NCBI GenBank assembly: GCA_964645795.1
Contig: CAZYCL010000001.1
Location: 223,194-287,193 of the forward strand
Length of the DNA stretch: 64,000 nucleotides
Source: an uncultured Planctomycetales bacterium
GTDB taxonomy: Bacteria > Omnitrophota > Gorgyraeia > Gygaellales > Profunditerraquicolaceae
Direction of reading: 5' to 3'
Shown here: positions 1 through 64,000 of the stretch, one piece after another
Layout of the letters: each line of letters starts with the position of its first letter
Position numbering within the stretch: the stretch's first letter is position 1
Translations under genes and position numbers: made by a program
The notes under the pieces: model-generated
What the model saw: the letters and a program-made list of their open reading frames with translations, nothing else
The model's database searches: none
What the model was told of the DNA's origin: nothing

Positions 1-801
1 TTATTCATGCGGCTTCTGCTCTATATTTATATAATCCGTAAAATCTATCTTTTCCCCGATCTCCTGCTTGACCGTACGGATGCGATCAGGCACGTAGGGA
101 TGGGTTTTAAAGTATGATTTCGGCCGCAGAGGCTGCCTGCGGTAGATATCCTGGAGTTTTTCCAGGAACCTTATCATGCCGCGCGGATCGTATCCGGCAA
201 GAGAGGCGTAACGCGCACCGAGCTGATCAGCCAGAAGCTCGTCTTCCCGGCTGTAACCCAATAACAGCTCCACAAAAAGGGCGTCGCTTGCCGCGCCGAT
301 CTTGCCGGAGTCGGGCGCCTGCGAAACCAGGATCCTGAACAGGGAAAATCCCTGCAGGGCCTGCAGCTTCTTTATGCTGTGGCGGGCTACGATGTGGCCT
401 ACTTCGTGGGCGATAACACAAGCCAACTCATCGTCACTGGAAGCTTTTTCGATCAGCCCCTTGTTGATATAAACGAACCCGCCCGGAAGTGAAACCGCGT
501 TGACCTCATCGTCCTCCAGGACCTTAAAAGTGTAATCGATCTCTTTGCGGTCGCTTACCGCGGCGATCTTCCTGCCTATATCCTCGACCCTTTTCTGATA
601 AATGGGGTCATCCGCCAGCTTATACTCCTTTTCCACCTCCTTGGCGATAGCCTGACCCAGACGCACCTCCCTGTCCGTGCTGTAGTAATACATCTCCTCT
701 TCTCCCGTCACGATATTATATTCGGTAGAGCAGCCGGACAAGGCCAGGCATAAGGAAAAATTAATGGCAAGGAAAAAAGGCATGAAGATCTTCAGCTTCA
801 T
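1..801 (-). CDS. M48-family zinc metallopeptidase, predicted lipoprotein. It is translated in the same continuous ORF as the upstream Maf domain.
   Basis: The ORF 1..1365 has no internal stop. From the internal Met (codon 799-801) the protein reads MKLKIFMPFFLAINFSLCLALSGCS, a signal peptide plus lipobox. Further on are the HEVGH zinc-binding motif (VIAHEVGHIVARH) and a C-terminal region typical of BepA/YcaL-like M48 peptidases. Confidence 0.6.
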   Translation of the reverse strand: MKLKIFMPFFLAINFSLCLALSGCSTEYNIVTGEEEMYYYSTDREVRLGQAIAKEVEKEYKLADDPIYQKRVEDIGRKIAAVSDRKEIDYTFKVLEDDEVNAVSLPGGFVYINKGLIEKASSDDELACVIAHEVGHIVARHSIKKLQALQGFSLFRILVSQAPDSGKIGAASDALFVELLLGYSREDELLADQLGARYASLAGYDPRGMIRFLEKLQDIYRRQPLRPKSYFKTHPYVPDRIRTVKQEIGEKIDFTDYINIEQKPHE

Positions 802-1365
802 CCTCTCAAGCACAAGATAAAGCCTTCTCAGGGGCAGGCCCACGACATTATAATAACAACCGTCTATGCGCCGGATAAACACCGCCCCCCAACCCTGGAT
901 ATCGAAGCTTCCGGCCTTATCCAACGGCGAAACCTTCCTGAAATAATCGTCGATCTGGCGCTCGCGCAGCCTGTCCATATAGACGGTGGTTTTTTCACAG
1001 CCGAGCCGGATCTTGTTGTTTTCCTTGTCGATCACGGCTATGCCGCTATAGACAACCTGCGGCCTGGAGGAGATCTTTTTAAGCATCCTGCGCGCATCTT
1101 TAAGGTTGCGGGGCTTGCCGAATATCCTGCCGTCTTGGACGGTTATGGTGTCGGCAGCGATGATGATGCCGCTTTTGACCTTTTCAGACGCGGATTTGGC
1201 TTTTAGCAGCGCGTTATGCTTGACGAGCTCAGGGAAAGAATATCCGCCTCGGCCGGTCTTTTCTGTAATGTGCGTCGGGATGACCGTAAACTCCAACCCC
1301 AGGCGTTTTAACAGATTCTTTCTGGGTATGGATTGCGAAGCCAGGTATATTTTCCTTTTCTTCAT
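802..1365 (-). CDS. maf: Maf-like nucleoside triphosphate pyrophosphatase (septum-formation-associated Maf family), N-terminal part of the fused ORF
   Basis: The N-terminus KIYLASQSIPRKNLLKRLGLEF and the later segments SGIIIAADTIT and VVGLPL are Maf-family signatures. The domain ends at about ...LVLERM and runs straight on into the M48 reading frame. Confidence 0.65.
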
Positions 1366-1437
1366 GAGTTCTCGGGAATTCTCAGGGACGGTTCTTGGGA
1401 CAATCTAAAAGTATCCCCATAAAGAAGGCATTCGGCC

Positions 1438-2745
1438 TCACCGGATAGGCCGCTGCCCCTTTTTGCGGGACAGTTCTAAATCAGCTTGAGAACCGTCCCT
1501 GCTATTACAGGCGCTTGCTCCGGCCAGGTACCCGGTTGAAAAAGCCGCCTGAAGGTTAAAACCCCCGGTATCGGCGTCCAGATCGATCATCTCACCGCAA
1601 AAATAAAGCCCGCTGATTATCCTGGATTCCATGGTGCGCGGATTAATCTGTTTAAGCGAGACCCCTCCCCGGGTGATCATTGCTTCTTCTATGGGTTCGC
1701 CGCCGACAACCGTAAGCCTGAGGTTTTTTAACAGCTTGATTATAGCAAATCTTTCCTGTTGTGTAACCTGATTTGATGCCTTGGAAGGAGCGATCTTAAC
1801 AAGCGAAGTAAAAACTTCCGCCAGGCGCTGAGGGAGGAAATCTTTGAGAAGGTTTTTAAGCGATTTGTTGGGGGCGGCGATTATCTGCCTCAAAATCCTG
1901 GAGTCAAGCTGTTCGGCGCTCAATGCCGGCTTCAGGTCTATCTCGGCAAAAACCGGCTCCTCATATTCAAACCAATCTAAGACCTGCCCGCTCAGCGACA
2001 GGACCAGCGGGCCGGAGATGCCTTTACGCGTAAAAAGCAGCTCTCCTACTGCCGATATCACTTCTTTTTTTACGCAGGAGAACTTAACCGTTATATTCTT
2101 AAGGGTCAGGCCTTCAAGACGGCGCACAAACGCCTCTTTTATTACCAGCGGCACCAGCCCCGGACGAAGCTTCACCAGGTCGTGACCGCAGCTTCCGGCC
2201 AGCCTTATGCCGTCGCCTGTTGAGCCGGTAAAGGCATAAGAGACCCCGCCGGTAGCCAGGATCACCCTGTCAGCCGCCAGCTTCCTGTTGTCCTCCAGGA
2301 CCACTCCTGCCGCGCGCCGGCCTTCAAGAATGAGCTCTTTGACCGCGCAGCTTCTCATGAGCTTAACGCCGCAGGCCTTAAGCTCTTTCTCAAGGACAAT
2401 AAGCACGCTCTTTGAGCTGTCGGTAGCGGGAAAGACCCGCATCTGCCTTTCTACCTTAAGCTTTAATCCCCTCTCCTGAAAGAAAAGCATAAGCTCGGGG
2501 TAAAATAAATGCTTAAAAGCATCCCTGAGGAACTGCCCCGAGCGGGAGAAGCGTAAAAAAAACGAATCGATATCGGTTGTATTGGTCAGATTGCAGCGCC
2601 CCTTGCCGCTTAAAAGGAGCTTTCTGCCGAGGGTGGGGTTTCTTTCGATAAGAGTTACGTCCTGGCCAAGCTGGCCTGCCCTGATGGCTGCCATCATGCC
2701 TGCGGGGCCGGCACCTACGACAATGATCTTTAATTTATGGCTCAA
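1438..2745 (-). CDS. NAD(P)/FAD-dependent oxidoreductase, HI0933/YhiN (BaiN-like) flavoprotein family
   Basis: The N-terminal Rossmann motif is IIVVGAGPAGMMAAIRAGQLGQDVTLIER. Length and architecture fit the HI0933-like family. The last ~25 aa look like a non-conserved tail. Confidence 0.65.
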   Translation of the reverse strand: MSHKLKIIVVGAGPAGMMAAIRAGQLGQDVTLIERNPTLGRKLLLSGKGRCNLTNTTDIDSFFLRFSRSGQFLRDAFKHLFYPELMLFFQERGLKLKVERQMRVFPATDSSKSVLIVLEKELKACGVKLMRSCAVKELILEGRRAAGVVLEDNRKLAADRVILATGGVSYAFTGSTGDGIRLAGSCGHDLVKLRPGLVPLVIKEAFVRRLEGLTLKNITVKFSCVKKEVISAVGELLFTRKGISGPLVLSLSGQVLDWFEYEEPVFAEIDLKPALSAEQLDSRILRQIIAAPNKSLKNLLKDFLPQRLAEVFTSLVKIAPSKASNQVTQQERFAIIKLLKNLRLTVVGGEPIEEAMITRGGVSLKQINPRTMESRIISGLYFCGEMIDLDADTGGFNLQAAFSTGYLAGASACNSRDGSQADLELSRKKGQRPIR

Positions 2746-2749
2746 ATAT

Positions 2750-3313
2750 CTATAATCCGAAGTCTTTGATGGAAAATATGGACACCAGCTTCACGCCGGC
2801 ATTCTCCAGATTCTCTTTAGCGCCTTCTTCCCTGTCTACGATGACGATTGCCTCCGCTACCAGGACGCCGGCCCTCTCCAGCGCTTGCTTTGCTTCTATA
2901 AGAGCTTTGCCCGTAGTAGCCACGTCATCGACGATGACAGCCTTAGCGCCTTTTTGCAACGCCGGCCCTTCGATCTGGCGCTGCGTGCCGTGCTCTTTTG
3001 CAAATTTACGCACGATAAAAGTCTTAAAGCCGGCTTGCCGCTGGAACCCGAGGCAGGCCAGCGCCCCTACGATCGGGTCCGCGCCTAATGTCGGACCGCC
3101 GATGGCGCAAATACCCCTGCCCTTGACCATCTCATATATGATGCTGGCCACAAGGAACGCGCCTTCGGGCTCGAGCGTTATCACTCTGCCGTCAAGGTAA
3201 TAGCTGCTTTTCCTGCCGGAAGAAAGAAGGAAATCGCCCCTCTTCAGGGCCTGTGCCTCCAGCAGATGCTTTAGCCTTTTTTTCAACTCGCTGATATCAA
3301 TATCTTTAAGCAT
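2750..3313 (-). CDS. pyrE: orotate phosphoribosyltransferase
   Basis: 187 aa. The PRPP-binding motif VIVDDVATTGKAL is present, and the N-terminal region matches the short PyrE type. Confidence 0.8.
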   Translation of the reverse strand: MLKDIDISELKKRLKHLLEAQALKRGDFLLSSGRKSSYYLDGRVITLEPEGAFLVASIIYEMVKGRGICAIGGPTLGADPIVGALACLGFQRQAGFKTFIVRKFAKEHGTQRQIEGPALQKGAKAVIVDDVATTGKALIEAKQALERAGVLVAEAIVIVDREEGAKENLENAGVKLVSIFSIKDFGL

Positions 3314-3376
3314 GATTAAGGTATTTTACTATGGGAAGCGCGCGCTGTCAAACGATTAAGAAGCCCAGTAGCAACA

Positions 3377-3405
3377 TTGACAATAATTATATATGCTGTT
3401 ATCAT
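3377..3405 (+). promoter_or_regulatory. sigma70-type promoter (TTGACA-N17-TATCAT) positioned to give a leaderless comFC transcript
   Basis: TTGACA at 3377-3382, an exact 17-nt spacer, and TATCAT at 3400-3405. Only 6 nt separate the -10 from the ATG at 3412. Confidence 0.5.
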
Positions 3406-3411
3406 ATACGC

Positions 3412-4137
3412 ATGTTTGGCGGCCTGCTAAAAGGTCTGGTGGACCTGGTATATCCCAGGATATGCCTCTCCTGTAAAGAAAAGCTCCGGCAACGCCAACG
3501 GGAGAGGCTTGTCTGCGACAAGTGCCTCAACGGCATCAAAAAAAACGTGCCTCCTTTTTGTCAGGCCTGCGGCAGGCAGCTGGAACGCAAATCCGGGCTA
3601 AAGAACATCTGCCGGGATTGCGCCAGGAAAAGGCTTGCCTTTGACCGGGCCTTCTCCCCTTGCGTTTACGAAGGCCTGACCCGCCAGCTTTTGCATAAGT
3701 TCAAGTACCAGGGCAAAGAACATCTGGGTTTTGCGCTCAGCCAGATAATGGTGGATTTTATAAAAGAATATAGCCTGCCGATGGATTTTATCGACCTGCT
3801 TATTCCCGTGCCGCTGCACAAATCGCGGCTAAGGGAGCGCGAGTTCAACCAGGCGCTCGTATTGGCAAGGCATATCGCCTGCGCCTTTAACAAGCCCGTG
3901 CTGGAAAACTGCCTTAAAAGAGGCCGTCATACCAGAAAACAGGCGGATCTGGAGATGGACGAGCGTTTTGCCAACGTCGCGGGAAGCTTCAGGGTAGCCG
4001 AAGAATCCCCCATAAAAGGCAAAAACCTGCTTCTCATCGACGACATATTGACCACCGGCGCTACTGCTTCGGAGGCAGCAGCCGCCTTAAAAGGGGCGGG
4101 GGCAAATATTGTTTTCGTGCTTACCCTTGCCAGCTAA
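3412..4137 (+). CDS. comFC: ComF family protein (double zinc ribbon plus phosphoribosyltransferase domain)
   Basis: CxxC...CxxC motifs (CLSCKEK, CDKC, CQAC, CRDC) are followed by a PRT-type motif, LLLIDDILTTGATA. The start is moved to the internal Met at 3412 because the upstream part of the ATG-ORF covers the promoter. Confidence 0.6.
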   Translation: MFGGLLKGLVDLVYPRICLSCKEKLRQRQRERLVCDKCLNGIKKNVPPFCQACGRQLERKSGLKNICRDCARKRLAFDRAFSPCVYEGLTRQLLHKFKYQGKEHLGFALSQIMVDFIKEYSLPMDFIDLLIPVPLHKSRLREREFNQALVLARHIACAFNKPVLENCLKRGRHTRKQADLEMDERFANVAGSFRVAEESPIKGKNLLLIDDILTTGATASEAAAALKGAGANIVFVLTLAS

Positions 4138-4142
4138 ATCAA

Positions 4143-5240
4143 ATGAAAATACTGCGCAACTATCTGCTTAAAGAATTCACGGGCCCGCTGCTTCTATCCC
4201 TGGGGGTGCTTACTTTCGTAATGATCCTGGGCAACCTCGTCAAGATTGCGGACATGGTCATAAACAAGGGGATCGATTTGCGCAGTGTAGCCAAGCTTTT
4301 CCTTTTCATGATGCCTGCCCTGCTCAAATACACCCTGCCCATATCCGTGTTGATGGCGGTGCTCTTAAGCCTGGGCAGGCTCTCCGGAGATAATGAAATA
4401 GTCGCCATCAGGGCCTCAGGCATCAACCTGTTGAGGCTGGTATTGCCCATGACGCTGATAGGCCTTGTCTTAAGCCTGTTGCTGGTGATCTTCAACGACC
4501 GCGTCATACCTTATGCGCATTTTGCCACGCGTAAGACCCTGGTCGAGGTAGGGATAAAGAACCCTGCGGCAGCGCTCGAACCCGGCGTATTCATAAACTC
4601 TTTTGACAAGTATGTGCTGTTCATCTATCATATCGACCAGAACAGGCTTACCAACGTGCGTATTTATGAGCCTCAGGGCGAAAACCGGCCCACGCGCACG
4701 ATCGTGGCCAAAAGGGGGGAGTTCATCGCCATACCGGAGAAGAACATGATAAAATTAAAGCTCATCGACGGAACAAGCGATGAGCCGGACCCGGAAAACC
4801 CCAATAACTTTTACAAATTGAACTTCAAAACCTTCTTTATCTCCATGAATTTAAGCCAGATGCAAAACAGCCAGGATATAGAGAAAAAAGCCAGCGACAT
4901 GACCATTAACGAGCTTCGGGCCCAGATAGGCAAGCTGCGCGCCGAATCCATCGACGCCACGCCCCTGGTAACAGAGATAAACGAGAAGGTCGCCCTGGCA
5001 TTCTCATGCCTGGTCTTCGTGATACTTGGCATACCCCTGGCGGTGATCACCCGCCGCAGGGAGAAATCCATCAACTTCGGCATCGCCTTCGTGATAATCG
5101 GATTGTATTACCTGGCCCTCATCGGCTTTGAGGCGCTGGGATTACAGGGATTTATGAGGCCCGAGATTGCCATGTGGATGCCTAACATCCTGTTCGGGGC
5201 TGTCGGTATATTTCTTATCTACAGGTTATGCGAATCCTAG
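4143..5240 (+). CDS. lptF: LPS export ABC permease, LptF/LptG (YjgP/YjgQ) family
   Basis: 365 aa with N-terminal MKILRNYLLKEF..., the multi-TM topology and the central periplasmic domain typical of LptF/G. It overlaps its paralog downstream. Confidence 0.6.
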   Translation: MKILRNYLLKEFTGPLLLSLGVLTFVMILGNLVKIADMVINKGIDLRSVAKLFLFMMPALLKYTLPISVLMAVLLSLGRLSGDNEIVAIRASGINLLRLVLPMTLIGLVLSLLLVIFNDRVIPYAHFATRKTLVEVGIKNPAAALEPGVFINSFDKYVLFIYHIDQNRLTNVRIYEPQGENRPTRTIVAKRGEFIAIPEKNMIKLKLIDGTSDEPDPENPNNFYKLNFKTFFISMNLSQMQNSQDIEKKASDMTINELRAQIGKLRAESIDATPLVTEINEKVALAFSCLVFVILGIPLAVITRRREKSINFGIAFVIIGLYYLALIGFEALGLQGFMRPEIAMWMPNILFGAVGIFLIYRLCES

Positions 5241-6325
5241 ACCGCTATATATTAAAGGGTACGATACAGATATTCCTCGGCTGCCTGTTCACCTTTTTCC
5301 TCCTATATATAGTCATAGATATATTCGCCCATCTTGACAATATCCTGAAACACCAGGTAAGCCTCCTGACCCTCAAGCAGTACTATGCCTCTTATCTGCC
5401 GATCATCTTCGTGCAGGTCTCCCCCATCGCCTGTTTGTTGAGCACCATTTACACCTTCGGCAGGCTCAACCGCGATAACGAGATGATCGCCATGCGCTCT
5501 TCAGGGCTGTCGATATTCAATATTTCCAGGACCGCCCTGTTGTTCGCACTGACGATCAGCACCCTGGTCTTCTGGACGAATGAAAAGCTTGTCCCCTCAT
5601 CGCTATTGAGCAATGAAAGCATAAAAACAAGCATGGAATCCGGACGCTCGAAAGAAAATCAACAGGAGGAAGTAATCACTAACCTCTGCGTTTACGGCCT
5701 GAAAAACCGCCTTTACTTCATAAACAAATTCTTGGTCAAAACCACCACCATGCAGGGTGTGATAATCCTGGAGCAGGACGAACATCAAAACGTGGTGAAA
5801 AAGATCGTGGCTAACAAGGGGACCTATTCCGACGGACTCTGGACCTTCTACCAGTGCGTGACCTATGAGTTTGACGAAAAAGGGCAGATCGCCTCCGAAC
5901 CGGTATTCCTGCAGGAAGAGATCATGACCATCATCGAAACCCCCCAGGATTTCCTGAAGCAAAGACAGAGGCCGGAGTTCATGAATATCGCTAATCTCAA
6001 AAATTATATCTGGAAGCTGGATAGAAGCGGGGCAAGCAACCTTGCCAAGAACTTCAAGGTCGACCTCTATCAGCGCTACGCCATGCCCCTGACAAGCATA
6101 GTCATCACGCTCCTGGGGATCCCTTTCTCGCTTATCATGCGCAGGCGCGCGACGGGCCTATCTTCCGTGGGGATATCGATAATGGTAGGATTTTTGTATT
6201 ATGTGGTCAACGCCGTGAGCCTGGCCCTCGGGAAAGCAGGCCTGCTTTCTCCGCTTCTTTCCGCATCCCTGGCCCATATCATAGGGCTTGCCTTCGGCCT
6301 CTATTTAATCAGCAGGCTTCCCTAA
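5228..6325 (+). CDS. lptG: LPS export ABC permease, LptF/LptG family (second paralog)
   Basis: 365 aa with N-terminal MRILDRYILKG..., same family and same architecture. Adjacent paralogous pairs are typical of lptF-lptG. Confidence 0.6.
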   Translation: MRILDRYILKGTIQIFLGCLFTFFLLYIVIDIFAHLDNILKHQVSLLTLKQYYASYLPIIFVQVSPIACLLSTIYTFGRLNRDNEMIAMRSSGLSIFNISRTALLFALTISTLVFWTNEKLVPSSLLSNESIKTSMESGRSKENQQEEVITNLCVYGLKNRLYFINKFLVKTTTMQGVIILEQDEHQNVVKKIVANKGTYSDGLWTFYQCVTYEFDEKGQIASEPVFLQEEIMTIIETPQDFLKQRQRPEFMNIANLKNYIWKLDRSGASNLAKNFKVDLYQRYAMPLTSIVITLLGIPFSLIMRRRATGLSSVGISIMVGFLYYVVNAVSLALGKAGLLSPLLSASLAHIIGLAFGLYLISRLP

Positions 6326-6336
6326 CCCGTCCGCGA

Positions 6337-7461
6337 TCAGACGTAGACCCTCGGAATGCGATTGCCCAGGCCGCAGACTATCTCATAGGAGATCGTAGCA
6401 GAAAGCCGGGCCAGTTCTTCGGCGGATATTACCTGCCTGCCCTGGCTGCCGATGAGCACCACCTCATCCCCTATCTTTACGGCAAGATCGCCTGCATCGA
6501 CCATGATCTGGTCCATGCATATCCTGCCGCTTATCCTGAGCCTCCTGCCCGCGATCAGAACCGGGGCCTTGCCGGAAAGGTTGCGGGGATAACCGTCTCC
6601 GTAGCCAACCGGAAGGGTCGCTATATTGGTTTGGCGCCGGCAGGCGTAGGTGCCGCCGTAGCTGATAGGCGTGCTCCGGGGAACTCTTTTTACATAGATG
6701 ACCTGTGTTTTAAGGCTTAACACCGGTTTTAGTTTTATGGAAAGCCCGGGTTTCGGGTAGAGGCCGTATACTGCCAATCCGGGCCTGACCATATTGAAAT
6801 GCCCCTCTTCATAGCCTATTAACCCCATGCTGTTGGCGGCGTGGGCCAAAGGCAGACGGATGCCTGCTGACTCAAGGGATTTCAACAATGAAATAAACAG
6901 GTCTATTTGTTTGATTGTAAAAGCCCTGTCGCTGTCCGCGCACGAAAAGTGAGTAAAAACCCCCTCAAGCTCTATATTCCTTAAAGCGGATATGCTTTTA
7001 GCCAGGGACAAGGCATCCTGCACCATAACCCCTATCCTGCCCATCCCTGTGTCCACCTTAAGATGGAGCCTGCATAGCCGGTTTAAAGACACGGCTTTCT
7101 TGCTTAGGAGCCGCGCAAACCCAATATCGCAAACCGTGGGAGTCAACCTGTATTCAAATAAAGGGGGGATATCCCTGGGAAGGACCAGCCCCAGAACAAG
7201 AACGGGCTTTCTTATCCCGGCCTCTCTCAATCTTATGCCTTCATCTATTGAGGCCACGCCAAACCAGTCAACCCCTGAAGAAGAAAGCTTCCTGGCTACG
7301 GGGATCATGCCGTGGCCGTATGCGTCGGCCTTTACCGTGACCAAAAGCTTGACCCCTGGATTAAGGAGCTTTTTGAGCTGATAAAAATTGTGCCCAAGGT
7401 TTCCCAGGTTTATCTCTGCCCACGTCGGCCTGTATCCGATCAGCTTACTTTTTGGCAGCAT
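6337..7461 (-). CDS. alr: alanine racemase
   Basis: PLP-binding motif VKADAYGHG; 374 aa; alanine racemase fold. Confidence 0.8.
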   Translation of the reverse strand: MLPKSKLIGYRPTWAEINLGNLGHNFYQLKKLLNPGVKLLVTVKADAYGHGMIPVARKLSSSGVDWFGVASIDEGIRLREAGIRKPVLVLGLVLPRDIPPLFEYRLTPTVCDIGFARLLSKKAVSLNRLCRLHLKVDTGMGRIGVMVQDALSLAKSISALRNIELEGVFTHFSCADSDRAFTIKQIDLFISLLKSLESAGIRLPLAHAANSMGLIGYEEGHFNMVRPGLAVYGLYPKPGLSIKLKPVLSLKTQVIYVKRVPRSTPISYGGTYACRRQTNIATLPVGYGDGYPRNLSGKAPVLIAGRRLRISGRICMDQIMVDAGDLAVKIGDEVVLIGSQGRQVISAEELARLSATISYEIVCGLGNRIPRVYV

Positions 7462-8128
7462 CGCATCCTCTTATCTGGCATTCTTTGGGATAAAGGTACA
7501 CCGGCTTTATCTGTCCGGCAAACTTCCTCCTGGCTATTCTATCCTTGGCCAGCTCAATTAAACTCCAGCCTTTAGGGTACCAGCAATCCCTGTCCAAAGT
7601 CAGGGCCGCCGGGGCCTTCTTTGTGACCGCGTCTTTATGCAGGGCCAGGGCATCTCCGGTAACGACCGTATCGTTATCGATCATGCCCAGCAGCTCTTTT
7701 AAGCCCACAAGCCTCTCGGGCTGCTGCCTGAGCAGCCGTCCGTTCTTTCTTTTATATACCCCGCAGTAAAAAAGTTCCCTTCTGGCGTCCATTGCCGCCA
7801 CCGTTTTCTTGCCGGCGTGCATATTATTATTGGCGATACTTTCAAGCGTGGGTATCCCGATCGCCTTTTTACCGGCGGCCAAATTCAGCCCTTTTGCCGC
7901 AGCCAGGCCTATGCGTATGCCGGTGAACGACCCGGGCCCACATCCGCAGGCAAAATAATCGAAGTCTGAGACCTTAAGAGACAGTGCCCCGAGTATCCTT
8001 TCCAGGGTAACGGCCAGAAGCCCCGCCAGCTTCCTGCCGGTCTCAAGACTGTATTCATAAAGACAGCCGTCTTTATAGACGGCGACGACCATGAGTTTTG
8101 TCGAAGTATCGATACCAAGAATATTCAT
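7445..8128 (-). CDS. tsaB: tRNA threonylcarbamoyladenosine (t6A) biosynthesis protein TsaB (YeaZ)
   Basis: N-terminal ILGIDTSTK..., ~227 aa, inactive Kae1 paralog family. Sits next to tsaE. Confidence 0.7.
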   Translation of the reverse strand: MNILGIDTSTKLMVVAVYKDGCLYEYSLETGRKLAGLLAVTLERILGALSLKVSDFDYFACGCGPGSFTGIRIGLAAAKGLNLAAGKKAIGIPTLESIANNNMHAGKKTVAAMDARRELFYCGVYKRKNGRLLRQQPERLVGLKELLGMIDNDTVVTGDALALHKDAVTKKAPAALTLDRDCWYPKGWSLIELAKDRIARRKFAGQIKPVYLYPKECQIRGCDAAKK

Positions 8129-8580
8129 CTTATGGAATCAAGCAGCCTTTTATAGCGTCTTCCGAAAGCGCGAAAGCTTACTTGGCGCCCATTTTGTGAA
8201 ATTATGCGTATCTGAACGCTTAAATATTCTGCAGGCAGAAGGAACTTAAGCCTTTCCGGCCACTCTACGACACTCACCCCTTGCCCGAAAAAGTACTCCT
8301 CATAACCCAGGGCCTCGATATCACCGGGAGAGTTCAGCCTGTAAAGGTCGAAATGGTAGAACGGCAACCTTGCCTGCTCATACTCGCGGATAATCACAAA
8401 GGTCGGGCTTAAGATATCGTGCTTATCCAGGCCTAAGCCTTCGGCTATGCCTTTGGTAAATACGGTCTTGCCGCTGCCAAGCTCGCCGCTCACCAGCACT
8501 ATATCTCCGGCTAAAAGATGCCCGGAGAGCCTGCGGCCTAATCTCATTGTATCATGACACGAAGCGCAAACCAACCGCAT
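8125..8580 (-). CDS. tsaE: tRNA t6A biosynthesis ATPase TsaE (YjeE)
   Basis: P-loop motif SGELGSGKT. The start is placed at the internal Met (MRLVCAS...) so that the gene does not overlap the thiL stop. Confidence 0.65.
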   Translation of the reverse strand: MRLVCASCHDTMRLGRRLSGHLLAGDIVLVSGELGSGKTVFTKGIAEGLGLDKHDILSPTFVIIREYEQARLPFYHFDLYRLNSPGDIEALGYEEYFFGQGVSVVEWPERLKFLLPAEYLSVQIRIISQNGRQVSFRAFGRRYKRLLDSIR

Positions 8581-8581
8581 T

Positions 8582-9484
8582 TTAAAAATGCCTCCAGCCG
8601 CCCGCAGGATCCAGGGGCAGCTGGCGGCCATGCCTGTTTATGAGCTTGAATCCCATATCCTCCTTGCAAACCCGGCCGATCACTGAAAACTTGTGCCTGG
8701 CCGAGCCCGTCAGCCTCTTGGCCTGCCCGGCCGACAAAGTAAAAAGCAGCTCAAAATCCTCGCCCATATAGAGCGCTTCTGCAAGAGAATGCGCCTCTCT
8801 TTCCAGAGGTATCAACTCTTCATATAACTGCGCCCCGACGTTACCGGCCTTAAGAATATGGCCGAGGTCCTGGACGAGGCCGTCAGAGACGTCGATCATG
8901 GAAGTTATCTTGAAGTTCTTTGCAAGATAACGGGCTTGCCGGATACGGGGGCTAAATTTAAGGTGCTTGCCGCGGATAGACCCTCCCAGCGCCCCGGTGA
9001 CGGCTATAAGATCGCCGGGCCTTGCCCCTTTTCTCAAGGTCAACAGTTTCTTCTCCACGGTCCCCAGCATGCTTACGTCAATGTGGATCTTGTCGGAGCG
9101 GCTTATGTCGCCGCCGATAACGCTAATGCTGAATTCCCGGGCTGCCTGCGCCATCCCCTCGCAGAGCCTGTCAGCCATCTCTACAGTCGCGCGCCTGGGC
9201 AGCGCCAGCGAGACCAGCGCATAAGCCGGCAGGCCTGCGCAGGAAGCGATATCGCTTGCACAAACCCCCAGGGCCTTCCTGCCGACAAGCCGCAGGTCGT
9301 CTTTACGGGTGAAATCCACTCCTTCTACCAGCATATCGCAGGTCGCCAGCTGATAATGGAGTTTGTCGTATTTTAAAACCGCGCAGTCATCGCCCGGGCC
9401 GACGACTACTGACGAGCTGCACCTGAAACCCCGCTTTATGCGCTCGATAAGGCCGAATTCTCCTATTTTACTTATCAGCATCAT
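8582..9484 (-). CDS. thiL: thiamine-monophosphate kinase
   Basis: AIR-synthase-related fold; N-terminal GEFGLIERI and GDDCAV motifs. Confidence 0.7.
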   Translation of the reverse strand: MMLISKIGEFGLIERIKRGFRCSSSVVVGPGDDCAVLKYDKLHYQLATCDMLVEGVDFTRKDDLRLVGRKALGVCASDIASCAGLPAYALVSLALPRRATVEMADRLCEGMAQAAREFSISVIGGDISRSDKIHIDVSMLGTVEKKLLTLRKGARPGDLIAVTGALGGSIRGKHLKFSPRIRQARYLAKNFKITSMIDVSDGLVQDLGHILKAGNVGAQLYEELIPLEREAHSLAEALYMGEDFELLFTLSAGQAKRLTGSARHKFSVIGRVCKEDMGFKLINRHGRQLPLDPAGGWRHF

Positions 9485-10526
9485 GACCGGAAAACTGCCT
9501 GCGAATGTTCTCCTTAAAGGGCGGCTTGATTATTCCTTTTTGCGTGATTATCGCGGTGATGAGCGCGGCGGGCGTAACGTCAAAAGCGGGATTGTAAAAG
9601 TTGATGCCTTTGGCAGCTATTGGTTTCTTAAAGTAAAGCTCCGTCAGCTCCTGGGGATCGCGCTCTTCTATCGGTATATCCCTGCCGCTTCTTATGCTAA
9701 GATCGAACGTCGATAGCGGTGCGGCGATGTAAAAAGGTATTTTATGAAAAGATGCCAGCACCGCCAGGTTGTACGTGCCGATTTTGTTGGCCGTATCGCC
9801 GTTTGAGGCGATTCGGTCGGCCCCGGCGATAACCTTATCAACTTTGCCCTGCTGCATGAGGGTAGCGGCCATGTTATCGCAGATCATGGTGACGTTGATG
9901 CCCTTTTGCCTTAACTCCCAGGTGGTAAGCCTTGCCCCCTGCAGGACCGGCCTTGTTTCACAGGAGTAGACTTTGACGTTCTTGCCTTCTTCCTTGGCGC
10001 GATAGACCACGCCTAAGGCAGTCCCGTAGTCGATCGTCGCCAGTATCCCGGTATTGCAAACGGTAAGTATGCTGTCATTGTCCTTGATGAGCCTGTCCCC
10101 GTGATAACCGATGCGCCGGCAGATAACCTTGTCCTCTTCGATTATCGCCTTTGCCTCATCCAAAATGAGCCTCTTTAATCTTGGAACATCTTTATCCTTA
10201 TTCTTTAACGCCAGGCGGCAGATCCTCTCAATAGCCCAAAAAAGGTTCCTGGCCGTGGGACGGGAGCTGGCGATGTATCTGGCCGACCTGTCAAGGTCAC
10301 GGCTAAAAGATTCAAAATCCCTGGCCCGGGAGCCCATTACGCCCAAATACATCCCTAACGCAGCGGCTGCCCCCAGGGCAGGCGCGCCTCTTACCTGCAG
10401 GGTCTTGATCGCCCTCCACATTGTCTTGATATCTTTGGCATAAATGTACTCAAGCCTGTCCGGCAGCCTAGTCTGATCGATAAGTTTGGCGGCTTCGTTA
10501 ACCCATTCTATCGTCTGTAAACTCAT
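9468..10526 (-). CDS. mtnA: eIF-2B alpha/beta/delta-like family protein, probably S-methyl-5-thioribose-1-phosphate isomerase
   Basis: 352 aa; N-terminal region ...LQVRGAPALGAAAA... is characteristic of MtnA/eIF2B-like isomerases. Confidence 0.6.
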   Translation of the reverse strand: MSLQTIEWVNEAAKLIDQTRLPDRLEYIYAKDIKTMWRAIKTLQVRGAPALGAAAALGMYLGVMGSRARDFESFSRDLDRSARYIASSRPTARNLFWAIERICRLALKNKDKDVPRLKRLILDEAKAIIEEDKVICRRIGYHGDRLIKDNDSILTVCNTGILATIDYGTALGVVYRAKEEGKNVKVYSCETRPVLQGARLTTWELRQKGINVTMICDNMAATLMQQGKVDKVIAGADRIASNGDTANKIGTYNLAVLASFHKIPFYIAAPLSTFDLSIRSGRDIPIEERDPQELTELYFKKPIAAKGINFYNPAFDVTPAALITAIITQKGIIKPPFKENIRRQFSGHDADK

Positions 10527-10535
10527 GGTTCCTCC

Positions 10536-11660
10536 TTACAATCCCAAAATCCTTGCCATCAGGCTTTTTTCGGCTTTTATCGCCGCGGCAGGGCAAACCT
10601 CCTGACAACAAAAACAGGATATACAACCGCGATGATCTATTTCGACTTTGTCTTTGATCGAGATCACTTTTTGAGGGCAGATCTTGGCGCAGGAGGCGCA
10701 GCGCACGCACTTATCGTGGAGCACTTTCGGCCGTATCCTGATAAGGAATCTCAGAAGCTTAGGCGCGAAAACCGGAAGTTTGGTGACGATGGAGCCGCAG
10801 GGAAGAAGGAAGTTGCGCGCGATGACCTTGGATAAAGGCTCGCCCAAAAGCTCTATCTCTTCAAGGTTAGAAACCCCCAGGCCTTTGCCGGTAGCCTCTT
10901 GAATGAAAAATACGTCTTGCGGCTTTACTCCCATTATTGAAAGAAGCACGCTGTCCACGGCAACGCAATCATTGCCCGAGACAACAAGCCCCATCTGCCT
11001 TAACTTTCCGCTCGAGGCCGGGCCGTCACCTTCCATGGCCACTATACCGTCTACGATACTCAGCGCCGGACGCACGCATTCATGGATATCCGCGAGGATC
11101 TTGGCAAACTCTTCTGGCCTGAAGTAAAGCTTGTGGAGCTCGGCTTTATAAGTACCGCTGACAAATCCGTAGAGGTTCTTTACCGCCCCTGTAAGCGTCG
11201 TAAGCTGATGCGTTTTGAACTTCGGCACGTTAATGATCGCGTCTGCTTCATCCACCCAGCTGAAAAGAGGGAACTTGCCCTTCCAGGAGCGCTTCTCAAA
11301 CTTTATAAGCTCCACCCCCTCCCCGGCGCATACCTGTTTTATCCCGGTCTTGGCGTAGGCGTTATCGACATTATCCTGATTATGATTCCAGGTGCTCGGT
11401 TCATCTCCCACCAGGATCCGGCAGCCGGCGTCCTTTAGCAGCCTTATCACGGAACGCAGCACTTCCGGATGAGTAGTGATCCCCTCCTCTGGAGCCGCAG
11501 CCATAAGCATATTCGGCTTTACCAGGACTTTTTGGCCGGACTTTACGAAATGATTTATCCCGCCCAGAAGCTCGACAGACCTCCTGACCGCTTTTTCTAC
11601 CTGCGGCTGCTCATACCCGGCGCACTTAACAATAGAAACCTTGGATGTTTTGACGGTCAT
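10536..11660 (-). CDS. DUF362 domain protein with a C-terminal 2x[4Fe-4S] ferredoxin domain
   Basis: The N-terminal ~300 aa look DUF362-like. The C-terminus carries two CxxCxxCxxxCP motifs (CVRCASCAKICP and CISCFCCQEVCP). Confidence 0.55.
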   Translation of the reverse strand: MTVKTSKVSIVKCAGYEQPQVEKAVRRSVELLGGINHFVKSGQKVLVKPNMLMAAAPEEGITTHPEVLRSVIRLLKDAGCRILVGDEPSTWNHNQDNVDNAYAKTGIKQVCAGEGVELIKFEKRSWKGKFPLFSWVDEADAIINVPKFKTHQLTTLTGAVKNLYGFVSGTYKAELHKLYFRPEEFAKILADIHECVRPALSIVDGIVAMEGDGPASSGKLRQMGLVVSGNDCVAVDSVLLSIMGVKPQDVFFIQEATGKGLGVSNLEEIELLGEPLSKVIARNFLLPCGSIVTKLPVFAPKLLRFLIRIRPKVLHDKCVRCASCAKICPQKVISIKDKVEIDHRGCISCFCCQEVCPAAAIKAEKSLMARILGL

Positions 11661-12424
11661 CTCGGTATGCCAAAGAAGCTTTTGGCGTTTGCGCTGGTAA
11701 TGGCGGACACCTCTTCGACGCTCATGCCTTTAATGCGCGATATCTCCTCGGCAACGTATCTGACCGAAAGCGGCTCATTCCTTCTACCCCTGTTTGCCTC
11801 GGCAGGCAGATATGGCGCATCGGTCTCCAGGAACACCCTCTCGATAGGGGCAGCCTTCACGGCCTGGCGCAGCTTCTCGGCTTTCTTGTAGGTGATGTTG
11901 CAGGTAAACGAGACGTAAAACCCCATGCCCAGGCACCTGCCCAGGAAATCCTCGTCGCCCGAAAAACAGTGGATGACCGCGCGCACCGGCATATGCTCTT
12001 TTAGCACGCTCAAAGTCTCATCCTCGGCCTGGCGGCTGTGTATGACAAGCGGCAGCCCTGCCTCTTTTGCCAGGCCGATAAGCGAGCTAAAAAGAGGCAG
12101 CTGGTTTTCCCGCAGGGAATAATTCCTGTAATAATCAAGCCCGGTCTCACCGATCGCCACAACCTTACTTTCGCACGCCAGCGCTTTTATTTCTTGCACC
12201 CCCGCACCCCGGGCTTTATCGGCATCGTGCGGATGTATCCCGACGGCAGCGTAGATGCGCTGGTGTTTTTGCGCCAAGGCCACGGATGCCTGCGAAGCCT
12301 TAAGGCTTGAGCCTACATTGATTATGTATTCGAGCCCTTGCGCCCAGGAGGAATCGATGAGCCGGTCTCTGTCGATGTCGAACTCCGGGAAATCCAGGTG
12401 GCAGTGCGTGTCGATGAACGTCAT
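11657..12424 (-). CDS. tatD: TatD family metal-dependent hydrolase/DNase
   Basis: N-terminal FIDTHCHLD motif; 255 aa; TIM-barrel metal hydrolase. Confidence 0.8.
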   Translation of the reverse strand: MTFIDTHCHLDFPEFDIDRDRLIDSSWAQGLEYIINVGSSLKASQASVALAQKHQRIYAAVGIHPHDADKARGAGVQEIKALACESKVVAIGETGLDYYRNYSLRENQLPLFSSLIGLAKEAGLPLVIHSRQAEDETLSVLKEHMPVRAVIHCFSGDEDFLGRCLGMGFYVSFTCNITYKKAEKLRQAVKAAPIERVFLETDAPYLPAEANRGRRNEPLSVRYVAEEISRIKGMSVEEVSAITSANAKSFFGIPR

Positions 12425-13221
12425 TTCCCCTGTTCTTTTTCCTTAAAAGCCACCTCGATCACGCCCCCGCTTTCCAGCTGGACCATGGCCGCGCGTTTAA
12501 ACACGTTAACGGAGAGCACCTTTCCTTTGCCCTGAGCAGTATTTACGTGCTCTCCTTCATGGGGCAGGCCTTTGGAGAGGATCTTATAAGTCTCGTATTC
12601 AAAAGAGAGACAGCACATCAGCCTTCCGCAGAGGCCCGAGATCTTGGGAGGGTTAAGAGGCAGGCCTTCTTCCTTGGCCATCTTGATGGTCACCGGTTCA
12701 AAGTCCTTAAGGAACCTCGTGCAGCACAGCTCCCTGCCGCAGGAGCCAAAACCGCCGAAAAGCCGCGCCTCATCGCGCACACCGATCTGGCGCAGCTCTA
12801 TGCGGGCCTTAAAGATCTTTGCCAGGTCCTTGACCAGGTTCCTGAAGTCTATCCGGCCGTTGGCGGTAAAGTAAAAAACGATCTTGGTGCGGTCAAAGGA
12901 ATACTCTGCCTGCACCAGTTTCATGTCCAGCTTATGCTCCTCGATCTTCTTCGTGCATGAAGAGAACGCCTCGCGGGCCTTTGTTCTGTTCTCTTCGATC
13001 TGCTTAAGGTCCTTTTCCCGCGCGACCCTCAAGAGCTTCTTCGGGGGCTCTTTCTTATCCACATCCGCAGGGGCAAGCCCTGAATTTACCACGGCCCCGT
13101 AGTCCGTGCCCCTGTCATGTTCGACGATCACGCAATCGCCTTCCTTGACCTCTATATTCTCGGACTGATAGAAGAACATCTGCCCGGAATCCCTCAGCCT
13201 TACCAAGACTAATCCTTGCAT
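12421..13221 (-). CDS. ricT: PSP1 C-terminal domain protein (RicT/YaaT-like)
   Basis: The PSP1 domain reads LVLVRLRD...DRGTDYGAVV. Cys-rich C-terminal part. It sits immediately downstream of holB, as in Bacillus. Confidence 0.6.
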   Translation of the reverse strand: MQGLVLVRLRDSGQMFFYQSENIEVKEGDCVIVEHDRGTDYGAVVNSGLAPADVDKKEPPKKLLRVAREKDLKQIEENRTKAREAFSSCTKKIEEHKLDMKLVQAEYSFDRTKIVFYFTANGRIDFRNLVKDLAKIFKARIELRQIGVRDEARLFGGFGSCGRELCCTRFLKDFEPVTIKMAKEEGLPLNPPKISGLCGRLMCCLSFEYETYKILSKGLPHEGEHVNTAQGKGKVLSVNVFKRAAMVQLESGGVIEVAFKEKEQGK

Positions 13222-14165
13222 AACTGGCTCTCCAGGTTGTTGAATAAAAGTTTAAGGTTTACGTTCTGTTCAAGATAGGCGGCGACCGAACTGATAAGGT
13301 CCATGATGCCGGCCAGCCTCGGATAAGAGTAGTCGCCGGCTGAAGCCGCCAGGTCGTCCTGACGGTCGATATTTATCAGTTCGCCGAGTGGCAAGCCGGC
13401 CTTAAGGCAATAAATATCCCTGAACCATGAGCCGAGGATCGCCAGCCACCCGCGCATCTGGTCCTTGCTTACTGCTGCAGAAGTAATAAGGTTCTTTTTG
13501 GCAAAAATAAACCTGTCGATAACGTCATTTTTGTTACGCAGTATCTGGCTGTCTTTAAGCCTTAAGGCCTGCCCCATCCTGCCTTCGCAAAAGAACGCCA
13601 GGAAGTGGGCAAGGCCTGCCTCCAGCCCGTGATCACAGCTTAATATCCCGCAAAGATCATCTCTGTCCAGCGCACAGAACCTTATCTGTTTGCACCGCGA
13701 AACCACGGTCTTAAGCAATAACGCCGGCTTATCCGTCACCAGGATTATCAGGCTGTGAGGCGGCGGCTCCTCAAGCACCTTTAATATGGCGTTGGCGGCT
13801 TCAAGGGTCAGCCTGTGGGCGTTATCGATGATAAAGACCTTTGTCAGCGCCTCATAAGCACGCAAGAATATCAATCGCTGCATTTCGCGGATGTCCTCGA
13901 TCTTTATATCGCTGTCCGCGCTTTCGATGATATGCAGATCCGGATGAGCGCGGTTTTTTATCTTCCTGCAGCTGGGACACTCTCCGCAGGCATCCAGATT
14001 TTTGACGCCGCAATTAAGGGCCGCTGCCAGATCCAATGCCGCGGTCTTCTTACCCACGCCCTCAGGCCCGCTGAACAGGTACCCGCCAAAAAGCTTGCCG
14101 CTTGCCATCGCCTGCTTAAGCGAATAAACAGCCTTATCCTGGCCCTTTATCAGGTCAAAAGACAT
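13209..14165 (-). CDS. holB: DNA polymerase III subunit delta-prime
   Basis: AAA+ Walker A motif GPEGVGKKT plus a zinc module CGECPSCRKI; 318 aa; directly downstream of tmk. Confidence 0.75.
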   Translation of the reverse strand: MSFDLIKGQDKAVYSLKQAMASGKLFGGYLFSGPEGVGKKTAALDLAAALNCGVKNLDACGECPSCRKIKNRAHPDLHIIESADSDIKIEDIREMQRLIFLRAYEALTKVFIIDNAHRLTLEAANAILKVLEEPPPHSLIILVTDKPALLLKTVVSRCKQIRFCALDRDDLCGILSCDHGLEAGLAHFLAFFCEGRMGQALRLKDSQILRNKNDVIDRFIFAKKNLITSAAVSKDQMRGWLAILGSWFRDIYCLKAGLPLGELINIDRQDDLAASAGDYSYPRLAGIMDLISSVAAYLEQNVNLKLLFNNLESQLCKD

Positions 14166-14769
14166 ATCGCTCTACCAGTTTTCGTATTGCCGCCTGGGTG
14201 GATTCTTTATCCGGCATTACTTTTACTAATTTTATCCTTTTAGGCTCTTGCCTTGCCAGACAAAGATAGCCATATCTGACCCTGCTATGATAGGCCAGCG
14301 ACCTCTTCTCTATCCGGTCCTCAACTGCGAGGCGATGTCGCAGGCCTTTTTTCACCGGCAGATCCAAAAACACCGTCAGATCCGGCTTAACACCTAAAGT
14401 AGCGACTTTCCCGACGTTTTTTATAAAAGCGATGTCCATGCCCAGGCCGTAGCCTTGATAAGCTACTGTGGAATCAAGGAACCTGTCGCAGATGACGGTG
14501 CGGCCCATTTCAAGCGCCGGTTTTATTACGTCGCTTACCACCTGGGCGCGCGATGCCATATAAAGGAACATCTCGCACTCACAACTCATTCCTTCGTTGG
14601 CCTGATCAAGGAGGATCCCCCTTATCTTTTCGCTGATCGCCACCCCTCCCGGCTCGCGAAGATATACTACCGGCCTGCCATTTTTCTTCAAATACTCATA
14701 AAGCATCCTTGACTGCGTGCTCTTGCCGCAGCCTTCGGAACCCTCGAATGTGATGAATTTGCCTTTCAT
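14155..14769 (-). CDS. tmk: thymidylate kinase
   Basis: The N-terminus FITFEGSEGCGKST and the motif YLREPGG are textbook Tmk. Confidence 0.85.
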   Translation of the reverse strand: MKGKFITFEGSEGCGKSTQSRMLYEYLKKNGRPVVYLREPGGVAISEKIRGILLDQANEGMSCECEMFLYMASRAQVVSDVIKPALEMGRTVICDRFLDSTVAYQGYGLGMDIAFIKNVGKVATLGVKPDLTVFLDLPVKKGLRHRLAVEDRIEKRSLAYHSRVRYGYLCLARQEPKRIKLVKVMPDKESTQAAIRKLVERYVF

Positions 14770-14864
14770 AATATCTATTGCTTGGCGGGTCCTGTCACGG
14801 AGCGCTTCTTGCGCTCACGCGCTGCGAAGCATCTCCGTGCCACCCGCCCACAAAATAATATCTC

Positions 14865-16295
14865 TTATTTTTCAGGCGGGATGGCCGATAGAGATGAACC
14901 GCCTCCGCTGTCGCTTACATAAAACTTGAATTCTTTTATCTTCGCTCTGATTTCGTCCGCTTCTTTAAATTTTTTATTGGCTCTTGCCTTATCTCTCTCT
15001 CTGCGTAAATCCTCAACTGATTCAGGTATATCCGTGATGGAAAGTTTTAATCCGAAAATATCCAAAGATGCCCTGAGCTTCTTTTCAACATACTTAAACG
15101 CATCTTCCTTGTCGCCGGATAAGAAGCTAAAACCTAAATCAAGCATCTCAAACAAACACGCCAACCCCTTAGGGGTGTTAAAATCATCGTCCATGACGGC
15201 GCAAAATTTCGTAAATATAGCGTCTACTTTAGAAATATCTTTCTCTGACCGGGGGGGGCCATTCTTGCCTTCCTGCAAAACCCAGCTGTTAGTTCTTTCA
15301 AAGAACTCGATAAAGCGCGCCTGCTGTTTTCCCGATTCTTCTATTTTCTCTTCATTGTAATCAATAGGATGCGAGTAATGAGCGGACAAAAAGAAAAGCT
15401 TTAAGAGATCGGCGTCCTTGTGTCTGGCGATGAAATCCTCGATGGTCACGAAGTTGCCCAGTGACTTGGACATCTTCTGGCCGTTTATGGTAAGCAGGCC
15501 ATGATGCATCCAGTAGCGGGCAAAGGGCTTTCCCGCCCCTTCGGACTGCGCGATCTCGTTCTCATGATGAGGGAATATAAGGTCCAGCCCTCCGCCGTGG
15601 ATATCGAATTCGTCGCCCAGGATATCCGAGCTCATTGCCGAGCACTCAATATGCCAACCGGGCCTGCCCCTTCCCCAGGGGCTCTCCCAGGAAGGCTCGC
15701 CTTCTTTTGCCGCCTTCCAGAGGGCAAAATCCAGGGGATTATTTTTCTTTTCTCCCGGCGCGATCCTTGCCCCTACCTCCATTTTATCCATGGATTGATG
15801 AGACAGCTTTCCGTAATCCTTGGCCTTGGTAATATCGAAATAAACATCTCCTTCTGAAGCGTAGGCCGCGTTCTTTTTTATCAGTCCTTCGATAAAAACG
15901 ATCATTTTCTCGATGTAGGCGCTGGCCCTGGGCTCATCGGTCACCTGGCCAATGCCTAACGCCTCCAAAGCCTGATGATACTGGTCCAGGTACTTCGATG
16001 ACACCTTTTCCACCGCCAGGTTCAGGTCCTCTCCGGCGAACTCCTTGACCGCTTTATCGATGATCTTGTCGTCCACATCGGTAACGTTCCTGACAAACCT
16101 GACCTTATAGCCCCTGAATTCCAGGTAGCGGCGGATGACATCAAAGATATAGGCGCTCCTGGCATGGCCTATATGCGGCTGGTCATACACGGTCGGACCG
16201 CAAACATACATCTTTACAGTTTTCGGGTCAAGAGGCAGAAAAAGCTGCTTTTTACGGGTAAGCGAATTATAGATGCTGATGGCAGGAGTATTCAT
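14865..16295 (-). CDS. cysS: cysteine--tRNA ligase
   Basis: Class I HIGH motif (PHIGHARS) and KMSKS motif; 476 aa. Confidence 0.9.
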   Translation of the reverse strand: MNTPAISIYNSLTRKKQLFLPLDPKTVKMYVCGPTVYDQPHIGHARSAYIFDVIRRYLEFRGYKVRFVRNVTDVDDKIIDKAVKEFAGEDLNLAVEKVSSKYLDQYHQALEALGIGQVTDEPRASAYIEKMIVFIEGLIKKNAAYASEGDVYFDITKAKDYGKLSHQSMDKMEVGARIAPGEKKNNPLDFALWKAAKEGEPSWESPWGRGRPGWHIECSAMSSDILGDEFDIHGGGLDLIFPHHENEIAQSEGAGKPFARYWMHHGLLTINGQKMSKSLGNFVTIEDFIARHKDADLLKLFFLSAHYSHPIDYNEEKIEESGKQQARFIEFFERTNSWVLQEGKNGPPRSEKDISKVDAIFTKFCAVMDDDFNTPKGLACLFEMLDLGFSFLSGDKEDAFKYVEKKLRASLDIFGLKLSITDIPESVEDLRRERDKARANKKFKEADEIRAKIKEFKFYVSDSGGGSSLSAIPPEK

Positions 16296-16312
16296 CTATA
16301 TAAATGAGCTAT

Positions 16313-16993
16313 TTATCTGTTTTCCAGTTTCTTGATCCGGCTTTCCAGCTCTTCGATGGACTGCATTATGGGGTCGAGCACATGGATATGGTCCAGGCTT
16401 ATCTCGATCTTCTTTCCGTCCTGCTTGGTGATCCTTCCCGGCACTCCCACGACCGTAGAATTAGCAGGCACATCTCTTATGACCACGGCATTGGCCCCGA
16501 TATATGAATTGTCCCCGACGTTGATATTGCCCAATACCTTTGCCCCGGCGCCGATGACCACGTTGTTGCCGATAGTCGGATGCCTCTTACCCTTCTCCAG
16601 GCCCGTGCCCCCGAGGGTCGCCCCCTGATACAGCAAAACGTCATCCCCGATCACCGCCGTCTCTCCCACCACTACCCCCATACCGTGGTCGATAAAAAGC
16701 CTTTGGCCGATCCTGGCCCCCGGATGTATCTCGATACCGGTAAAGAACCTGGCGACCTGGCTGATGAAACGGGCCGCCAGCACCAGACGCATACCGTAGC
16801 AGAAGTGCGCGATGCGGTAATATACCAACGCATGGAACCCCGGATAAAGCATGAGCACTTCCAGGAAACCCTTAGCCGCCGGGTCCCTCTTTTGCGCGGC
16901 CCGGATATCTTTGAAGAATATTACCGATATCAGGATGAGCTTGCTCAGGGCAAATATGAACAGGACCAAAAGTATCTTAAGAAACAACGTCAT
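16313..16993 (-). CDS. cysE: serine O-acetyltransferase
   Basis: Left-handed beta-helix hexapeptide repeats and a conserved ...[19 protein letters not shown]...TGIEIHPGA... core. It has an unusual hydrophobic N-terminal segment and a coiled-coil-like C-terminal tail. Confidence 0.7.
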
Positions 16994-17484
16994 TAACCGG
17001 CCTCCTTCTCTAAAGACGCTACCGCCAAGGCCGCGATGGCCTCGCCGCGGCCAACTTCGCCCAAGCCTTCGTTGGTCTTGGCTTTGACCTCGACCTTCGA
17101 AGCTTCGATATTCAATATCCCGGCAATACGCGAAGCGATCTTCTTCTTCAAAAGGGAAAGATTGGGCTGCTCTGCTATAACGATGGCATCAAGATTGGCT
17201 ATGCTCAGGCCCTTTTGCTTGAGCAGCGCGCCGATCTTTTCCAGTATTAGGCAACTGGAGAGATCCTTGTTTGCCGGGTCGGTATCGGGAAAATGTTCGC
17301 CTATATCGCCCAACGCCGCCGCCCCCAACAGGGAATCGCTTATCGCATGCAAGAGCACATCGGCATCCGAGTGGCCCAGGAGGCCTTTATCGAAAGGGAC
17401 CTCCACCCCGCCCAAAAACAGCCTGCGGCCCTGGACCAGACGATGAATATCGTAACCTATGCCTATCCTGTTGCCCATGATCAT
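16993..17484 (-). CDS. ispF: 2-C-methyl-D-erythritol 2,4-cyclodiphosphate synthase
   Basis: [10 protein letters not shown]...GHSDADV motifs; 163 aa. Confidence 0.85.
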
Positions 17485-17485
17485 T

Positions 17486-18175
17486 TTAAGGTTTTTGCCG
17501 CCTTAAGCCCCTGAGTATCGAATTGGCGACTGCAATATCTTCCGGAGTAGTTATCTTGATATTGTCGTAAGAACCCCTGACTATGCCGACCCTCGCGCCT
17601 ATCTTCTCCACCAAAGAAGCGTCATCCGTGACGTTATGCTTGCTGAATTTCTTGAATGCCCTGAGGAGCAGCTCTTTCCTGAACGCCTGCGGCGTCTGGA
17701 CTTCCAGGAGGCAGCTGCGGTCCAGCGTCTTCTCTATGATGCCGCCCTTAACCTGTTTTATCGTAGCCTTCGGCTCCACTGCGACGACACAGGCGCCCAA
17801 GGTCAAGGCCTTGGCCACTGCCCGTTTTATCATCTGATCGCAAACAAAAGGCCTTGCGCAATCATGGATAACAACGATACGCGCCTGCCTGCGGATTTTT
17901 TGAAGCCCGTTAAACACCGAATCCTGGCGCCTTGCCCCGCCGAGCACAATGGCAGAGACTTTCGTGAAACGACAACTCCTTACGATGCCGCGGATCTCTG
18001 AAATATTCTGCCGGCTGGCAACGATGACGATCTCATTTACCGGCCGGCAATGCTGGAACCTCTCGAGAGAATAACGGATCAACGGTTTTCTGCCCAGGAT
18101 ATAAAGAGGCTTGGGTACCTTTGCGCCGAATCTCTTGCCCTTTCCCGCAGCCAAAAGCACAACTGATACCCACAT
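17486..18175 (-). CDS. ispD: 2-C-methyl-D-erythritol 4-phosphate cytidylyltransferase
   Basis: N-terminal VLLAAGKGKRFG nucleotidyltransferase motif; 229 aa; adjacent to ispF. Confidence 0.8.
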   Translation of the reverse strand: MWVSVVLLAAGKGKRFGAKVPKPLYILGRKPLIRYSLERFQHCRPVNEIVIVASRQNISEIRGIVRSCRFTKVSAIVLGGARRQDSVFNGLQKIRRQARIVVIHDCARPFVCDQMIKRAVAKALTLGACVVAVEPKATIKQVKGGIIEKTLDRSCLLEVQTPQAFRKELLLRAFKKFSKHNVTDDASLVEKIGARVGIVRGSYDNIKITTPEDIAVANSILRGLRRQKP

Positions 18176-18178
18176 CTC

Positions 18179-19162
18179 TTACCTGCTGATCTTGGTAAAG
18201 ATCATTCTGCCGGCCTGAGTCTGAAGGGCCGAAGTTACCACGACCCTGACTTCCTGGCCGATAAGCCTGCGCCCTTCCTCCACCACCACCATCGTTCCGT
18301 CTTCGAGGTAGCCGACGCCCTGGTTGTGCTCCTTGCCTTCCTTGATCAATTTTATGGTCATCTCTTCCCCCGGGAAGACCACGGGCTTTATGGCATTGGC
18401 CAGCTCGTTGATATTGAGGACCTTGATGCCCTGGATGCTGGCAACCCGGTTAAGGTTGAAGTCAACGGTAAGGATCTTGGCCTCCAGGAGCTTGGCAAGC
18501 TTGACCAGCTTTGCGTCGACCTCCTTGGTCTCGACAAAATCCTCTTCGTTGATATTTATGTCCAGGCCCGACTCCTTCTGTATCGTATGCAGTATCTCCA
18601 GGCCCCGCCTTCCCCTCTGGCGCTTTATGGGATCGGTGGAATCGGCTATCTGCTGCAATTCCTTGAGCACGAACTTCGGGATCACTAGCTTGCTTTCAAT
18701 GAACTTCGTGCGCAGTATATCGACGATCCTGCCGTCGATGATAACGCTGGTATCCAGGACCGCGACCTCTTCGGATTGACCCTGCTTTTTCAGGCGCACA
18801 TAAGGGATGATCACGTTGAACTCATCCCTGCCGCGCACGGCCATGACCATGCCCAGGTAGCAAAAAATAAGTATCGTGCTGATCTTGATCACCGACAGAT
18901 GCTCAGTTGCCAGCGGCAAGAAATTAAAGATGTCGCCTACCAGCCTTCCTACGATAAGGCCAAAGATCAGGCCGAACAGAGAGCTTGAAAAGCCCCTGAA
19001 CGATGCCTTGCGCAGCCCCGCTTCGATGATGATCACCCAAAGCGCGCTGAAGGCGCCTATGGCCATGCCGATAATAGGATGGACGCCGAGGACAGAAGTA
19101 GTATATCCAATAAAAACACATCCGATACCGAAAAGAAGACGAGCTAATAAAAGGTTGTTCAT
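18179..19162 (-). CDS. yacL: membrane-anchored PIN plus TRAM domain protein (YacL-like)
   Basis: N-terminal TM helices, a central PIN-like region ([12 protein letters not shown]) and a C-terminal TRAM-like beta domain. It sits between radA and ispD, as in Bacillus. Confidence 0.55.
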
Positions 19163-19166
19163 GCGA

Positions 19167-20540
19167 TTACCTCCTTATGATGATATCCAGGGCTTCCTTG
19201 AGGGTTGAAGCGGCTGCCATCTCCAGCCCCGCCCTCTTAAGATGCGACTGGTTTTTAAGGCTGGTTGCGGGCACTACGCAGTGCTTAAACCCGAGCTTGG
19301 CGGCCTCGTTGATACGCAGCTCCATCTGCGGCACACCCCTTATCTCACCGGCCAACCCTATCTCGCCGATAAGCGCGGTCCCCGCATCAACCTGCCGGTC
19401 CCTGAAAGCGGAAAATATCGCCGCCGCGACCGCGAGGTCTGCGGCGGGATCCTCTATATGTATACCGCCTGCCACATTCACAAACACATCTTCCAACCCC
19501 AGATGAAGCCCTATCCTTTTTTCAAGCACCGCCACCAGCAATATAAGCCGGTTATAATCAAAACCTTGCGCGCGGCGGCTGGGATAACCGAAACTGGCCT
19601 TGGTCACCAGAGACTGCACTTCGACTAAAAGCGGCCGCGAGCCTTCTAGTACCGCGGTAACCGCTACACCTGACACATCCTTGGGCCTCTCCGAAAGAAA
19701 GATCTGCGAAGGGTTCTTCACTTCTTCCAGCCCCTGAGCCCCCATCTCAAATATCCCTATCTCGTTGGTGGAGCCGAACCTGTTCTTTACCGCGCGCAGT
19801 ATCCTGTAGGAAGAAAAGCGGTCTCCTTCGAAATAAAGGACAGTATCCACGATATGCTCCAGGACCCTCGGCCCGGCTATACTGCCCTCCTTGGTCACAT
19901 GCCCAATGATAAACAGCGCGATACCGCAGGATTTGGCTATCTGGGTAAGAGTACCCGCGCACTCCCTCACTTGGCTGACGCTGCCCGGGGAAGAGCTAAT
20001 CCGGGGATCGAACAACACCTGTATGGAATCGATGAACACCACCTCGGGTTTCAGGGTCTTTATATGCTCGACGATCAGCGAAAGATCGGTCTGATTGACG
20101 ATATAGAGGTTGTCCTCTTTTTCCGCGCCGATCCTGCGAGCCCTTAGTTTTGTCTGGGCGCCGGACTCCTCTCCGCTGCAATAAAGGACCGTTCTGCCCT
20201 GTTTAGAAAGACGCCCCGATATCTGCATGGATATGGTGGATTTACCTATTCCCGGATCGCCTCCGATGAGCACGACCGATCCCGCAACGATCCCTGAACC
20301 CAATACACGGTCAAGCTCGGTTATGCCGGTCTTCATCCGCTCTTCTTCGCCCGCCTCCACCTCTTTTAATAATACCGGAGCCTGGGAATAAGGGGAGAGC
20401 CTCTGATTTACCCGCGCGGCGGGCTCAGAGAATTCTTCCTCGGCAAAAGAGTTCCAGCTGCCGCAGTCAGGGCACTTACCCAGCCACTTCGGCGATTGAT
20501 GTCCGCAGTTTTGACAGCTAAAGATCGTCTTGGTCTTCAT
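19167..20540 (-). CDS. radA: DNA repair protein RadA/Sms
   Basis: N-terminal C4 zinc finger (CQNCGH...CPDCGSW), a RecA-like Walker A ([10 protein letters not shown]) and a C-terminal Lon-like domain. Confidence 0.9.
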
Positions 20541-20552
20541 ATGTTAACACGC

Positions 20553-21164
20553 CTACTTGCTTTTTCCCTTCCAGAACAGCTTCCAGGGATGCTTGCGCAG
20601 GTCCCTAACTAGGTCATTGAGCTCATCATACAGAGAGTCGTCATAAAGAAGCTTGCCTACGGTCCCTTCCCTGTTCTCGATACGCATGATACCGCGGTTA
20701 AGGTTAGAGATCATATCTTTGGCCATGGCCCCCAGTTCATGCATCGGTACTGGGTCGCGGCCGGTGATCTCGCTGCCTTCGGCAAGAAAGTTGGAGTGGT
20801 CCTGGCCCGACATGATTTCTATATACTGTTCACCCAGGAGCCCGAGGGTGTTGACCCAAACGGTAGAATCAGCGGGGATCTTTATGTCCTTACGCAGCCA
20901 GCAGACAACCTTGACTTTATTGCGGTTCTCTTTGGACGAATAATACAGTTCGACGGTTTTCACCACTCCGGTATCTACCCCGGCAAATCTCACGGGTGAG
21001 CCGTTCTTTACTCCGTTGACAAAATTGAATATAATGTCTACCCTGTAACCGGAAGTCATGACATTGACCTTGCCGATAAGGAGGATAAAGGTGGCCAGGA
21101 CCAAGAGGCCCACCACAACGAATAAGCCGACATTGAATTCGAGTTTGGATTTTCCGAAGATCAT
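20553..21164 (-). CDS. mlaD: MCE-domain protein MlaD
   Basis: N-terminal TM anchor plus an MCE domain; 203 aa; last gene of the mlaE-mlaF-mlaD triplet. Confidence 0.6.
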   Translation of the reverse strand: MIFGKSKLEFNVGLFVVVGLLVLATFILLIGKVNVMTSGYRVDIIFNFVNGVKNGSPVRFAGVDTGVVKTVELYYSSKENRNKVKVVCWLRKDIKIPADSTVWVNTLGLLGEQYIEIMSGQDHSNFLAEGSEITGRDPVPMHELGAMAKDMISNLNRGIMRIENREGTVGKLLYDDSLYDELNDLVRDLRKHPWKLFWKGKSK

Positions 21165-21177
21165 ATTTAACCCTCCG

Positions 21178-21939
21178 TTATTTCAGGCATCCGATAGTTT
21201 CGGTTATCGGCCCTTTTGCCAGGCCGTTTATGAACTGGTGTATTACGGGATTAGTCGAACCCTGCATCTCGACGGAGGTGCCTTCCGCGATGATCCTACC
21301 CTGATACATCATGGCGATCCTGTCGGCTATGCGGTAGGCGCTCTTCATATCGTGCGTGACCACGATCGAGGTAACTTTGAGCTTGTCGTGCAGCGACCTG
21401 ATAAGTTCGTTGATGCTGTCGGCGGTTATGGGGTCGACGCCGGTCGTCGGCTCATCATAGAGTATGATATCCGGCTGCGCGCATATGGCGCGGGCAAGGG
21501 CAACGCGCTTACGCATCCCGCCGCTAAGCTCCGCAGGCATGAGGTTGGCGATGCCCGAAAGCCCCACCATGCACAAAGACTCTTCTATCTTCTCCAACAG
21601 CTGCTTGCCGCGGATATTAGTCTGCTCTATGAGGGCAAACCCCACATTCTCCCCTACGGTCAGGGAATCAAAGAGCGCGCCTCCCTGGAATACCAGGGCT
21701 ATTTTCATGCGCAGGGCGTTCATCTCCTTATCGGAAAGCAGAGATATGTCTTTTCCTTCAATGACCACCTTGCCGGCGTCCGGATGCATGAGTTTGACGA
21801 TATGCTTTAACAAGACGCTCTTGCCGCAACCGGAACGACCGATAATGACGCAGGTCGAGCCTTTTTCAATTGCCAGATTCAGGCCATCGAGGACTATATG
21901 CTCTCCGAAAGATTTATATAAGTTCTTTATCTGTATCAT
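21178..21939 (-). CDS. mlaF: ABC transporter ATP-binding protein MlaF
   Basis: Walker A GRSGCGKS and ABC signature LSGGMRKR; 253 aa. Confidence 0.7.
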   Translation of the reverse strand: MIQIKNLYKSFGEHIVLDGLNLAIEKGSTCVIIGRSGCGKSVLLKHIVKLMHPDAGKVVIEGKDISLLSDKEMNALRMKIALVFQGGALFDSLTVGENVGFALIEQTNIRGKQLLEKIEESLCMVGLSGIANLMPAELSGGMRKRVALARAICAQPDIILYDEPTTGVDPITADSINELIRSLHDKLKVTSIVVTHDMKSAYRIADRIAMMYQGRIIAEGTSVEMQGSTNPVIHQFINGLAKGPITETIGCLK

Positions 21940-22721
21940 CAGGGCATAATTATGTTGAATAAGACCGCAAAGAAGCAGTCAGCTATGATTATGGCGATGA
22001 AAGTGAACACCACTGCCCGGGTTGTGGCCCTACCCACCCCTTCAGCCCCGCCTTGCACGTTAAAGCCTTCATAAGAGCTGATGAAAGCGATAAGCATCCC
22101 GAAGAATACGGTCTTGGATAAACCGGTGAACAGGTCCCTGAAAGCCAGCGACTGGAAACTAAGGCGCCAATACATCCCCGAAGAGATCCCCAGCTTGTGC
22201 ACACAGATAAGATGCCCTCCGATAATACCTATCATATCCGCGTATATGGTCAGTATCGGCAGCATCAATGCCAGCGCGATAAAACGCGGCACTACCAGAT
22301 ACTTTAGCGGATTACTGGCCAATGTCTCCAGGGCGTCTATCTGTTCGGTAACCTGCATTGAGCCGATCTCCGCGGCGAACGCCGCTCCCACCCGGCCCGC
22401 GATGATAAGGGCGGTGATTACCGGCCCCAGTTCCCTTACCAAGGATACCGCTACGATACTGGCGATATACATCTCGGAGCCCAGGCGTTGCATCTGGTAA
22501 GCCGTCTGAAGGGCCATGATCACGCCGATAAAGAAAGAGACCAAGCTCACTATGGGCAGACTGTCCACTCCGGCGTTCTTGGCCTGGACAAAGATGCGCC
22601 TTAAGTTATAGGGCGGGATGAACGCCTGATAAAAAGACTGGACCACAAAGACGGTCAGCCCCCCCAAGGAAGCTATCAGGGAAAGGACCTTTTGGCCCAG
22701 AAAAATGAAATTATGCTTCAT
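21939..22721 (-). CDS. mlaE: ABC permease MlaE
   Basis: 260-aa multi-TM permease of the MlaE/Ttg2B family, immediately upstream of mlaF. Confidence 0.65.
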   Translation of the reverse strand: MKHNFIFLGQKVLSLIASLGGLTVFVVQSFYQAFIPPYNLRRIFVQAKNAGVDSLPIVSLVSFFIGVIMALQTAYQMQRLGSEMYIASIVAVSLVRELGPVITALIIAGRVGAAFAAEIGSMQVTEQIDALETLASNPLKYLVVPRFIALALMLPILTIYADMIGIIGGHLICVHKLGISSGMYWRLSFQSLAFRDLFTGLSKTVFFGMLIAFISSYEGFNVQGGAEGVGRATTRAVVFTFIAIIIADCFFAVLFNIIMP

Positions 22722-25141
22722 AATTCAAAATTCATCTCGTTGTTCTTGATGGTCGCCTTGATGTTGGAGCCATCCTTGAACTTCTTGGATATAATTTCGG
22801 AGGCGAGGGGATCTTCAACATATCTTTGCAGCGTGCGTTTTAAAGGCCGCGCGCCAAAGACCGGATCAAAGCCTTTCTCAATCAGAAAATCCTTGGCCTC
22901 CCGGGAGACCTCAAGGGTGATATTCTGCTCTTTGAGCCTTTCCAGAATATGGCCTATCTCTATATCGATGATCTTGACCAGGTCATCCTTTACCAGCGGC
23001 CTGAATACGATGATATCATCGATGCGGTTAAGGAACTCCGGCTTGAACACATGCTTTACCTCCTCCAGAAGCTTCTCTTTCATCTCCTGGTAGGTAAGCT
23101 CCTCTTTCTGGCTTTTAAAACCCAGGGACCCGGTCTTACGTATCAACTCCGCCCCCACGTTGGAAGTCATGATTATCACGGTATTGCGAAAGTCGACTTT
23201 CCTGCCGAAGCTGTCGGTAAGGCGGCCTTCTTCAAAAAGCTGAAGAAGCAGGTTAAATACGTCCGGATGGGCCTTTTCGATCTCATCCAGGAGTATCACC
23301 GCGTAAGGCCTGCGCCTGACCCTTTCGGTAAGCTGTCCGCCCTCCTCGTATCCGACGTAACCGGGAGGGGCGCCTATCAGCCGGGAAACATTGAACTTCT
23401 CCATATATTCGGACATATCCAATTGCATCAGCGCGTCCTGATCTCCGAACATGAACTCCGCCAGCGCCCGGGCAAGCAGGGTCTTGCCTACCCCTGTCGG
23501 CCCCAGGAAGATAAACGAACCGATGGGGCGCTTGGGGTCTTTGATGCCGGCCCGGGACCTGCGCACAGCGTGCGCGATGGTCTTGATCGCCTCTTCCTGC
23601 CCGACTACGCACTTGCGCAACTCCTCTTCGATCTTAAGGAGCTTTTCGCTCTCCTTCTCTTCAAGCCTAAAAAGCGGGATACCCGTCCACTGAGAAACGA
23701 TCTTGGCGATATCCTCTTCGCTGACCTCGGGACGAAGCTTATCTTTGGTCTGGGACCATTCTTTGTTAAGCCTTTCCAGCTCCTGGCGCGCAATCCGTTC
23801 CTGATCGCGCAGGGCTGCGGCCTTTTCAAAATCCTGGCTCTTTATGAAAGACTCTTTTTCTTTCCGCAAGGATTCGACATTGGCTTCGAGCTTCTTGATC
23901 TCGGGAGGAACAATTAGAACGTTCAGGCGCGCGCGTGAACCCGCTTCATCGATGATGTCTATGGCCTTATCCGGAAGGAACCTGCCGGAGATATAGCGGT
24001 CCGAAAGCTTGGCCGCCGCATCCAGGGCTTCGTCACGCAAGGTGACGCGATGGTGCGCCTCGTACTTGTCCCTGAGTCCTTTTAAAATCTCGACGGTCTG
24101 TTCTACCGTCGGCGGTTCTACCATTATAGTCTGGAACCTTCTTTCAAGTGCCGCGTCCTTTTCGATATACTTGCGGTATTCATCAAGGGTTGTCGCTCCG
24201 ATGCACTGAATCTCTCCGCGCGAAAGGGAAGGCTTGAGGATATTGGAGGCGTCGATCGCCCCCTCCGCGGCACCCGCTCCGACCAGCGTATGCAGTTCGT
24301 CAATAAAAATAATGACGTCCTGTGAACGCTTGATCTCCTCCATTACCGCCTTGATCCTTTCCTCGAACTGGCCGCGGTACTTGGTGCCGGCTACCATCAA
24401 CGCAAGATCCAGCACTATCAGGCGTTTATTACGCAGCACTTCCGGCACATTATTGCCGACGATCGACTGGGCAAGCCCTTCGACGATCGCGGTCTTACCG
24501 ACGCCCGCCTCGCCCAGGAGCACGGGGTTATTCTTTGTGCGCCTTGAGAGAACCTGGATCACCCTCTCTATCTCCTGGTGCCTTCCCACCACCGGGTCAA
24601 GCTTGTTCTCCCGGGCCATCTGGGTAAGGTCCCTGCCAAAAGCGTCGAGCGCCGGGGTCTTGGTCTTGGATTGCTGGCCTGACTGCACGCTAGCTCCGGG
24701 CAAAGCCGAACCCAGAAGCTCCATGACCTCATTTCTTACGGTATTAAGGTCAAGCCCCAGGTTAAGCAGTACCTGCGAGGCTATGCCCTCGCCTTCGCGT
24801 ATAAGCCCCAGGAGCAGGTGCTCCGTACCGATATAATTATGCCCCAGGGCACGGGCCTCTTCCGCGGAGAGCTCCAGCGCCTTTTTCGCGCGCGGGGTAA
24901 AAGGGATATCCCCCATTATCTGGGTCGTCGGACCCGGCTGGACGAGCTTTTCCACTTCAAGGCGTATATTCTCAAGCGAAACGTTCAACTTCTGCAGCAC
25001 CGCTGCCGCAACGCCCTCTCCTTCGCGTATAAGCCCCAGAAGTATATGTTCGGTGCCGATATAATCGTGATTAAAACGGCGCGCCTCTTCTTTTGCCAAG
25101 ATGATTACTTTTCTTGCCCTCTCGGTAAAACGGTTAAACAT
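22718..25141 (-). CDS. clpC: ATP-dependent Clp protease ATP-binding subunit ClpC
   Basis: N-terminal Clp_N repeats, two AAA+ modules (GEAGVGKT and GPTGVGKT) and a UVR motif; 807 aa. Confidence 0.85.
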   Translation of the reverse strand: MFNRFTERARKVIILAKEEARRFNHDYIGTEHILLGLIREGEGVAAAVLQKLNVSLENIRLEVEKLVQPGPTTQIMGDIPFTPRAKKALELSAEEARALGHNYIGTEHLLLGLIREGEGIASQVLLNLGLDLNTVRNEVMELLGSALPGASVQSGQQSKTKTPALDAFGRDLTQMARENKLDPVVGRHQEIERVIQVLSRRTKNNPVLLGEAGVGKTAIVEGLAQSIVGNNVPEVLRNKRLIVLDLALMVAGTKYRGQFEERIKAVMEEIKRSQDVIIFIDELHTLVGAGAAEGAIDASNILKPSLSRGEIQCIGATTLDEYRKYIEKDAALERRFQTIMVEPPTVEQTVEILKGLRDKYEAHHRVTLRDEALDAAAKLSDRYISGRFLPDKAIDIIDEAGSRARLNVLIVPPEIKKLEANVESLRKEKESFIKSQDFEKAAALRDQERIARQELERLNKEWSQTKDKLRPEVSEEDIAKIVSQWTGIPLFRLEEKESEKLLKIEEELRKCVVGQEEAIKTIAHAVRRSRAGIKDPKRPIGSFIFLGPTGVGKTLLARALAEFMFGDQDALMQLDMSEYMEKFNVSRLIGAPPGYVGYEEGGQLTERVRRRPYAVILLDEIEKAHPDVFNLLLQLFEEGRLTDSFGRKVDFRNTVIIMTSNVGAELIRKTGSLGFKSQKEELTYQEMKEKLLEEVKHVFKPEFLNRIDDIIVFRPLVKDDLVKIIDIEIGHILERLKEQNITLEVSREAKDFLIEKGFDPVFGARPLKRTLQRYVEDPLASEIISKKFKDGSNIKATIKNNEMNFEL

Positions 25142-25180
25142 GACGATGCCTCCGTATAGTTAGCAGGTTATGCTGGCGGG

Positions 25181-26230
25181 TTAGCCGCCGAGCCTGTTGC
25201 GAATAAGCTCCGCCCTCTTGATATCCCTCTCTTGAGAGGAGAGCTTTTTGTTTTCAAGCTTTTGCAGGTGCGCCGGCTGTATAAGGATAAACAGCTCGTT
25301 GATACGGCGCCTGTCCATATCCTTGATCATGCCCAGGTCGCTGCCCAGGCGTACCATGGACAAGAGCTCTATGGTCTCCTGGCTTGAGATTATATGGGCG
25401 TTCTTCAGGATGCCGTAACTGCGGCTTATCCTGTCCTCGAGCACGGACTTGTTCTTGGATGCAAGTATATCCCTGGCCTGATTCTCCTGTTCGATGATCT
25501 GGCGGATAAGGGCATTTAAGTTATCGATGATCTCGGTCTCGCTGTGACCCAGCGATACTTGATTGGAGATCTGAAAGAAGTTGCCTGTTGCCTGCGTGCC
25601 CTCTCCGTATAGGCCGCGGGTAGTGAAGCTCAGCTTTGCGATAGCCGCCAGCACCTTATCTATGGCCCTGGTCATTACCAGCGCCGGTAGATGCAGCATC
25701 ACCGACCCGCGCATACCGGTACCGGTATTGGTGGGGCAGGCCGTCAGATATCCCCAGTCAGCCAGATATGCCAAAGACATCTGGGCCGCCAGATCATCAT
25801 CGATCTTGTTGATTATGGCCCAGGCCTCAAAAAGGTTAAAACCCGACTGCATTATCTGGATACGCAGATGGTCCTCTTCGTTTACCATGACCGAAAGCAC
25901 CTCTTCTTCGTCAATTATGACTGCCTTATGGTCGGACTTCTGGGCATGCTCATGTGACATAAGATGCCTTTCGACCAGGAATTGCTTGTCGACGCTGTCC
26001 AGGTCCATGAGCTTAAAGATGGTCGTGGATTTCAGGTGCGGCGACTTTCCCGCGGCCGCTTCCACGGCGCCCAATACCTCTTCGCCCTGCTTCTTGTCTG
26101 CCCAATGAGGGAAGGCGGACTTACTCAAATTCCTGGCAAGCCTTATCCTGCTGGAGATCACGATGTCGGAATTCGGGCCGGTACCCCTGAGCCACTCGCT
26201 GGTATGGTTCAACAGCTCGTTTATCTTCAT
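25181..26230 (-). CDS. mcsB: protein arginine kinase McsB (ATP:guanido phosphotransferase family)
   Basis: 349 aa with a phosphagen-kinase-like catalytic domain; positioned between mcsA and clpC. Confidence 0.75.
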   Translation of the reverse strand: MKINELLNHTSEWLRGTGPNSDIVISSRIRLARNLSKSAFPHWADKKQGEEVLGAVEAAAGKSPHLKSTTIFKLMDLDSVDKQFLVERHLMSHEHAQKSDHKAVIIDEEEVLSVMVNEEDHLRIQIMQSGFNLFEAWAIINKIDDDLAAQMSLAYLADWGYLTACPTNTGTGMRGSVMLHLPALVMTRAIDKVLAAIAKLSFTTRGLYGEGTQATGNFFQISNQVSLGHSETEIIDNLNALIRQIIEQENQARDILASKNKSVLEDRISRSYGILKNAHIISSQETIELLSMVRLGSDLGMIKDMDRRRINELFILIQPAHLQKLENKKLSSQERDIKRAELIRNRLGG

Positions 26231-26236
26231 CTCTTA

Positions 26237-26755
26237 TCAGGCCCCTTGCGCCTGGTCATTTTTTTCCAACTGCCTTATCCGGTCGCGTAACTGCGCGGCC
26301 TCTTCGAACGCCTCTTTTTCTATCGCCCTCTGCAGCTTCTGGCGCAACTCCTGCAGCTCAGAGCCTTTTTTCGCTTCCGCAAATACCCCTTTCTTCTCGG
26401 GAGATTTGCCGATATGCTGGCTTGAGCCGTGGATCTTCCTTAGGAGCGGCCCAAGCTGTTTTTTAAAAGCGTTGTAGCATTCGCCGCAACCGAGCCTGCC
26501 TATCTTCTTGAACTCCGCGTAAGTCAGCCCGCAGTTGGGGCACTTCAGGGCCGGGCTTTCCGTCTCCTTGGCGCTAGCCGTCTTCTCGAAATCGGCCAGC
26601 CCCGCAAGCAGGTCGCTAAGGCCGAACTGTTGTTCCATCTGCGCGCTTTTCTGCCGGGCGCACTCCTCGCACAAGTGCAACTCGTTCATCTGAGAGTCCA
26701 CTATTTCGGTCAAATGCACCGTAGCAGGATTCTTATTGCAGATATCGCATAACAT
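26237..26755 (-). CDS. mcsA: McsA (zinc-finger plus UVR-motif activator of McsB)
   Basis: N-terminal CxxC pairs (CDICNK...CEEC, CPNCG, CGEC) and a C-terminal UVR motif (LRQKLQRAIEKEAFEEAAQLRDRIRQLE). Confidence 0.65.
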   Translation of the reverse strand: MLCDICNKNPATVHLTEIVDSQMNELHLCEECARQKSAQMEQQFGLSDLLAGLADFEKTASAKETESPALKCPNCGLTYAEFKKIGRLGCGECYNAFKKQLGPLLRKIHGSSQHIGKSPEKKGVFAEAKKGSELQELRQKLQRAIEKEAFEEAAQLRDRIRQLEKNDQAQGA

Positions 26756-26820
26756 AGCCGTACCTTTCTTCTAACCTGACACCTGACACAGCAAAAACGT
26801 CAAGTATCAAGCGTCGAGCA

Positions 26821-27690
26821 TCAGTACCTTACGCCTTCGCGCTTGGTCACTTCCTTGAACTTCCTCATCAGGCGCAGGGTCAGCGCTGCGGGCTTACCGT
26901 TGCCGATCGGGCGCCCGTCGACCTTCACTACCGGGATGATCTCGGCGGCGGTCCCGGTAAGAAAACATTCATCCGATATGTAAACCTCATGACGGGTTAT
27001 CACGTGCTCATGGGCCGGGATCCTGTTCTTGCGCGCAATCTCCAGCACCGTATCGCGGGTGATCCCGCGCAGCGTCCCCATGCATTGGGGAGGAGTATAG
27101 AGATGGCCCTTCTTGACCACGAATATATTGTCACCCGTGCACTCGGCGACATAGCCCAGTGAATCAAGCATGATGGCTTCGTCACAACCGGCGTTGGCCG
27201 CCTCGATCTTAGCCAGGATATTATTCAGGTAGTTAAGCGACTTTATCTGGGGATTAAGCGCCTCGGGAAGGTTCCTGACCGTCGGCACGGTAATAATGCT
27301 CAGGCCCTGGCGATAGAACCTCTGCGGGTAGAGCACGATCTTGTCGGCGATGATGATGACCGTAGCAGAGCCGGCGCATTTACGCGGGTCCAGCCCCAGG
27401 TCGCCGACCCCACGGGTAACCACCAGCCTTATGTAAGCGTCCTTAAGCTGGTTCTCTTTAAGGGTGGAGAGCACCGCCTTCTCCAGCCCCGCCTTGCTTA
27501 AAGGTATATCAAGCATTATGCTCTTGGCGGATTCAAAGAGGCGGTCGATATGCTCCTTGAGCTTGAATACGAGCTTGTTGTAGGCGCGTATCCCTTCAAA
27601 GACCCCGTCGCCATACAGGAGCCCGTGGTCGAATACCGAGACCTTTGCCTGGTCCTTGCTATAGAATTTGCCGTTAATATAGATTTTCAT
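26821..27690 (-). CDS. ilvE: branched-chain amino acid aminotransferase (class IV PLP aminotransferase)
   Basis: 289 aa with fold-type IV motifs (DHGLLYGDGVFEGIRAY). It cannot be fully told apart from D-amino-acid aminotransferase by eye. Confidence 0.6.
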   Translation of the reverse strand: MKIYINGKFYSKDQAKVSVFDHGLLYGDGVFEGIRAYNKLVFKLKEHIDRLFESAKSIMLDIPLSKAGLEKAVLSTLKENQLKDAYIRLVVTRGVGDLGLDPRKCAGSATVIIIADKIVLYPQRFYRQGLSIITVPTVRNLPEALNPQIKSLNYLNNILAKIEAANAGCDEAIMLDSLGYVAECTGDNIFVVKKGHLYTPPQCMGTLRGITRDTVLEIARKNRIPAHEHVITRHEVYISDECFLTGTAAEIIPVVKVDGRPIGNGKPAALTLRLMRKFKEVTKREGVRY

Positions 27691-27703
27691 GGCGCCCCCT
27701 TTT

Positions 27704-28366
27704 TCAGGCCAACAGCCCGTCTTTCAATCTGAAGGTATGGTCCGCGGCCCTTGTCAATTCGGCGTTGTGCGTAACCAGGACCACCGTCATGCGACTGTCA
27801 CAACTTATGCCTTTGATCAATGAAATTATCTCCTCGCCGGTCCTGTGGTCGAGGTTGCCCGTAGGTTCATCGCATAGAAGAAACTCGGGCGAGTTTATAA
27901 GGCCGCGCACTATCGCCGCCCTCTGCTTCTCGCCTCCGGAAAGTTGAGCGGGAAAATGACCAAGCCTCTGCCCCAGCCCGGCCTTATGCAAAAGCTCAAG
28001 CGCCCTTGGCTTCATATCCCTGGCGCTTCTCTTATCGATAAGAAACGGCATCAGGACATTCTCCATGACCGTGAACTCCGGTAAAAGATGATAAAACTGG
28101 AAAACAAAACCGATCCTTTTGTTCCTGAAGACCGATATCTCCTTATCGCCTAAAGCGTAAATATCCCGGCCATCGACGAAGACCTTGCCCTTTGTCGGCT
28201 TATCCAGCCCTCCGAGTATATGCAGAAGCGTGGATTTTCCCGCCCCCGAAGGGCCGGTAATGGCGATAAACTCACCCTTCTTTGCCTCAAGGTCAAGGCC
28301 GGCCAGCACCTCCAGCTGTCTGCGGCCGTTAGTATAAACCTTATGTATGCCTTTTGCCTGTAACAA
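27704..28366 (-). CDS. lolD: lipoprotein-releasing ABC transporter ATP-binding protein LolD
   Basis: Walker A GPSGAGKST and signature LSGGEKQR. The ATG-ORF extends to 28492 but overlaps lolC by 118 bp. A TTG at 28364-28366 preceded by AGGGAAAG gives the canonical LLQAKGIHKVY N-terminus. Confidence 0.6.
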   Translation of the reverse strand: MLQAKGIHKVYTNGRRQLEVLAGLDLEAKKGEFIAITGPSGAGKSTLLHILGGLDKPTKGKVFVDGRDIYALGDKEISVFRNKRIGFVFQFYHLLPEFTVMENVLMPFLIDKRSARDMKPRALELLHKAGLGQRLGHFPAQLSGGEKQRAAIVRGLINSPEFLLCDEPTGNLDHRTGEEIISLIKGISCDSRMTVVLVTHNAELTRAADHTFRLKDGLLA

Positions 28367-28374
28367 ATCTTTCC

Positions 28375-29565
28375 CTATTCGTACCTGATAGCCTCGACCG
28401 GATGAAGACGGCTGGCCTTTATTGCCGGATACAGGGTCGATACCAGCGTGATCGCCAGCGCTGCTGCCGTAATAAGAGCGATATCGGGCCACAGCTCTAT
28501 GGATACCGGGAGCCTGTCCAGATAGTATATATCCGCCGGCAACTGAATAAACTTATATCTTTTAAGGAGCGCACAAAGGAGGAAGCCTCCGATCGAACCC
28601 AGCGCCGTACCCAGCCCGCCGATCAAAAACCCCTGATAAATAAATATCTTCCTGATAGACGCAGAGCTCATGCCCAGCGCCTTCAGGATGCCGATATCGC
28701 GGGTCTTGTCCACCACCATTACTACCAAGGTGCTTATGATATTAAAGGCCGCCACCAAAACGATCAGCGTAAGGATTATGAACATCGCCAGTTTTTCCAG
28801 CTTGAGGGCGGCAAAGAAGTTTTGGTTGAGCTCCATCCATGTGCGCAGATTATACTTGAAATCAAGACCCTTGGCCAACTCCTCCCTTACGCGTCCGGCC
28901 TTATCCAGGTCGTCAAGCTTAATGGCTATGGCGCTGACCTGGCCGGGGATGCCGAGTATTTTTTGCGAGGCCTGCAATCCCGTGAAAACCAGGTTCATAT
29001 CGTATTCGTACATGCCCGAGACGAAGATCCCGCGGACCACGAGCTGATACTGTTTTCCCAGAGGCGAATACAGCAGCACGTTCGCGCCCGGGCGCAGGCC
29101 GAGGAATTGAGCAAGCTCTCGCCCGATAATGATGCCGTCCTCCCCAAGGTCCTGAAGGCTTCCGGCTACCATATGAGACTTAAGCCTGGTGACCTGCGCT
29201 TCGGCAGAAGGGTCTATGCCCCGCAGCCCCACGGCAAAAAACCTGTTCTCTTCTTTAATAAGGACCTGTCCCTGTACGTATGATGCCACCCCCCGAACAT
29301 GCGCCTGCTGCTTGAGCCTGGTTTCTATGCCCGCGGCCTCATCCATGGACATGGGCCTGTAACCCGTAAGCGTTATATGCGAATAATTGCCTACTATCTT
29401 GTCGCGAAGGTCGCGGTCAAACCCGCTCATCACCCCCAAAACTACGATGAGCGCGGTCACCCCGATAGCCACTCCCATTATCGATATAATGCTTATCAGG
29501 GAGATGAACTTTTCCTTGCGCCTGGTTACCAGGTATCTCCAGCTTATGAATAACTCGGTCTTCAT
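28375..29565 (-). CDS. lolC: lipoprotein-releasing ABC permease LolC/LolE (FtsX-like)
   Basis: 396 aa with an N-terminal TM helix, a large periplasmic domain and the C-terminal FtsX 3-TM module; upstream of lolD. Confidence 0.65.
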   Translation of the reverse strand: MKTELFISWRYLVTRRKEKFISLISIISIMGVAIGVTALIVVLGVMSGFDRDLRDKIVGNYSHITLTGYRPMSMDEAAGIETRLKQQAHVRGVASYVQGQVLIKEENRFFAVGLRGIDPSAEAQVTRLKSHMVAGSLQDLGEDGIIIGRELAQFLGLRPGANVLLYSPLGKQYQLVVRGIFVSGMYEYDMNLVFTGLQASQKILGIPGQVSAIAIKLDDLDKAGRVREELAKGLDFKYNLRTWMELNQNFFAALKLEKLAMFIILTLIVLVAAFNIISTLVVMVVDKTRDIGILKALGMSSASIRKIFIYQGFLIGGLGTALGSIGGFLLCALLKRYKFIQLPADIYYLDRLPVSIELWPDIALITAAALAITLVSTLYPAIKASRLHPVEAIRYE

Positions 29566-29578
29566 GCTTATTTCGCAA

Positions 29579-29648
29579 TCCGTAAACCGTAATTCGTAAA
29601 TCGTAATCCAACCGGCATTTACAAAATAGTAAAATTACGGATTACGGA
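29579..29648. repeat. four tandem heptads (T/A)(C/T)CGTAA, a 28-nt spacer, then two inverted copies TTACGGA; candidate RNA hairpin or regulatory element between lysS and lolC
   Basis: Read directly: TCCGTAA ACCGTAA TTCGTAA ATCGTAA at 29579-29606, and TTACGGA TTACGGA at 29635-29648. The second pair overlaps the lysS stop codon. Confidence 0.5.
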
Positions 29649-31087
29649 TTCTCCCGCCTCAACAACGGAAACAAAATCACATCGCGAATGGAAGGCTGGC
29701 CGGTAAGAAGCATCACCAGTCTGTCGATGCCCACGCCTAATCCAGCCGCGGGAGGCATGCCATGCTCAAGGGCGACAAGGTAATCCAGGTCCAGCTCTTT
29801 CTTCTCATCGGTATTAAGCTCTTTTATCTCTTCTTCGAAACGCCTTCTCTGCTCCAAGGGGTCGTTTAACTCCGAATAGGCGTTGGCGACCTCCATACCC
29901 GCTATATAAAGCTCGAACCTCTCCGAGATCAGGGGATCATCCTTCTTTGTCTTGGCCAGCGGACAAAGACTGGTAAAATAATCCGTGACGTAGGTCGGAG
30001 CCGAGCCGATCTTCTCCTCAAGGGCCTCTTCGATTATTTTGTTTATCTGTGAACGGGTAAGCCTTGAGGCGTCCCTGGCAAAACCCTTGTCCTGAAGCTT
30101 GCGCAGCATAAGCGCGGCATCATCTGAGGGCTCGATATCGAATCTTTCCTTGACCATACCGGCAAAGGAAAGCCGGCGCCAGTCGCTCTGCAGGTCTATC
30201 TTCTTCTCCTGGAAGACGATATCCTGCCTGCCCAGGACTTCCTTGGCGCAGGAAACGATCATCTCCTGTGTCAGGCGCATCATATCCCGGTAATCGGCGT
30301 AGGCGCAGTAAACCTCAAGCATGGTGAACTCCGGGTTATGCCGGGTAGAAACCCCTTCGTTGCGGAAGCTGCGGTTTATCTCATAGACCTTATCCATCCC
30401 CCCCACCAAAAGCCTCTTCAGATACAGCTCCGGCGCGATCCTCATATAAAGATCCATATCATACTCGTTGTGGTAGGTCTTAAAAGGCCTGCCTGCCGCC
30501 CCTCCTGCCACCGGATGCATCATGGGCGTTTCCACTTCGCAAAAGCCCTTTTCATCAAGGAAACCCCTGATGGTCTTGACGATCGCGCTGCGGGTAAGGA
30601 ATACTTTCTTCACATCTTGATTGGAGGCCAGGTCAAGATACCTCTGGCGATAACGCAGCTCTACGTCGCGCAGCCCGTGCCACTTCTCCGGTAAAGGCCT
30701 TAGGGACTTTGCCAGGAACACAAATTCGTTAACTTTAACCGTAGGCTCCTGGCTGCGGGTCTTAAAGAGCTCGCCCCTCACCCCCAGGAAATCCGCAACT
30801 TCAATATTCTCCAGCAGTTCAAACTTTTCCCTGCCTATAATGTCGGCCTTGATATAAAGCTGGATCTTGCCTGTATTGTCCGCAAGATCCATAAAGATGA
30901 CTTTACCGTGGAGCCTGCGGGCCACGATCCTGCCGCAGACAGAGACCTCTTTATTCTCCCGGAAGTCGGCGATCTCCTTGCCTATATCGCTATGCTCAAA
31001 AGCTTCGCCAGGGTATACGGATACGCCCTTTGCCGAAAGCGCGTCGAGCTTATTTTTTCTCTGCTGGATTATTTCGGTAAGTTCCAT
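29642..31087 (-). CDS. lysS: lysine--tRNA ligase (class II)
   Basis: 481 aa with an N-terminal OB anticodon-binding domain and class II motifs in the C-terminal half. Confidence 0.9.
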   Translation of the reverse strand: MELTEIIQQRKNKLDALSAKGVSVYPGEAFEHSDIGKEIADFRENKEVSVCGRIVARRLHGKVIFMDLADNTGKIQLYIKADIIGREKFELLENIEVADFLGVRGELFKTRSQEPTVKVNEFVFLAKSLRPLPEKWHGLRDVELRYRQRYLDLASNQDVKKVFLTRSAIVKTIRGFLDEKGFCEVETPMMHPVAGGAAGRPFKTYHNEYDMDLYMRIAPELYLKRLLVGGMDKVYEINRSFRNEGVSTRHNPEFTMLEVYCAYADYRDMMRLTQEMIVSCAKEVLGRQDIVFQEKKIDLQSDWRRLSFAGMVKERFDIEPSDDAALMLRKLQDKGFARDASRLTRSQINKIIEEALEEKIGSAPTYVTDYFTSLCPLAKTKKDDPLISERFELYIAGMEVANAYSELNDPLEQRRRFEEEIKELNTDEKKELDLDYLVALEHGMPPAAGLGVGIDRLVMLLTGQPSIRDVILFPLLRRENP

Positions 31088-31096
31088 AGAATATAG

Positions 31097-31125
31097 ATTA
31101 TATCCGAATAGGAAATAACTGTCAA
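31097..31125 (-). promoter_or_regulatory. perfect consensus sigma70 promoter (TTGACA-N17-TATAAT) for lysS, giving a leaderless or near-leaderless mRNA
   Basis: On the minus strand, TTGACA lies at 31125-31120, the spacer is exactly 17 nt, and TATAAT lies at 31102-31097. Only 9 nt separate the -10 from the lysS ATG, and there is no Shine-Dalgarno. Confidence 0.55.
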
Positions 31126-31163
31126 ACTAATAAACGCTTAACCGTTGGGGATGAAGCACCGAT

Positions 31164-31194
31164 AAAAGGCCCCGTTTGGCTACCGGGGCCTTTT
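31164..31194. terminator. bidirectional rho-independent terminator downstream of htpX
   Basis: AAAA-GGCCCCG-(9 nt loop)-CGGGGCC-TTTT. A 7-bp GC stem is flanked by an A-run and a T-run. Confidence 0.55.
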
Positions 31195-31216
31195 CCATAT
31201 AATTGTCGGCTCTTAA

Positions 31217-32185
31217 TCAGGCGCTGTAAGGGGAGTATTTGGAGAGTTGCTTGATCCTTTTGAGCATATTGGGATGGGTGCTCATCGCCTCTAAAAGCTT
31301 GTCTCCCAGGCTTAAGCGGACGCTCTTGTTGCGCATAGCCTCAAGCTCCGATGCGCTTAAAGAACCGCTTTTGTCAAGGTCCAGAGAGCTAAGCTCCCTG
31401 ACTTCCTTCAGGCCCCGCGAAGGGTCGTTTACAAAAAAAGCCTTTAAGCCTTCGGTCTCCCTGACCGCCGACTTATCGGCGCGGGCAGCGCCATAGGCCA
31501 GTTTATAAAGGCTGGAGGCAAGCGCCTGCGGCTTGTTACCCAAGAGCACCGAGCCCCTGTCGGCAAAGTACTCCCTTATGCGGGAGGCATAAAGCACCAG
31601 AAGGTTGGTAATAAAGTACATCAAAAAAGCCGCTATTCCGATCAGCGCGGTATTGCCCCTCTCATCCCTCCTGCGGCCGTAAAACAAAAACTGCCAGGCG
31701 ATCCTGTACATGATCATCGGTATCACGGACAGCAGGGTGATAGTAAGCACGTCGCGGTTCTTGATATGGCTTAGCTCATGGCCCAGCACCGCCTTAAGCT
31801 CATCATTATCAAGCAGCCTGATTATGCCCTCGGTGACGCAGACCCTGGAGTCTGCCAACCCCCTGCCGAAGGCAAAGGCATTGGGTATCCCGATCGCAGC
31901 AATGCCTATCCTGGGCATGGGGATCCGGGCGCGGACAGCCAGCTCTTCCACCATGGCGTAAAGCCTGGGGTTTTCTTCTCTTTTGATGTACTTTACCCGC
32001 ATCGTCCACTCTACGATCTTTGGCCCGAGCATATACTGGATAAACATCAACACCAGCGATATGGCGGCGTAAAAGTAAAAACCGCCGAACCCGAAAAATC
32101 TCGTCCCGAGGACCACCGCCACGGCATAAATTATACCGAATAAAGCGGTAAGCAACAGCCACATCCGTAATTTTAGCGACCACAT
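31217..32185 (-). CDS. htpX: zinc metalloprotease HtpX-like (M48 family, membrane)
   Basis: N-terminal TM helices plus an HELSH zinc motif. A strong AAGGAG Shine-Dalgarno lies 7 nt upstream of the ATG. Confidence 0.65.
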   Translation of the reverse strand: MWSLKLRMWLLLTALFGIIYAVAVVLGTRFFGFGGFYFYAAISLVLMFIQYMLGPKIVEWTMRVKYIKREENPRLYAMVEELAVRARIPMPRIGIAAIGIPNAFAFGRGLADSRVCVTEGIIRLLDNDELKAVLGHELSHIKNRDVLTITLLSVIPMIMYRIAWQFLFYGRRRDERGNTALIGIAAFLMYFITNLLVLYASRIREYFADRGSVLLGNKPQALASSLYKLAYGAARADKSAVRETEGLKAFFVNDPSRGLKEVRELSSLDLDKSGSLSASELEAMRNKSVRLSLGDKLLEAMSTHPNMLKRIKQLSKYSPYSA

Positions 32186-32263
32186 ACCCGGCTCCTTTAT
32201 GGTTTTTGTTTACTAGATTGCTGCCTTGAGATTGGATCGAAGCGGAAAAACCCGGCCCTGAAG

Positions 32264-32668
32264 TTACTTCGTTATGTCGGCCTTTATTATATACTTGATC
32301 AAGCTTTTGTCAATACGGTCGGTAACCACGTAGATCACCTGCCTGGTCTGGCCTGAATATCCCCTGGTGTCAAACTTTACCTCAATGGCAGTGGATTCAC
32401 CCGGCAAAAGCTTATTTTTCCTGGCCCTGGCAACCGTGCACCCGCATGTAGTACGGGCGGTCAGGACATTGAATGGCTTTGCGGTGTCGTTATTCAAAAT
32501 AAAATCATGGCGCAGGACGCTGCCTTCTTTGGCTTGTCCGAAATTCCAGGCATAAATACTTTGTGTCCTGCGGCGAGCCCTTTGATCCGGAGCCGAACGT
32601 ATGAAATAATATATCGCTACCGCCAACAATACCGCAATAAATACATAGAGAAGCTTTCTTTTTTCCAT
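32264..32668 (-). CDS. DUF1573 domain protein (secreted or membrane-anchored Ig-like)
   Basis: 134 aa with an N-terminal anchor and a core W-x-FG...TCGCT motif typical of DUF1573. Confidence 0.5.
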   Translation of the reverse strand: MEKRKLLYVFIAVLLAVAIYYFIRSAPDQRARRRTQSIYAWNFGQAKEGSVLRHDFILNNDTAKPFNVLTARTTCGCTVARARKNKLLPGESTAIEVKFDTRGYSGQTRQVIYVVTDRIDKSLIKYIIKADITK

Positions 32669-32669
32669 A

Positions 32670-33851
32670 TTATATCCCCCTGATTAAGATTATGCCCAGC
32701 CCTAAGAACAAAGCTGCCATAAGCATCTTTACCTGCAACAGGTATTTACGGAACAGGCGAGCGGCCGTAGCGCTGTTCACTCCTGCCAGCACGACCAGGA
32801 ATATGGCCGCCATAGGCAGTATGAACATGAGATTATACAAGAAGATAAGAGCGACCCCCTGGAGCTTATAGGGGGTGTTCTTGATTATAAATGCCACGGT
32901 AGGAAAATAGATCTGCCCGGTACAGACCGCCTCAAGCAGCGAAACCAGAAATCCCGTAACGAAACTGGCGCACATAAGCGCGCTTAGCCCCCGGCGCCCT
33001 GCCGCGGCGTCCCGGTCCTTACGGTAATGGGCGCCGATTATCCGCTGTATCCGGCTCTTGACTGCGGCAGGCAGCTGCAGGATAAAGCCTTCGGTATCCT
33101 TCTTGAAGATAATCCTTGCTATATCGTAGAGGGTAAAAAGACCGAGGGCGATGCTTGCTGCCCCTACCACGATATTGAAGGCTGAGGAGATCAGGGAAAA
33201 GCTCCTTAGGCGGTAGAAAAAGCCCAAAAGCCCCATTCCAATAAGAAAATACGTTAAGAATACCGCCAGGATAAAGAAAATACCGACAGCGGCTACTTCC
33301 CTTTTTCTGTAACCCTGCAGGCTCAAGAATGAAAGAAAGAAAAGTATAACGGTGAAGGCGCAGGGGTTTATGCCGTCGATGGCGCCGGCCGAGATCACCG
33401 CCCAGGGGGCGAACGACCTGAAGACATCGTAGATATCGTCTGTGTGGCTTGGCCGTGCGGGCTCTGCCGGCCTGGAGGAAAAGTTAGCGTTTATGAAACG
33501 ACGCAAGGACAATTCATCGGTGGAATGCCCCCTGTAGAAACTGCCATTGAGATAATAAAGAGGGACTTTGATTTTTAATACGGGGTCATGCTCTCTTCTC
33601 AATCTTAAGAGCAGCTTGAAGTTCTCGGTCTCCGATAGATCCTTATAGACGAACTCGACCGAAGATTTGAAATGCTCCTTGAGCCTGGGAACGGTCTTGT
33701 ACTTCACGTTCAGGCATTGGCGGCAGGAAGGCGAATAAAAGATCAGGAGCTCGGCCTTATCGGCGCAAAAAGCAGTTGCGGGCCCCAGAAATAAAGATGC
33801 GCCGATAGACGCCGCTACAATAAGAAAAATCGACCTGGTCTTCATATGCAA
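32670..33851 (-). CDS. thioredoxin-like domain fused to a CcdA/DsbD-type transmembrane thiol-disulfide transporter
   Basis: Signal peptide, a periplasmic CxxC (CRQC) thioredoxin-like module, then a multi-TM domain with the two conserved CcdA cysteines (GINPCAF and LEAVCTGQ). Confidence 0.55.
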   Translation of the reverse strand: MHMKTRSIFLIVAASIGASLFLGPATAFCADKAELLIFYSPSCRQCLNVKYKTVPRLKEHFKSSVEFVYKDLSETENFKLLLRLRREHDPVLKIKVPLYYLNGSFYRGHSTDELSLRRFINANFSSRPAEPARPSHTDDIYDVFRSFAPWAVISAGAIDGINPCAFTVILFFLSFLSLQGYRKREVAAVGIFFILAVFLTYFLIGMGLLGFFYRLRSFSLISSAFNIVVGAASIALGLFTLYDIARIIFKKDTEGFILQLPAAVKSRIQRIIGAHYRKDRDAAAGRRGLSALMCASFVTGFLVSLLEAVCTGQIYFPTVAFIIKNTPYKLQGVALIFLYNLMFILPMAAIFLVVLAGVNSATAARLFRKYLLQVKMLMAALFLGLGIILIRGI

Positions 33852-33853
33852 AA

Positions 33854-35554
33854 TTAATTAGCGACTGTGGACTTGACGGCTTCGGCCTGCTTGATCAGCT
33901 TCTCAACAAGCTCAAGCCTCTCCCTTGCTCTGGCATTGGCGGGATCGATCCTTAAGGCCGCGGCGTACTGCCTCCTGGCTTCTTCAAACCTTCCCAGAAC
34001 CCTGTAGACCTCTCCGAGGTTAAAAACTGCATCCAAGAACTTCGGTTGGAGGCTCACCGCGCGCTCAAAAGCAGAAATCGCCTCCGCGTATTTGCCGTCA
34101 GACCAAAGGCACCAGCCGTAATTGTTATAAGCGGGGGCGAAGTTAGGGTTTATGCGGATGGCCTTGGTAAGCGCCACCATCGCCTCCTTAAGCTCGCCCT
34201 GATAAGCGTAAGCATACCCCAGGTTGTAATTACAATGGAAACTGAAAGGATTGGAAGCCAAAAACCTCTTGTATTCAACGATAGCCTCCTCCACCAGGCC
34301 CAGGCTTATATAGATGTAGCCAAGGTTTATGATCACCGCCTCGTTATCGGGGCTGAGCTTAAGCGCCCTTCTGGCCAACTCCAGCGCCGTAACGGGGTTC
34401 TCCTTCCATAAATACGCTATAGCTTTGCCGGTAAAAGACTCGCTGTCCTTGGGGTTCATCTCCAGGGCGCGGTCAAAATAACGCAGGGCTTCGTTGAACT
34501 TCTGCGGCTGAGAGAACCTTTTGCCTTCATCCAAAAATACGTATCCTTCCTGCCTGTACCTGGCCACAATCTTGGGGATAGCGCTGGATTTTATGTAAGC
34601 GGCTATCTCAGTCCCCTGGAACATGTTTTCCGTGCTTTCAAACACCTCCTTGGCCCTGGAGGGATTCTTCAGGTCATATAAAAAGGTATTGGCGGTCTGC
34701 AGCTGCGAAAGCTGGGCGATTATGTAGTCTTTATCGTCGATGGATATCTTCTGATACATCCTGATCGCCGCGTCAAAATCACCCTTCTGCCGGTAGATCT
34801 CTCCCAGCTGGTAACGACAGAGGTTTATCAGATCCTCGTCCCCGGAGTCCTTTATGATACGCTCAAACTCTGCTATAGAAGCTCCCAGATTACCCCTTAG
34901 CTTTTCGTTCCAGGCAAGATTGAACCTGATCTTTTCGGCAAGCTGCGAATCAGGCGAATACGAGAGGGCTTTTTCGTAAGCCTCTCTTGCCTTTTCGTGA
35001 TCGGAAAGCCCCGAACAGATATTCCCAAGCTTGAAGTACGCCTGCTGGAGCTGGTCATGATCTATGAGTTCTTTGGCCTTCTGCTCAAGGCGGCCGGTCT
35101 CAGCCATCATCCCATCCTCAAGGCTGCGCACAGGCACGGGAGCTACGACCTTGCCTACCCTCTCAAGCATAGACAGTATCGCCGGCCTGGCCTGCTCCTT
35201 CTGCCTGATCACTTCATTCAGGACGAACTTTACGTCTTCAAGCTGAGCGGATTCGCTGGCCTTGGCCAGGATATCTTTAGCCATGCCGATGCGCGCGATA
35301 TTATCGACGTTAGGCTTTTTAGCAGAGAGCTCTGCCAGGAGAGAATAGTCCAGGGCAGAAATAAGGTTTTTGGCCTCGCCGATGTCCTGCAGGTTATTGA
35401 CGTTCTCCAGCGTCTTTTTAAGCCTGACAAGAGAGTTATCTACAAGGTAGGTGTTGTAAACGAAGAAGAAAAGGATAATCAGGAGCAGTGCTGCGGCAGC
35501 CTTATAGGTATTCTTGACCAGGGCGGGGATCATTCTTGCCGTCTTTGGCTTCAT
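33854..35554 (-). CDS. tetratricopeptide (TPR) repeat protein with an N-terminal membrane anchor
   Basis: 566 aa with an N-terminal TM helix and many TPR-like 34-aa repeats (AxxxYxxAL, GxxxEA). Confidence 0.55.
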   Translation of the reverse strand: MKPKTARMIPALVKNTYKAAAALLLIILFFFVYNTYLVDNSLVRLKKTLENVNNLQDIGEAKNLISALDYSLLAELSAKKPNVDNIARIGMAKDILAKASESAQLEDVKFVLNEVIRQKEQARPAILSMLERVGKVVAPVPVRSLEDGMMAETGRLEQKAKELIDHDQLQQAYFKLGNICSGLSDHEKAREAYEKALSYSPDSQLAEKIRFNLAWNEKLRGNLGASIAEFERIIKDSGDEDLINLCRYQLGEIYRQKGDFDAAIRMYQKISIDDKDYIIAQLSQLQTANTFLYDLKNPSRAKEVFESTENMFQGTEIAAYIKSSAIPKIVARYRQEGYVFLDEGKRFSQPQKFNEALRYFDRALEMNPKDSESFTGKAIAYLWKENPVTALELARRALKLSPDNEAVIINLGYIYISLGLVEEAIVEYKRFLASNPFSFHCNYNLGYAYAYQGELKEAMVALTKAIRINPNFAPAYNNYGWCLWSDGKYAEAISAFERAVSLQPKFLDAVFNLGEVYRVLGRFEEARRQYAAALRIDPANARARERLELVEKLIKQAEAVKSTVAN

Positions 35555-35609
35555 AATTATTCCTTTGGATTTTTATTATAACAAACGGCTTATCAGCGTC
35601 AATAAGTAT

Positions 35610-35638
35610 TTGACCGAGCCGTTATTGTAAGATATACT
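35610..35638 (+). promoter_or_regulatory. sigma70-type promoter (TTGACC-N17-TATACT) for the HAMP-GGDEF gene
   Basis: TTGACC at 35610-35615, a 17-nt spacer, and TATACT at 35633-35638. It is 30 nt upstream of the ATG, in the divergent intergenic region. Confidence 0.45.
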
Positions 35639-35668
35639 GATTAGCGAATTTTAACTACTATTATAACC

Positions 35669-37036
35669 ATGACCGGAACCCGGCTTACCCTGCAAAACCG
35701 CATCGCCACCCTGATGGTAATATTCTCCTTCATTTTCATCGGGGTCTTTACGCTTATCCAGCTTAACAGCCAGTTGGCCAACATAAACCGTTATAACGCC
35801 TACCAGGCCAACCTCTCAAGCATAATCGCCAGGAATACATTTGAGGCGATCTCCAGCCAAATTGAACAAAAAGGCGGCGAATATTCCGCTTATATCCAGA
35901 ACGCCGTATCTAAGCTGACCGAGGCCAATATCATCAATGACGCCGTTATTTTCGACAAGAACGGCAATATCGTGGCGGCGGACAAGAAAGAACTGGTAGG
36001 CGACTCTGCGCGATACAGGGACCTGGGCAAGATGCATGAACTCAGCCTCGGGGCCTCAAAAGGCAAACTATTCCTGCCCGAGATAGACAACCTCAACCAC
36101 CGTCTTTATATGTACATGGTCTTCGGCAGCTCCGAGCAGAACTCCGAGGGCTACTGCGCCAAGATCGGGTTTTCCCTGGGCAACATCCAGGAGGCGTTTG
36201 TCGCCGTCTATAAACCGGTGATCTTAACCGCGGCCATCATCGTCCTGCTTAATATTATTTTGGCGTACTTCTTGTCCAAAGCCGTGGTCGGCCCGGTAAG
36301 GATGCTCAATGAAGTCACCAAGATCATCGCCGGGGGCAACCTTTCCATACGCACGCGCATCAATACCAGGGATGAGCTCCAGGAGTTGGGCGAGACGTTC
36401 AATGAAATGACCGAGGAGCTAGTCAAAATGAAGGAGCGCGCCGAGAACGCCAACCCCCTGACAAAGCTACCCGGAAATATCGTCATCCAGGAAGAGATCA
36501 ACAAATGCCTGGAGGCCAGAAAAAAATTCCTGGTTGTCTACTGCGACCTCGATAACTTCAAGGCCTTTAACGACAAATACGGAATAGCCCAGGGAGATGA
36601 GGCCATAAAGCTGACTGCCAGGATATTTAAGGAAGCGGTGGCTAAAACTGGCAATAAGGAGGATTTTGTGGGGCATGAGGGCGGAGACGACTTCATAATC
36701 CTGACCACGCCCGACAAAGGCCAGGCCATGACGGAATATATCACAGGAGAGTTCGACAAAGAGATACGCAGCCTTTACTCCAAGGATGATCTGGAGCGCG
36801 GAGGCATCGTAGCCCACGGGCGCGACGGCACGGTCAAGAACTTCCCTATCATGACTATCTCTCTGGCCGGGGTTACCAACGGCCACCGGGAGATCTCAAG
36901 CTACGGCGAGGTCACTAATATTGCCGCGGAAGTCAAAAAGAAAGCCAAGTCTATCGGCAAAAGCGTATTTGTGCTGGATAAAAGAAAAGGTGAACCTTCA
37001 GGAGTTGGACCTGAAGGAAGGCAGGGGGTGGCTTAA
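35669..37036 (+). CDS. membrane sensor with HAMP domain and a GGDEF-like domain (degenerate GGDDF motif)
   Basis: N-terminal TM, periplasmic region and second TM; then a HAMP linker and a GGDEF-family domain (DLDNFKAFNDKYG...GHEGGDDFIIL). Confidence 0.55.
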   Translation: MTGTRLTLQNRIATLMVIFSFIFIGVFTLIQLNSQLANINRYNAYQANLSSIIARNTFEAISSQIEQKGGEYSAYIQNAVSKLTEANIINDAVIFDKNGNIVAADKKELVGDSARYRDLGKMHELSLGASKGKLFLPEIDNLNHRLYMYMVFGSSEQNSEGYCAKIGFSLGNIQEAFVAVYKPVILTAAIIVLLNIILAYFLSKAVVGPVRMLNEVTKIIAGGNLSIRTRINTRDELQELGETFNEMTEELVKMKERAENANPLTKLPGNIVIQEEINKCLEARKKFLVVYCDLDNFKAFNDKYGIAQGDEAIKLTARIFKEAVAKTGNKEDFVGHEGGDDFIILTTPDKGQAMTEYITGEFDKEIRSLYSKDDLERGGIVAHGRDGTVKNFPIMTISLAGVTNGHREISSYGEVTNIAAEVKKKAKSIGKSVFVLDKRKGEPSGVGPEGRQGVA

Positions 37037-37255
37037 TATCAGGGCTACGTTGTCCCTCTCGTCTCCGTATCTTTTCTTCTTGAGGAAGCCGTCGTCGGAA
37101 TCCTTATCTTCTTGCAACTGGTCATCGTCTTCAGGCCTGACACGGGAAGCCTCCGGAAGCTGAGTAACGCTAACGGCCTGAGAAAAGACCTGCCCGCAGG
37201 TAAAAACCCCGAAGACAAATATACCTATAATCGTAATAACCAGTAAATTTTTCAT
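36998..37255 (-). CDS. hypothetical small secreted acidic protein
   Basis: 85 aa with signal peptide MKNLLVITIIGIFVFGVFTCGQVFSQA and an Asp/Glu-rich core. It overlaps the GGDEF gene 3' end by 39 bp on the opposite strand, so it could be spurious. Confidence 0.3.
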   Translation of the reverse strand: MKNLLVITIIGIFVFGVFTCGQVFSQAVSVTQLPEASRVRPEDDDQLQEDKDSDDGFLKKKRYGDERDNVALILSHPLPSFRSNS

Positions 37256-37297
37256 CTTTTTCCTCTATTTATAGTATGCCATAAAAAATGGCCTAAG

Positions 37298-37942
37298 TCA
37301 AACCCCCTGAAGCCTGAAGCCGGCCTTTTTTGCGGTATCCCAACGCCTGTTAATACTTATCCAGCAAGAGGTTAGGATAAGCCGGATATCCAGCCATAAG
37401 CACTGGTTCTCAATATACCAGATATCATACTCGGTTTTCTTGCTTATGGATATATCCCGGGGTGCGAATACCTGGGCGACACCGGTAAGGCCGGGCCTGA
37501 CCAAAAGCCGCTTATGGCAGCTTTCGCTACAGGGGCCCTGGGGGCTGTTAACATCCTGCTGAATCTCCCTTAACCTTAATGGCCTGGGCCCCACAAAGGA
37601 CATCTGGCCACTGGCTATATTTAAAAGCTGCGGCAGCTCATCCATGGCAGTCCTGCGAAGCCACCTGCCGACCAACGTCACCCTGGGGTCATCCTCGCGC
37701 GCCTGCACAGGGCCGGTATCCTTTTCGGCATCCTTTATCATCGACCGGAATTTCAGGCTTTTGAATATCCTGCCATACCTGCCCACCCTCTCCTGAGAGT
37801 AAAATACCGGCAGCCCGTCCTCCAGCCATATGGCGTAACTGAAAATTGCCCAAAGCGGCAGACTGAAAAACATGCCGGTTACAGCCAGGGTAAAATCAAG
37901 AAACCTCTTCAGGGAATAACCGCTATCTTTCATCTCTTGCAC
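37298..37942 (-). CDS. polyprenyl-phosphate sugar-1-phosphate transferase (bacterial sugar transferase family, small PglC/WecP-like type)
   Basis: 214 aa with an N-terminal re-entrant helix plus the motifs KFRSM, DELPQL and PGLTGVAQV. It is the initiating enzyme of the glycan locus. Confidence 0.75.
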   Translation of the reverse strand: MQEMKDSGYSLKRFLDFTLAVTGMFFSLPLWAIFSYAIWLEDGLPVFYSQERVGRYGRIFKSLKFRSMIKDAEKDTGPVQAREDDPRVTLVGRWLRRTAMDELPQLLNIASGQMSFVGPRPLRLREIQQDVNSPQGPCSESCHKRLLVRPGLTGVAQVFAPRDISISKKTEYDIWYIENQCLWLDIRLILTSCWISINRRWDTAKKAGFRLQGV

Positions 37943-39117
37943 AATAAACCGTTGATCCTGTCTGCGAGCTTGCCGGCAAGCGCCGGCCAGCTGTAACGCT
38001 CTCTTATCAGGTCCATGGCCCTGGCGCTGATCCTTTGACGCAAGGCTGCATCTTCCAGCAGCATAAGCACTTTTTGCGCGAAAACCTGCGGGTCATCCGC
38101 AACCAGGACATTTTCACCGTCCTGCGCGGATATGCCGCCCAGACCTATGCTCGTGGTCACCACCGGCAGCCCCAAAGACATGGACTGTATCACCTTATTT
38201 TGAATACCTACGGCAATACGCATGGGTGCTACGCAGACACATGCGTCCCTGACGTAAGGACGAATATCTTCGACATCGCTATATACCCTGACCCCGTTTT
38301 TGCCGGCAAGCCGCTTTAGCTTTTGCGGCATATTGGCCCCGACTATAACGAGCCTGGCATTGCCTGATTGGCTACGCACCAGCGGATATATCTTATCATA
38401 AAAGAAACTGATCGCGTCGATATTATGGAAAGCGCGCAGATTGGCGAAAAACACGATCTTGCCGGCTTCAACTATCCTGTCTTCGGGGCTTATGTCTTCC
38501 GGATCCGCTCCGTTCTCCACTACCTCAAGCCCCCCTGCCCCCAGCTCACCCTCTAGGTACGCCTTATCCACGGACGAAGATACGATGTTGAGATCGAAGT
38601 TCTTTATGACAGACGGCTCATAGGCACCAAGCCTGCGCGACTCGATACGCTCAACGATCTTAAAAGGGCCTTTTCTGTAACGCGAAGATATCCCGTACCT
38701 TAATGTAAGCGCATCCGAGAGGTCAAGCACTTTTGCAATGCGGGCTCCTTGCGCGTAAGGCGCCAGGCGCAGAAGATGGCAGAAGATAAGATCGTAGCCT
38801 CCCGAAGCCAGCTGGCGCCTTACCGCTTCAAGCATAAAAGGAGAGTGATAATAACTAAGCTCCAATGGCCTTGAGCCAAACAGGCCGACGGCGCACTGCA
38901 GGTAGGATCTGGGCTTGGGCAGCCCTATCATATCCAGTTCTACCTCAGGCAGCCTGTAATCTAAAGCCTGCCGCCTCTCTATTTGCGAATCGTAGAAACT
39001 GAGGACCTTGATACGGAACTGGCCGCAAAGATGCTTGATGAAATTATAAGGACGCAGCCTTTCGCCTCCCCGGGGAGGGAAAGGCGGCCTGGTTGTCAAA
39101 AAAAGCATCTTTTTCAC
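37930..39117 (-). CDS. glycosyltransferase family 4 (GT-B)
   Basis: 395 aa with a C-terminal Glycos_transf_1-like region (E-x7-E). Confidence 0.6.
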   Translation of the reverse strand: MKKMLFLTTRPPFPPRGGERLRPYNFIKHLCGQFRIKVLSFYDSQIERRQALDYRLPEVELDMIGLPKPRSYLQCAVGLFGSRPLELSYYHSPFMLEAVRRQLASGGYDLIFCHLLRLAPYAQGARIAKVLDLSDALTLRYGISSRYRKGPFKIVERIESRRLGAYEPSVIKNFDLNIVSSSVDKAYLEGELGAGGLEVVENGADPEDISPEDRIVEAGKIVFFANLRAFHNIDAISFFYDKIYPLVRSQSGNARLVIVGANMPQKLKRLAGKNGVRVYSDVEDIRPYVRDACVCVAPMRIAVGIQNKVIQSMSLGLPVVTTSIGLGGISAQDGENVLVADDPQVFAQKVLMLLEDAALRQRISARAMDLIRERYSWPALAGKLADRINGLLCKR

Positions 39118-40553
39118 AGGAACTTCCTTCTTAAAGCGGTAAGGCTGCGATAAAGCCTGACCGGAGAAGCTAATAAACCGATATTTTTAAATAAGACCCT
39201 GGGCCTCAGGTAAAACGAAAGATTGGCGTATCTGACTAAGCGGTTAAGGTTTTTGGCGCTGAGCCCCGGATAGCTTATCACGGCCTTTGACTGCACGCTT
39301 TCGGCGACATAATCTTCGCCGATAAAAAGATTGCCGTTCTTGGCGATCTTATAAAGCTCTGTCCCGGGAAAAGGGGTAGCCAAAGAGAACATTACCATAT
39401 CCACGTCCAGCTTTTTGGCCGTGCGGATATCGCGGATTATCCTGCTTCTATCCTGGAGCCTGGATAACCCGAGCACGAGATTTATCTTGACCAATATCCC
39501 GTGCTTCTTGAGGATCTTCACGGCCTCATAGATCTTGGCCACATCAAGTCCTTTGTGCGCGTCATCAAGCACTTCCTGGTCAAAAGACTCTACCCCCATA
39601 TCCAGGTATACGCAGCCTGCCGCTTTAAGCGCTGCGGCTACTTCGTCGGTGATCCGGTCGGCCCTGGCCAGACATCCCCAGCGCATACCCATTTGTTTTA
39701 ACCCTTCGCAGATAGCCAGGGAGCGTTCCTCGGACCAAAGAAACTGGTCATCGATGATGCTTACGGACTTATACCCCTGGGCCCTGAGCTCTTCGAACTC
39801 GAGTATCACGTTCCGGGCCGAACGCAGGCGCACCGCGGGCTTCTGGTCCTGATGATACCTCCTGTGCTCCAGCTCTCTGGCGAAGTTGTAAGAATTCGGC
39901 ACGCAAAAGACGCACTGATAAGAACAGTTGCGCGAGGTCTGCACGGCGGTAAACGGCAGGAGCTCAAGTTTAGGGTTGTAATAAAGATCGCGGTTAAGCA
40001 GCCTGCGGCAGGGAAACGGCAGGGAATCCAGCTCCTCAAGAAGCGGCCTGGGGGGATTATCTGCCTGCGAGCCATCTTGCCTAAGAAAAGAGACCCCTTC
40101 CACTCCCTCTGCCCCTTTGCCGGCGCTTAAAGAGCGGACCAGCTCCAGCAAGGTAACCTCCGTCTCTCCTCTTACCGCGAAAGTATCCCGGTCTTTGAGG
40201 AAAAAATTGGCAAAATACGTGGGAGCGGGCCCGCAGAAGACGACAGCTCGCCTCTTTGAGCTCTCTCTAATGAGCCGATGAAAGACCATATCGGAATCCA
40301 TGGAGAGGTTAATGGAATGCAACACATAAACGAGGCTGTCATCCGAGGCCAGGAATCGCCTGATCTTGGCAGCGTTCCAGGCTTCGGCGGACATATCCAG
40401 GTAGGCAACGCCATGCCCGTTCTTGTCCAGAACTGATGCCGCTGAAAGAGAAAAGATATTCGGGATGGGATAAAGGCTATAGGTGCAGCCGAATACCCTC
40501 TCGAACCCTTTTCTGCCTTTTAAGTTCGGCGGGTCTATGAAAGTTACTTTCAA
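39114..40553 (-). CDS. B12-binding domain radical SAM enzyme (class B)
   Basis: N-terminal cobalamin-binding-like domain plus a CxxxCxxC motif (CSYQCVFC); 479 aa. Confidence 0.65.
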   Translation of the reverse strand: MKVTFIDPPNLKGRKGFERVFGCTYSLYPIPNIFSLSAASVLDKNGHGVAYLDMSAEAWNAAKIRRFLASDDSLVYVLHSINLSMDSDMVFHRLIRESSKRRAVVFCGPAPTYFANFFLKDRDTFAVRGETEVTLLELVRSLSAGKGAEGVEGVSFLRQDGSQADNPPRPLLEELDSLPFPCRRLLNRDLYYNPKLELLPFTAVQTSRNCSYQCVFCVPNSYNFARELEHRRYHQDQKPAVRLRSARNVILEFEELRAQGYKSVSIIDDQFLWSEERSLAICEGLKQMGMRWGCLARADRITDEVAAALKAAGCVYLDMGVESFDQEVLDDAHKGLDVAKIYEAVKILKKHGILVKINLVLGLSRLQDRSRIIRDIRTAKKLDVDMVMFSLATPFPGTELYKIAKNGNLFIGEDYVAESVQSKAVISYPGLSAKNLNRLVRYANLSFYLRPRVLFKNIGLLASPVRLYRSLTALRRKFL

Positions 40554-40554
40554 T

Positions 40555-42309
40555 TCAATCGCCCTCTTTTACGTAACTATTGCAATAGAGGTAACAGGGA
40601 AAGCCCTTGTGTTTATCGAAGCTTTTTACCGGGGCTACCCACTTGAAGACCGCAGAATCGATGCTGATGAGCGCCTCGAGGCTGCCGCCGATAAACATCT
40701 CTACGGCCTGGTGCATGCTTATGCTAAGGGCATCCGAAGGCTGCGGCTCATACAGAAAAAGGTCGTATCGAGCGGCCGGCGTTTTTTGCGCAAGGCCATA
40801 ATACCACAAAAGCAGCTTCCATTGAAACACCCTTTGCTTCTCCGGAGCGCCGAACACGCTTTCGATAAAGGGGTTGCCTTTATTTATCCCCAGATCCAGA
40901 TTGTTCAGGGAAAGGTAGACATCTACGCGCTCTTCGACCCTGGTGCGCATATCGCCATAGGCCTCTAGCCACCTGTTCAAAGTGCGGCTGTTGGGCTTAA
41001 AGTAGATACTAAGGTTAGCCGGCACGGCAAGGCGGATATCGGGCTTAATATTCTTTTGAACCCAGGCTATGCAGTCACTCAGGTTATTATCACTGTGGGT
41101 GGCCCTGAAATAATTCACAAAGGCCGTCAAGTTAATAGCGGCTATCACGGCGGCCGTTGCCACGCATACGCATTTTTTGTAACGGCCTAGCTTCCCGTAA
41201 GCGAACAGTTCGACGAACAGGGCCACGTATATGCCGACAAAAATAAAAAGCGGCATGGCGTAGCGCGGGTAGATACGGTGAGAAAAACCTAACGGCAGGA
41301 TAAGGACGATCAGGCCGGCCAGCAGTATCATGGCCCTCCTTTTGCCGAGGCGCAAGAATGAAGCGACTGCGCCGAAAATAGCCAGGACCAGCCATCCCTT
41401 CCAGGAAAGGAAAAGACCCGCGTCCCTGAACAGATACTTCCAATAATAAGGTTCGGCTTGCGCGGTCTGGCTTGTATAATACATCGCCAGGTTGCCTAAG
41501 ACATTCTTCCACAGGGCCAGGGGGTTGGTCCAAATATAAGGGATGAGAACAAAGACCGTCAAAGCCAGTCCGGAAAAAAACCTGCCCATGCTGCGCATGA
41601 GCGGCCTGGCCGCCATAGGCCGGCAAAGAAAGGCTATGGCGAACAGCTCCCAGGGCAGGAATATAAGGTAAGGGAATTTAGCCGCTACCGACAGCCCATA
41701 GAAGATCCCGGCCCAGAAAAGGCGGGCCAAGCCCCCCTCCCCTTCCAAGCTTAAGAGTAAAAGCAGGGAGGCGGCAAAAAAAGTAAGAGCCAGAGAATCG
41801 GAGATCAGGCTGGCTCCTTCCTGTATCAGGAAGGGAGAGGTCGCGAATATCACCGAGGAGATGACGGCCGCGTAAGGCAACCTGCGCCTTATGAAAAACA
41901 GGAAAAATAGCAACGCCGGCATAGATGATATAAAAGCCACCGCGCACCTGCCTGCAGTCAGCGCCGGATGCGGCTCAAGGATAAGGCCAGCGATATATTC
42001 GGATACCCCGCAGATAAAAACAGAGGGGTCCTGGATGAAAGCCGGGATCTGGCCGATATTTTTTAAAACAAAGTTCAGGAAAAAAGCGAGGATCAGCGGC
42101 AGGCCAAGTATCCCCGTCGACCAAAGAGTGGTCCCGGCGGAGACGTTGCCGGCGAACAACCCAAGGACCGAATTTAGAACGTTTAACTCCACCGGTTCGT
42201 ATACTAACAGCCGGGGAGGCGCCAACGCAAGCATCATGCGCGGCAGGAGAGAAAACAGAAAGACCGCCGCGCAAACCAAGAAGTATTTATGTTTGTCCGT
42301 GTTCATCAT
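40555..42309 (-). CDS. GT-C fold membrane glycosyltransferase (ArnT/PMT, GT39/GT83-like)
   Basis: About 11 TM helices in the first ~400 aa plus a C-terminal soluble domain. The start is placed at MMNTDKHKYF, which gives an ATGA overlap with the upstream stop. Confidence 0.4.
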   Translation of the reverse strand: MMNTDKHKYFLVCAAVFLFSLLPRMMLALAPPRLLVYEPVELNVLNSVLGLFAGNVSAGTTLWSTGILGLPLILAFFLNFVLKNIGQIPAFIQDPSVFICGVSEYIAGLILEPHPALTAGRCAVAFISSMPALLFFLFFIRRRLPYAAVISSVIFATSPFLIQEGASLISDSLALTFFAASLLLLLSLEGEGGLARLFWAGIFYGLSVAAKFPYLIFLPWELFAIAFLCRPMAARPLMRSMGRFFSGLALTVFVLIPYIWTNPLALWKNVLGNLAMYYTSQTAQAEPYYWKYLFRDAGLFLSWKGWLVLAIFGAVASFLRLGKRRAMILLAGLIVLILPLGFSHRIYPRYAMPLFIFVGIYVALFVELFAYGKLGRYKKCVCVATAAVIAAINLTAFVNYFRATHSDNNLSDCIAWVQKNIKPDIRLAVPANLSIYFKPNSRTLNRWLEAYGDMRTRVEERVDVYLSLNNLDLGINKGNPFIESVFGAPEKQRVFQWKLLLWYYGLAQKTPAARYDLFLYEPQPSDALSISMHQAVEMFIGGSLEALISIDSAVFKWVAPVKSFDKHKGFPCYLYCNSYVKEGD

Positions 42310-44051
42310 TTGGATTTCAGCACCAGGCTCCTGCCCAGGACCAGGAGGTCCATCCGGGTCCTTAAGAAACAACCCAGGGCCTCACGGGGGCTGCAGACTA
42401 TCGGCTCGTTCTCGTTGAAAGAGGTATTCAGCAAAACCGGTATACCGGTGATATTTTCGAACTCGCTAAGGAGCTTCCAGAAAAGAGGATTGGTATCTTT
42501 TGAGACGGTCTGGAGCCTTCCCGTGCCGTCCACATGGGTGACGGCCGCGATGCTGGCCCTTTTTTCTTTTTTTATCGGATAGACCTTTATCATGAAGGGA
42601 TCGGGATAGCTGCACTCAAAGTAATCTGCGGCCCTCTCCTCTTTTATCGCCGGGGCAAAAGGCCTGAACCACTCCCTTCTCTTTATCCTTTCGTTCAGGA
42701 TATCTTTCATCTCTTTCCTGCGCGGATCCACCAGTATGCTCCTGTTGCCCAGGGCCCTGGCGCCCCACTCCATCCTGCCCTGGAACCATCCGGCTATTTT
42801 GCCTTCAGATATGAGCAAGGCGACAGTCCTGCATAAACTGCCCTCATCAAGTTCTCTGACCGTATAAGCGCCTGCCTTTAACTGCCCCTCACTGCTTATC
42901 AACTCCCTGATATCGGAGTCGCTAAAAGACGGCCCCCAGTAGGCATGCCGCATCACAAAGCTTCTCTTGGCACCTAAAAGCTGGTTATACAGATAAAACG
43001 CCGCTCCGAGCGACCCTCCCGCATCGCCTGCCGCCGGCTGGATAAACACTTCTTTGAAAGGCGTCCTTTCGAATATCTTGCCGTTAGCCAGGCTGTTCAG
43101 GGCGCAGCCTCCGGCAAGGCATAGATCATCGAGCTTTGAAAGCCTGTATAAACGATTAAGGATCGCGAAAAACGCTTCTTCGTAGACGCTTTGCAGGCTG
43201 GCTGCCAGATCGCAGTGGAATTCAGTCAGCTCTTCACTGCTGCCCCTGGCAGGCCCGAACTCCTTCAGGAGGGCCGGCGAGTAGAGCCTTCCGAGGGCAG
43301 GCTCGGTATTATCCCAGGACATGGATGAGGAGCTGCTGCTTAAACTGAAAAACTTCTGGTTAAGCCGAAAACCGCGTTCACCTATCGATAATACGCGCTT
43401 CATCTTATCGGCAAACCTCGGCTTTCCGTAAGCCGCCAGCCCCATTACCTTATACTCGTCGCCAAACTTCTCAAAACCCAGAAACTGGGTAAAGGCGGTA
43501 TAAAATATCCCCAGGGAATGCGGGTAGTTTATCTGGAAAACAGGACGCAGCCTGTTGACCTCCCCTATCGCCCCCATGCAGCTGGAGAAGTCACCGAAGC
43601 CGTCCAGCGAAAGGACAGCCGCCCTGTTAAACTGCGAAACAAAGAATGCGCTGGCCAGGTGCGCGCGGTGATGCTCGACATTGAACAGGCGCGGATGCTT
43701 CTTGGGAGGCTGGACCGCCAGGGCCTTACGCAGGCTGCTCTCGATATTGCCGATCTTTGCGATATTCAAAAACCTTGCGCCTATGAAACGTGGCGAAGGA
43801 AGCCGGCCAAGGGCATATATCAGTTTCTTATGGATGTTGGCAACCGGATTGCGGTTACAGGCAATAAAATCAAGATCAGTAAAAGACGCCCCCGCCTCTT
43901 TCAGGCAGTAGGCTGTTGCCCCGACCGGCAGGCCCGACCAGTGCTTTATCCTCCTAAACCTCTCCTCTTCCGCGGCGGCGACGAGCTGGCCATCCCTGAT
44001 AATGCAGGCAGAAGAGTCCGGATGATAGGCGTTAAGGCCCAGTATCAGCAT
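42306..44051 (-). CDS. carbamoyltransferase of the NodU/CmcH/TobZ family
   Basis: 581 aa. The N-terminal Kae1/YgjD-like domain reads ILGLNAYHPDSSACIIRDGQLVAAAEEERFRRIKH, and a C-terminal YrdC-like domain follows. Confidence 0.75.
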   Translation of the reverse strand: MLILGLNAYHPDSSACIIRDGQLVAAAEEERFRRIKHWSGLPVGATAYCLKEAGASFTDLDFIACNRNPVANIHKKLIYALGRLPSPRFIGARFLNIAKIGNIESSLRKALAVQPPKKHPRLFNVEHHRAHLASAFFVSQFNRAAVLSLDGFGDFSSCMGAIGEVNRLRPVFQINYPHSLGIFYTAFTQFLGFEKFGDEYKVMGLAAYGKPRFADKMKRVLSIGERGFRLNQKFFSLSSSSSSMSWDNTEPALGRLYSPALLKEFGPARGSSEELTEFHCDLAASLQSVYEEAFFAILNRLYRLSKLDDLCLAGGCALNSLANGKIFERTPFKEVFIQPAAGDAGGSLGAAFYLYNQLLGAKRSFVMRHAYWGPSFSDSDIRELISSEGQLKAGAYTVRELDEGSLCRTVALLISEGKIAGWFQGRMEWGARALGNRSILVDPRRKEMKDILNERIKRREWFRPFAPAIKEERAADYFECSYPDPFMIKVYPIKKEKRASIAAVTHVDGTGRLQTVSKDTNPLFWKLLSEFENITGIPVLLNTSFNENEPIVCSPREALGCFLRTRMDLLVLGRSLVLKSK

Positions 44052-44883
44052 CTTTTCCTTTCATCATCAGCCTGAGTATCCTGTAATCAATAAGCATCCT
44101 GAACCAGAAGCCGTGCCAGAAGTGGAACTCCCAGCCGCGCATGCCGTCCAGGAACCCAAGCCTAATAATAAAGCGGTAAATGAAGTAAGCGAGCACCCGC
44201 AAAAAAATGGGCAGCCTGTAATAGATATTGTAGCGCCTCCAGCCCCTCTTTTGTATCGGCGTGCCTTTAAAGCTGACATTTGCCGTCTTTCGGCTGGAGA
44301 GGGCCTCCCTGGCTTCAAGCTGGGCCCACCTGCTATGCCTTTCTTTCCAGGATCCAAGATCAGGATTTATAATATTGATGATATCCCCTTTTAGTATCCC
44401 TGTCTTGCCGTTCACCGCAAAATTCTGGTCATACAGCCTTTTTTCAACTGCCCCCTTGTCTTTCTTGAATATGCGTAAATGATATACCGGATAGTGATCG
44501 CCGAACCGTATCCACTTGCCCTTAAAGAGCGTCCGTCTGCTGGCCATGAACCCGTCCGCCTCTATTGTTTGCGAAAAAATTCCCCGCAACTCATCCGCAA
44601 GCTCCCTGCTTATCCTCTCATCGGCATCGAGGTGAAGCACCCAGAGGTTTTTAGTCTCCAGGTTATTCTGCGCCCAGTCCCTTTGTTGGGCGTAATCAAC
44701 AAACGGATGCTGGCAGACGTTGGCCCCGAGTGCGCGTGCGATCCCCACCGTATTGTCACTGCTAAAAGAATCCACCACAAATACCTCATCGCATAATCCC
44801 AAGACGCTGGCAATGCAATCGGCTATATTTGATTCTTCGTTCAAGGTAAGTATGATGGCTGAAACCGGTATGCTTGCGCTCAT
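44032..44883 (-). CDS. glycosyltransferase family 2
   Basis: N-terminal VSAIILTLNEE...DSFSSD GT-A signature (DXD); 283 aa. Confidence 0.65.
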   Translation of the reverse strand: MSASIPVSAIILTLNEESNIADCIASVLGLCDEVFVVDSFSSDNTVGIARALGANVCQHPFVDYAQQRDWAQNNLETKNLWVLHLDADERISRELADELRGIFSQTIEADGFMASRRTLFKGKWIRFGDHYPVYHLRIFKKDKGAVEKRLYDQNFAVNGKTGILKGDIINIINPDLGSWKERHSRWAQLEAREALSSRKTANVSFKGTPIQKRGWRRYNIYYRLPIFLRVLAYFIYRFIIRLGFLDGMRGWEFHFWHGFWFRMLIDYRILRLMMKGKDADTGP

Positions 44884-46049
44884 TGGGCCCCTGAGATCTC
44901 TTTATACGCAGCCAGCAGTTTCTGGGCTGCCTGGCCCCAGCCAAACTTCTCTCTGGCCAGAGCCCTCGCCCTCTGCCCCATGGCCTTAGCCGACGCCTCA
45001 TCCTTCAAGAGCTTGTTCAGGGCGTCCTCAAGCCGGGCCGCCTCCAACGGCACCACTACGCCACAGCCACAATCGCTGATATCTGCGGATATCCCCACGC
45101 GCTCGCTTACCACTACGGGAAGCCCCGCGGCCATCGCCTCGACCACAGCCAAGGCAAAGTTCTCGGTATAGGATGGCAGCACAAAGATGTCGCTGTCCCT
45201 TAAAAGACAGAGCTTATCCCTGCCGCTAAGCATTCCGGTAAATAGCGATTTATGTGAAACGTTGCGGCTTTTCAGCCAGCCCTTGACCTTACCGGCGTAA
45301 CCTTCGTCATCGGGGCCGGCAATGACCAGATACAGGTCGTCTCTTGAGGCTGCCAGGCCCGCGAACGCCTCTACCAATAAATCCAGCCCTTTCTTAAAAT
45401 TGATGCGGCCGAAAAAAAGGATGATCTTCTTTTCTTTAAGCTCTGGGTGCTTCTGACGAAACTCCCCGTAATCCGGCAGCTGGCTGAACTCCTCAAGATC
45501 GACGCCCAAACCTATTATCAGCGGCCTGGATTTTATATTAAGGCCGCAAGCCAAGCGCATCTCGTCTGTGCTCGTATAGTGGACGGCGCTGGCGTTGTTC
45601 AAGTTATTCAGCTCGAAGGCGCGCATATAAATACTTTTTATAAACCCGCGGTGTTTAAGCGCGTATGGGTCAAGATGTCCCAGCGGCCTGATAATATGGG
45701 GCTTATGAAAACGGCGGCAGTAAAAAGAAGCGGATAGCGTCGAGAACTGGAACAACGAATGTATATGGACCACATCATATGCGGGGATCTGGCTGCGCAG
45801 TGCCTGCAGGAGCCCCGGGGAAAACTTGTAGTGTTTTAGAAACCGCACCGGATAATAACAGATTTCAAAACCTTTGAGCGGCTGCGGTTGGGCCAAAGGC
45901 ACGTTCATCCTGGCGCCTACATCTGCGTCGGTGGTAATGATCCTCACCTCCTGGCCCAGAAGGCTCAGGGCAGAGCTCATGCCCAGCACGGCGCTGCTTG
46001 GCCCGCCGAAACCCGCGGCAATGCTGGGGATGACCTGGAGTATCTTCAT
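44880..46049 (-). CDS. glycosyltransferase family 4
   Basis: 389 aa with the GT-B fold and a C-terminal Glycos_transf_1 region. Confidence 0.65.
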   Translation of the reverse strand: MKILQVIPSIAAGFGGPSSAVLGMSSALSLLGQEVRIITTDADVGARMNVPLAQPQPLKGFEICYYPVRFLKHYKFSPGLLQALRSQIPAYDVVHIHSLFQFSTLSASFYCRRFHKPHIIRPLGHLDPYALKHRGFIKSIYMRAFELNNLNNASAVHYTSTDEMRLACGLNIKSRPLIIGLGVDLEEFSQLPDYGEFRQKHPELKEKKIILFFGRINFKKGLDLLVEAFAGLAASRDDLYLVIAGPDDEGYAGKVKGWLKSRNVSHKSLFTGMLSGRDKLCLLRDSDIFVLPSYTENFALAVVEAMAAGLPVVVSERVGISADISDCGCGVVVPLEAARLEDALNKLLKDEASAKAMGQRARALAREKFGWGQAAQKLLAAYKEISGAQ

Positions 46050-47887
46050 AGGTTATTTAATTTTACCCATTTATTAAGCACGTAGAGCGCCCAGGGCCGC
46101 TGCCACGAAAGGCCGCCGTCCAGGAACCTCCTCCAAACGGCGATCTGCCCCTCGCTTGCCACGAACTCTTTAATGGCCTCTGACGGGCAAGAAAGCTCTT
46201 CTTCTATTTCCTTGCTAATATCCTCTTTCATCCAGCGCCCGACCGGCAGGACAAACCCCATCTTACGGCGAAGGTATATCTTCCGGGGAAGCTTCTGAGG
46301 CAGGCTGTCCAAAAGCAGCGGTTTGGGGCGCCTGCCGCTTAATTTTAGCCTGCCCGGAACGGACAGGACAAACTGAGCCAGAACGTGATCAAGATAGGGT
46401 ACGCGCACTTCCAGGGAATGGGCCATGCTCATAAAATCGGTATCCCTGAGCAAAACATCCCTCATGTAGTTGGTAAGCTCCAGATAAGATACGCGGTTGA
46501 CTGGATCCAGATGAGAAAGCTGCTGCAAAGATTCTGCCGTAGCCGGGATGCTCTTTTTAAGAAGCGTATATTTTTGCCCCTCGGTAAAAAGCCTGCGCAC
46601 CCAGAAGTAGGGGCTCTCTCTGCTGCCAGAGCGCAGCATCTCTATGGCCTTATCCCTGCCCGGCCTGCCGATACATAAACCTGCGGCGACCTCGGCGATG
46701 CCGCTCTTGAGAAAACCGGGCATTAACCGCATCAACGCAGTTAACCTTTCCAGGCCCGGGACATGCCTGAAGCTTTTGTATCCACAAAACAGCTCGTCTG
46801 CCCCCAGCCCGGACAAAAGCACGGTCAGCCCGGCTTCTTTAGCCGCGCGCGAAACGAAGAACGAGTTGATGCCGTCAAAGGTCGGCTGGTCCATGGAGCT
46901 CAAGGCCGCAGGAAGGCTGGAAAGAAAATCGTCTTCGGAAAGCCTGACTTCGCGGTGCTGGGTCTTGAACTGGCTGGAAATCAAACGGCTAAAGCCGCTT
47001 TCATCGAGATCCTTCTCATCAAAGACCAAAGAAACCGTCCTTAGCTTGCTGCCGGAGACATCCGACATGATGCTGGTAAGGCCAGAGGAATCAATCCCCC
47101 CGCTCAGGAAAAGCCCTAAAGGCACATCGCTGGCCGAATGCAGGCACACGCTTTCTTTTAGGAGCCCGGCCGTGGTTTCCGCCGCCTCATCATATGAACC
47201 GGTAAAGGCCGGCGAAGCAGAAAGGATATCCCAGTATCTGCTAATATTTAACTGGCCGTTTTCCAGCGTAGCGTAATGACCGGGCAGGAACGCACAGACT
47301 CCTTCGATGACGGTAAAAGGGTCCCTGAACGCGCCGTAATCAAGATAAGAAGACAGGCCTTGCCCTGATATGATACGGCTGACCAGCCCGCTTGACAGGA
47401 TAGCCTTTACCTGAGAAGCGAAGATAAAAACATCGCCTTTAAAATAATAATACAACGGCTTGATACCAAACCTGTCCCTGGCAAGGAAAAGCGCGCCGGT
47501 CAGCTTGTCAAATATGCAGAAGGCGAACATCCCCCTGAGCTTACCCAGGCAATCTTTGCCCCACTCCTCATAAGCATGGAGGATCACCTCGCTGTCACTA
47601 TGACTGGAGAATCTGTGTCCGAGCCTCTCCAGCTGCGGCCTAAGCTGCCTGAAATTATATATCTCGCCGTTAGCCACCAGGAGCTTGGTAGAGTCTTCGT
47701 TAGCCAAAGGTTGATCGGCCTGCGGGGAAAGATCGATCACCTTAAGGCGGCGGTGCCCGATATGCGCCCGTTCATGCGAATAAATACCCTGGTTATCCGG
47801 CCCGCGGCTGGCCAGCGTCTCGAGCATCTTAAGGAGGGCTTGCCTGCCTTGATCCCCGCCGCAGATAACCCCTGCTATCCCGCACAT
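46046..47887 (-). CDS. asnB: asparagine synthase (glutamine-hydrolysing) family amidotransferase
   Basis: N-terminal MCGIAG Ntn-glutaminase nucleophile and a PP-loop SGGIDSS; 613 aa. Confidence 0.75.
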   Translation of the reverse strand: MCGIAGVICGGDQGRQALLKMLETLASRGPDNQGIYSHERAHIGHRRLKVIDLSPQADQPLANEDSTKLLVANGEIYNFRQLRPQLERLGHRFSSHSDSEVILHAYEEWGKDCLGKLRGMFAFCIFDKLTGALFLARDRFGIKPLYYYFKGDVFIFASQVKAILSSGLVSRIISGQGLSSYLDYGAFRDPFTVIEGVCAFLPGHYATLENGQLNISRYWDILSASPAFTGSYDEAAETTAGLLKESVCLHSASDVPLGLFLSGGIDSSGLTSIMSDVSGSKLRTVSLVFDEKDLDESGFSRLISSQFKTQHREVRLSEDDFLSSLPAALSSMDQPTFDGINSFFVSRAAKEAGLTVLLSGLGADELFCGYKSFRHVPGLERLTALMRLMPGFLKSGIAEVAAGLCIGRPGRDKAIEMLRSGSRESPYFWVRRLFTEGQKYTLLKKSIPATAESLQQLSHLDPVNRVSYLELTNYMRDVLLRDTDFMSMAHSLEVRVPYLDHVLAQFVLSVPGRLKLSGRRPKPLLLDSLPQKLPRKIYLRRKMGFVLPVGRWMKEDISKEIEEELSCPSEAIKEFVASEGQIAVWRRFLDGGLSWQRPWALYVLNKWVKLNNL

Positions 47888-47889
47888 GA

Positions 47890-49302
47890 TTACTGGCCTG
47901 CCTGTTCTTGGATACGTCTGGAAGACGCGCTCATGAAGCTCATGACCATGTAAAACAGGATCATGTATTGGATGACATTGCCGAATACGAGCGAAAAATC
48001 GGACTCAACGTTAAGCAGGTTATAGAAAACCGCCGCACCTATAAGGAAAGTCCCGTCTTTACATCCTGGGAAGTTTATCATTGCGTATAGGCCGCGTATG
48101 ATCAACCCGAAGATAAACATCCCAACGACCACCCCCCATGGCCCGAAGTTGACGAACATCTCAAGGGTTATGGGAAGATTGTAGGAAGTAGACATGTCGC
48201 TGGGCAGAAGAAAACAATAGCGGTGGCCGAACTCCGTACCCACGTTCTTGGTGGGTTTGCCTGGAAACAGCGCCCTGGGGAAAAACGACAAGGGGAGCGT
48301 GCGGTAAGTATGCCCGTTCCAGTAAGGAATGGTGCGGGGAGTAAGGTCAACTACCCTAACGAAAGTCACCAGGTGATTGGAGCGGGAGACAAGCTTCTCG
48401 TAGGCTTTGGCGTCAAATTCGCTATCGGAGCCCGGAAGCTTTACCATTAACTCCAGGTATAACACTATCTTTCTGATAGTCGATTCCGCGCTATACCTGC
48501 CCCCGTACCAGGCCAGACTCCTGTACTCATCCCGCACGCCCCATACGCGGAATATAAACAAGGAGACGATTATCAAGGCCACCCACGGGATCTTCTGGCG
48601 GCAGTAGAAATAAATGAAGAACAAGGTGCAGGACTCAAGCAACACAGGCATGACCGATCCGGTAGCGATGGTATAGAGAAGCCTTGAAGGAATAAAGAGC
48701 ACCCACAATAACAGCTTAAAGAAACCGCTGAGTTTTCCCTGCAGGCCCAGGAGAAAGAATATGATAATCGCTAAAAGCGATAGCTGCACGATGAAACCGT
48801 GGATGCTGCCCCCTACCAGGGACAGCGTATAGTTGGAGAAAAAGTAAGTTATGGTGATGGATACGAAATAGAGTATAAGCCCGAGGCTTGAAGATTTTGA
48901 TGGGTCCAGCGAAATATCCAGATGCGGCAGCGCGGAATCAAGGGGCTTGCCGAGCTGCGAATAGAACGCCATCAGGAACGCAACAAAACCTACGAGCACC
49001 ATTAACAGTGTCGTCGTGGAGGTGGCCGGGCCGACAAAATCAAACCAGAACTGGACGTCTTTACTGCTGAATATATTTCCGAAGTGCATGAAATAGATGA
49101 TACCGTAGAGGGGCACATACGGTATGGTCTTTTCCGAACGCGCAAAATAAATCACGGTCGGGATGCAGGTTACCAGATACACCAGTGAGGCCATAAGCAC
49201 CTGAACCGGCAGAAAGCCTTTATTGTGCCAACCGTGAAATACGTAAAACCATATTGCAGCTACCGCCAGTAAAACCTTGAACGCTGTGCCTCTTTTATCC
49301 AT
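47890..49302 (-). CDS. multi-pass membrane protein, O-antigen ligase/polymerase-like (Wzy_C superfamily?)
   Basis: About 10 TM helices with a large loop before the final TMs. The start is set at MDKRGTAF, because the upstream 44 aa of the ATG-ORF overlap the preceding gene. Confidence 0.35.
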   Translation of the reverse strand: MDKRGTAFKVLLAVAAIWFYVFHGWHNKGFLPVQVLMASLVYLVTCIPTVIYFARSEKTIPYVPLYGIIYFMHFGNIFSSKDVQFWFDFVGPATSTTTLLMVLVGFVAFLMAFYSQLGKPLDSALPHLDISLDPSKSSSLGLILYFVSITITYFFSNYTLSLVGGSIHGFIVQLSLLAIIIFFLLGLQGKLSGFFKLLLWVLFIPSRLLYTIATGSVMPVLLESCTLFFIYFYCRQKIPWVALIIVSLFIFRVWGVRDEYRSLAWYGGRYSAESTIRKIVLYLELMVKLPGSDSEFDAKAYEKLVSRSNHLVTFVRVVDLTPRTIPYWNGHTYRTLPLSFFPRALFPGKPTKNVGTEFGHRYCFLLPSDMSTSYNLPITLEMFVNFGPWGVVVGMFIFGLIIRGLYAMINFPGCKDGTFLIGAAVFYNLLNVESDFSLVFGNVIQYMILFYMVMSFMSASSRRIQEQAGQ

Positions 49303-49322
49303 TTTTGGCGCTTCTTTCCGCT

Positions 49323-50528
49323 TCAGTCTGCATTCGATATAGCACGATAGTGACTGAGCATGTATTCTACGTAATGGTCCCAGGTAAAACTGCTGATCAC
49401 CCTCTCCCTTGCCCTCTCTCCCATAGCCTGGCATGCAGAGCGGTTCTCGTATAAGTATATGAGCTTTTCTTTCAAAACCTGCTCATCCCTGATCGGTATC
49501 ACAAAACCCTCCATTCCATCGCGTATTATATCAGAACCTCCGGTATTTGTCGTGCAGACAAGCGGCAAACCGCAGCACATCGCCTGCAGCTGCACAACGG
49601 CCATCCCTTCATCTATGGAGGGCATGACAAAAACCGAACCCTGAGAGTAATAGCGGTGGAGCAAGCCTTGAGGTTGATGCGGTATCCAGCGAAAGCTGTC
49701 GCGATACTCTGCCAATATGCGCCTGGTGTCCGGGTTTAGGCTGCCGATAAGCCAAAGCTCTGAGTTGGGCAGCCGCGCCTGGCTGAATGCCTTCAACAAA
49801 TAAGGTATGCCCTTCCTAAGGCTGATATTGCCGGCGCAGATCACCCTGAAAACGTCATCATTCTTGGGCAGCCGGGGGAACTCTTCGGGATCGACCCCGC
49901 GAAAGCTTTTAATAACCTTGGAGGGGTCTACCCCCGATTCCTTGAATGTATCCAGGGCATAAGAGCTGGGTACTTCTATATAATCGGCCAATTCGTATTC
50001 CCGTATCTCTTTTTCCACCAGCCGAGGGTGCGCCGCCTGAAACTCCGCCTTCCATCTGCCGGCCTCCTCTTGCCTTATCCTCTGCTGCCACACCATGTGG
50101 GAGCTGCCGCGCTCAAGAATGCTCTTTATCCCCAGCTGCCTGGCCTTTTTTAAAGTATGCAGGGCGCAGCCGGACCAAGAGATGCAAAGGTCGCTTTTTT
50201 TGAGTTTTGCTGCGGCTATCCGGTCGAAGATCTCCCCAAGCACGAAATCCGTAGCCAGGATCCGGTTTAACGAATACGGCGCCATATTGCACAAACGAAC
50301 CAGGCACTCAATTAAAACCTCTGAATCTACGCATTTATGCGCAATGGCATAACCTTTCATGGCGAACTTCGGATAGGTAGTGATGATGCGCACGAAGACG
50401 CCTTTCCTGATAAGCCTATCTGCCAGGTAAAAAACGTGGAACCTTCCGGCAACCGTTATGGTAATCTGCATAATTGGAATAAGTTCCCGTAGTTCCTGCA
50501 GTATTTTATGAATACATAAACCTTCCAA
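49323..50528 (-). CDS. glycosyltransferase family 4
   Basis: 401 aa with the GT-B fold and a C-terminal GT1-type motif (EGMAVVQLQAMCCGLPLV). The N-terminus may start at an internal Met. Confidence 0.6.
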   Translation of the reverse strand: MEGLCIHKILQELRELIPIMQITITVAGRFHVFYLADRLIRKGVFVRIITTYPKFAMKGYAIAHKCVDSEVLIECLVRLCNMAPYSLNRILATDFVLGEIFDRIAAAKLKKSDLCISWSGCALHTLKKARQLGIKSILERGSSHMVWQQRIRQEEAGRWKAEFQAAHPRLVEKEIREYELADYIEVPSSYALDTFKESGVDPSKVIKSFRGVDPEEFPRLPKNDDVFRVICAGNISLRKGIPYLLKAFSQARLPNSELWLIGSLNPDTRRILAEYRDSFRWIPHQPQGLLHRYYSQGSVFVMPSIDEGMAVVQLQAMCCGLPLVCTTNTGGSDIIRDGMEGFVIPIRDEQVLKEKLIYLYENRSACQAMGERARERVISSFTWDHYVEYMLSHYRAISNAD

Positions 50529-52114
50529 TAGCGATCGAAGTCGATAAAGAATTCGAGGGGCGAGATCTTATTCTTTGCAAGCCTGAAATGGCCGTTCAGC
50601 ACTTCACGCTCCTTATATATATATTTTATCATTTCTTTGAAAAATGGGAACATCAGGTATCTAAAAGGGAAGCTGAAGCCGCGTTTGCGCCGATGGACAA
50701 AGCTTGGCGGAAATCCTGCCGCAATAAGGATATTCTTTAATGCCCACTTTGCCGCCGGAGCATTCTTCCAGTAAACCAAAGGCAGGCTGCGCATAAAACA
50801 AAGCAGCTCCCAATCCAGATACGGACAGCGCGCCTCCATCTGGTTTTCGCTGATGGCCTTGTCGACCTTGATGAAACCGTGCCCGACCAGATCCTCGCCA
50901 ACCGCGCGCCGGGCGTACTCGCTAAAATACGAGGGCAGAGGAGGACCGCAGACCGCCTCTGTGGCGGCTGAACCATCAGGGCATGCCAAGAGCCAGTCTT
51001 TTAGCGAAGCATAACCCAGAAAAGCCTCATCGCCTCCGTCTCCGGTAAAAAGCACCCTCCCGAATTCCCCGGCCTTAAGGCTTAGCGCAGAAAGAAAATA
51101 ATAAGAACAAACCGCCAGCGGCTGGTCCGCGCTCAAGATAAACCCATCGATATGCGAACGCAGGAAATCTCTTTCCAGCCTTACGAAATGCACCTGTTTT
51201 TTAAGCAGCTGCGAAGCCTTGTCCACGCAAGGCTGGTCATGCATAAACCAGAGCGGCTGACGAAGAGAAACCAGCTCTGTCGAGGCGTTGTGGGCGAGCA
51301 TCCGGCAGGCCAGGACAGTCGAGTCTATGCCCCCCGAGAATAACAGCACCGGGCTGTCGACCTTTTGCATCCTTTTGGCGATCGCAGCATCCAGGAGCCT
51401 CTCGATCGTCTTCTGGATGAGCGGCACATCATTGAAATCATGCTCCCGGTAATCAACGCAAGCTTTTTTGAGCTTTCTGCGAAAAACTTCCTTGCCTCCC
51501 AGGTCTACTTCGTAGATCTCGCCCGGCAAGACCGGTACTACCTCCTCTAGCAGCGTCGCGTTCCAGGGCAGGTGGCCGTACTTAAAATAATAATCTATCT
51601 GCCTGTTATCAAGGACAAGCTTACCCGGATAATTATCGGCTATCGCCGTGAGCTCTGAAGAAAATATCAGGGTCTCTGCTTTTTTATAAAGCAAAAAAAG
51701 CGGTTTTTTGCCGATGTTATCCCTGTGGATGAAAACCTTCCTGGCTTTCTTGTCAAAAAGCGCAAATGCAAAAGCGCCGTCCAGTAAACCGAATCCATCG
51801 CTACCGTAGAGCGAATAAAGATGGAGTATCGCTTCGCAGTCGCTGGTCCCGGAATAAACGTAACCACCCATCTTTCTTATTTCCCGGTGATTGTATACCT
51901 CCCCGTTGCAGATGAGAACGCAATCATTGTTTTCGATCGGCTGCATGGATGAGCCTTGCCGGTCTATCACCGCCAGCCGCGCATGCACGAACAAGGCCTC
52001 GGCGCTGCGCCAGCAACTTTGCCCGTCAGGGCCGCGGTTTTTCAGATAGCGCGCCGAGCAGGACTCGGGCAAACTTTTGCCGGAAAGACTGATCATCCCC
52101 AGTAATCCGCACAT
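50456..52114 (-). CDS. asparagine synthase-like amidotransferase (second paralog)
   Basis: N-terminal MCGLLG nucleophile and PP-loop SGGIDST; 552 aa. Confidence 0.7.
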   Translation of the reverse strand: MCGLLGMISLSGKSLPESCSARYLKNRGPDGQSCWRSAEALFVHARLAVIDRQGSSMQPIENNDCVLICNGEVYNHREIRKMGGYVYSGTSDCEAILHLYSLYGSDGFGLLDGAFAFALFDKKARKVFIHRDNIGKKPLFLLYKKAETLIFSSELTAIADNYPGKLVLDNRQIDYYFKYGHLPWNATLLEEVVPVLPGEIYEVDLGGKEVFRRKLKKACVDYREHDFNDVPLIQKTIERLLDAAIAKRMQKVDSPVLLFSGGIDSTVLACRMLAHNASTELVSLRQPLWFMHDQPCVDKASQLLKKQVHFVRLERDFLRSHIDGFILSADQPLAVCSYYFLSALSLKAGEFGRVLFTGDGGDEAFLGYASLKDWLLACPDGSAATEAVCGPPLPSYFSEYARRAVGEDLVGHGFIKVDKAISENQMEARCPYLDWELLCFMRSLPLVYWKNAPAAKWALKNILIAAGFPPSFVHRRKRGFSFPFRYLMFPFFKEMIKYIYKEREVLNGHFRLAKNKISPLEFFIDFDRYWKVYVFIKYCRNYGNLFQLCRLP

Positions 52115-52121
52115 TATTTAA

Positions 52122-52997
52122 CTACCCCTTTTCTTTCTTAAAACCCACCACTACCAGATCGCTATGCTGGCCTTTAGGGCAGCCGATAAGATCGAAAAAT
52201 CCATTGTGGATCTCGAACTCAAACCCTTCTGGGCCGAGATTGCGCTTAAAGAACTCCGCGGTAAAGCCCAAGGGATGCATCGCCCCCATCCATTTGAATC
52301 CCGGGGCCATCTTTTCCGGGGCCATATCCGGAACCTCTAAAAACAAAACGCCGCCCGGCTTTAACAGGCTACGAAAAGATTTGAAGATGGCGGATATGTC
52401 TGAAAGGTGCTCCAGGACATGAATGCAAAATATGGCGTCAAAGCTCTCATTGTCGCCGCAAAGCCCTTTAAGATCGCTCTCTATCCTAAGCCCCAGGACA
52501 TTTCTGCCGAACTCCCTGCGCTTATCGGAGATCTCCACGCCTACGGCCTCCACCCCCTGCCGGCTAAGCTGCTTTAGAAAGTAACCCCAGGAACAGCCGA
52601 ATTCAAGCGCCCGTTTTATTGCGTGCCTGTCGATAAAATACCTAAACACGCCGTAATAATCCTTTTCCGTATTGCGAAAATCATCCTGGATGAGCTGCTT
52701 TAGCCTTTTATTATCCGGGATATTTGTAACCAGGTCGTTCTCGGTATACAAAAGATCGTAAGCGCGGGGGAACTTAAAGATGGGGTTGGTCCAGAGGAGC
52801 GCGCAGTTCCTGCACCGGCAAATATCGACGACAGCGAACTTCTTAAAGATTAGATCATGGCTGGCACTGCCGCAATAAGGGCAAAAACCGTTCTTCTTGA
52901 AGAAAACCGCCTCGAAGAAATACACGGCCTTGATGCAAATCAGTTTAATCGGGCGAAGAGACTTCAATTTAGCTCCTCGAGGTAGTCGCGCCGGCAA
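52122..52997 (-). CDS. class I SAM-dependent methyltransferase with an N-terminal zinc-ribbon
   Basis: A CPYCG...CRCRNC zinc ribbon is followed by a Rossmann-like methyltransferase motif (LEFGCSWGYF). Confidence 0.5.
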   Translation of the reverse strand: MPARLPRGAKLKSLRPIKLICIKAVYFFEAVFFKKNGFCPYCGSASHDLIFKKFAVVDICRCRNCALLWTNPIFKFPRAYDLLYTENDLVTNIPDNKRLKQLIQDDFRNTEKDYYGVFRYFIDRHAIKRALEFGCSWGYFLKQLSRQGVEAVGVEISDKRREFGRNVLGLRIESDLKGLCGDNESFDAIFCIHVLEHLSDISAIFKSFRSLLKPGGVLFLEVPDMAPEKMAPGFKWMGAMHPLGFTAEFFKRNLGPEGFEFEIHNGFFDLIGCPKGQHSDLVVVGFKKEKG

Positions 52998-54433
52998 AAC
53001 CAGTAGCTTAAGGAACCGACAATCACCGCCGTCAAATCGAACAAAAGGTGCCTGAACTTAGGATGGGGGCTCAATATAAGGCTTGCCCATCTGGCAAACA
53101 GTATCTTCCTGAAGTAACGATAACGCCAAAAATGCCTTGCCCTGTTTGTAAACGATGAATGGGAGTATCTGTTTCTAAAGAAATCTATCGCCCGCCTTGC
53201 CGAACTCCGGCTCAAATCCGTGGCTACGGGTTTAAACCTCGAGTAGTCGTAATCCTCGGCGCAGCGGTAGAAGCCTGAGGCCTCGATTTCGCGGCAGTAA
53301 AGGTTTGAAAGGTGGGTCTTGGGAAGCAGGGTAGTATAAGAATAATTCATGAAATGAGGCTGGATCTTCCGGATAAGGGCCAGGGACATCTTGAGGTCGC
53401 CTTCGCTTTCCGTAGGCGAGCCGACCATAATGTTGGCCTGTACAGGCAAACCGATCTGGTGGCACAACCTGTAAGCTTCCATGACCTGATCGTCGGATAC
53501 GTTTTTATCAAGCACGCCGTTCCTTATCCTCTGGCAACCGGTCTCAGGAGTGAGCACTAAACACGAACATCCCGCATCGCGCATCCTGATAAGCATCTGG
53601 CGGTCGATATTATTGAGCCGGCCATTGGCATACCATGAAATATCAAGCCGCTCCTGCCTGATAAGGTCGCAAAACCTTCCCGCCCATTCAATATCCGTAA
53701 GAAAAGTGTCGTCGTTTATCCACAAACCATTCACTCCGTATGCATTTTTAAGCTCGGCGATCTCGGCTACGACATTTTCAGGAGAGCGCTTGCGCACCCC
53801 TTTGCCGAAGATCTGTTCGGGCGTAGGCTGACAAAAGGAACACCGATAGGGGCAGCCCCTTCCGGTTATAAGCAGCATGCAGGGATTTTTTAAAGGATAC
53901 CCTGCCCTGCCGTAGATGACGCTTTTAGGCACAAGCCTCCTGTTGACAAACGGCAGCGAATCGAGGTCTCGTATATACTCCCTCGGCCCCGTCACTACCG
54001 GGGTTGCCCCTTTCAGGTAGGCCAGCCCTTTCACGGCATCCGGGAACTGACCCTGCCCTATTTTATCCAAAAGCTCCACTATCGTTACTTCGGCCTCTCC
54101 GATGACGCAGAAATCTACGCCCATCTCTTTCAGGGCCTGCTCGGGGAAGACGCTGGCATGCGGTCCTCCGGCAATCAACACCTTGCCGGGTAAAAATGAT
54201 CTTATGGACCTGGATATGGCTTTGGCTTTCTCAAAAAGCGGCGTTACCACGCTTATGCCTATGACATCGGCAGAGAAGCTGCGGATCTGTTTTAGTATCC
54301 GGCCCAAATAATCAGCCTTCTCGGCTCCGATCAGGCGGACAGAATGACCGGCCTTTTCCAAGACCGTGCCGACGTACATAAGGCCCAGGGGCTCGTTATC
54401 CAGGCTTTCCAGATAGATTAACAGTATGCGCAT
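52964..54433 (-). CDS. B12-binding domain radical SAM enzyme (class B), second copy
   Basis: N-terminal cobalamin-binding Rossmann-like domain (ILLIYLESL...VIGIS...IAGGPHAS), then a CxxxCxxC motif (CPYRCSFC); 489 aa. Confidence 0.7.
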   Translation of the reverse strand: MRILLIYLESLDNEPLGLMYVGTVLEKAGHSVRLIGAEKADYLGRILKQIRSFSADVIGISVVTPLFEKAKAISRSIRSFLPGKVLIAGGPHASVFPEQALKEMGVDFCVIGEAEVTIVELLDKIGQGQFPDAVKGLAYLKGATPVVTGPREYIRDLDSLPFVNRRLVPKSVIYGRAGYPLKNPCMLLITGRGCPYRCSFCQPTPEQIFGKGVRKRSPENVVAEIAELKNAYGVNGLWINDDTFLTDIEWAGRFCDLIRQERLDISWYANGRLNNIDRQMLIRMRDAGCSCLVLTPETGCQRIRNGVLDKNVSDDQVMEAYRLCHQIGLPVQANIMVGSPTESEGDLKMSLALIRKIQPHFMNYSYTTLLPKTHLSNLYCREIEASGFYRCAEDYDYSRFKPVATDLSRSSARRAIDFFRNRYSHSSFTNRARHFWRYRYFRKILFARWASLILSPHPKFRHLLFDLTAVIVGSLSYWFCRRDYLEELN

Positions 54434-54454
54434 ATTGCGATAAAATAATTCCGG

Positions 54455-54524
54455 GTCGATGGTCTATAGTCGATGGTCTATAATCTATAGCGGGACCGCA
54501 GGCCATTAACTATCGACTATAGAC
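54455..54524. repeat. perfect 14-mer tandem direct repeat (GTCGATGGTCTATA x2) plus a 13-bp inverted partner (ATCGACTATAGAC) 37 bp away; candidate operator or structured element
   Basis: Read directly in the 123-bp gap between the glycosyltransferase at 54557-55738 and the radical SAM gene. Direct copies lie at 54455-54468 and 54469-54482, and the inverted copy at 54512-54524. Confidence 0.5.
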
Positions 54525-54556
54525 TGTTGATTATCGGCCCTGAAATGCCTTCTTGA

Positions 54557-55738
54557 CTAAACGTTATTTCTAATAAACTCAAGAATCGGGGCAAACTGGG
54601 TTTCGTAATTATACCTCTCAAGATGCAACTGGCGAAGCGCCTGGGATTTCCGCCTGCGCCCCTCCTCATCATTTAAGGCCAGGGCTATTGCCTGGCCGAT
54701 GCTTGAGGGCGAAAACGGATCGGCAAAATAAAAGTCATCTTCCCCTAACAGCTCCTTAAACTGCTTCATGTCGGTGGTAACGCAAGGCACGCCCAGGGCC
54801 ATATATTCAAACATCTTGTTGGAGCCTCCTGCGCCATAGAACCCCTGCAGCTGGGTCGAAGGCTTGTAAAAAGCCAGGCCCAGGTCAGCCGCGCAGGTAT
54901 ACTCAAAAAGCTCGTCGTGAGGCACAAACCCCAGATAAATGATCTTCTTTCCCCCGGGAGGTTTCTCTATGGCCCTAAACAGCTCGTCCTTCTCCTGCGG
55001 CGTATAGATCGTCCCGGCTAAAACAAATACGGAGCCCTCCGGCCACATCTGCATCGAGGCTATCGTCTCGGGGATGCTCCTCCACGTATCGATACCCCCC
55101 TGATAAAATACCACCTTAGCCCCCTTCTCCACTCCCTGCGCGGCCAGCGCTTCTCTAAGCCTTGGCTTCGGCAGGTCCAGGACGCGCAAAGGAGCGTTCA
55201 TCACTATTTCAGGAGAAGATTTAAGACGGGCCTTATTCTTGAAGTATTGCGCGCGGTGCATATCGGGGAAGACCACTTTTTTGGCATACCGGCTAAGCCT
55301 TAGATGCAGCCAGTTGATAAAACTGCCCAAAGAAAACCTCTCTGTGCATTCATACAGATCATGGCTGTGGAATATCACCGGCAGCTTCTTGCCCATAACG
55401 CTTGTGAATATGGCAGCGACCAACGCATGCATATCATAGGCATAGACCAGGCGGCAGCCGCAGCGCCTTATCCGCCACAGGCAAACAAATATGAACCGCG
55501 TATACTCGATGACCTTCTTTATCGCGCTCTGATTGTTGGCTGCCTCCATGGTGATGGATTTACCCACGCGATAGACTCTTACATTCTCCGGATAAGAGGC
55601 GCAAACAAGCTCATAATTGCGCGACAAAAAAAGCAGGTCAAAATCCTCGCACAGGATCTTTATGGCGCTGGCGGTGGAAGGATAAGTATCCGGGTTACTG
55701 TATAAAACCATGGCGATTTTCTTACGCCGGGCCGTCAT
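54557..55738 (-). CDS. glycosyltransferase (GT-B fold, GT4-like)
   Basis: 393 aa; the C-terminal half has a GT1-type nucleotide-sugar binding motif (...EYMALGVPCVTTD...). Confidence 0.5.
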   Translation of the reverse strand: MTARRKKIAMVLYSNPDTYPSTASAIKILCEDFDLLFLSRNYELVCASYPENVRVYRVGKSITMEAANNQSAIKKVIEYTRFIFVCLWRIRRCGCRLVYAYDMHALVAAIFTSVMGKKLPVIFHSHDLYECTERFSLGSFINWLHLRLSRYAKKVVFPDMHRAQYFKNKARLKSSPEIVMNAPLRVLDLPKPRLREALAAQGVEKGAKVVFYQGGIDTWRSIPETIASMQMWPEGSVFVLAGTIYTPQEKDELFRAIEKPPGGKKIIYLGFVPHDELFEYTCAADLGLAFYKPSTQLQGFYGAGGSNKMFEYMALGVPCVTTDMKQFKELLGEDDFYFADPFSPSSIGQAIALALNDEEGRRRKSQALRQLHLERYNYETQFAPILEFIRNNV

Positions 55739-57099
55739 CGGACCTGTCTTTCGCTCAGTATCTTCTCATAAATTGACTGGGTATCCGCTGCCACCTGCTG
55801 CATGGTCCTGGGGCAGGAGATGCTGGCGCCTAACCCCTCCAGCATGCCGTGTTCGCGCAAGGCCCGGCGGAGTATCCCGGCCAGCGCCCTGTGATCGCCG
55901 GCCTCAAAAAGCAGGCCTCCTCGGCCGCTGTTGACCAGCTCTGCTATGCCGCCGCGGTTGGAGGCGATTACCGGAACACGGCAGGCCCAAGCCTCCAGCA
56001 ATACCAGGGGGCCGGTCTCCAGCCACAAGGAAGGAATGACCAATAGATCGGCTTCCTGCATCACCTCAAACCTCCTGCCCGGATCAAGCAGCCCTCTCCA
56101 GATGATCCGCCTATCCTGCCCGTATCTTTTTTTAAGCTTCAGGAGGTATTTTCTCTCGCAGTCAAACGCAGGCTCCCCGAATATATGCACTTGAATATCG
56201 ATATCGGGCTCTAGCAACGCAACTGCCTTAAGCAGGATATGCAGCCCCTTATAAGGAGTTATCCTTCCCACAAAGAAGCATTTAAGCTGCGTGTGGGGCT
56301 CTCTTGGCTTTAGAGCTGGGGTCTTTTCGACCCCCTGGCGGCAAAGGAATATATTCTCTTTTTTATAACCGTTCTCAAGCAAAAGCTGGCGCGTCCATTC
56401 CGAAACCGCAACAAAATAATTTACCATCCCCAGGCCCCGGCGCATCCTCTCCATGCGCCTGAAGGTTAACCACGGCAGGCCAAGCCATGTCGCAAAAGGC
56501 AGCTTAATCCCGGACAGTCCGCAGCGCTTGTATAAAAACCAGGAAACAAAAAGCGGGGCGCGCGACCAGCACCAGGCCAGCGCTTGAGGCAATAGATACT
56601 CCATCTGCACGCAGAACAGGCACCGTCTGTAATCCATAATACCCTTGCACGGCGATCTGCCGCAATAAAGCATATGCCCCTGACCGCAGGTCATCATCGG
56701 GGTATGATACGACAGGATTATCGGTATAGCCTTATCTTTGATCAGGCGCATGGCCGTGATCACATGGGTCGATGAAAAATGATGGAAGTGGGCTACCTGG
56801 GGCCTGGTTTCTTGGAGCAGCCGGGAAAATACGGCGCCTGCCTTATCTTCATCGTCGAAGTATATGTCTTGGGTCTTCTGCCCCCAAATGTTCTCCTCGA
56901 GGGCAAAAACGCTCACCCCCTCATAAGCATAGCGCTTTATCCTGAAAGGCTCCCCGCCTTTTTCTCTAAAGACATCGAAGTAGCAGACAAAAACCTCATG
57001 GCCTTTGGCCAAAAGCTCCTTATTCAGGGCATAAAGATAAGTCTCCGTCCCGCCCACCTTTCCGGGCAGATAACTGCAGCTAACTTGGAGTATCTTCAT
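55735..57099 (-). CDS. glycosyltransferase family 4
   Basis: 454 aa; the N-terminus is GT4-like and a C-terminal Glycos_transf_1 motif is present. Confidence 0.6.
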   Translation of the reverse strand: MKILQVSCSYLPGKVGGTETYLYALNKELLAKGHEVFVCYFDVFREKGGEPFRIKRYAYEGVSVFALEENIWGQKTQDIYFDDEDKAGAVFSRLLQETRPQVAHFHHFSSTHVITAMRLIKDKAIPIILSYHTPMMTCGQGHMLYCGRSPCKGIMDYRRCLFCVQMEYLLPQALAWCWSRAPLFVSWFLYKRCGLSGIKLPFATWLGLPWLTFRRMERMRRGLGMVNYFVAVSEWTRQLLLENGYKKENIFLCRQGVEKTPALKPREPHTQLKCFFVGRITPYKGLHILLKAVALLEPDIDIQVHIFGEPAFDCERKYLLKLKKRYGQDRRIIWRGLLDPGRRFEVMQEADLLVIPSLWLETGPLVLLEAWACRVPVIASNRGGIAELVNSGRGGLLFEAGDHRALAGILRRALREHGMLEGLGASISCPRTMQQVAADTQSIYEKILSERQVR

Positions 57100-58031
57100 T
57101 GCTTCCCTTGGTAATCAAGCTTTCTTCCCTTCAATATGAGCCTCAACGCCATAATAGAGCCCACAAAAAACTCCCTCAGTGCGGCCAAAAAGTAACGCGG
57201 CCTTAAGATGTTCTTTTTGCGGAACACGCATCCGCGCAGCCTCAAAAGCACTTCCCAGAAAGAGAGGATGCCGTAGTTTATCAGGAAAAAGTACATCCAT
57301 ATCTTCCAGGTATTGCGTTCGGCGATAACAAACTCATCCATCCCCGAAGGCCCGCTGACTGAAGGCTCTACCAAATGCCGCAGGGACGCCTGGGGGTCAT
57401 GAAAGGCCTTTAGCTTCTTCTTTGCGCAAAGCTTGTGCAGGCGCAGAGAAAAATCGGTATCGTCGAAGTAGGTTATCGTAAAGTTCTCATCAAACCCTCC
57501 GACTGCCAAATACAGCTCTTTTCTGACCGAAAGATTGCATGAGGAAAGATTTATGACTTGGTGCCTGTGGGCGTAATTAAGGGGGAAGTACATCCACCCG
57601 GTAAAGGGATAGTAATACCTTAACGGGATCCTGGAAACCGCAACCTCATCCGCCTCCAGAACCAGACCTGAAACAGCGCCAATGCCGGGATCGCTATAGT
57701 TGGAATAGTGCGCGTATACAAAGTGCTTCTCGACCACTACGTCATCATCGATTATCAGCACGATACTTGAAGACGCTTCTCTTACGCCGCGGTTGCGGGC
57801 GGCGCTGGCGTTCGGATTATCCTGAAATATATGCTTTATCTTGCCTTCCCTGGCCAAAAGAGAGAGAAAATCGGCCGTTTCTTTCTCATGCTCTTTTGTC
57901 TGGTCTACAACGATAATCTCAAGCGGCGCAGGGTCTTGGGCGAGGATCGCGCTAATCGTCTGGCATAACAGCCTGCCCCTCTTATAGGTAGGAATGATAA
58001 TCGAAAGGTCTAACTTGTTTTTGCTATCCAC
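57096..58031 (-). CDS. glycosyltransferase family 2
   Basis: The N-terminal LSIIIPTYKRGRLL...DDD region gives the GT-A signature; 311 aa. Confidence 0.65.
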   Translation of the reverse strand: MDSKNKLDLSIIIPTYKRGRLLCQTISAILAQDPAPLEIIVVDQTKEHEKETADFLSLLAREGKIKHIFQDNPNASAARNRGVREASSSIVLIIDDDVVVEKHFVYAHYSNYSDPGIGAVSGLVLEADEVAVSRIPLRYYYPFTGWMYFPLNYAHRHQVINLSSCNLSVRKELYLAVGGFDENFTITYFDDTDFSLRLHKLCAKKKLKAFHDPQASLRHLVEPSVSGPSGMDEFVIAERNTWKIWMYFFLINYGILSFWEVLLRLRGCVFRKKNILRPRYFLAALREFFVGSIMALRLILKGRKLDYQGKQ

Positions 58032-58040
58032 AATAAAGGG

Positions 58041-59288
58041 CTAATAACGGTACTCCCATTGAGCTGCCAAAGATACCTGCCCTAAGCGCTCCACGGGCCT
58101 GGGATCAGCAAGCTCGAAAACGCACCAGCGATCAAGCCAATCATAGACTACCGCCTTGTTCACGTCCTGGATATAAACGCTTAAGTAATACTTGCCGCTG
58201 GGCAGCCCCAGCGACGCAGTCTTATAGACAAAACCCGCCCTGCCTTCGATAATAAGCGGACGGTCCATGTCCAGACCGTTAGTTTCCCCGTAAACGAGGT
58301 CCCCTTTCTCGTTGTGAATGGCCATCCCGAATACGGCAGCCTCGATCCTCCTTTTTGCTTCAAACTCGACCTTAAAGGCCCAGTTGCCCGCCGACTCGAA
58401 TACTTTTGGTTCGGCTGCCGCGGGCCTATCGACGAACTCAACGTTTTTTATCTCGATATCCTGGTTGCCCCATCTGTTTTTGGGGTGCTTTTCGCTGGAA
58501 GAGGTAAAGCTGCCTTGACCCGCCTTCGATTGATAGGTAAGGATAACATCGTGGGCGGCTCCGTCAGCAGCAACCTTTCCTTTTTCAAGCAGCACGACCC
58601 GCTTGCAGAAATTGGATACCGAAGCCAGGTTATGAGAAACCATGATCACCGTGCGGCCGCTTTTAATGAACTTCGTCATCGCATCCAGTGATTTACGGTA
58701 GAACTTCTCATCGCCAACGGCCAGTATCTCATCAATTAGAAGGATGTCGGGGTTAAGGTGTATGGTGACGGAGAAGGCCAGGCGCAGCTCCATGCCGCTA
58801 GAGTAGTACTTTACCGGCTCGTTTACAAACTTGCCCAGCTCCGAGAAATCAACGATGCTGTCGAAGTTTTCCTTTAGCTCCCTGCGGCTCATCCCTATTA
58901 TGGAGCCGTAGAGAAAAATATTGTCCCGGCCGGTCAGGTCTCCGTGCAGGCCCGCCCCCAGCTCAATCAGCGATCCGAGCCTTCCGCAGGTAGTTATCCT
59001 GCCCTTGGTAGGATAAATTATCCCGGACATGAGCTTCAATATCGTGGTCTTGCCTGCGCCGTTGGAACCGATGATACCTAGCGCCTCGCCTTTCTCTACG
59101 CATAAATTTATGTCTCGCAGCGCCCAAAAAGAAGTCCTGTCTTCTTCTTCGGGGGTATTTATTTTGCGCTTGCGCCAGGGATTCAACCTGTTTACCAGGA
59201 GGGCGAACTCATCCCTAACGGTAAAGGCATGATACCCCCAAAACCTGTATTTCTTGCCTACTCCCTCAAGACAGACCGCTTCGTTCAA
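58041..59288 (-). CDS. wzt: polysaccharide ABC exporter ATP-binding protein (Wzt/TagH type) with a C-terminal carbohydrate-binding extension
   Basis: Walker A GSNGAGKTT and signature YSSGM; a ~170-aa beta-rich C-terminal domain follows the NBD, as in Wzt_C. Confidence 0.65.
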   Translation of the reverse strand: MNEAVCLEGVGKKYRFWGYHAFTVRDEFALLVNRLNPWRKRKINTPEEEDRTSFWALRDINLCVEKGEALGIIGSNGAGKTTILKLMSGIIYPTKGRITTCGRLGSLIELGAGLHGDLTGRDNIFLYGSIIGMSRRELKENFDSIVDFSELGKFVNEPVKYYSSGMELRLAFSVTIHLNPDILLIDEILAVGDEKFYRKSLDAMTKFIKSGRTVIMVSHNLASVSNFCKRVVLLEKGKVAADGAAHDVILTYQSKAGQGSFTSSSEKHPKNRWGNQDIEIKNVEFVDRPAAAEPKVFESAGNWAFKVEFEAKRRIEAAVFGMAIHNEKGDLVYGETNGLDMDRPLIIEGRAGFVYKTASLGLPSGKYYLSVYIQDVNKAVVYDWLDRWCVFELADPRPVERLGQVSLAAQWEYRY

Positions 59289-59304
59289 GGCCTCCCCTTT
59301 TTCA

Positions 59305-60141
59305 TCAGATCACATCCATGAATTTTCTTTCGGCACGTTTAAAGAAATAATAAGCGGCGGTAAAAAGTATGAGCGATACCACGGCAGACAGCAGTATATA
59401 GCGCAGCTCGGGACGCACGCCCTTGATGATCACCCGGCGGTAGCCATCGATGATGCTGGCCATGGGGTTAAGCATATAAAGCATCCGGTATTTCTCCGGG
59501 ATAAAGGTAACCGGATAGAATATCGGAGTGGCGAACATCCATAACTGCAGGGCCAGCGGCACCGCATATCTGACATCGCGATAACGGGCATTCACCGCGG
59601 CAGAAAACAGCGATATCCCGATTGTAAAGATAAGCTGCAGGAAAAACAAAGGGAACACCCAGAGAATATTCGCCGTCACGCCTACCTGGTAATAAAACAT
59701 CATCAGGACAAATAATACCGCCGTGATCCCGAAATCGACCAACGGGGCGAAGACGCTGGAAAGCGGCGATATTTCGCGCGGGAAGTACACCTTCATGATC
59801 AAATGCCTTTCGCGCACCATGCTCGGGACCGAAAAAATCAGGGCGGTGGAAAAAAACGTCCAGGGCAGGAGCGCGCTGTAGGCGAATATCGGATAGGGGA
59901 TGCCTTCTGTGGGTATGCGGGCGAACTTTCCGAATATAATGCTGAATATAAGCGTCAGTGATGCGGGCTGGGCTATGGCCCAGAACACCCCGAGGACCGT
60001 CTGCTTGTAGCGGATCTTTATCTCGCGCCAGGAAAGGGTCAGAAGCAGCTCGCGGTAGCTCCAGAGCTCCCTTACGCAGTCCAGCAGGGAAAGGTTGAAA
60101 TCAGGAGTGATCACGCGAACAAAATCGCCGTTTTTCTTCAT
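59305..60141 (-). CDS. wzm: ABC-2 type polysaccharide exporter permease
   Basis: 278 aa with 6 TM helices (ABC-2 family), directly upstream of wzt. Confidence 0.65.
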   Translation of the reverse strand: MKKNGDFVRVITPDFNLSLLDCVRELWSYRELLLTLSWREIKIRYKQTVLGVFWAIAQPASLTLIFSIIFGKFARIPTEGIPYPIFAYSALLPWTFFSTALIFSVPSMVRERHLIMKVYFPREISPLSSVFAPLVDFGITAVLFVLMMFYYQVGVTANILWVFPLFFLQLIFTIGISLFSAAVNARYRDVRYAVPLALQLWMFATPIFYPVTFIPEKYRMLYMLNPMASIIDGYRRVIIKGVRPELRYILLSAVVSLILFTAAYYFFKRAERKFMDVI

Positions 60142-60164
60142 ATTGGCCTTAATAAATTTAAAAT

Positions 60165-60173
60165 ATTATATCA
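60165..60173 (-). promoter_or_regulatory. extended -10 promoter element (TGA-TATAAT) upstream of wzm
   Basis: The minus strand reads TTTTTGTGATATAAT. A 23-nt leader carrying an AAGG Shine-Dalgarno follows, ending 5 nt before the wzm ATG. The element overlaps the stop of the upstream methyltransferase gene. Confidence 0.35.
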
Positions 60174-60881
60174 CAAAAATCTTTCGAATATCTTATTTAT
60201 TAACGCCTTCAGCCGCCTGCCGCCGAGGGGGGCGGGGATATTCATGCCCGACCGATAAAAGGCGAGTTTAACCAGCATATAAACGCGGTACAGGCACCTG
60301 ACATACCCGATGCGCAAAGGAGTTGCCTGCACAGCTTCTCTGTCCTTGACGGCGATGCAGAGCTCTTTTGAGAACGTTATCCCGCTAAACCTGCCGGAAT
60401 CGATGATGTATTTCTTTATTGCCCTCTGGATATCGGGGTTCGATACGCCACCGAAACCGATTGCCCCTCCCGGCAATAGATGCCTCTCCCAGAGAATAAA
60501 ATCAGCCTTGGTAGTCAGATAATTACCATCCCCGTCTATCCAGATGAACTTGAGCGGCGCCTGCCACCCGATATTAGCCCGCGCCGAATCCATGAATATG
60601 ACCTTTACCCTGTCCTTAGCGCCTGAGGCGTCGATATTGCACAACAGCTCATCCCTGGTATTGAGCAGGTTAGCTTCAACGGAGTAGACCATACCCTCCT
60701 TCTGTCCGTCGACGAGCCCTTTGGCCAAGGCCACCGCAGTCCTGCCTTTGAAAGCCCCTATCTCCAGGACATCTCCCGGGCATTGAAGACCCGAGACAAG
60801 CGTGTAGAGCATGAAGCAGTCCTGCGGGAAACAGAAACCCGGTATCTTCTCTATGAAATCGATGAACTCGTTTTCGCTCAA
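60171..60881 (-). CDS. class I SAM-dependent methyltransferase (O-methyltransferase-like)
   Basis: 236 aa with the Rossmann motif VLEIGAFKGRTAV. It lies immediately upstream of wzm-wzt. Confidence 0.5.
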   Translation of the reverse strand: MSENEFIDFIEKIPGFCFPQDCFMLYTLVSGLQCPGDVLEIGAFKGRTAVALAKGLVDGQKEGMVYSVEANLLNTRDELLCNIDASGAKDRVKVIFMDSARANIGWQAPLKFIWIDGDGNYLTTKADFILWERHLLPGGAIGFGGVSNPDIQRAIKKYIIDSGRFSGITFSKELCIAVKDREAVQATPLRIGYVRCLYRVYMLVKLAFYRSGMNIPAPLGGRRLKALINKIFERFL

Positions 60882-61630
60882 CTCGCTTTTCTCTCCTGCG
60901 GCCTCATACGCCGGTAAAAATAAGCTCCGAATCCCGATAACTTCGCAATAAACCTCAAAGACGGTTCACGCTCGGCAACAGTCATCCTTTTTATATCGTA
61001 GGGGCCGGCCGGATCAAAACCAGACCTAAAACCCTGATTGGTAGAAAATGCCGCCTTATAACCGCAGCTCTTTACCGTATCTTCTATTTTTTCATTAAAA
61101 CCGCCCCATGGATAGGCGATGAAATCAACCCCTGCGCCCAGCGCTTCCTCAAGGATGCGTTTTGACTCTTTTATCTCCAACTCTGCATCAAACGGCGCCA
61201 AATCAGGCAGGTATCGATGCCTCAGGGTGTGACTGCCGATGGTAACCAGGCCGCTGGAGACGAGCTCTTTGAGCGCTTCCCGGCTTAAACAGCCGCTCTT
61301 GCCGATATTTCCGGCTATGATAAACAGGGTAACGGGATAACCGAAGCTTTTTATGATAGGCCAGGCACGCTCCTTAAAATCATCCGTTCCGTCGTCAAAG
61401 GTCAAAAAGACCCGCCTGCGCAAGCTGCCTCCTCCGATTAGGTCCTGCAAAGGGGCGACTTCCAGGCCCAGCCTCTTGATCATTGCCATCTGCCTGCCAA
61501 ATAGCGATGCGCCGACCCCGGCCCCCTTGATGCCATCCGGGGCTATTTTATGGTAGACCAATACCGCAGGATGGTGCCTGCCGCCTAAAACAGAGTTCAG
61601 AAGATAAAAAAATGCTGCGGCTATGCTCAT
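60878..61630 (-). CDS. polysaccharide deacetylase family protein (NodB homology domain)
   Basis: FLTFDDGTDD motif and the downstream His motifs typical of carbohydrate esterase family 4 (CE4). Confidence 0.65.
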   Translation of the reverse strand: MSIAAAFFYLLNSVLGGRHHPAVLVYHKIAPDGIKGAGVGASLFGRQMAMIKRLGLEVAPLQDLIGGGSLRRRVFLTFDDGTDDFKERAWPIIKSFGYPVTLFIIAGNIGKSGCLSREALKELVSSGLVTIGSHTLRHRYLPDLAPFDAELEIKESKRILEEALGAGVDFIAYPWGGFNEKIEDTVKSCGYKAAFSTNQGFRSGFDPAGPYDIKRMTVAEREPSLRFIAKLSGFGAYFYRRMRPQERKAS

Positions 61631-63837
61631 ATCTGTTTAATGGAGGAAAAGGCATCCAACAGGCCTTTTACGAATTCGTCATAATTCCACGGCCGGATGA
61701 TCTCAAGGCTGCGCTCTCCCATCCGCCTTCTTAACTGAGGATCCGCCAATAGCCCGCACAGGCATCGGGCCAGGGCCTCTGTATCGCCGGCGCCAAGCAC
61801 ATAACCATTCTCTGCCTCGCGCACCAGATCATAGGAAGCCATTACCGCGTCGGTGGTTATTACGGGCAGCCCGAAGCACATCGCCTCATTTACCACCAAC
61901 CCCCAGCTCTCGGCGCGGGAAAAAAGCACGAAGATATCGGCGAGCGCATAAAAATTCGAGACCTGGCTTATATTCTGGAACCCGAAAAAGAACACATTGG
62001 CCAAGCGCCTGGCGCGGACATAGCTTTCCAGGTCCTTTAGCAGCGGCCCGCTGCCTACATAGACCAACGCCGCCGCGGTAGAGATATTCTCAAAAACGCG
62101 AAGCAGCTCATACGCCCCCTTGTTTTTGTTTATCTTGGATAAGTACAGGATGACCGGTAAGCCTTCTGGAATACCGAACCTTGACCTCAACTCCTGTTTT
62201 CTGGGTGAAAGTTCCTCTGATTTGGCGAAAAAATAATCGTTATTGGCGGCGTAGGGCGTAAAGAAAAGCTTTGAGTTCTCGACGCCGTAATCAAGAAAGA
62301 ACTTTTTTGCCTGCGTGCCTATGTAACCGAAGGCTTCTACCTTCTTGAACAGGTAGCGCAACAGCGGCTTCTTAAATATCTTCTTAAATCCGGGCACATT
62401 GATTTCCGGGAACCTCGGCTCACCCAGGAGCACTTTGGGCGTACGGCTCAAGAATACGCCTAAGAATACCAGCCAGTAAAAAGGCATGCCGTAACCGGGG
62501 ATCACCACGGCATCATATTTATTTTTGCTGATATCGCTCATAATCCTCATCCCGCCGCAAAACGTCTTCATGAAATTATTCCCCTTCTTCCCGGGGCTTA
62601 ATATCTCGTAATTTACCTGAGATATATCAAGCGTGTCCCATTTGAAGAAATGGCAAAACTGGCGGTCATAGACCTCCCGGATACCGGGGTCAGAGAGAAA
62701 ATAGATCTTGAAATCAAGCTTGGGGTTGGAGCTGAGCTTCTTATAAATCGGCACCCTGCAGGGGATAGGGTGGGTGATCGTAAAGGCGATCCGGAACTTC
62801 TTCTCCTTGGGCAGTTGCGATAAGCGCCCATAAGCATCCAGTATGCTCCTGACCCTCTCCAGATACGTGTAGTTGTCGCAAAGGCACCTGTTGTAGCCTG
62901 CCTGCGCGATATTCTTGCGCTCTTCTTCATGCTCCAGATAATAGTTTACCTTGCTCCTTAGCTCACCGGGGGTGGAAAAGTATACCGCCTCCTTATCTTC
63001 GGCAAAAAATGCCTTGGCCTCATCGCTCCTTTCGGAAAGCATGAAGCCGCCGCAGGCCGGCGTCTCGAAAGTCCTCATGTTGTGGCTGGTCTTGTTCTGA
63101 AGGCGCAAGATATTCAGCGATATCTTGCTGGCCGCTGTGACCTTTGAGAAGAACTCCCCATGCTCGGCATTGCCCCTGTAGCAGCGGCGCAGCAGCTTGT
63201 CGCTGCAACGGGTGAGCCAATAATCATTGCCCCAGATGCCAAGATTAAAATCGACCAGCTCCCGAAGCCAATGTTCGCGCTCGCTGTCCCAGTTGCCGAT
63301 AAAAACCAGGTCGCTGCCCAGCTGCGAACGCTCTTCATCGCTGACGCTGGTAGGATAATCGAGCTGCGGGTCGTAAGCGAAGGGCAGGTATTCTACGCGC
63401 GCAAGGCCCCTGGCCTTGAGTTCGTCGATAAGAAACCTGCCCCAGATAAAATAAACATCGTAAAGCCTTAAAGACTGGGTTATCCATACATTATTAGAGC
63501 CGAAATGCCAGGTGTTAAAAGGATTGTCGGGGTTAAAGCAAAAAATTGCAGTCTTGGTAAACCTTCTCTTAAGGTAAGCGATCATCTGCGGGCTGTAAAA
63601 CCAGCCCTTCAGGATAAGGACAAGATCGGGCCTGACACTTTCTACGGTATTGATGAAATCTTTCTGGATGGTGCGGGCGATCTGCCTCCAGAAAATCCTG
63701 AAGACATAGCGGTTGCGCAAGGCTGCCGGCATACGATTATGCAAGGCCTCGTCATTAAAAAGGTGCACTTGCCCGACAAGTTTCTCAAAAGCCCGGTCGA
63801 AGGAATGGCGGTAGCTTCCGCTAATGACGACTTTCAT
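61627..63837 (-). CDS. two-domain glycosyltransferase (N-terminal CgeB-like/GT-B domain plus C-terminal GT4 domain)
   Basis: 736 aa. The C-terminal half carries a Glycos_transf_1 motif (ESWGLVVNEAMCFGLPVITTD). The N-terminal half looks like a second GT-B module. Confidence 0.5.
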   Translation of the reverse strand: MKVVISGSYRHSFDRAFEKLVGQVHLFNDEALHNRMPAALRNRYVFRIFWRQIARTIQKDFINTVESVRPDLVLILKGWFYSPQMIAYLKRRFTKTAIFCFNPDNPFNTWHFGSNNVWITQSLRLYDVYFIWGRFLIDELKARGLARVEYLPFAYDPQLDYPTSVSDEERSQLGSDLVFIGNWDSEREHWLRELVDFNLGIWGNDYWLTRCSDKLLRRCYRGNAEHGEFFSKVTAASKISLNILRLQNKTSHNMRTFETPACGGFMLSERSDEAKAFFAEDKEAVYFSTPGELRSKVNYYLEHEEERKNIAQAGYNRCLCDNYTYLERVRSILDAYGRLSQLPKEKKFRIAFTITHPIPCRVPIYKKLSSNPKLDFKIYFLSDPGIREVYDRQFCHFFKWDTLDISQVNYEILSPGKKGNNFMKTFCGGMRIMSDISKNKYDAVVIPGYGMPFYWLVFLGVFLSRTPKVLLGEPRFPEINVPGFKKIFKKPLLRYLFKKVEAFGYIGTQAKKFFLDYGVENSKLFFTPYAANNDYFFAKSEELSPRKQELRSRFGIPEGLPVILYLSKINKNKGAYELLRVFENISTAAALVYVGSGPLLKDLESYVRARRLANVFFFGFQNISQVSNFYALADIFVLFSRAESWGLVVNEAMCFGLPVITTDAVMASYDLVREAENGYVLGAGDTEALARCLCGLLADPQLRRRMGERSLEIIRPWNYDEFVKGLLDAFSSIKQI

Positions 63838-64000
63838 CAGATCATCCTGTAAAGATCGGTGGCCAGGTTCAGGAATATGTCGCCGGCCAGCTTGCGAAAC
63901 CTTGAGTCCTTCAGGAGGGCATAGATAACCTTGGAATGGTTTTCGAAATCGCCCATCTCTTCCAGGAGCAGCTTGTTCTTTTTAAACAACAAAAATACCC
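63837..64000 (-). CDS. 3' end of an upstream gene of unknown function, truncated by the window edge; its stop overlaps the next start (ATGA)
   Basis: The minus-strand frame reads ...EEMGDFENHSKVIYALLKDSRFRKLAGDIFLNLATDLYRMI* and ends 1 nt into the start codon of the 736-aa gene. Confidence 0.3.
   Translation of the reverse strand, partial: VFLLFKKNKLLLEEMGDFENHSKVIYALLKDSRFRKLAGDIFLNLATDLYRMI

Follow-up and report, generated by a model that had tools for sequence, protein, structure and literature searches.

Known Maf proteins, such as Bacillus subtilis Maf (1EX2) and Escherichia coli YhdE (4P0E), are soluble, stand alone, comprise about 190 residues and end a few residues past their C-terminal helix. 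Human ASMTL (PDB 2P5X) also contains a fused Maf, the partner being a cytosolic methyltransferase-like domain. Periplasmic M48 peptidases, represented by 3C37 of Geobacter sulfurreducens and by E. coli BepA, LoiP and YcaL, carry an HExxH motif and a downstream Glu within YSRExExxAD. Classical prolipoproteins of the Lpp type, which are handled by Lgt, LspA and Lnt, bear their signal at the N-terminus, and once Lgt has lipidated them, LspA normally cleaves them. A bacterial gene fusion with an internal signal peptide is reportedly known from Bradyrhizobium japonicum, whose FbcH cytochrome b-c1 polyprotein is said to have been presented by Thöny-Meyer et al. 1991 as 'from one gene to two proteins'; there, signal peptidase splits the product into two mature proteins. 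A further point of comparison is the ATGA-type gene pair, in which two neighbouring genes are translationally coupled.

Here we analysed an ORF at the beginning of the window, that is, of the whole 64,000-nucleotide stretch of DNA under study, in which Maf is joined to an M48 peptidase by way of a lipobox. NCBI annotation already has a name for the architecture ('Maf and M48 domain-containing protein'), and what is new here is its interpretation and evolutionary history. Literature searches returned nothing relevant on a Maf–M48 fusion, an internal lipobox or an internal lipoprotein signal, and two Omnitrophota genome papers make no mention of it. The original prediction had noticed an uninterrupted frame through both domains and an internal hydrophobic signal with a lipobox ahead of HEVGH. 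Both observations were confirmed: no in-frame stop interrupts the 454-residue ORF (window 1..1365, minus strand), both Pfam domains lie within it, and LSGC is found at 741..730, HEVGH at 408..394 and an ATG at 801..799. Along the ORF, a complete Maf domain is followed by a hydrophobic segment that ends in the lipobox LSGC and then by the M48 peptidase; the sequence between the two domains is GLPLRRLYLVLERMKLKIFMPFFLAINFSLCLALSGCSTEYN. The features are as follows.

1..1365, minus strand: complete fused ORF of 454 aa, from ATG 1365..1363 to TAA 3..1
802..1353, minus strand: Maf nucleotide pyrophosphatase domain, aa 5-188 (Pfam PF02545 and TIGR00172)
784..840, minus strand: C-terminal tail of Maf, GLPLRRLYLVLERMKLKIF, aa 176-194 (19 residues), directly after which maf stops in unfused relatives
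811..813, minus strand: GTG codon (V185), possible internal start; about 86% of fused homologues have Met at this position
799..801, minus strand: ATG codon (M189), the internal Met of the original prediction, Met in 4/120 of the main clade
781..783, minus strand: ATG codon (M195) at the former maf/M48 gene boundary, Met in 14-25% of fusions
733..783, minus strand: hydrophobic h-region by Kyte-Doolittle, MPFFLAINFSLCLALSG, aa 195-211
730..741, minus strand: lipobox L-S-G-C, aa 209-212, with Cys212 encoded by codon 732..730
4..732, minus strand: predicted mature M48 lipoprotein, aa 212-454, starting C-S-T-E-Y-N
61..597, minus strand: Peptidase_M48 domain, aa 257-435 (Pfam PF01435, 116 bits, cut-off 20.3)
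394..408, minus strand: zinc-binding motif HEVGH, aa 320-324, with H320, E321 and H324 invariant
238..240, minus strand: Glu376 in the motif YSREDELLAD, with D375, E376 and D380 invariant

The N-terminal part matches PF02545 at 173.1 bits over profile positions 1-186 of 187 (cut-off 27) and TIGR00172 at 156.5 bits (cut-off 117.15). A full-length match above the curated cut-offs places it in the Maf family, with a predicted pyrophosphatase activity on (modified) nucleoside triphosphates. The closest match among solved structures is with B. subtilis Maf 1EX2 (E 5e-31), and the fold and motifs of the stand-alone proteins are shared end to end over aa 5-188, including the C-terminal helix GLPL…L…L. 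The active-site motifs (S-x-S…R, the Lys, the Asp of A-D-T, G-K-P and the AG…IQG loop) are present and align with those of B. subtilis Maf and YhdE. Among 78 fused homologues, R15, K55, A71-D72-T73, K84-P85 and A151-G152 are invariant, and S10, S12 and Q157 nearly so; the catalytic residues of both domains are invariant in the same set. The C-terminal part belongs to the M48 family by its domain match, its HExxH motif and the downstream Glu, and shares the latter two with the periplasmic M48 enzymes; we take Glu376 to be the probable third zinc ligand. Among solved structures it comes nearest to 3C37 (E 6.6e-39), with BepA second (E 3e-20). Orthology to BepA was tried and rejected, with 113.9 bits against a cut-off of 570 for M48_BAM_BepA (NF052400), no TPR and a protein that ends at aa 454 after the protease domain; so was orthology to LoiP (NF052399), at 58.6 bits against 365. 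Compared with the small periplasmic M48 proteases, the fusion forms its own subfamily, marked by a C-[ST]-T-E-Y-N mature N-terminus and an internal signal, whereas its stand-alone M48 orthologues, lipoproteins of about 260 aa, carry the signal at the N-terminus. An AlphaFold2 model gave two independently folded domains with a low-confidence helix at 195-208 between them.

The original prediction had offered three explanations for this frame: a lost stop codon or sequencing error, internal initiation at 799-801, and an unusual genuine fusion. Close relatives have separate, overlapping genes, and one indel there would mimic a fusion, as an artefact of sequencing or assembly or as a fresh pseudogene in which a very recent strain mutation removed the stop. 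We consider such an origin highly improbable. The DNA of the whole gene is 100% identical in three Logan contigs from other sequencing runs. More than 240 diverged protein clusters, nearly every one of them from Omnitrophota, have the same architecture with an open frame; they fall into two subfamilies that have themselves diverged. The best 120 clusters, at 65-70% identity, are fused without exception (120/120); the second subfamily, at about 45% identity, adds more than 115 fused clusters, whose contigs reach 1.6 Mb, and remoter fusions are found at about 50% (L051, L054, L057 and L061) and down to 39% identity (P0123). Many fused homologues sit on long contigs or complete genomes. Retention of the catalytic residues in both domains also speaks against a pseudogene, and the junction is not a simple one-base change, because the old M48 start and n-region are entirely missing. 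Reproducible sequence, a frame open in diverged homologues and purifying selection on both parts, the marks of a genuine gene fusion, were all found. Judged from the sequences, the fusion is real and widespread, with purifying selection evident on both domains and on the lipobox; the third of the proposed explanations is the one that the evidence favours, and a sequencing error is refuted.

The segment joining the two domains has the layout of a lipoprotein signal. The only strongly hydrophobic stretch of the protein spans aa 191-213 (Kyte-Doolittle 19-residue mean 1.97; next best 0.9). Counted from M195, the h-region comprises 17 residues and is preceded by K190 and K192. The basic Maf tail reads …ERMKLKIF in the window and …MLKKLDIKVF in most relatives, and its Lys and Arg residues probably now act as the positive n-region of the export signal. 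G211 and C212 are invariant in 78/78 sequences; across 127 fusions the lipobox reads [LIFVM][SAT]GC with Gly and Cys invariant, and in stand-alone orthologues, which carry ordinary N-terminal lipoprotein signals, it is the lipobox Cys that aligns with Cys212. A lipobox of the form [LVI][ASTVI][GAS]C, an uncharged h-region and a positive n-region are thus all present, and the fusion shares with classical prolipoproteins this n-region and h-region, the [LI][SA]GC motif and an acidic mature N-terminus. In contrast to the classical N-terminal signal, with its Cys within roughly the first 35-40 residues, the signal of the fusion is preceded by a folded cytoplasmic enzyme of 190 residues, and the Cys is residue 212 of the ORF; it would lie at +28 only if translation began at 813..811, and at +24 only if at 801..799. 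Standard lipoprotein predictors would miss the signal, because they require the Cys within that N-terminal range. The charges follow the positive-inside rule, with +3.4 before the hydrophobic segment and -2.3 after the Cys. Invariant Gly-1 and Cys+1, the homology of the Cys to the stand-alone lipobox Cys, the charge pattern and the sole hydrophobic segment together argue that lipoprotein processing has been held under selection. The original prediction regarded an internal signal as incoherent for a single polypeptide, a judgement that did not hold, since a cytoplasmic domain followed by positive charges, a hydrophobic segment and an acidic exported domain is a normal N-in/C-out signal-anchor. 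Programmed frameshifting in the T-rich DNA of the h-region would be another conceivable way of ending Maf early, but its Phe/Leu-rich codons yield stops by chance in shifted frames, and such stops would therefore not be diagnostic. Two versions of a regular expression gave 0 matches to N-terminal lipoprotein signals elsewhere in the window, a result that carries no information for a stretch of about 60 genes. Rfam gave no match on window 1-4000. A 13-nt inverted repeat was confirmed by pattern search and folding.

The origin of the junction can be read from related loci. The maf and M48 genes are adjacent in 10 of them, and we read the junction in eight (L065, L066, L071, L072, L077, L078, L080 and L085). 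In all eight, the maf stop lies 18-19 codons past the GLP motif and coincides exactly with the point of fusion; the unfused Maf tail reads GLPLAKLAKLLKKAGIDVF and is then followed by the stop. Stop and start overlap in 6/8 loci: as ATGA in L077 and L080, as GTGA in L071, by 11 nt in L065 and L066 and by 14 nt in L085. In the other two the M48 start lies downstream of the maf stop, by 13 nt in L078 and 25 nt in L072. The relatives thus show the arrangement of ATGA-type coupled pairs; the fusion keeps the 1:1 co-expression of such pairs but, unlike them, has merged frames in the window and has lost the downstream start codon. Comparison with related maf/M48 loci, suggested in the original prediction as a way to see whether a stop is normally present, gave a divided answer: a stop stands at the junction in the eight unfused loci and in none of the more than 240 fused clusters. 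A lost stop codon is upheld as an old, fixed event, given that the relatives' maf stop sits at the junction, and fails as a recent loss. Read against these loci, the fusion evidently is a product of the overlapping stop and start of neighbouring maf and M48-lipoprotein genes. M195 may be what is left of the old M48 start.

Fused and unfused forms interleave in trees, in which monophyly of all fused sequences received 0% bootstrap. The main fused clade has the unfused pair L066 as its sister (84%), and the fused P0124 and P0128 nest within the unfused clade (92%). The trees indicate repeated fusion or fission, and from their interleaving the fused and split states would appear to be functionally equivalent. 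The Maf part was later lost in three lineages (L011, L062 and L063), leaving stand-alone derivatives on Omnitrophota contigs with canonical N-terminal lipoprotein signals. The linkage of maf and M48 is older than the fusion, which suggests a functional connection.

Given this layout, the exported protease might come from an internal start at 813..811 or 801..799 that yields an ordinary prolipoprotein, with the full-length protein as a by-product or a minor membrane-tethered form. The Met at 801..799, proposed in the original prediction, is peculiar to this genome and not conserved, and GAGAGG abuts this ATG with zero spacer; initiation there finds no support. The GTG at 813..811 seems the more plausible internal start, yet it is apparently dispensable across the family. 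From the V185 position onward the sequence gives a canonical signal (MLKK… n-region, h-region and lipobox, with 17-28 residues to the Cys), and the textbook 20-28-residue lipoprotein signal peptide that starts from a Met here counts against the precursor as the sole route. The stand-alone L062 begins MIKKVKVNLL…, like a start at the V185-position Met. AGAAGG lies 9 nt upstream of the GTG, with a duplex of -4.6 kcal/mol that is stronger than the -3.0 upstream of the annotated maf start. A Met at the V185 position occurs in 208/242 fusions compared with 8/17 unfused Maf proteins (Fisher p 4e-4, with kinship ignored). However, it also occurs in 4/5 tabulated unfused Maf proteins of the interleaved clade (L071, L072, L077 and L080; Ile in L078), and we take this Met as ancestral to the Maf lineage because the enrichment vanishes against the closest unfused relatives.

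Across the family, moreover, some 14% of fusions lack the V185-position Met and about 10% lack any Met ahead of the lipobox. In a set of 127 fusions, 14 lack it and 13 have no Met between Maf and the h-region; the second subfamily has none between Maf and the lipobox in 12/115. At the DNA level, 18/58 loci carry a non-ATG codon at this position, mostly ATT, ATC, ATA or CTN, and just 2 of the 18 are GTG or TTG. Anti-Shine-Dalgarno duplex energies were compared between 58 fused loci, 448 other internal ATGs and 13 unfused genes, and showed no enrichment upstream of the conserved Met in the 58 fused loci (mean -1.5 kcal/mol, against -2.6 at internal ATGs). This test has low power because the genome uses such sequences weakly: in the window, -4 kcal/mol or below is reached at 41% of gene starts and 29% of internal ATGs. 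True maf starts were unusable as a control, just 3 loci being matched. No sigma-70-like promoter was found within maf on the coding strand in a promoter/terminator scan, which otherwise gave nothing compelling. Arg codons at G+4 are AGR in 31/48 cases compared with 45% elsewhere in the same genes, a mild bias. Whether or not an internal start is used, the full-length protein would be made, because ribosomes on maf cannot terminate before the M48 stop. The full-length route would also have to work, given the fusions without a Met, the non-ATG codons, the lack of Shine-Dalgarno enrichment and the lack of an internal promoter. In most species an internal start could be what yields the exported protease, but as the general source of the protease, with the full-length protein only incidental, we regard it as unlikely.

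The full-length protein could also persist uncut, so that Maf and M48 form one bitopic inner-membrane enzyme with a single membrane pass, perhaps lipidated at Cys212. The uncharged stretch of the main fused clade is of transmembrane length and significantly longer than that of stand-alone orthologues (median 19 and mode 20, against median 14), which would fit a permanent anchor as well and counts against cleavage; the fusion has been kept across a phylum, and the functional connection suggested by the older linkage points the same way. A mere anchor, however, leaves the strict Gly-Cys invariance unexplained. Several fusions have h-regions of just 10-13 residues, too short for a stable helix, and in the second subfamily merely about 10 residues were added past the Maf tail. 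Repeated interconversion of fused and split forms, and the loss of Maf from three lineages, suggest that no covalent Maf–M48 link is needed. Ser, Thr or Ala at +2 and the BepA-type homology further suggest that the protease leaves the inner membrane, the sorting rule being that of E. coli. A permanently uncut enzyme is in our estimation rather improbable.

On balance we favour, with modest confidence, a selectively maintained fusion whose full-length precursor inserts with Maf inside and M48 outside and is split by Lgt and LspA at the internal lipobox. Now that maf has lost its stop and the M48 part its old start, the basic Maf tail runs directly into the h-region and lipobox of the old signal peptide, and ribosomes starting at 1365 would make the entire 454-aa precursor. 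The hydrophobic segment (aa 191-211) would emerge after Maf and be inserted by SRP/Sec as an N-in/C-out signal-anchor, so that Maf remains cytoplasmic and the M48 domain crosses to the periplasm. LptF and LptG are encoded at 4143-6325 in the window, from which the organism is taken to be diderm, with an outer membrane. Lgt would then lipidate Cys212 and LspA would cut just before it. This would give a mature lipoprotein protease of about 27 kDa and leave Maf, for a time at least, with a membrane tail at its C-terminus. Insertion, lipidation and cleavage are steps that we infer. A single gene would in this way supply two compartments with one protein each at a 1:1 ratio, as did the translationally coupled pair it replaced. 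As in FbcH, a bacterial gene fusion with an internal signal peptide would be divided by a signal peptidase into two mature proteins, with cleavage here predicted. The differences are that FbcH depends on type I signal peptidase and has a polytopic membrane protein as its upstream partner, whereas the present fusion has a type II signal behind a soluble cytoplasmic enzyme; in contrast to ASMTL, the partner of Maf is exported, and in contrast to known Maf proteins, the tail lacks a stop and doubles as the n-region. In the literature we found no natural case described of LspA cutting behind a cytoplasmic domain of about 190 residues. The wider proposal, an Omnitrophota-wide natural 'type II signal peptidase polyprotein' with genomes toggling between the fused and the overlapping two-gene state, we hold to be evenly balanced; under this proposal the toggling would be possible because both states give the same products.

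If the precursor is indeed split at its internal lipobox, the fusion would be a natural lipoprotein signal working far from the N-terminus and a bacterial 'one gene, two compartments' polyprotein. The substrate range of Lgt and LspA would then extend to signals behind a folded 190-residue domain, and lipoprotein predictors confined to the N-terminus would systematically miss a class of exported proteins. A confirmed split would also bear on how overlapping, translationally coupled genes become fusions and revert. The cellular role of Maf is still debated between nucleotide house-cleaning and cell-division arrest. The old and repeated linkage of maf with an M48 lipoprotein gene, whether adjacent, overlapping or fused, points to a functional tie, here between Maf and an envelope protease with relatives among the quality-control enzymes of the outer membrane.

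The gene at window 1..1365 on the minus strand is a single open frame of 454 codons without interruption, joining a Maf nucleotide pyrophosphatase to a lipobox-bearing M48 metalloprotease. Its features are as follows:

1365..1363, minus strand: ATG start of the fused ORF
aa 5-188, minus strand: complete Maf domain (Pfam, 173 bits, profile positions 1-186 of 187)
801..799, minus strand: ATG of M189
741..730, minus strand: lipobox LSGC
aa 257-435, minus strand: Peptidase_M48 domain (Pfam, 116 bits)
408..394, minus strand: HEVGH motif
3..1, minus strand: TAA stop

The original prediction of one frame carrying Maf, a lipobox and an HEVGH M48 peptidase is accurate by ORF reading, Pfam and motif positions. 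The Maf half is typical of its family, with 1EX2 and 4P0E as the closest structures, and the protein passes the NCBIfam Maf subfamily model TIGR00172 (156.5 bits; cut-off 117). The M48 half most resembles the Geobacter M48 peptidase 3C37 and the BepA protease domain; it is orthologous to neither BepA nor LoiP, given scores far under the cut-offs of both NCBIfam equivalog models. The interdomain sequence is …NVVGLPLRRLYLVLERMKLKIFMPFFLAINFSLCLALSGCSTEYN…, and residues 191-213 are the protein's only segment of strong hydrophobicity (Kyte-Doolittle mean 1.97 over 19 residues; remainder <=0.9). This signal agrees with classical lipoprotein signals in all sequence criteria and differs from them in position, not being N-terminal. 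An AlphaFold2 model (mean pLDDT 77.6, pTM 0.52) comprises two well-folded domains with no confident packing between Maf and M48; the link between them consists of the terminal helix of Maf (179-188) and a helix predicted at low confidence (195-208).

Three contigs from other sequencing runs encode the exact protein, and their DNA matches the window at every one of the 1365 bases; together with the fused homologues, they contradict the earlier suggestion of a sequencing error. A search of 5.8 billion proteins yielded 1964 matches for the fused protein. The best 120 of these all possess both Pfam domains (65-70% identity, 437-464 aa) and, where the source is named, come from Candidatus Omnitrophota/Omnitrophica. 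A second, exhaustive and profile-free search over 1.84 billion cluster representatives retrieved the fused protein P0123 (39% identity), the fused fragments P0124, P0128 and P0133 (44-48%), and many stand-alone M48 lipoproteins of ~260 aa, the N-terminal signal peptides of which align to query residues ~190-212. Querying with P0124 revealed a second large fused subfamily, with 120/120 clusters among the matches listed from Omnitrophota; most of those listed are 420-461 aa, with a few shorter fragments, and some contigs reach 0.8-1.6 Mb. Alignment of 78 fused proteins showed that Maf residues R15, K55, D72, T73, K84 and P85, the M48 zinc site (H320, E321, H324, E376), and Gly211 and Cys212 are invariant; therefore, both enzymes and the lipobox are under purifying selection. 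A recent accidental stop loss, also considered originally, is opposed by the frame remaining open across diverged homologues that keep the catalytic residues and the lipobox Gly-Cys. The identical independent contigs, the two fused subfamilies and the invariant residues bear out a genuine, unusual fusion, which is real and phylum-wide in Omnitrophota. It is already annotated at NCBI as 'Maf and M48 domain-containing protein' and is unstudied; our literature search brought up no publication describing a Maf-M48 fusion or an internal lipobox. The records of two fused loci of 65-67% identity name 'uncultured Planctomycetales' (L002, CAYOMI010000071.1) and 'Candidatus Margulisiibacteriota' (L003, DATJPP010000102.1) as the source. 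Because every other named match is from Omnitrophota, these labels probably stem from mis-binning or misclassification and not from genuine spread beyond the phylum.

An alignment-based scan of metagenome contigs provided 79 further loci, for which the DNA was read. In ten relatives (43-59% identity) maf and the M48 gene are adjacent but separate, and in 8/8 junctions read the maf stop lies 18-19 codons past the GLP motif of the Maf C-terminal helix (e.g. GLPLAKLAKLLKKAGIDVF followed by the stop), exactly where the hydrophobic region starts in fusions (between MLKKLDIKVF and LFLFC). A stop between the domains, the check proposed earlier on orthologous loci, is thus found at the junction in unfused relatives and is absent in the fused subfamilies. 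The M48 start overlaps the maf stop as ATGA in L077 and L080, as GTGA in L071, by 11 nt in L065 and L066, and by 14 nt in L085, and lies 13 nt downstream of it in L078 and 25 nt in L072. Given these overlaps, the ancestral state is a tightly coupled operon, the coupling probably being translational. The evolutionary origin of the fusion is clear: the frames merged at the overlap, with removal of the maf stop and of the old lipoprotein start and n-region, and the basic Maf tail now provides the positive residues that precede the h-region. In the window, ATG 783..781 (M195) lies exactly at the old gene boundary; a Met occupies this position in 14-25% of the fused proteins.

Neighbour-joining trees of the M48 domain (200 bootstraps) placed the window protein in a main fused clade (95%), with the unfused overlapping pair L066 as sister (84%). 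The fused loci L051/L054/L057/L061 form a separate clade (96%), fused P0124 and P0128 are nested among unfused adjacent pairs (92%), and P0123 groups with stand-alone M48 genes (83%). Monophyly of all fused sequences received 0% bootstrap, as did that of the unfused adjacent pairs alone. Three loci nested in the main fused clade code for only the lipoprotein: L011 (3941-4726), L062 (992-1789) and L063 (about 194-1018). L011 groups with fused L029 (100%), shares the pyrE-flavoprotein synteny of the window, and its protein starts M-GLPL-LKF…FGC, with a remnant of the Maf GLPL motif directly after the start Met. The L062 protein starts MIKKVKVNLL… in a different genomic context, a start resembling initiation at the conserved Met of fusions, and L063 pairs with fused L064 at only 48%. 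These three loci represent secondary loss of the Maf part. In these simple single-domain distance trees, made with no species-tree reconciliation, the pattern is clear: the state of the locus has changed several times, and the protease works without Maf attached. One further fused gene, in L045 (metagenome contig Ga0172375_10044291), is typical except for a TGA at the lipobox Cys codon (…VMLAG, stop, TTEYNIVT…), so that Maf plus the h-region would end there with the M48 part untranslated; possible explanations for this single case are a TGY-to-TGA nonsense mutation, a pseudogene and an error in the reads.

The internal start originally proposed at 799-801 fails on conservation, as M189 is Met in only 4/120 main-clade sequences. 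A stronger candidate lies four codons upstream, at GLP+9 (GTG 813..811 in the window), which is Met in 113/127 sequences of the first subfamily and 95/115 of the second. Reading from this Met gives a textbook lipoprotein signal peptide, the strongest point for internal initiation, and the Met is enriched relative to all unfused Maf proteins (Fisher p 4e-4, a statistic that ignores phylogeny). However, it is ancestral, being present in four of the five unfused Maf genes of the interleaved clade that were tabulated (L071, L072, L077 and L080; Ile in L078). At the DNA level, 18/58 fused loci carry a non-ATG codon there (ATT 7, ATC 2, ATA 2; CTG, CTT, CTC, GTA, AGC, TTG and GTG 1 each), with alternative start codons not favoured, and about 10% of fusions lack any Met from Maf to the h-region (13/127, first subfamily) or to the lipobox (12/115, second subfamily). 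Shine-Dalgarno pairing upstream of the candidate Met is not enriched (mean -1.5 vs -2.6 kcal/mol at other internal ATGs) in a genome of weak Shine-Dalgarno use, and no sigma-70-like promoter was found on the coding strand within maf. Moreover, ribosomes on maf cannot terminate before the M48 stop whether or not an internal start is used, and therefore the full-length chain is made in every species. Taken together, the evidence weighs against internal initiation as the general mechanism, and in a tenth of species with the fusion the full-length chain is the only possible source of protease.

The mean net charge is +3.4 in the flank before the hydrophobic segment and -2.3 over the 15 residues after the Cys, a pattern that is an N-in/C-out signal-anchor signature and makes the topology coherent. 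The window also encodes LptF and LptG (4143-6325), so this is a diderm organism with an LPS-containing outer membrane and a periplasm:

4143-5240, plus strand: LptF, LPS-export permease gene (292 bits)
5228-6325, plus strand: LptG, adjacent LPS-export permease gene (272 bits)

The coherent topology, the charges, the structural model and the diderm envelope led us to propose a four-step precursor route. Initially, the emerging hydrophobic segment would target the precursor co-translationally. The M48 part would then be translocated and Cys212 modified by Lgt. Finally, LspA would cut before Cys212, so that the protease becomes a mature lipoprotein and Maf keeps a hydrophobic remnant at its C-terminus. 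Alternatively, the segment could be a permanent, uncut membrane anchor. Main-clade h-regions do exceed those of stand-alone orthologues in length (medians 19 and 14), which could reflect either a stable anchor or a stronger signal needed at an internal position. Nevertheless, the invariant Gly-Cys, h-regions of only 10-13 residues in some members, and the repeated interconversion with the two-gene state plus Maf loss in three lineages all favour cleavage. Insertion, lipidation and LspA cleavage of the precursor are hence proposed as the most likely route. The nearest known functional precedent for the predicted split is Bradyrhizobium FbcH, a cytochrome b-c1 polyprotein that is cleaved at a type I signal peptide within the chain.

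Around the fusion, the following elements were located:

1382-1501, minus strand: long, imperfect palindromic hairpin (~120 nt), outer arms CAGGGACGGTTCT at 1383-1395 and 1489-1501
1440..1438, minus strand: stop of the upstream HI0933-like flavoprotein gene
2750-3313, minus strand: pyrE-like gene
3351-3323, minus strand: near-consensus sigma-70-like promoter, TTGACA-17-TAAAAT (11/12)
3331-4137, plus strand: ComF-like protein (double zinc ribbon and phosphoribosyltransferase domain), divergent from the pyrE-like gene

The promoter may serve the operon that runs from the pyrE-like gene through the flavoprotein gene to the fusion. The hairpin, between the flavoprotein gene end and the maf start at 1365, spans the flavoprotein stop codon, and 17 nt separate its end from the maf ATG. 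It is single-copy within the window, folds as RNA at -64.4 kcal/mol (z = -5.3 vs shuffles), has no Rfam match, and could be a terminator, processing site or regulatory structure. The three Logan contigs with the fused gene all start at 1496, within its outer arm, which looks like an assembly break from the inverted repeat. Beyond LptF/LptG, the window encodes alanine racemase, a TsaD-family protein (tsaB-like), TsaE, an AIR-synthase-related protein and an IF-2B-family protein. The next gene downstream of the fusion, which would lie outside the window beyond its first base, is seen in L015 (1489-2565), where it overlaps the fusion end by 8 nt and encodes 358 aa with only a faint Glyco_hydro_42 match; after it come genes for a glycogen-debranching-type enzyme, a Na+/H+ exchanger with TrkA_N and a GDSL-like protein. 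In many model bacteria maf lies near cell-division or mre genes, whereas none is found near the fusion in L015.

In summary, the Maf-M48 fusion of Omnitrophota is more interesting than an error and less than a new system, and its predicted biogenesis is unusual and testable.

Follow-up and report, generated by a model that had tools for sequence, protein, structure and literature searches.

An operon-like cluster spanning about 35.6 kb and some 30 genes, which runs off the end of the 64,000-nucleotide stretch analysed (called the window), most likely makes a complex, tailored cell-surface heteropolysaccharide in an uncultured diderm anaerobe. The most likely product classes are a capsule, an exopolysaccharide (EPS) or an O-antigen-like glycan. 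Components of the Wzy/Wzc/Wza machinery occur in it together with an ABC exporter, Wzm/Wzt; the part encoding Wzc, Wza, a Wzy_C protein and a PilZ protein lies outside the window, and its inclusion shifts the picture from a plain ABC-dependent to a mixed locus.

Extent and setting of the locus

The minus-strand block at 37298-63837 holds 21 complete, contiguous open reading frames, and the 3' end of a 22nd follows at 63837-64000 (Table 1); a previous reading made from the letters alone (called the sequence-only reading) had put the number at about 25. Its statement that stop and start codons overlap at most junctions agrees with our count: assuming the most likely start codons, neighbouring genes share 1-20 nt at 12 of 21 junctions, among them the 1-nt overlap between the stop of the geranylgeranyl-reductase-family gene and the start of the two-domain glycosyltransferase gene, and the others comprise eight gaps of at most 29 nt and one of 123 nt (54434-54556). 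As had also been proposed, the locus continues beyond position 64000. A near-identical metagenome contig (one mismatch to the window in 12.2 kb) carries about 9 kb more; this upstream extension keeps the gene direction of the block throughout, and its genes overlap or are separated by short gaps. GC content is uniform. Housekeeping genes flank the locus and include the Mla and Lol systems, therefore the host has an outer membrane. The convergent HAMP-GGDEF protein, whose active-site motif is non-canonical, is a possible regulator.

Table 1. Genes of the locus within the window and the convergent neighbouring gene. Cut-offs are given in brackets after the scores.
Coordinates	Strand	Predicted product	Length (aa)	Evidence
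35669..37036	+	HAMP-GGDEF protein		Active-site motif GGDDF
37298..37942	-	Small polyprenyl-phosphate glycosyl-1-phosphate transferase (initiating)	211-214	Bac_transf (PF02397), E 4e-58; DE dyad; one predicted transmembrane helix
37930..39117	-	GT4 glycosyltransferase	395	TIGR03087-like, 245 bits (below 316.65)
39114..40553	-	rSAM1, radical SAM enzyme	479	CSYQCVFC; orthologs 59-64% identical
40555..42309	-	GT-C fold membrane glycosyltransferase, PMT_2/ArnT-like	584	Family profile and fold
42306..44051	-	NodU/CmcH/TobZ-family O-carbamoyltransferase	581	N and C domains; full-length alignment to TobZ, GdmN and NovN
44032..44883	-	GT2 glycosyltransferase	283	Pfam; conserved-core gene
44880..46049	-	GT4 glycosyltransferase	389	HpsP-like, 335 bits (below 550); conserved-core gene
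46046..47887	-	AsnB1, glutamine-dependent amidotransferase	613	TIGR01536, 444 bits (above 267); Cys2, SGGIDS
47890..49302	-	Wzy-type polymerase candidate	470	O-ag_pol_Wzy family; about 10 predicted transmembrane helices
49323..50471	-	GT4 glycosyltransferase	about 382 (likely ATG)	Orthologs in L088, L089, L090
50456..52114	-	AsnB2, divergent AsnB-like amidotransferase	552	TIGR01536, 237.6 bits (below 267.1); Cys2, SGGIDS
52122..52967	-	Methyltransf_23/11 SAM methyltransferase	281	Pfam; N-terminal Cys-rich motif
52964..54433	-	rSAM2, class B (B12-binding) radical SAM enzyme	489	B12-binding 81.9 bits; Radical_SAM 69.8 bits; CPYRCSFC
54557..55738	-	GT4-type glycosyltransferase	393	L088 ortholog (52%)
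55735..57099	-	GT4 glycosyltransferase	454	Orthologs in L088 (49%), L089 (44%)
57096..58031	-	GT2 glycosyltransferase	311	HpsN/EpsD-like (below both cut-offs)
58041..59288	-	Wzt ABC ATPase with C-terminal carbohydrate-binding domain	415	ABC_tran; Wzt_C 73.2 bits (above 30.4); Walker A
59305..60141	-	Wzm ABC-2 permease	278	ABC2_membrane; L088 ortholog 81% identical
60171..60881	-	Methyltransf_24 SAM methyltransferase	236	PF13578, 1e-12; adjoins Wzm
60878..61630	-	CE4 polysaccharide deacetylase	250	PF01522, 1e-24; TFDDG, HTLRH
61627..63837	-	Two-domain glycosyltransferase	736	PF13524, 2e-35; PF00534, 1e-33; L088 ortholog 58% identical
63837..64000	-	Geranylgeranyl-reductase-family FAD protein (3' end)	367	TIGR02032, 165.5 bits (above 158.8), scored on the full protein from L001

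Enzymes of synthesis and tailoring

Families were assigned by Pfam, NCBIfam or PDB matches or by structure prediction, and every enzyme family named in the sequence-only reading was borne out in this way (the initiating transferase, both AsnB-like amidotransferases, the carbamoyltransferase, both SAM methyltransferases, the CE4 deacetylase with its motifs intact, and Wzm/Wzt with the C-terminal binding domain) except for the label "Wzy_C-like" at 47890..49302, where we find a divergent O-ag_pol_Wzy-type polymerase with a Wzy/SEDS/WaaL-type fold and not Pfam Wzy_C. No protein reached the NCBIfam equivalog cut-off of a named family for EPS, O-antigen, Hps, PEP-CTERM or NodU.

The roughly ten glycosyltransferases expected come to nine genes: five single-domain GT4, two GT2, one two-domain enzyme (CgeB-like Glyco_trans_1_2/DUF3880 N-terminally and GT4 C-terminally) and one GT-C. 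The GT-C call was weak by profile, the candidate alone scoring E 1e-3 against PMT_2, which is matched by 24 of the 36 members of its family, and was settled by its AlphaFold model (pLDDT 90.5): this matches ALG9, ArnT, STT3, PglB, Pmt4 and AftA, each at probability 1.00, and the structures at E <= 0.001 are exclusively GT-C enzymes.

Both radical SAM enzymes carry an N-terminal B12-binding domain, as proposed, and only that of rSAM2 passes the Pfam cut-off. C-methylation is plausible for rSAM2 and is not extended to rSAM1, because the B12-like domain of the latter is sub-threshold and its best matches, HpnJ and the diol dehydratase AprD4, are both non-methylating. Orthologs of rSAM2 form a distinct group (47-59% identity), two members of which are fused to the adjoining methyltransferase; since the genes are fused in these other organisms, we regard the Methyltransf_23/11 enzyme as functionally linked to rSAM2. 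The Methyltransf_24 gene lies beside Wzm in the related locus L088 as well (52% identity), and its product is a candidate chain-end modifier. At the level of enzyme families, the product is thus predicted to be carbamoylated, amidated, methylated and de-N-acetylated. Nucleotide-sugar synthesis genes are absent from the locus, which for example holds no uronic-acid dehydrogenase, so the substrates given below for the AsnB-like enzymes and the carbamoyltransferase are guesses.

Export, polymerisation and proposed pathway

The alignment of Wzt to the Aquifex Wzt structures 8dku/7k2t, which bear the carbohydrate-binding domain, covers the whole protein (E 2e-67). Beyond position 64000 follow TPR, true Wzy_C, PilZ and NTP_transf_5 proteins, a Wzc-like tyrosine kinase (PCP-2a) ending in a YYYYHYYY tail, a Wza-like OPX exporter and a putative outer-membrane barrel protein with only a faint BBP2_2 match. 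The PilZ protein, whose second motif is non-canonical, suggests c-di-GMP input. Despite the Wzy-type polymerase and Wzc/Wza, no Wzx flippase was found in the 35.6-kb locus.

From these gene identities we propose a pathway whose step order and chemistry are inferred. The small Bac_transf enzyme would prime polyprenyl phosphate, on which the eight cytoplasmic GT4/GT2 enzymes, including the two-domain one, would build a lipid-linked glycan. Cofactor-dependent tailoring would take place in the cytoplasm: both AsnB-like enzymes would convert carboxyl groups, probably those of uronic acids, to amides, the TobZ-like enzyme would O-carbamoylate a hydroxyl, rSAM2 with the fused or adjacent SAM methyltransferase would methylate, possibly at carbon, rSAM1 may act on an amino sugar by radical chemistry of the HpnJ/AprD4 type, and the CE4 enzyme would take off an N-acetyl group. 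Wzm/Wzt would then carry this lipid-linked glycan through the inner membrane, with the C-terminal domain of Wzt recognising a modified chain end for which the neighbouring Methyltransf_24 enzyme is perhaps responsible. Once the glycan is in the periplasm, the GT-C enzyme would use a polyprenyl-phosphate sugar as donor to add a residue, polymerisation or ligation would fall to the Wzy-type protein, the Wzy_C protein or both, and export would proceed through the Wzc-like kinase and the Wza-like channel.

Related loci and the number of pathways

Twenty genes of metagenome contig SRR12594517_7015 are collinear with the locus (42-81% identity). A reduced core of Wzy-like, GT4, GT2, carbamoyltransferase and often AsnB genes recurs: L089, L090, a Bradyrhizobium plasmid and 21 of the 34 metagenome loci all carry it, and MAGs of Scalinduaceae and Omnitrophota contain related cores. 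The carbamoyltransferase is the best-conserved core gene (48-69% identity across related loci), while the radical SAM genes and the GT-C gene, the latter seen in only three related loci, are accessory.

In the available DNA, the core is not accompanied by Wzm/Wzt in most metagenome loci, in L089/L105 and L090, or on the Bradyrhizobium plasmid, L090 carrying a Polysacc_synt (Wzx) gene in their place. This counts against a single assembly line, and the locus could make two separate glycans: an ABC-dependent O-antigen-like module (two-domain GT, CE4, Methyltransf_24, Wzm, Wzt with its binding domain, GT2) would stand next to a Wzy-dependent heteropolysaccharide module (GT4s, rSAM2, methyltransferase, AsnBs, Wzy-like, GT2, carbamoyltransferase, GT-C, rSAM1, initiating transferase) that would export through the Wzc/Wza encoded upstream. 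The ABC module is indeed contiguous (57096-63837), and the sole sizeable gap, which contains promoter-like hexamers, is close to the boundary between the modules. We nevertheless consider two pathways rather unlikely. The 35.6 kb hold a single initiating transferase, the Wzy module has no Wzx, and the entire arrangement including the ABC module is collinear in a second organism. Moreover, the modules interlock, since the pair of GT4 genes that directly follows the ABC module is part of the conserved core in L089, and in most of the comparison loci the flanks end at 10 kb.

Other products

Against the surface heteropolysaccharide stands, with low probability, a protein glycosylation system (acting for example on an S-layer protein, pilin or lipoproteins), in which Wzm/Wzt would flip an oligosaccharide and the Wzy_C protein or the PMT_2-like GT-C enzyme would move it to protein. 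The Wzy_C domain is carried by PglL/PilO-type O-oligosaccharyltransferases, and a Wzy_C protein is encoded upstream; the GT-C family matches the protein O-mannosyltransferase families PMT/PMT_2, and related cores occur in the MAGs named above. The fold matches to STT3/PglB and Pmt4 are, however, equalled by those to ArnT, ALG9 and AftA, which act on lipids or glycans, the GT-C gene is accessory whereas the conserved core includes a Wzy-type polymerase, and a BY-kinase PCP-2a with a Wza-like OPX channel is a hallmark of high-molecular-weight polysaccharide export.

The three families AsnB, carbamoyltransferase and B12 radical SAM also tailor a sugar of moenomycin, moenuronamide, which is 3-O-carbamoyl-4-C-methyl-glucuronamide (PMC13584161). 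On the Streptomyces clavuligerus megaplasmid, reported to carry a moenomycin-like cluster (PMC2997539), genes of these three tailoring families, the radical SAM one being of class B, lie within about 10 kb, and within about 19 kb together with ABC ATPase genes. A small secreted or membrane glycolipid of this phosphoglycolipid type, to which the prenyl-reductase-family gene would also fit, is very improbable as the product: identity to the Streptomyces proteins is only 26-32%, prenyl-phosphoglycerate synthase is absent among the Pfam/NCBIfam matches of the locus, and a Bac_transf enzyme, nine GT genes, a Wzy-type polymerase, Wzc and Wza are none of them expected for a pentasaccharide phosphoglycolipid.

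The sequence-only reading had not recognised this gene combination. Its tailoring families do have a precedent in moenuronamide, but we found no characterised cluster that is collinear with the locus or otherwise matches it: apart from the unstudied Bradyrhizobium plasmid, all similar loci found come from metagenome contigs or MAGs that lack annotation, and literature searches gave no match. The locus thus has no studied counterpart, yet recurs in other environmental bacteria, and represents an uncharacterised form of a familiar type of system.

Extent and layout of the locus

From 37298 to 63837 the minus strand carries 21 complete open reading frames without any opposite-strand gene in between, and the 3' end of a 22nd leaves the window at 64000; this count replaces the roughly 25 genes of the sequence-only reading. 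Start codons were picked to fit the gene calls on an identical contig and the lengths of orthologs. With these starts, neighboring genes overlap by 1-20 nt at 12 of the 21 junctions (in most with an ATGA pattern), eight junctions are gaps of at most 29 nt and one is a gap of 123 nt. Within the window, the locus has no other sizeable intergenic gap. The 123-nt gap is close to where the ABC-exporter block meets the Wzy/tailoring block; promoter-like hexamers were found in it and just upstream. Promoter-like sites were about twice as frequent as expected from shuffled sequence (32 versus 16.1), no single site being decisive, and terminator-like sites were not enriched (27 versus 24.9 expected), so the operon boundaries rest on gene spacing.

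As had been proposed, the locus runs past the window edge. A Logan metagenome contig (L001), found via the two-domain glycosyltransferase, shows a single base difference to the window over 12.2 kb and adds same-strand genes upstream whose junctions are short or overlapping, up to the NTP_transf_5 end of the locus, after which an ECF transporter marks the boundary. The upstream genes and this boundary give a locus of about 35.6 kb and 30 genes. Translational coupling links the geranylgeranyl-reductase-family gene at the window edge to the first glycosyltransferase gene, which is unusual for a glycan operon; saturation of the polyprenyl carrier is a possible role of its product. In the collinear comparison locus L088 the gene is missing, and its place is taken by a third radical SAM gene.

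Features of the locus and its flanks (window positions unless L001 is named)
Feature	Position	Strand	Remark
Npun_F2552-family/ferredoxin protein	10536-11660	-	374 aa
mcsA to cysS region	14865-26755	-	
DUF1573, 393-aa and TPR proteins	32264-35554	-	
HAMP-GGDEF gene	35669-37036	+	GGDDF in place of GG(D/E)EF
Radical SAM rSAM1	39114-40553	-	CSYQCVFC
GT-C enzyme	40555-42309	-	
Carbamoyltransferase	42306-44051	-	HHRAH
Amidotransferase AsnB1	46046-47887	-	
Wzy-like membrane protein	47890-49302	-	
Amidotransferase AsnB2	50456-52114	-	
Methyltransf_23 gene with radical SAM rSAM2	52122-54433	-	fused in two other organisms
Radical SAM rSAM2	52964-54433	-	CPYRCSFC
Intergenic gap	54434-54556		123 nt
Geranylgeranyl-reductase-family FAD protein	63837-64000; L001 8898-10001	-	TIGR02032 above cut-off
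TPR protein	beyond edge, L001	locus strand	
True Wzy_C protein	beyond edge, L001	locus strand	
Wzc-like PCP-2a	beyond edge, L001	locus strand	kinase domain TIGR01007 185.7 bits > 108; C-terminal YYYYHYYY
Wza-like protein	beyond edge, L001	locus strand	Poly_export + SLBB
Putative outer-membrane barrel protein	beyond edge, L001	locus strand	faint BBP2_2 match alone
PilZ protein	beyond edge, L001	locus strand	RxxxR kept; DIGAGG replaces DxSxxG
NTP_transf_5 protein	beyond edge, L001	locus strand	

Elsewhere the window carries housekeeping genes: alr, tsaBE, thiL, mtnA, tatD, ricT, holB, tmk, cysS, cysE, ispDF, radA, mlaDFE, clpC-mcsB-mcsA, an aminotransferase gene, Lol-type ABC genes and lysS. These flanks, including mlaDFE and the Lol-type genes, indicate that the locus is chromosomal and that the host has an outer membrane. 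An origin as a genomic island or mobile element is ruled out by the GC content, which is the same in the locus as in the remaining window, by the housekeeping flanks and by the lack of tRNA genes and Rfam matches within the window. In the flanks, mcsA-mcsB-clpC is followed by mlaE-mlaF-mlaD, radA, a PIN-domain ATPase gene, ispD, ispF, cysE and cysS, i.e. a Bacillus-like stress and housekeeping order broken by an outer-membrane lipid-asymmetry system, which may assist taxonomic placement. Between mtnA and tatD lies a gene for a protein with an Npun_F2552-family region and a C-terminal 4Fe-4S ferredoxin domain. The HAMP-GGDEF gene is convergent with the locus end, and just beyond it follow a DUF1573 protein, a 393-aa protein without family match and a 566-aa TPR protein that is PrsT-like (102 bits, below cut-off); these genes may or may not be related to the glycan locus. 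The PilZ gene and, less clearly, the HAMP-GGDEF gene hint at control by c-di-GMP, both having non-canonical motifs.

Enzyme families

Families were assigned by Pfam and NCBIfam scans and by inspection of catalytic motifs. The small Bac_transf initiating transferase (DE dyad intact) and the glycosyltransferases, namely five single-domain GT4, two GT2 and one two-domain enzyme, were recovered in the families named by the sequence-only reading, and so were the SAM methyltransferases (one Methyltransf_23/11, one Methyltransf_24) and the CE4 deacetylase (TFDDG and HTLRH intact). Both AsnB-like amidotransferases contain a GATase domain, the Cys2 nucleophile and the PP-loop SGGxDS; AsnB1 scores 444 bits and AsnB2 238 bits against the cut-off of 267 for the generic asparagine-synthase model TIGR01536. 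The NodU/CmcH/TobZ-family carbamoyltransferase has a Kae1-like N domain (PF02543, 194 bits) and a YrdC-like C domain (PF16861, 235 bits) and aligns over its full length to 7xb6, GdmN, NovN and TobZ (E 1e-78 to 1e-94); it misses the NodU equivalog cut-off (157 bits versus 1000). Among the 21 locus proteins of the window, AsnB1 with its TIGR01536 match is the only one reaching an NCBIfam cut-off; the equivalog cut-offs of named polysaccharide systems are missed throughout. On L001, the upstream Wzc-like kinase (TIGR01007) and reductase (TIGR02032) pass generic subfamily cut-offs.

Radical SAM enzymes

Both radical SAM proteins carry the CxxxCxxC cluster motif. They had been read as class B (B12-binding) enzymes, which stands for rSAM2 (N-terminal B12-binding domain 81.9 bits, cut-off 32.1); the domain is sub-threshold in rSAM1 (29.8 bits). 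Neither protein reaches the NCBIfam equivalog cut-off of a characterized methylase. The nearest characterized relatives of rSAM1 are HpnJ, a radical SAM enzyme of the hopanoid cyclitol ether and the best NCBIfam match (175.6 bits), and the apramycin C3' diol dehydratase AprD4, whose structure 6fd2 is the best solved one by sequence (E 8e-23). Both act on glucosamine-type sugars. The scores of rSAM1 are far below the equivalog cut-offs (577 and 500), and its context is a glycan operon rather than a hopanoid or aminoglycoside pathway. Given this kinship and the sub-threshold B12 domain, rSAM1 is as likely to deoxygenate or rearrange an amino sugar as to methylate.

The orthologs of rSAM2 form a discrete group at 47-59% identity, with named members from Omnitrophota and Scalinduaceae MAGs, beyond which identity drops to 35% or less. 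When a genome collection was scanned with the ortholog alignment, all matches listed (at least 80 loci) were at most 35% identical, and the back-translated motif was that of radical SAM proteins in general. In two other organisms rSAM2 is fused to the neighboring Methyltransf_23 gene, yielding proteins of 776 and 679 aa (homologs P0002 and P0025; L088 10001-12331). This Rosetta-stone fusion suggests that rSAM2 and the methyltransferase share one substrate. The pair is the best candidate for methylation in the locus, possibly of a carbon atom.

GT-C and Wzy-like membrane proteins

PDB sequence searches with the two orphan membrane proteins gave no match even at E 10. The GT-C candidate itself has a sub-threshold PMT_2 match (19.5 versus 26.1, E 1e-3), and a word-index homolog search returned the query only. 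An exhaustive HMMER search yielded 109 cluster representatives; among 36 aligned relatives, 24 match PMT_2 and 10 match PMT. The AlphaFold model (pLDDT 90.5) retrieved only GT-C enzymes as Foldseek top hits (ALG9, ArnT, STT3, ALG12, PglB, Pmt4 and AftA, probability 1.00). The profiles of the relatives and the fold of the model show that the GT-C call was right. The Wzy-like protein had been labeled Wzy_C-like. It has no Wzy_C match, and of the 14 members of its small family, 8 match PF14296 (O-ag_pol_Wzy); the family name has to be changed to an O-ag_pol_Wzy type, and the protein stays a Wzy-type polymerase candidate.

Export machinery

The ABC exporter was identified as proposed. Wzm is an ABC-2 permease (PF01061, 2.3e-18, 67 bits versus 26.9), and Wzt has an ABC_tran domain (66 bits) with intact Walker A and a C-terminal Wzt_C binding domain (73.2 versus 30.4). 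Residues 53-414 of Wzt align to residues 34-393 of Aquifex aeolicus Wzt (7k2t/8dku), including the carbohydrate-binding domain (CBD), with E 2e-67.

In its Wzm and Wzt_C-bearing Wzt, the locus resembles O-antigen export of the E. coli O9a type. A multi-domain glycosyltransferase and a SAM methyltransferase adjoin the exporter as in that system, predicting a possible chain cap; the Methyltransf_24 gene adjoins wzm, and this position is kept in L088. In the classical ABC-dependent scheme, however, the polymer is finished in the cytoplasm without Wzy. Here, a Wzy-family protein is part of both the operon and the conserved core, and the operon-like block further encodes Wzy_C, PCP-2a tyrosine kinase and Wza-like channel proteins. 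The classical ABC-dependent scheme fails because of the Wzy-type polymerase candidate.

The comparison with E. coli group 1 capsule and colanic acid is carried by the initiating polyprenyl-phosphate sugar transferase, the many glycosyltransferases, the Wzy-family membrane protein, the Wzc-like kinase, which ends in a tyrosine cluster, and the Wza-like Poly_export/SLBB protein. The PCP-2a with BY-kinase domain and tyrosine cluster and the OPX channel are both encoded outside the window on L001. No locus protein reaches the equivalog score that NCBIfam sets for Wzc, EpsE, EpsF or EpsG. Unlike in these systems, Wzx is lacking and a Wzm/Wzt ABC exporter takes its place: no Polysacc_synt or MOP-family match was obtained on the approximately 30 locus proteins or the scanned flank proteins (74 kb). 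Wzx could be encoded elsewhere in the genome. Since the locus has no Wzx, the classical Wzy-dependent scheme fails as well.

The locus thus combines an ABC exporter with Wzy/Wzc/Wza hardware. One way to join these parts is that CBD-gated Wzm/Wzt replaces Wzx as the flippase feeding Wzy/Wzc/Wza, with the radical SAM enzymes acting on lipid-linked intermediates to build a moenuronamide-like residue; taken jointly, we consider this improbable. This residue would be a uronamide bearing C-methyl and O-carbamoyl groups, as part of a bacterial surface polysaccharide. To our knowledge, a moenuronamide-type sugar has so far been found in an antibiotic only.

Conservation across other loci

Twenty genes of the window, from the two-domain glycosyltransferase to the TIGR03087-like GT4, have collinear counterparts in the metagenome locus SRR12594517_7015 (L088) at 42-81% identity; one methyltransferase gene there is extra. 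Further loci retain a smaller core. Of these, L089/L105 has the order GT4, GT4, rSAM2, GT4, Wzy-like, AsnB, GT4, GT2, carbamoyltransferase, rSAM1, GT4, which in L105 additionally reaches the initiating transferase; it shows no ABC exporter within 10 kb. A Scalinduaceae locus (L090) has a Wzx gene.

The nearest relative found in a cultured organism is an uncharacterized EPS locus on the Bradyrhizobium sp. ISRA443 plasmid NZ_CP094524. It follows the order of the window locus (GT4, GT4, ..., GT4, 455-aa membrane protein, GT4, GT2, carbamoyltransferase) and also has Wza, Wzc and an O-antigen-ligase-family gene. Its carbamoyltransferase is 49% identical to that of the window, the other proteins only 26-32%. 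It differs in having GDP-fucose synthesis genes and in lacking radical SAM, AsnB, GT-C and Wzm/Wzt genes.

A census covered 34 metagenome loci that span 10 kb or more and have the Wzy-like protein as their anchor. No partner of the Wzy-like gene is better conserved among them than the carbamoyltransferase, which 21 loci carry at 48-60% identity; many of these are soil or rhizosphere contigs. An AsnB1-like gene is present in 18 of the 34. Orthologs of rSAM2 (2 loci) and rSAM1 (3), GT-C (2) and Wzm/Wzt (1-2) are so infrequent that the radical SAM genes, the GT-C enzyme and the ABC exporter are accessories on a widespread core. This core consists of the Wzy-type polymerase candidate, GT4, GT2, the carbamoyltransferase and often AsnB, and extends from soil and rhizosphere metagenomes to the Bradyrhizobium plasmid. 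The window locus and its collinear relative are the fullest version seen. A subclade, presumably anaerobic, has gained both radical SAM enzymes, of which one occurs more than once as a fusion with a SAM methyltransferase. The distribution of the carbamoyltransferase suggests a widespread family of putatively carbamoylated exopolysaccharides that has not yet been studied.

Relation to characterized pathways

A literature search on the enzyme combination in polysaccharide loci found no matching characterized cluster. The closest likeness is to moenomycin tailoring, with which the locus shares the AsnB-like, NodU/CmcH-type carbamoyltransferase and B12-type radical SAM families. In work by Ostash et al. 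(2007 and 2009), MoeM5 is said to be the carbamoyltransferase, MoeK5 the radical SAM methylase and MoeF5 the amidotransferase. MoeH5 of the moenomycin cluster is an AsnB-like amidotransferase (PMC8778134, PMC13096315), and unit F of the antibiotic, moenuronamide, is 3-O-carbamoyl-4-C-methyl-glucuronamide (PMC13584161). On the S. clavuligerus megaplasmid, all three tailoring families occur within 10 kb at 26-32% identity to the locus proteins; a moe-like cluster has been reported from this plasmid (PMC2997539), and the trio may belong to it. Moenomycin is an actinomycete pentasaccharide phosphoglycolipid built on phosphoglycerate-farnesyl, whereas the locus is polyprenyl-phosphate primed and has a putative polymerase and export machinery. 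It uses a Bac_transf initiator, and no prenyltransferase or MoeO5-like match was found in it. With the trio matching at family level only and the prenyl-phosphoglycerate scaffold enzymes lacking, a moenomycin-type cluster is rejected. The relation is a likeness in chemistry, not membership, and moenomycin tailoring is the single precedent for the combination.

Several locus genes (glycosyltransferase, amidotransferase, sugar transferase TIGR03013/03025, exporter, kinase) have their best NCBIfam matches in XrtA/PEP-CTERM EPS loci. Every score lies below cut-off (TIGR03087 glycosyltransferase 245 versus 316.65, TIGR03108 amidotransferase 413 versus 817, TIGR03013 173 versus 393, TIGR03027 exporter 152 versus 180, TIGR03018 kinase 126 versus 231), and neither the locus nor its flanks contain an exosortase gene, which rules out membership. 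The cyanobacterial hormogonium polysaccharide (Hps) system is rejected on scores of 335 versus 550 for HpsP and 141 versus 425 for HpsN.

Proposed mechanism and implications

From the established gene identities we infer the following chemistry and order of steps. Cofactor needs would place several enzymes on the cytoplasmic side, with nucleotide sugars or lipid-linked intermediates as substrates: the amidotransferases, which use ATP and glutamine, the carbamoyltransferase, which uses ATP and carbamoyl phosphate, and both the radical SAM enzymes and the SAM methyltransferases. The Wzt binding domain would recognize a defined chain end, for which the Methyltransf_24 enzyme encoded beside wzm is the obvious candidate maker. 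The GT-C enzyme would add sugars in the periplasm from a polyprenyl-phosphate sugar donor, and Wzc and Wza would export a high-molecular-weight polymer.

The locus is real, and its interpretation as a surface-glycan locus was correct in kind, the product chemistry being predicted. It is a conserved, uncharacterized variant of polysaccharide biosynthesis and export that is unusual in mixing export routes and in its radical SAM tailoring. Given the great diversity of polysaccharide loci, finding another is unsurprising in itself, and the practical value is restricted by the uncultured host. The locus nevertheless defines a cassette that is conserved and has so far escaped study. Its radical SAM genes are concrete candidates for radical chemistry on polysaccharides, of which we know almost no characterized examples. 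The cassette also provides candidates for glycan carbamoylation, a modification that is rare in natural carbohydrates according to a 2026 review (PMC13584161). Finally, an ABC exporter together with Wzy/Wzc/Wza but without Wzx represents a testable exception to the textbook split into two export routes.

Follow-up and report, generated by a model that had tools for sequence, protein, structure and literature searches.

The occurrence of two radical SAM enzymes with B12-binding-type domains among genes for an envelope polysaccharide raises the question of what such enzymes would do to a glycan. The two proteins, designated here RS1 (479 aa, P0001) and RS2 (489 aa, P0121), each have an identical protein on record as a called gene. 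Their genes belong to an Omnitrophota genome and lie in a co-directional polysaccharide locus of approximately 36 kb, together with those for Wzm and Wzt. The stretch of DNA analysed, referred to as the window, is 64,000 nucleotides long, and the genes of the array and those adjoining it are as follows:

35669..37036, plus strand: HAMP-GGDEF protein, on the opposite strand and adjoining the locus; candidate c-di-GMP regulator
37298..37942, minus strand: priming polyprenyl-phosphate phosphoglycosyltransferase, small Bac_transf type (Pfam Bac_transf 196 bits; TIGR03025 229.7 bits)
37930..39117, minus strand: GT4 glycosyltransferase, stp1-like (Pfam Glyco_trans_1_4 96.8 bits; TIGR03087 245 bits)
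39114..40553, minus strand: RS1, radical SAM protein with a degenerate B12-type N-terminal domain, AprD4/HpnJ-like
40555..42372, minus strand: polytopic membrane protein, at least 10 hydrophobic segments (PMT_2, GT-C-like, 19.5 bits, sub-threshold); public gene call of 584 aa
42306..44051, minus strand: NodU/CmcH-type O-carbamoyltransferase (Carbam_trans_N 194 bits, Carbam_trans_C 235 bits)
44032..44883, minus strand: GT2 glycosyltransferase
44880..46049, minus strand: GT4 glycosyltransferase
46046..47887, minus strand: AsnB-type glutamine amidotransferase (Asn_synthase 253 bits; TIGR03108 413 bits)
47890..49434, minus strand: polytopic membrane protein, at least 8 hydrophobic segments, no Pfam match (weak Wzy-like match to NF046084, E 1.4e-7)
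49323..50528, minus strand: GT4 glycosyltransferase
50456..52114, minus strand: second AsnB-like amidotransferase, more divergent (Asn_synthase 92 bits, GATase_7 102 bits)
52122..52967, minus strand: class I SAM methyltransferase whose N-terminus carries a Cys-rich, zinc-ribbon-like motif (Methyltransf_23 64.6 bits)
52964..54433, minus strand: RS2, radical SAM protein with a canonical B12-binding domain
54434..54556: intergenic gap in which a 14-nt sequence occurs twice in tandem and once more inverted
54557..55738, minus strand: GT4-like glycosyltransferase
55735..57099, minus strand: GT4 glycosyltransferase
57096..58031, minus strand: GT2 glycosyltransferase
58041..59288, minus strand: Wzt, ABC-transporter ATPase ending in a carbohydrate-binding Wzt_C domain (ABC_tran 66 bits, Wzt_C 73 bits)
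59305..60141, minus strand: Wzm ABC-2 permease (ABC2_membrane 67 bits)
60171..60881, minus strand: Methyltransf_24 class I methyltransferase
60878..61630, minus strand: polysaccharide deacetylase (Polysacc_deac_1 87 bits)
61627..63837, minus strand: two-module glycosyltransferase, 736 aa (Glyco_trans_1_2 122 bits and Glycos_transf_1 117 bits)
63838..64000, minus strand: 3' end of a gene of 367 aa that runs past the window end, with faint FAD-oxidoreductase-type Pfam matches only

Together with Wzm, Wzt and the priming phosphoglycosyltransferase, ten glycosyltransferase genes (Pfam) are found in the array, which is closed by the phosphoglycosyltransferase gene with a terminator-like site immediately 3' of it (37201-37188). 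The AsnB-type protein at 46046..47887 is predicted to convert a uronic acid to a uronamide, and a similar-sized counterpart of the membrane protein next to it (47890..49434) occupies the same position in loci L001, L085, L087, L093 and L095. Overlaps of 4 nt tie the RS1 and RS2 genes to their neighbours: the GT4 gene at 37930..39117 shares 4 nt with the RS1 stop, and the methyltransferase gene at 52122..52967 (gene call of 281 aa; the mechanical ORF extends to 52997) shares 4 nt with the RS2 stop. The gap at 54434..54556 is the sole sizeable one between genes of the array and possibly holds an internal promoter or operator.

A preliminary description had assigned the locus to the Wzm/Wzt type. 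Both proteins are encoded in the array, but the locus is mixed rather than purely of this type. Locus L089, with 99.99% identity to window positions 51627-64000, reaches 9.8 kb further, and the upstream continuation past the window end carries TPR, Wzy_C, Wzz/GNVR-type, Poly_export, BBP2_2 and PilZ genes (the P-loop matches of the Wzz/GNVR-type protein are weak). No nucleotide-sugar genes that would reveal the sugars involved and no hopanoid genes were found in the window. A check for cobalamin synthesis and uptake genes, which had been proposed, gave no cob, cbi or btu gene and no cobalamin riboswitch in these 64,000 nt.

The domain reading on which the question rests, a B12-binding-like N-terminal domain followed by a CxxxCxxC radical SAM motif in each ORF, was borne out by Pfam scores far beyond chance and by agreeing AlphaFold folds. 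Both are true radical SAM enzymes and belong to the group with B12-binding domains; the N-terminal domain of each is a Rossmann domain. Neither gave an NCBIfam match to MiaB or RimO, and both resemble these less in structure than they do AprD4 and most B12-type radical SAM enzymes. With 26% identity to each other, RS1 and RS2 are not duplicates and represent two separate families. Both probably modify sugars by unusual radical chemistry. The overall reading that we favour, with a little less than even confidence, is that both tailor sugars of the glycan, RS2 as a C-methylase and RS1 through a radical change without methylation.

For RS1, the Radical_SAM domain scores 67.1 bits (E 2.8e-18, Pfam; cluster motif CSYQCVFC), whereas the B12-binding match (29.8 bits, E 5.6e-7) falls slightly under the Pfam gathering score of 32.1. 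The term cobalamin-dependent, previously applied to both enzymes, is not established for RS1; RS2 has a B12-binding match well above the threshold (81.9 bits, E 4e-23) and is probably cobalamin-dependent. The AlphaFold model of RS1 (pLDDT 92.9) shows a five-stranded N-terminal alpha/beta domain followed by a partial barrel, and its best fold match among solved structures is AprD4, the radical SAM 1,2-diol dehydratase of the apramycin pathway (PDB 6FD2; approximately 21-22% identity). The sequence match is limited to the radical SAM core, with the N-terminal domain outside it, and the AprD4 family (NF033070) gives RS1 92 bits against a cut-off of 500. AprD4 pairs with the reductase AprD3, and no AprD3-type partner was identified near RS1. 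The substrate of AprD4 is a soluble pseudodisaccharide, unlike the lipid-linked sugar proposed for RS1.

The top curated family for RS1 is HpnJ (175.6 bits, cut-off 577.6; 27.9% identity), with which it has in common an insert after strand 1 and the absence of GGPH. All 24 sampled members of the RS1 family match HpnJ at E <= 1e-25, and 19 of the 24 match BchE and 19 AprD4 at the same level. Like the proposed reaction of RS1, that of HpnJ takes place on a sugar attached to a lipid; a ring contraction of bacteriohopanetetrol glucosamine has been proposed, although the reaction and cobalamin use are unproven (PMC13459092, PMC9204698). The hpnJ gene adjoins the GT2 gene hpnI, and a GT2 gene likewise follows 64 of 82 RS1-family genes. 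AprD4 binds no cobalamin (PMC12931638), and HpnJ and BchE are non-methylases (PMC9204698). Given these nearest relatives and the sub-threshold B12 score, C-methylation is not the default expectation for RS1. The substrate of RS1 is most likely the first sugar, still on undecaprenyl diphosphate, with the enzyme acting alongside the adjacent carbamoyltransferase. An AprD4/HpnJ-type reaction without methyl transfer (for example diol dehydration, ring contraction or epimerisation) has about an even chance of being the chemistry, with a MoeK5-like C-methylation a close second, somewhat short of that.

An extension of this second possibility, and the main idea of the preliminary description, is that RS1 and RS2 are both cobalamin-dependent C-methyltransferases, giving a glycan with two C-methyl-branched sugars, with RS1 as the functional counterpart of MoeK5, methylating a carbamoylated uronamide. 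The roles of MoeF5, MoeH5 and MoeM5 in moenomycin tailoring of a lipid-linked uronic acid were reportedly described by Ostash and co-workers in 2007 and 2009. The moenomycin-type cluster on S. clavuligerus pCLA1 has the order epimerase, AsnB, degenerate AsnB, B12-type radical SAM and carbamoyltransferase, its radical SAM protein being the presumed MoeK5 equivalent from gene order and not from annotation. The locus of RS1 and RS2 resembles this in combining, for probable action on a lipid-linked sugar, two AsnB-type proteins (one divergent), a carbamoyltransferase and B12-type radical SAM enzymes. MoeK5 is listed as the cobalamin-dependent C-methylase of moenomycin, and it groups with HpnJ and the methylase Fom3 in a stringent similarity network, so that methylation by RS1 is compatible with its HpnJ resemblance (PMC9204698). 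Methylases make up the majority of class B enzymes characterised to date. Both proteins also possess the class B two-domain architecture, in the RS1-family profile the N-terminal domain can be aligned to the cobalamin domain of OxsB, CysS and TokK, and a PF02310 match is on record for 96 of 120 listed RS1 homologues. Residues invariant in the N-terminal Rossmann domain of the family (R19, G22, C23, Y28, L83, D88, G108, P111 and R128-E130) follow, by our reading of the model, strands 1, 3, 4 and 5, where cobalamin would bind. Against this stand the missing GGPH and sub-threshold B12 score of RS1, its cobalamin-free best fold match and top curated families that are non-methylases throughout. RS2 has 28% and RS1 25.8% identity to the MoeK5-like protein of pCLA1, the latter being less than the identity of RS1 to HpnJ, and neither is its orthologue. 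Moenomycin is moreover a secreted antibiotic on a phosphoglycerate lipid, in contrast to an envelope polymer with Wzm/Wzt export. Two methylases are thus rather unlikely, though this is the strongest of the alternatives.

RS2 is most likely a cobalamin-dependent radical sugar C-methyltransferase. Its Radical_SAM domain scores 69.8 bits (Pfam; cluster motif CPYRCSFC), and the AlphaFold model (pLDDT 94.3) has an N-terminal alpha/beta domain and then a partial barrel, matching the folds of TsrM, CysS, MgmA, TokK and OxsB (TM 0.64-0.73). The GGPH and GEGE-type (GEAE) motifs of RS2 align with those of the cobalamin-dependent methylase TokK and are present also in the MoeK5-like protein. By sequence, the closest PDB entry to RS2 is the B12-dependent C-methylase MgmA/QCMT (PMC11796369). 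Identity to the solved class I B12-dependent radical SAM methylases (MgmA/QCMT, TokK, CysS and TsrM) is 15-20%; RS2 shares their fold and is without their C-terminal extra domains, and their substrates (a protein, a carbapenem, a thioester-bound intermediate and tryptophan) include no sugars. It is improbable that RS2 instead uses cobalamin for an OxsB/BchE-type rearrangement or oxidation, with the sole methyl group coming from the neighbouring class I methyltransferase. OxsB is among the fold matches and the highest NCBIfam scores are to the non-methylases BchE, HpnJ and BzaD (143.8, 139.9 and 139.6 bits), but these lie far under the cut-offs and hardly apart from the methylase-family scores, and the two motifs and MgmA match point to methylation.

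In the favoured reading, RS1 and RS2 would each act on sugars of a lipid-linked glycan, either an exopolysaccharide or a capsule-like one. RS2 would use its [4Fe-4S] cluster to split SAM, and the resulting 5'-deoxyadenosyl radical would take hydrogen from a carbon of the sugar. Methylcobalamin would then supply a methyl group to the sugar radical and be restored by a second SAM. The class I methyltransferase downstream may place an O- or N-methyl group on the same residue. Such an enzyme is encoded directly after RS2 in the window and in loci L087, L088, L093 and L095, and is fused to RS2 in two relatives (P0122 and P0145); the protein encoded at 52122..52967 has 50% identity to the C-terminal part of P0122. 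Orthologues of RS2 in L001, L085, L093, L094 and L095 are preceded by a gene of the type and size of the GT4-like gene at 54557..55738.

Both families are uncharacterised, recur beside sugar-transfer genes and are specific to glycan loci. Matches to the RS1 family were obtained in at least 580 species-level genomes, and in 69 of 81 of its loci a gene for a glycosyltransferase, phosphoglycosyltransferase or carbamoyltransferase lies no more than 300 nt away. The preliminary description considered radical-modified sugars unusual for an envelope glycan. This holds for the characterised literature only, in which no example of an RS1-glycan association was found; these numbers indicate that the association is common in uncultured lineages. 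As the family contexts examined are glycan loci, the radical tailoring of sugars that had been proposed is a reasonable reading, while C-methylation as the default for RS1 is not retained. The gene order carbamoyltransferase-RS1-GT4-phosphoglycosyltransferase is repeated in Omnitrophota relatives: orthologues of the GT4 at 37930..39117 lie directly downstream of RS1 orthologues in L003, L004, L005 and L062, and carbamoyltransferase orthologues directly upstream in L002, L003, L005 and L085 (one gene further upstream in L062). In one relative, RS1 is fused to a priming phosphoglycosyltransferase and adjoins a carbamoyltransferase. In anammox bacteria and Bacteroidales, an RS1-GT2 pair lies amid housekeeping genes, outside any large glycan locus. 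The GT2 partners of the family are generic, and an HpnI score, a weak one (46 bits), was obtained only for the anammox version. The anammox and Bacteroidales setting, and the action of HpnJ, a ladderane-associated radical SAM enzyme and others of the group on lipids (PMC9204698, PMC13459092), would suit a role of RS1 and/or RS2 off the glycan, with the polyprenyl carrier, a different lipid or a peptide as substrate, or their presence as passengers of the locus, but the 4-nt overlaps, conserved gene order, phosphoglycosyltransferase fusion and adjacent glycan genes, and the remodelling by HpnJ itself of a sugar head group, make this very improbable.

In gentamicin biosynthesis, GenK and GenD1 work beside class I N-methyltransferases in one pathway. 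They carry out cobalamin-dependent radical SAM C-methylation of sugar carbons (PMC5819394), in a secondary-metabolite pathway with soluble substrates, and are likened to RS1 and RS2 by description and not by sequence. The array also resembles a known export system, in that its Wzt possesses Wzt_C and three methylating candidates are encoded. In the WbdD-Wzt system of E. coli O8/O9a, a chain-terminating methylation is read by the C-terminal domain of Wzt; in known systems of this type class I methyltransferases or kinases, and not radical SAM enzymes, make the cap. With Wzt_C and the three candidates together, a methylated terminal residue could serve as the export signal of the glycan.

Both radical SAM genes in the window, RS1 (39114-40553, 479 aa) and RS2 (52964-54433, 489 aa), are genuine ORFs at the positions given for them in the preliminary description, and on sequence grounds their products count as B12-domain-group radical SAM enzymes of a sugar pathway. 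They lie within an array of 21 genes (37298-63837), every one of which is on the minus strand and most of which overlap or are separated by a few bases. Gene identities in this array were assigned using Pfam and NCBIfam.

Genes of the polysaccharide locus (window coordinates)
37298-37942, minus: small priming phosphoglycosyltransferase (PGT), one gene
37930-39117, minus: GT4 glycosyltransferase
39114-40553, minus: radical SAM protein RS1
42306-44051, minus: NodU-type carbamoyltransferase
46046-47887 and 50456-52114, minus: an AsnB-type amidotransferase and a divergent AsnB-type amidotransferase, respectively
52122-52967, minus: class I methyltransferase adjacent to RS2
52964-54433, minus: radical SAM protein RS2
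within 37298-63837, minus: ten glycosyltransferase genes in all (GT2, GT4 and one two-module enzyme)
within 37298-63837, minus: two class I methyltransferases in all and one polysaccharide deacetylase
within 37298-63837, minus: two polytopic membrane proteins, one with a weak GT-C-like match and the other with a weak Wzy-like match
within 37298-63837, minus: Wzm, and Wzt bearing a Wzt_C domain (Pfam)

An ABC-2 permease and a Wzt_C-bearing ATPase are thus encoded within one gene array, the combination that marks Wzm/Wzt glycan export. A contig from another sample (L089), 99.99% identical to window positions 51627-64000, adds 9.8 kb of the genome. On it the locus continues upstream with a gene showing faint FAD-oxidoreductase-type similarity, followed by genes for TPR, Wzy_C, Wzz/GNVR-type (P-loop matches weak), Poly_export, beta-barrel (BBP2_2) and PilZ proteins. 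The locus, of approximately 36 kb, is of exopolysaccharide or capsule-like type. Several genes in it are similar to those of PEP-CTERM-type EPS systems, with scores of 245 bits for the stp1 model and 413 bits for the XrtA-system amidotransferase model, both under cut-off. The remainder of the window is occupied by housekeeping genes (LptF/G, MlaDEF, ClpC, tRNA ligases). The LysS encoded here shares 68-72% identity with many proteins labelled Candidatus Omnitrophica or Omnitrophota, which places the organism in Omnitrophota. A HAMP-GGDEF protein is encoded beside the locus on the opposite strand (35669-37036, plus) and the PilZ protein approximately 7 kb past the window end of the same genome (L089 2252-2644). 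Taken together, the two point to probable c-di-GMP control of the polysaccharide.

Both proteins match PF04055 (Radical_SAM; 67.1 bits for RS1 and 69.8 bits for RS2), with the cluster motifs CSYQCVFC and CPYRCSFC, respectively. The cysteines of CxxxCxxC are invariant in the alignments of both families, and identity between RS1 and RS2 is just 26%. AlphaFold models (pLDDT 92.9 for RS1, 94.3 for RS2) consist of an N-terminal alpha/beta domain, with five strands and five helices in RS1, followed by a radical SAM barrel; this overall fold resembles solved class I B12-type radical SAM structures (OxsB, TsrM, TokK, QCMT). Hydropathy analysis of the two proteins identified no transmembrane anchors. 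The earlier proposal that both enzymes are cobalamin-dependent is borne out, as far as domain scores go, for RS2 (PF02310, B12-binding, 81.9 bits; gathering score 32.1 bits) and not for RS1, which at 29.8 bits falls slightly under the gathering score. It has been described that the B12-type radical SAM architecture can be cobalamin-free, as in AprD4 and ArsL (PMC12931638). A housekeeping role of the MiaB or RimO kind fails: Foldseek gives TM scores to MiaB of 0.55-0.61 for RS1 and RS2, and neither protein has a UPF0004, TRAM or family HMM match in Pfam or NCBIfam. The assignment to sugar-pathway enzymes of the B12-domain group therefore stands. The wider picture of two C-methylating enzymes is partly supported: RS2 alone resembles a canonical cobalamin methylase, and RS1 has a greater likeness to AprD4 and HpnJ.

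The best PDB sequence match of RS2 is 9CCB, the B12-dependent glutamine C-methylase MgmA/QCMT (PMC11796369, PMC12931638), and its fold matches TsrM, AprD4, CysS, MgmA, TokK and OxsB at TM 0.64-0.73. Profile alignment places GGPH and GEAE of RS2 opposite GGPH and GEGE of TokK, and motifs of the GGPH and GEGE type also occur in a MoeK5-like protein of Streptomyces clavuligerus. TokK residues W76 and W215 align with prolines in RS2, a comparison uninformative on cobalamin-facing residues. RS2 reached the cut-off of none of the curated NCBIfam models, with BchE, HpnJ, BzaD and many methylase families scoring alike. RS2 has few orthologs: 28 clusters share 47-59% identity with it, and the next matches are down at about 33%. 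Homologues were found in eight further contexts, a glycan locus every time, with a GT4-like gene of approximately 394 aa upstream in most of them.

Directly 3' of RS2 lies the class I methyltransferase gene, with a 4-nt overlap at the RS2 stop codon. The same adjacency is seen at four of the other loci (L087, L088, L093 and L095), and the two activities are fused in two homologues, P0122 and P0145. One such fusion, in the closest relative (L001 10001-12331), joins an RS2 ortholog and its methyltransferase in a protein of 776 aa. The window methyltransferase is 50% identical to the C-terminal portion of P0122, Cys-rich N-terminal motif included. From this conserved adjacency, the fusions, the overlap and the identity to the fusion protein we conclude that RS2 and its methyltransferase probably work as a pair. 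The simplest reading would be cobalamin-dependent C-methylation followed by O- or N-methylation of one residue. The N-terminal motif of the methyltransferase (CxxC...CxCxxC) has a zinc-ribbon-like look and is kept in the fused homologue.

Immediately upstream of RS2 is the sole sizeable intergenic gap of the array (54434-54556, 123 nt). It contains a 14-nt repeat, GTCGATGGTCTATA, present twice in tandem (54455-54482) and a third time, inverted, at 54509-54524; the gap could serve as an operator or an internal promoter. At L001 the equivalent flanking genes are only 3 nt apart. No cobalamin or SAM riboswitch was detected in the window, this gap included, using Rfam at gathering thresholds, and no genes for cobalamin synthesis or uptake occur among its approximately 60 annotated ORFs. 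Beside the locus, about 9-9.8 kb past the window end (L089 1-918), lie genes for a CbiQ-type ECF component and an ABC ATPase. This pair was discounted as a cobalamin source, CbiQ being a generic ECF component that is not cobalamin-specific.

For RS1, a non-methylating reaction on a lipid-linked primer sugar is the reading we favour, with middling confidence. All 24 sampled members of its family match the curated profile of HpnJ (E <= 1e-25), and at the same threshold 19 match BchE and 19 AprD4. HpnJ and BchE are non-methylases (PMC9204698). Alignment shows an insert after the first strand (residues 8-32 in RS1) that is common to RS1 and HpnJ, carrying invariant R19, G22, C23 and Y28 in the RS1 family; GGPH is absent from both proteins, with GPAP in its place in RS1. 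RS1 stays under the curated cut-off for HpnJ (TIGR03471; 175.6 bits, cut-off 577.6), and with AprD4 (NF033070, cut-off 500) neither RS1 (92.3 bits) nor RS2 (54.4 bits) reaches the cut-off. Genomic context differs as well: hpnI, hpnJ and hpnK stand together at an HpnJ locus used for comparison (L092) and the window holds no hopanoid genes, nor does 37298-63837 encode a short-chain dehydrogenase/reductase that could be an AprD3-type partner ketoreductase. Three observations point against a non-methylating reaction: the N-terminal domain in the RS1-family profile aligns with the domains that hold cobalamin in OxsB, CysS and TokK, a PF02310 match is on record for 96 of the 120 RS1 homologues listed, and a stringent similarity network places HpnJ alongside the methylases Fom3 and MoeK5 (PMC9204698). 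C-methylation by RS1 is therefore kept as a lesser but real possibility. The RS1 N-terminal domain alone gave nothing significant in a sequence search of the PDB.

The RS1 family has at least 580 confirmed relatives in a scan of one genome per species, the best 80 of which come from Omnitrophota, anammox Planctomycetota, WOR-3, Spirochaetota, gut Bacteroidales, Clostridia, Saccharibacteria and Methanoperedens. Gene neighbourhoods were counted by clustering of neighbouring genes (80 genome loci, L003-L082). Directly downstream of the RS1-family gene, at a gap of 3-70 nt, is a GT2 gene of approximately 275 aa in 64 of 82 loci. The pair occurs in Planctomycetota (Brocadia, Kuenenia, Jettenia), WOR-3, Spirochaetota, gut Bacteroidales, Clostridia, Saccharibacteria and Methanoperedens, and its neighbours are often housekeeping genes (purM, purF and thiE, for example). 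A glycosyltransferase, PGT or carbamoyltransferase gene is located within 300 nt of the RS1-family gene in 69 of 81 loci. Association of radical SAM and glycan genes is consequently widespread, not an exception; the preliminary suggestion that radical-modified sugars would be unusual for an envelope glycan holds for the characterised literature only. The closest RS1 orthologs (Omnitrophota, 56-59% identity) keep the order carbamoyltransferase, RS1, GT4, PGT, and at one locus (L002 5991-8018) an RS1-like protein is fused to a Bac_transf PGT (675 aa), with an adjoining carbamoyltransferase gene and otherwise housekeeping surroundings. Homologues of RS1 and RS2 are found together in at least two other loci, L085 (also recovered from a second contig as L086, and counted once) and L001 (contig of 51,920 bases). 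Two candidate relationships were rejected. The 620-aa protein following the PGT fusion shows no similarity to the GT-C-like protein of the window at E 1e-5, and the GT2 partner is not an HpnI ortholog, as only the anammox version gave a weak HpnI score (46 bits), others being generic GT2 enzymes.

A plasmid protein search identified a B12-type radical SAM gene on S. clavuligerus pCLA1 (L091), the product of which scores 57 bits for the B12-binding domain. Genes for an NAD-dependent epimerase, AsnB, a degenerate AsnB-like protein, the radical SAM protein and a carbamoyltransferase follow one another there (L091 5386-16326), an order we take to be that of moenomycin, moeE5-moeF5-(moeGT1)-moeH5-moeK5-moeM5. 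In the moenomycin pathway, lipid-linked galacturonic acid is amidated, carbamoylated and C-methylated. The window shares these enzyme types, down to having two AsnB genes of which one is canonical and the other divergent, and in its lipid-linked glycan pathway AsnB-type amidotransferases and a carbamoyltransferase likewise co-occur with radical SAM genes. MoeK5 appears among the cobalamin-dependent C-methylases listed in PMC9204698. The MoeK5-like protein of pCLA1 is not an ortholog of RS2 (28% identity, 132 bits) or RS1 (26%, 105 bits), and is no closer to them than other class B families are. Likeness between the window and the moenomycin set is one of apparent pathway logic, an analogy and not orthology.

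B12-type-domain radical SAM enzymes tailor sugars in gentamicin, apramycin, moenomycin and a hopanoid head group. A literature search for such enzymes in O-antigen, capsule or exopolysaccharide pathways found no characterised envelope-polysaccharide case. In a bolder reading, which is less likely than not, RS1 and RS2 would stand for two previously unrecognised radical enzyme families remodelling carrier-linked envelope polysaccharide sugars. RS1 would convert an undecaprenyl-diphosphate-linked primer sugar to a deoxy-keto, ring-contracted or carbocyclic residue, and RS2 together with the methyltransferase fused or adjacent to it would yield a residue both C-methylated and O-methylated. If so, these residues would be common on microbial surfaces and would have gone unnoticed to date, since RS1-family genes occur in at least 580 species, gut Bacteroidales, anammox bacteria and Methanoperedens among them. 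Were these enzymes to C-methylate, deoxygenate or contract carrier-linked sugars, standard composition analysis would miss or misread the residues on the surfaces of many uncultivated anaerobes and gut Bacteroidales. The fusions of RS1-like proteins to PGT and of RS2 homologues to methyltransferase offer concrete, testable substrate hypotheses. The S-layer O-glycan of Kuenenia is heavily methylated, with methyls inferred from mass differences only and not localised exactly (PMC5088730). A related Kuenenia species has an RS1-family member, and a Scalinduaceae genome has an RS2 homologue; this gives a lead on the Kuenenia methyls, but not evidence.

At L001 (1-659) an extra B12-type radical SAM gene occupies the position of the faint FAD-oxidoreductase-type gene of the window genome; related loci thus differ through gain and loss of radical SAM genes. 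L087, L088, L094 and L095 encode two to four radical SAM proteins each, mostly of the B12 type. A third such gene at the window end, looked for on account of L001, was rejected, as the gene cut there encodes 367 aa with faint FAD-oxidoreductase-type matches only. Elsewhere in the window, a 454-aa ORF joins a Maf domain and a Peptidase_M48 domain (1-1365, minus). A McsA-like UVR-motif protein, a McsB-like ATP:guanido phosphotransferase and ClpC are encoded together (22718-26755, minus). This protein-arginine-kinase quality-control module (McsA/McsB/ClpC) is best known from Firmicutes and is found here in an Omnitrophota genome.
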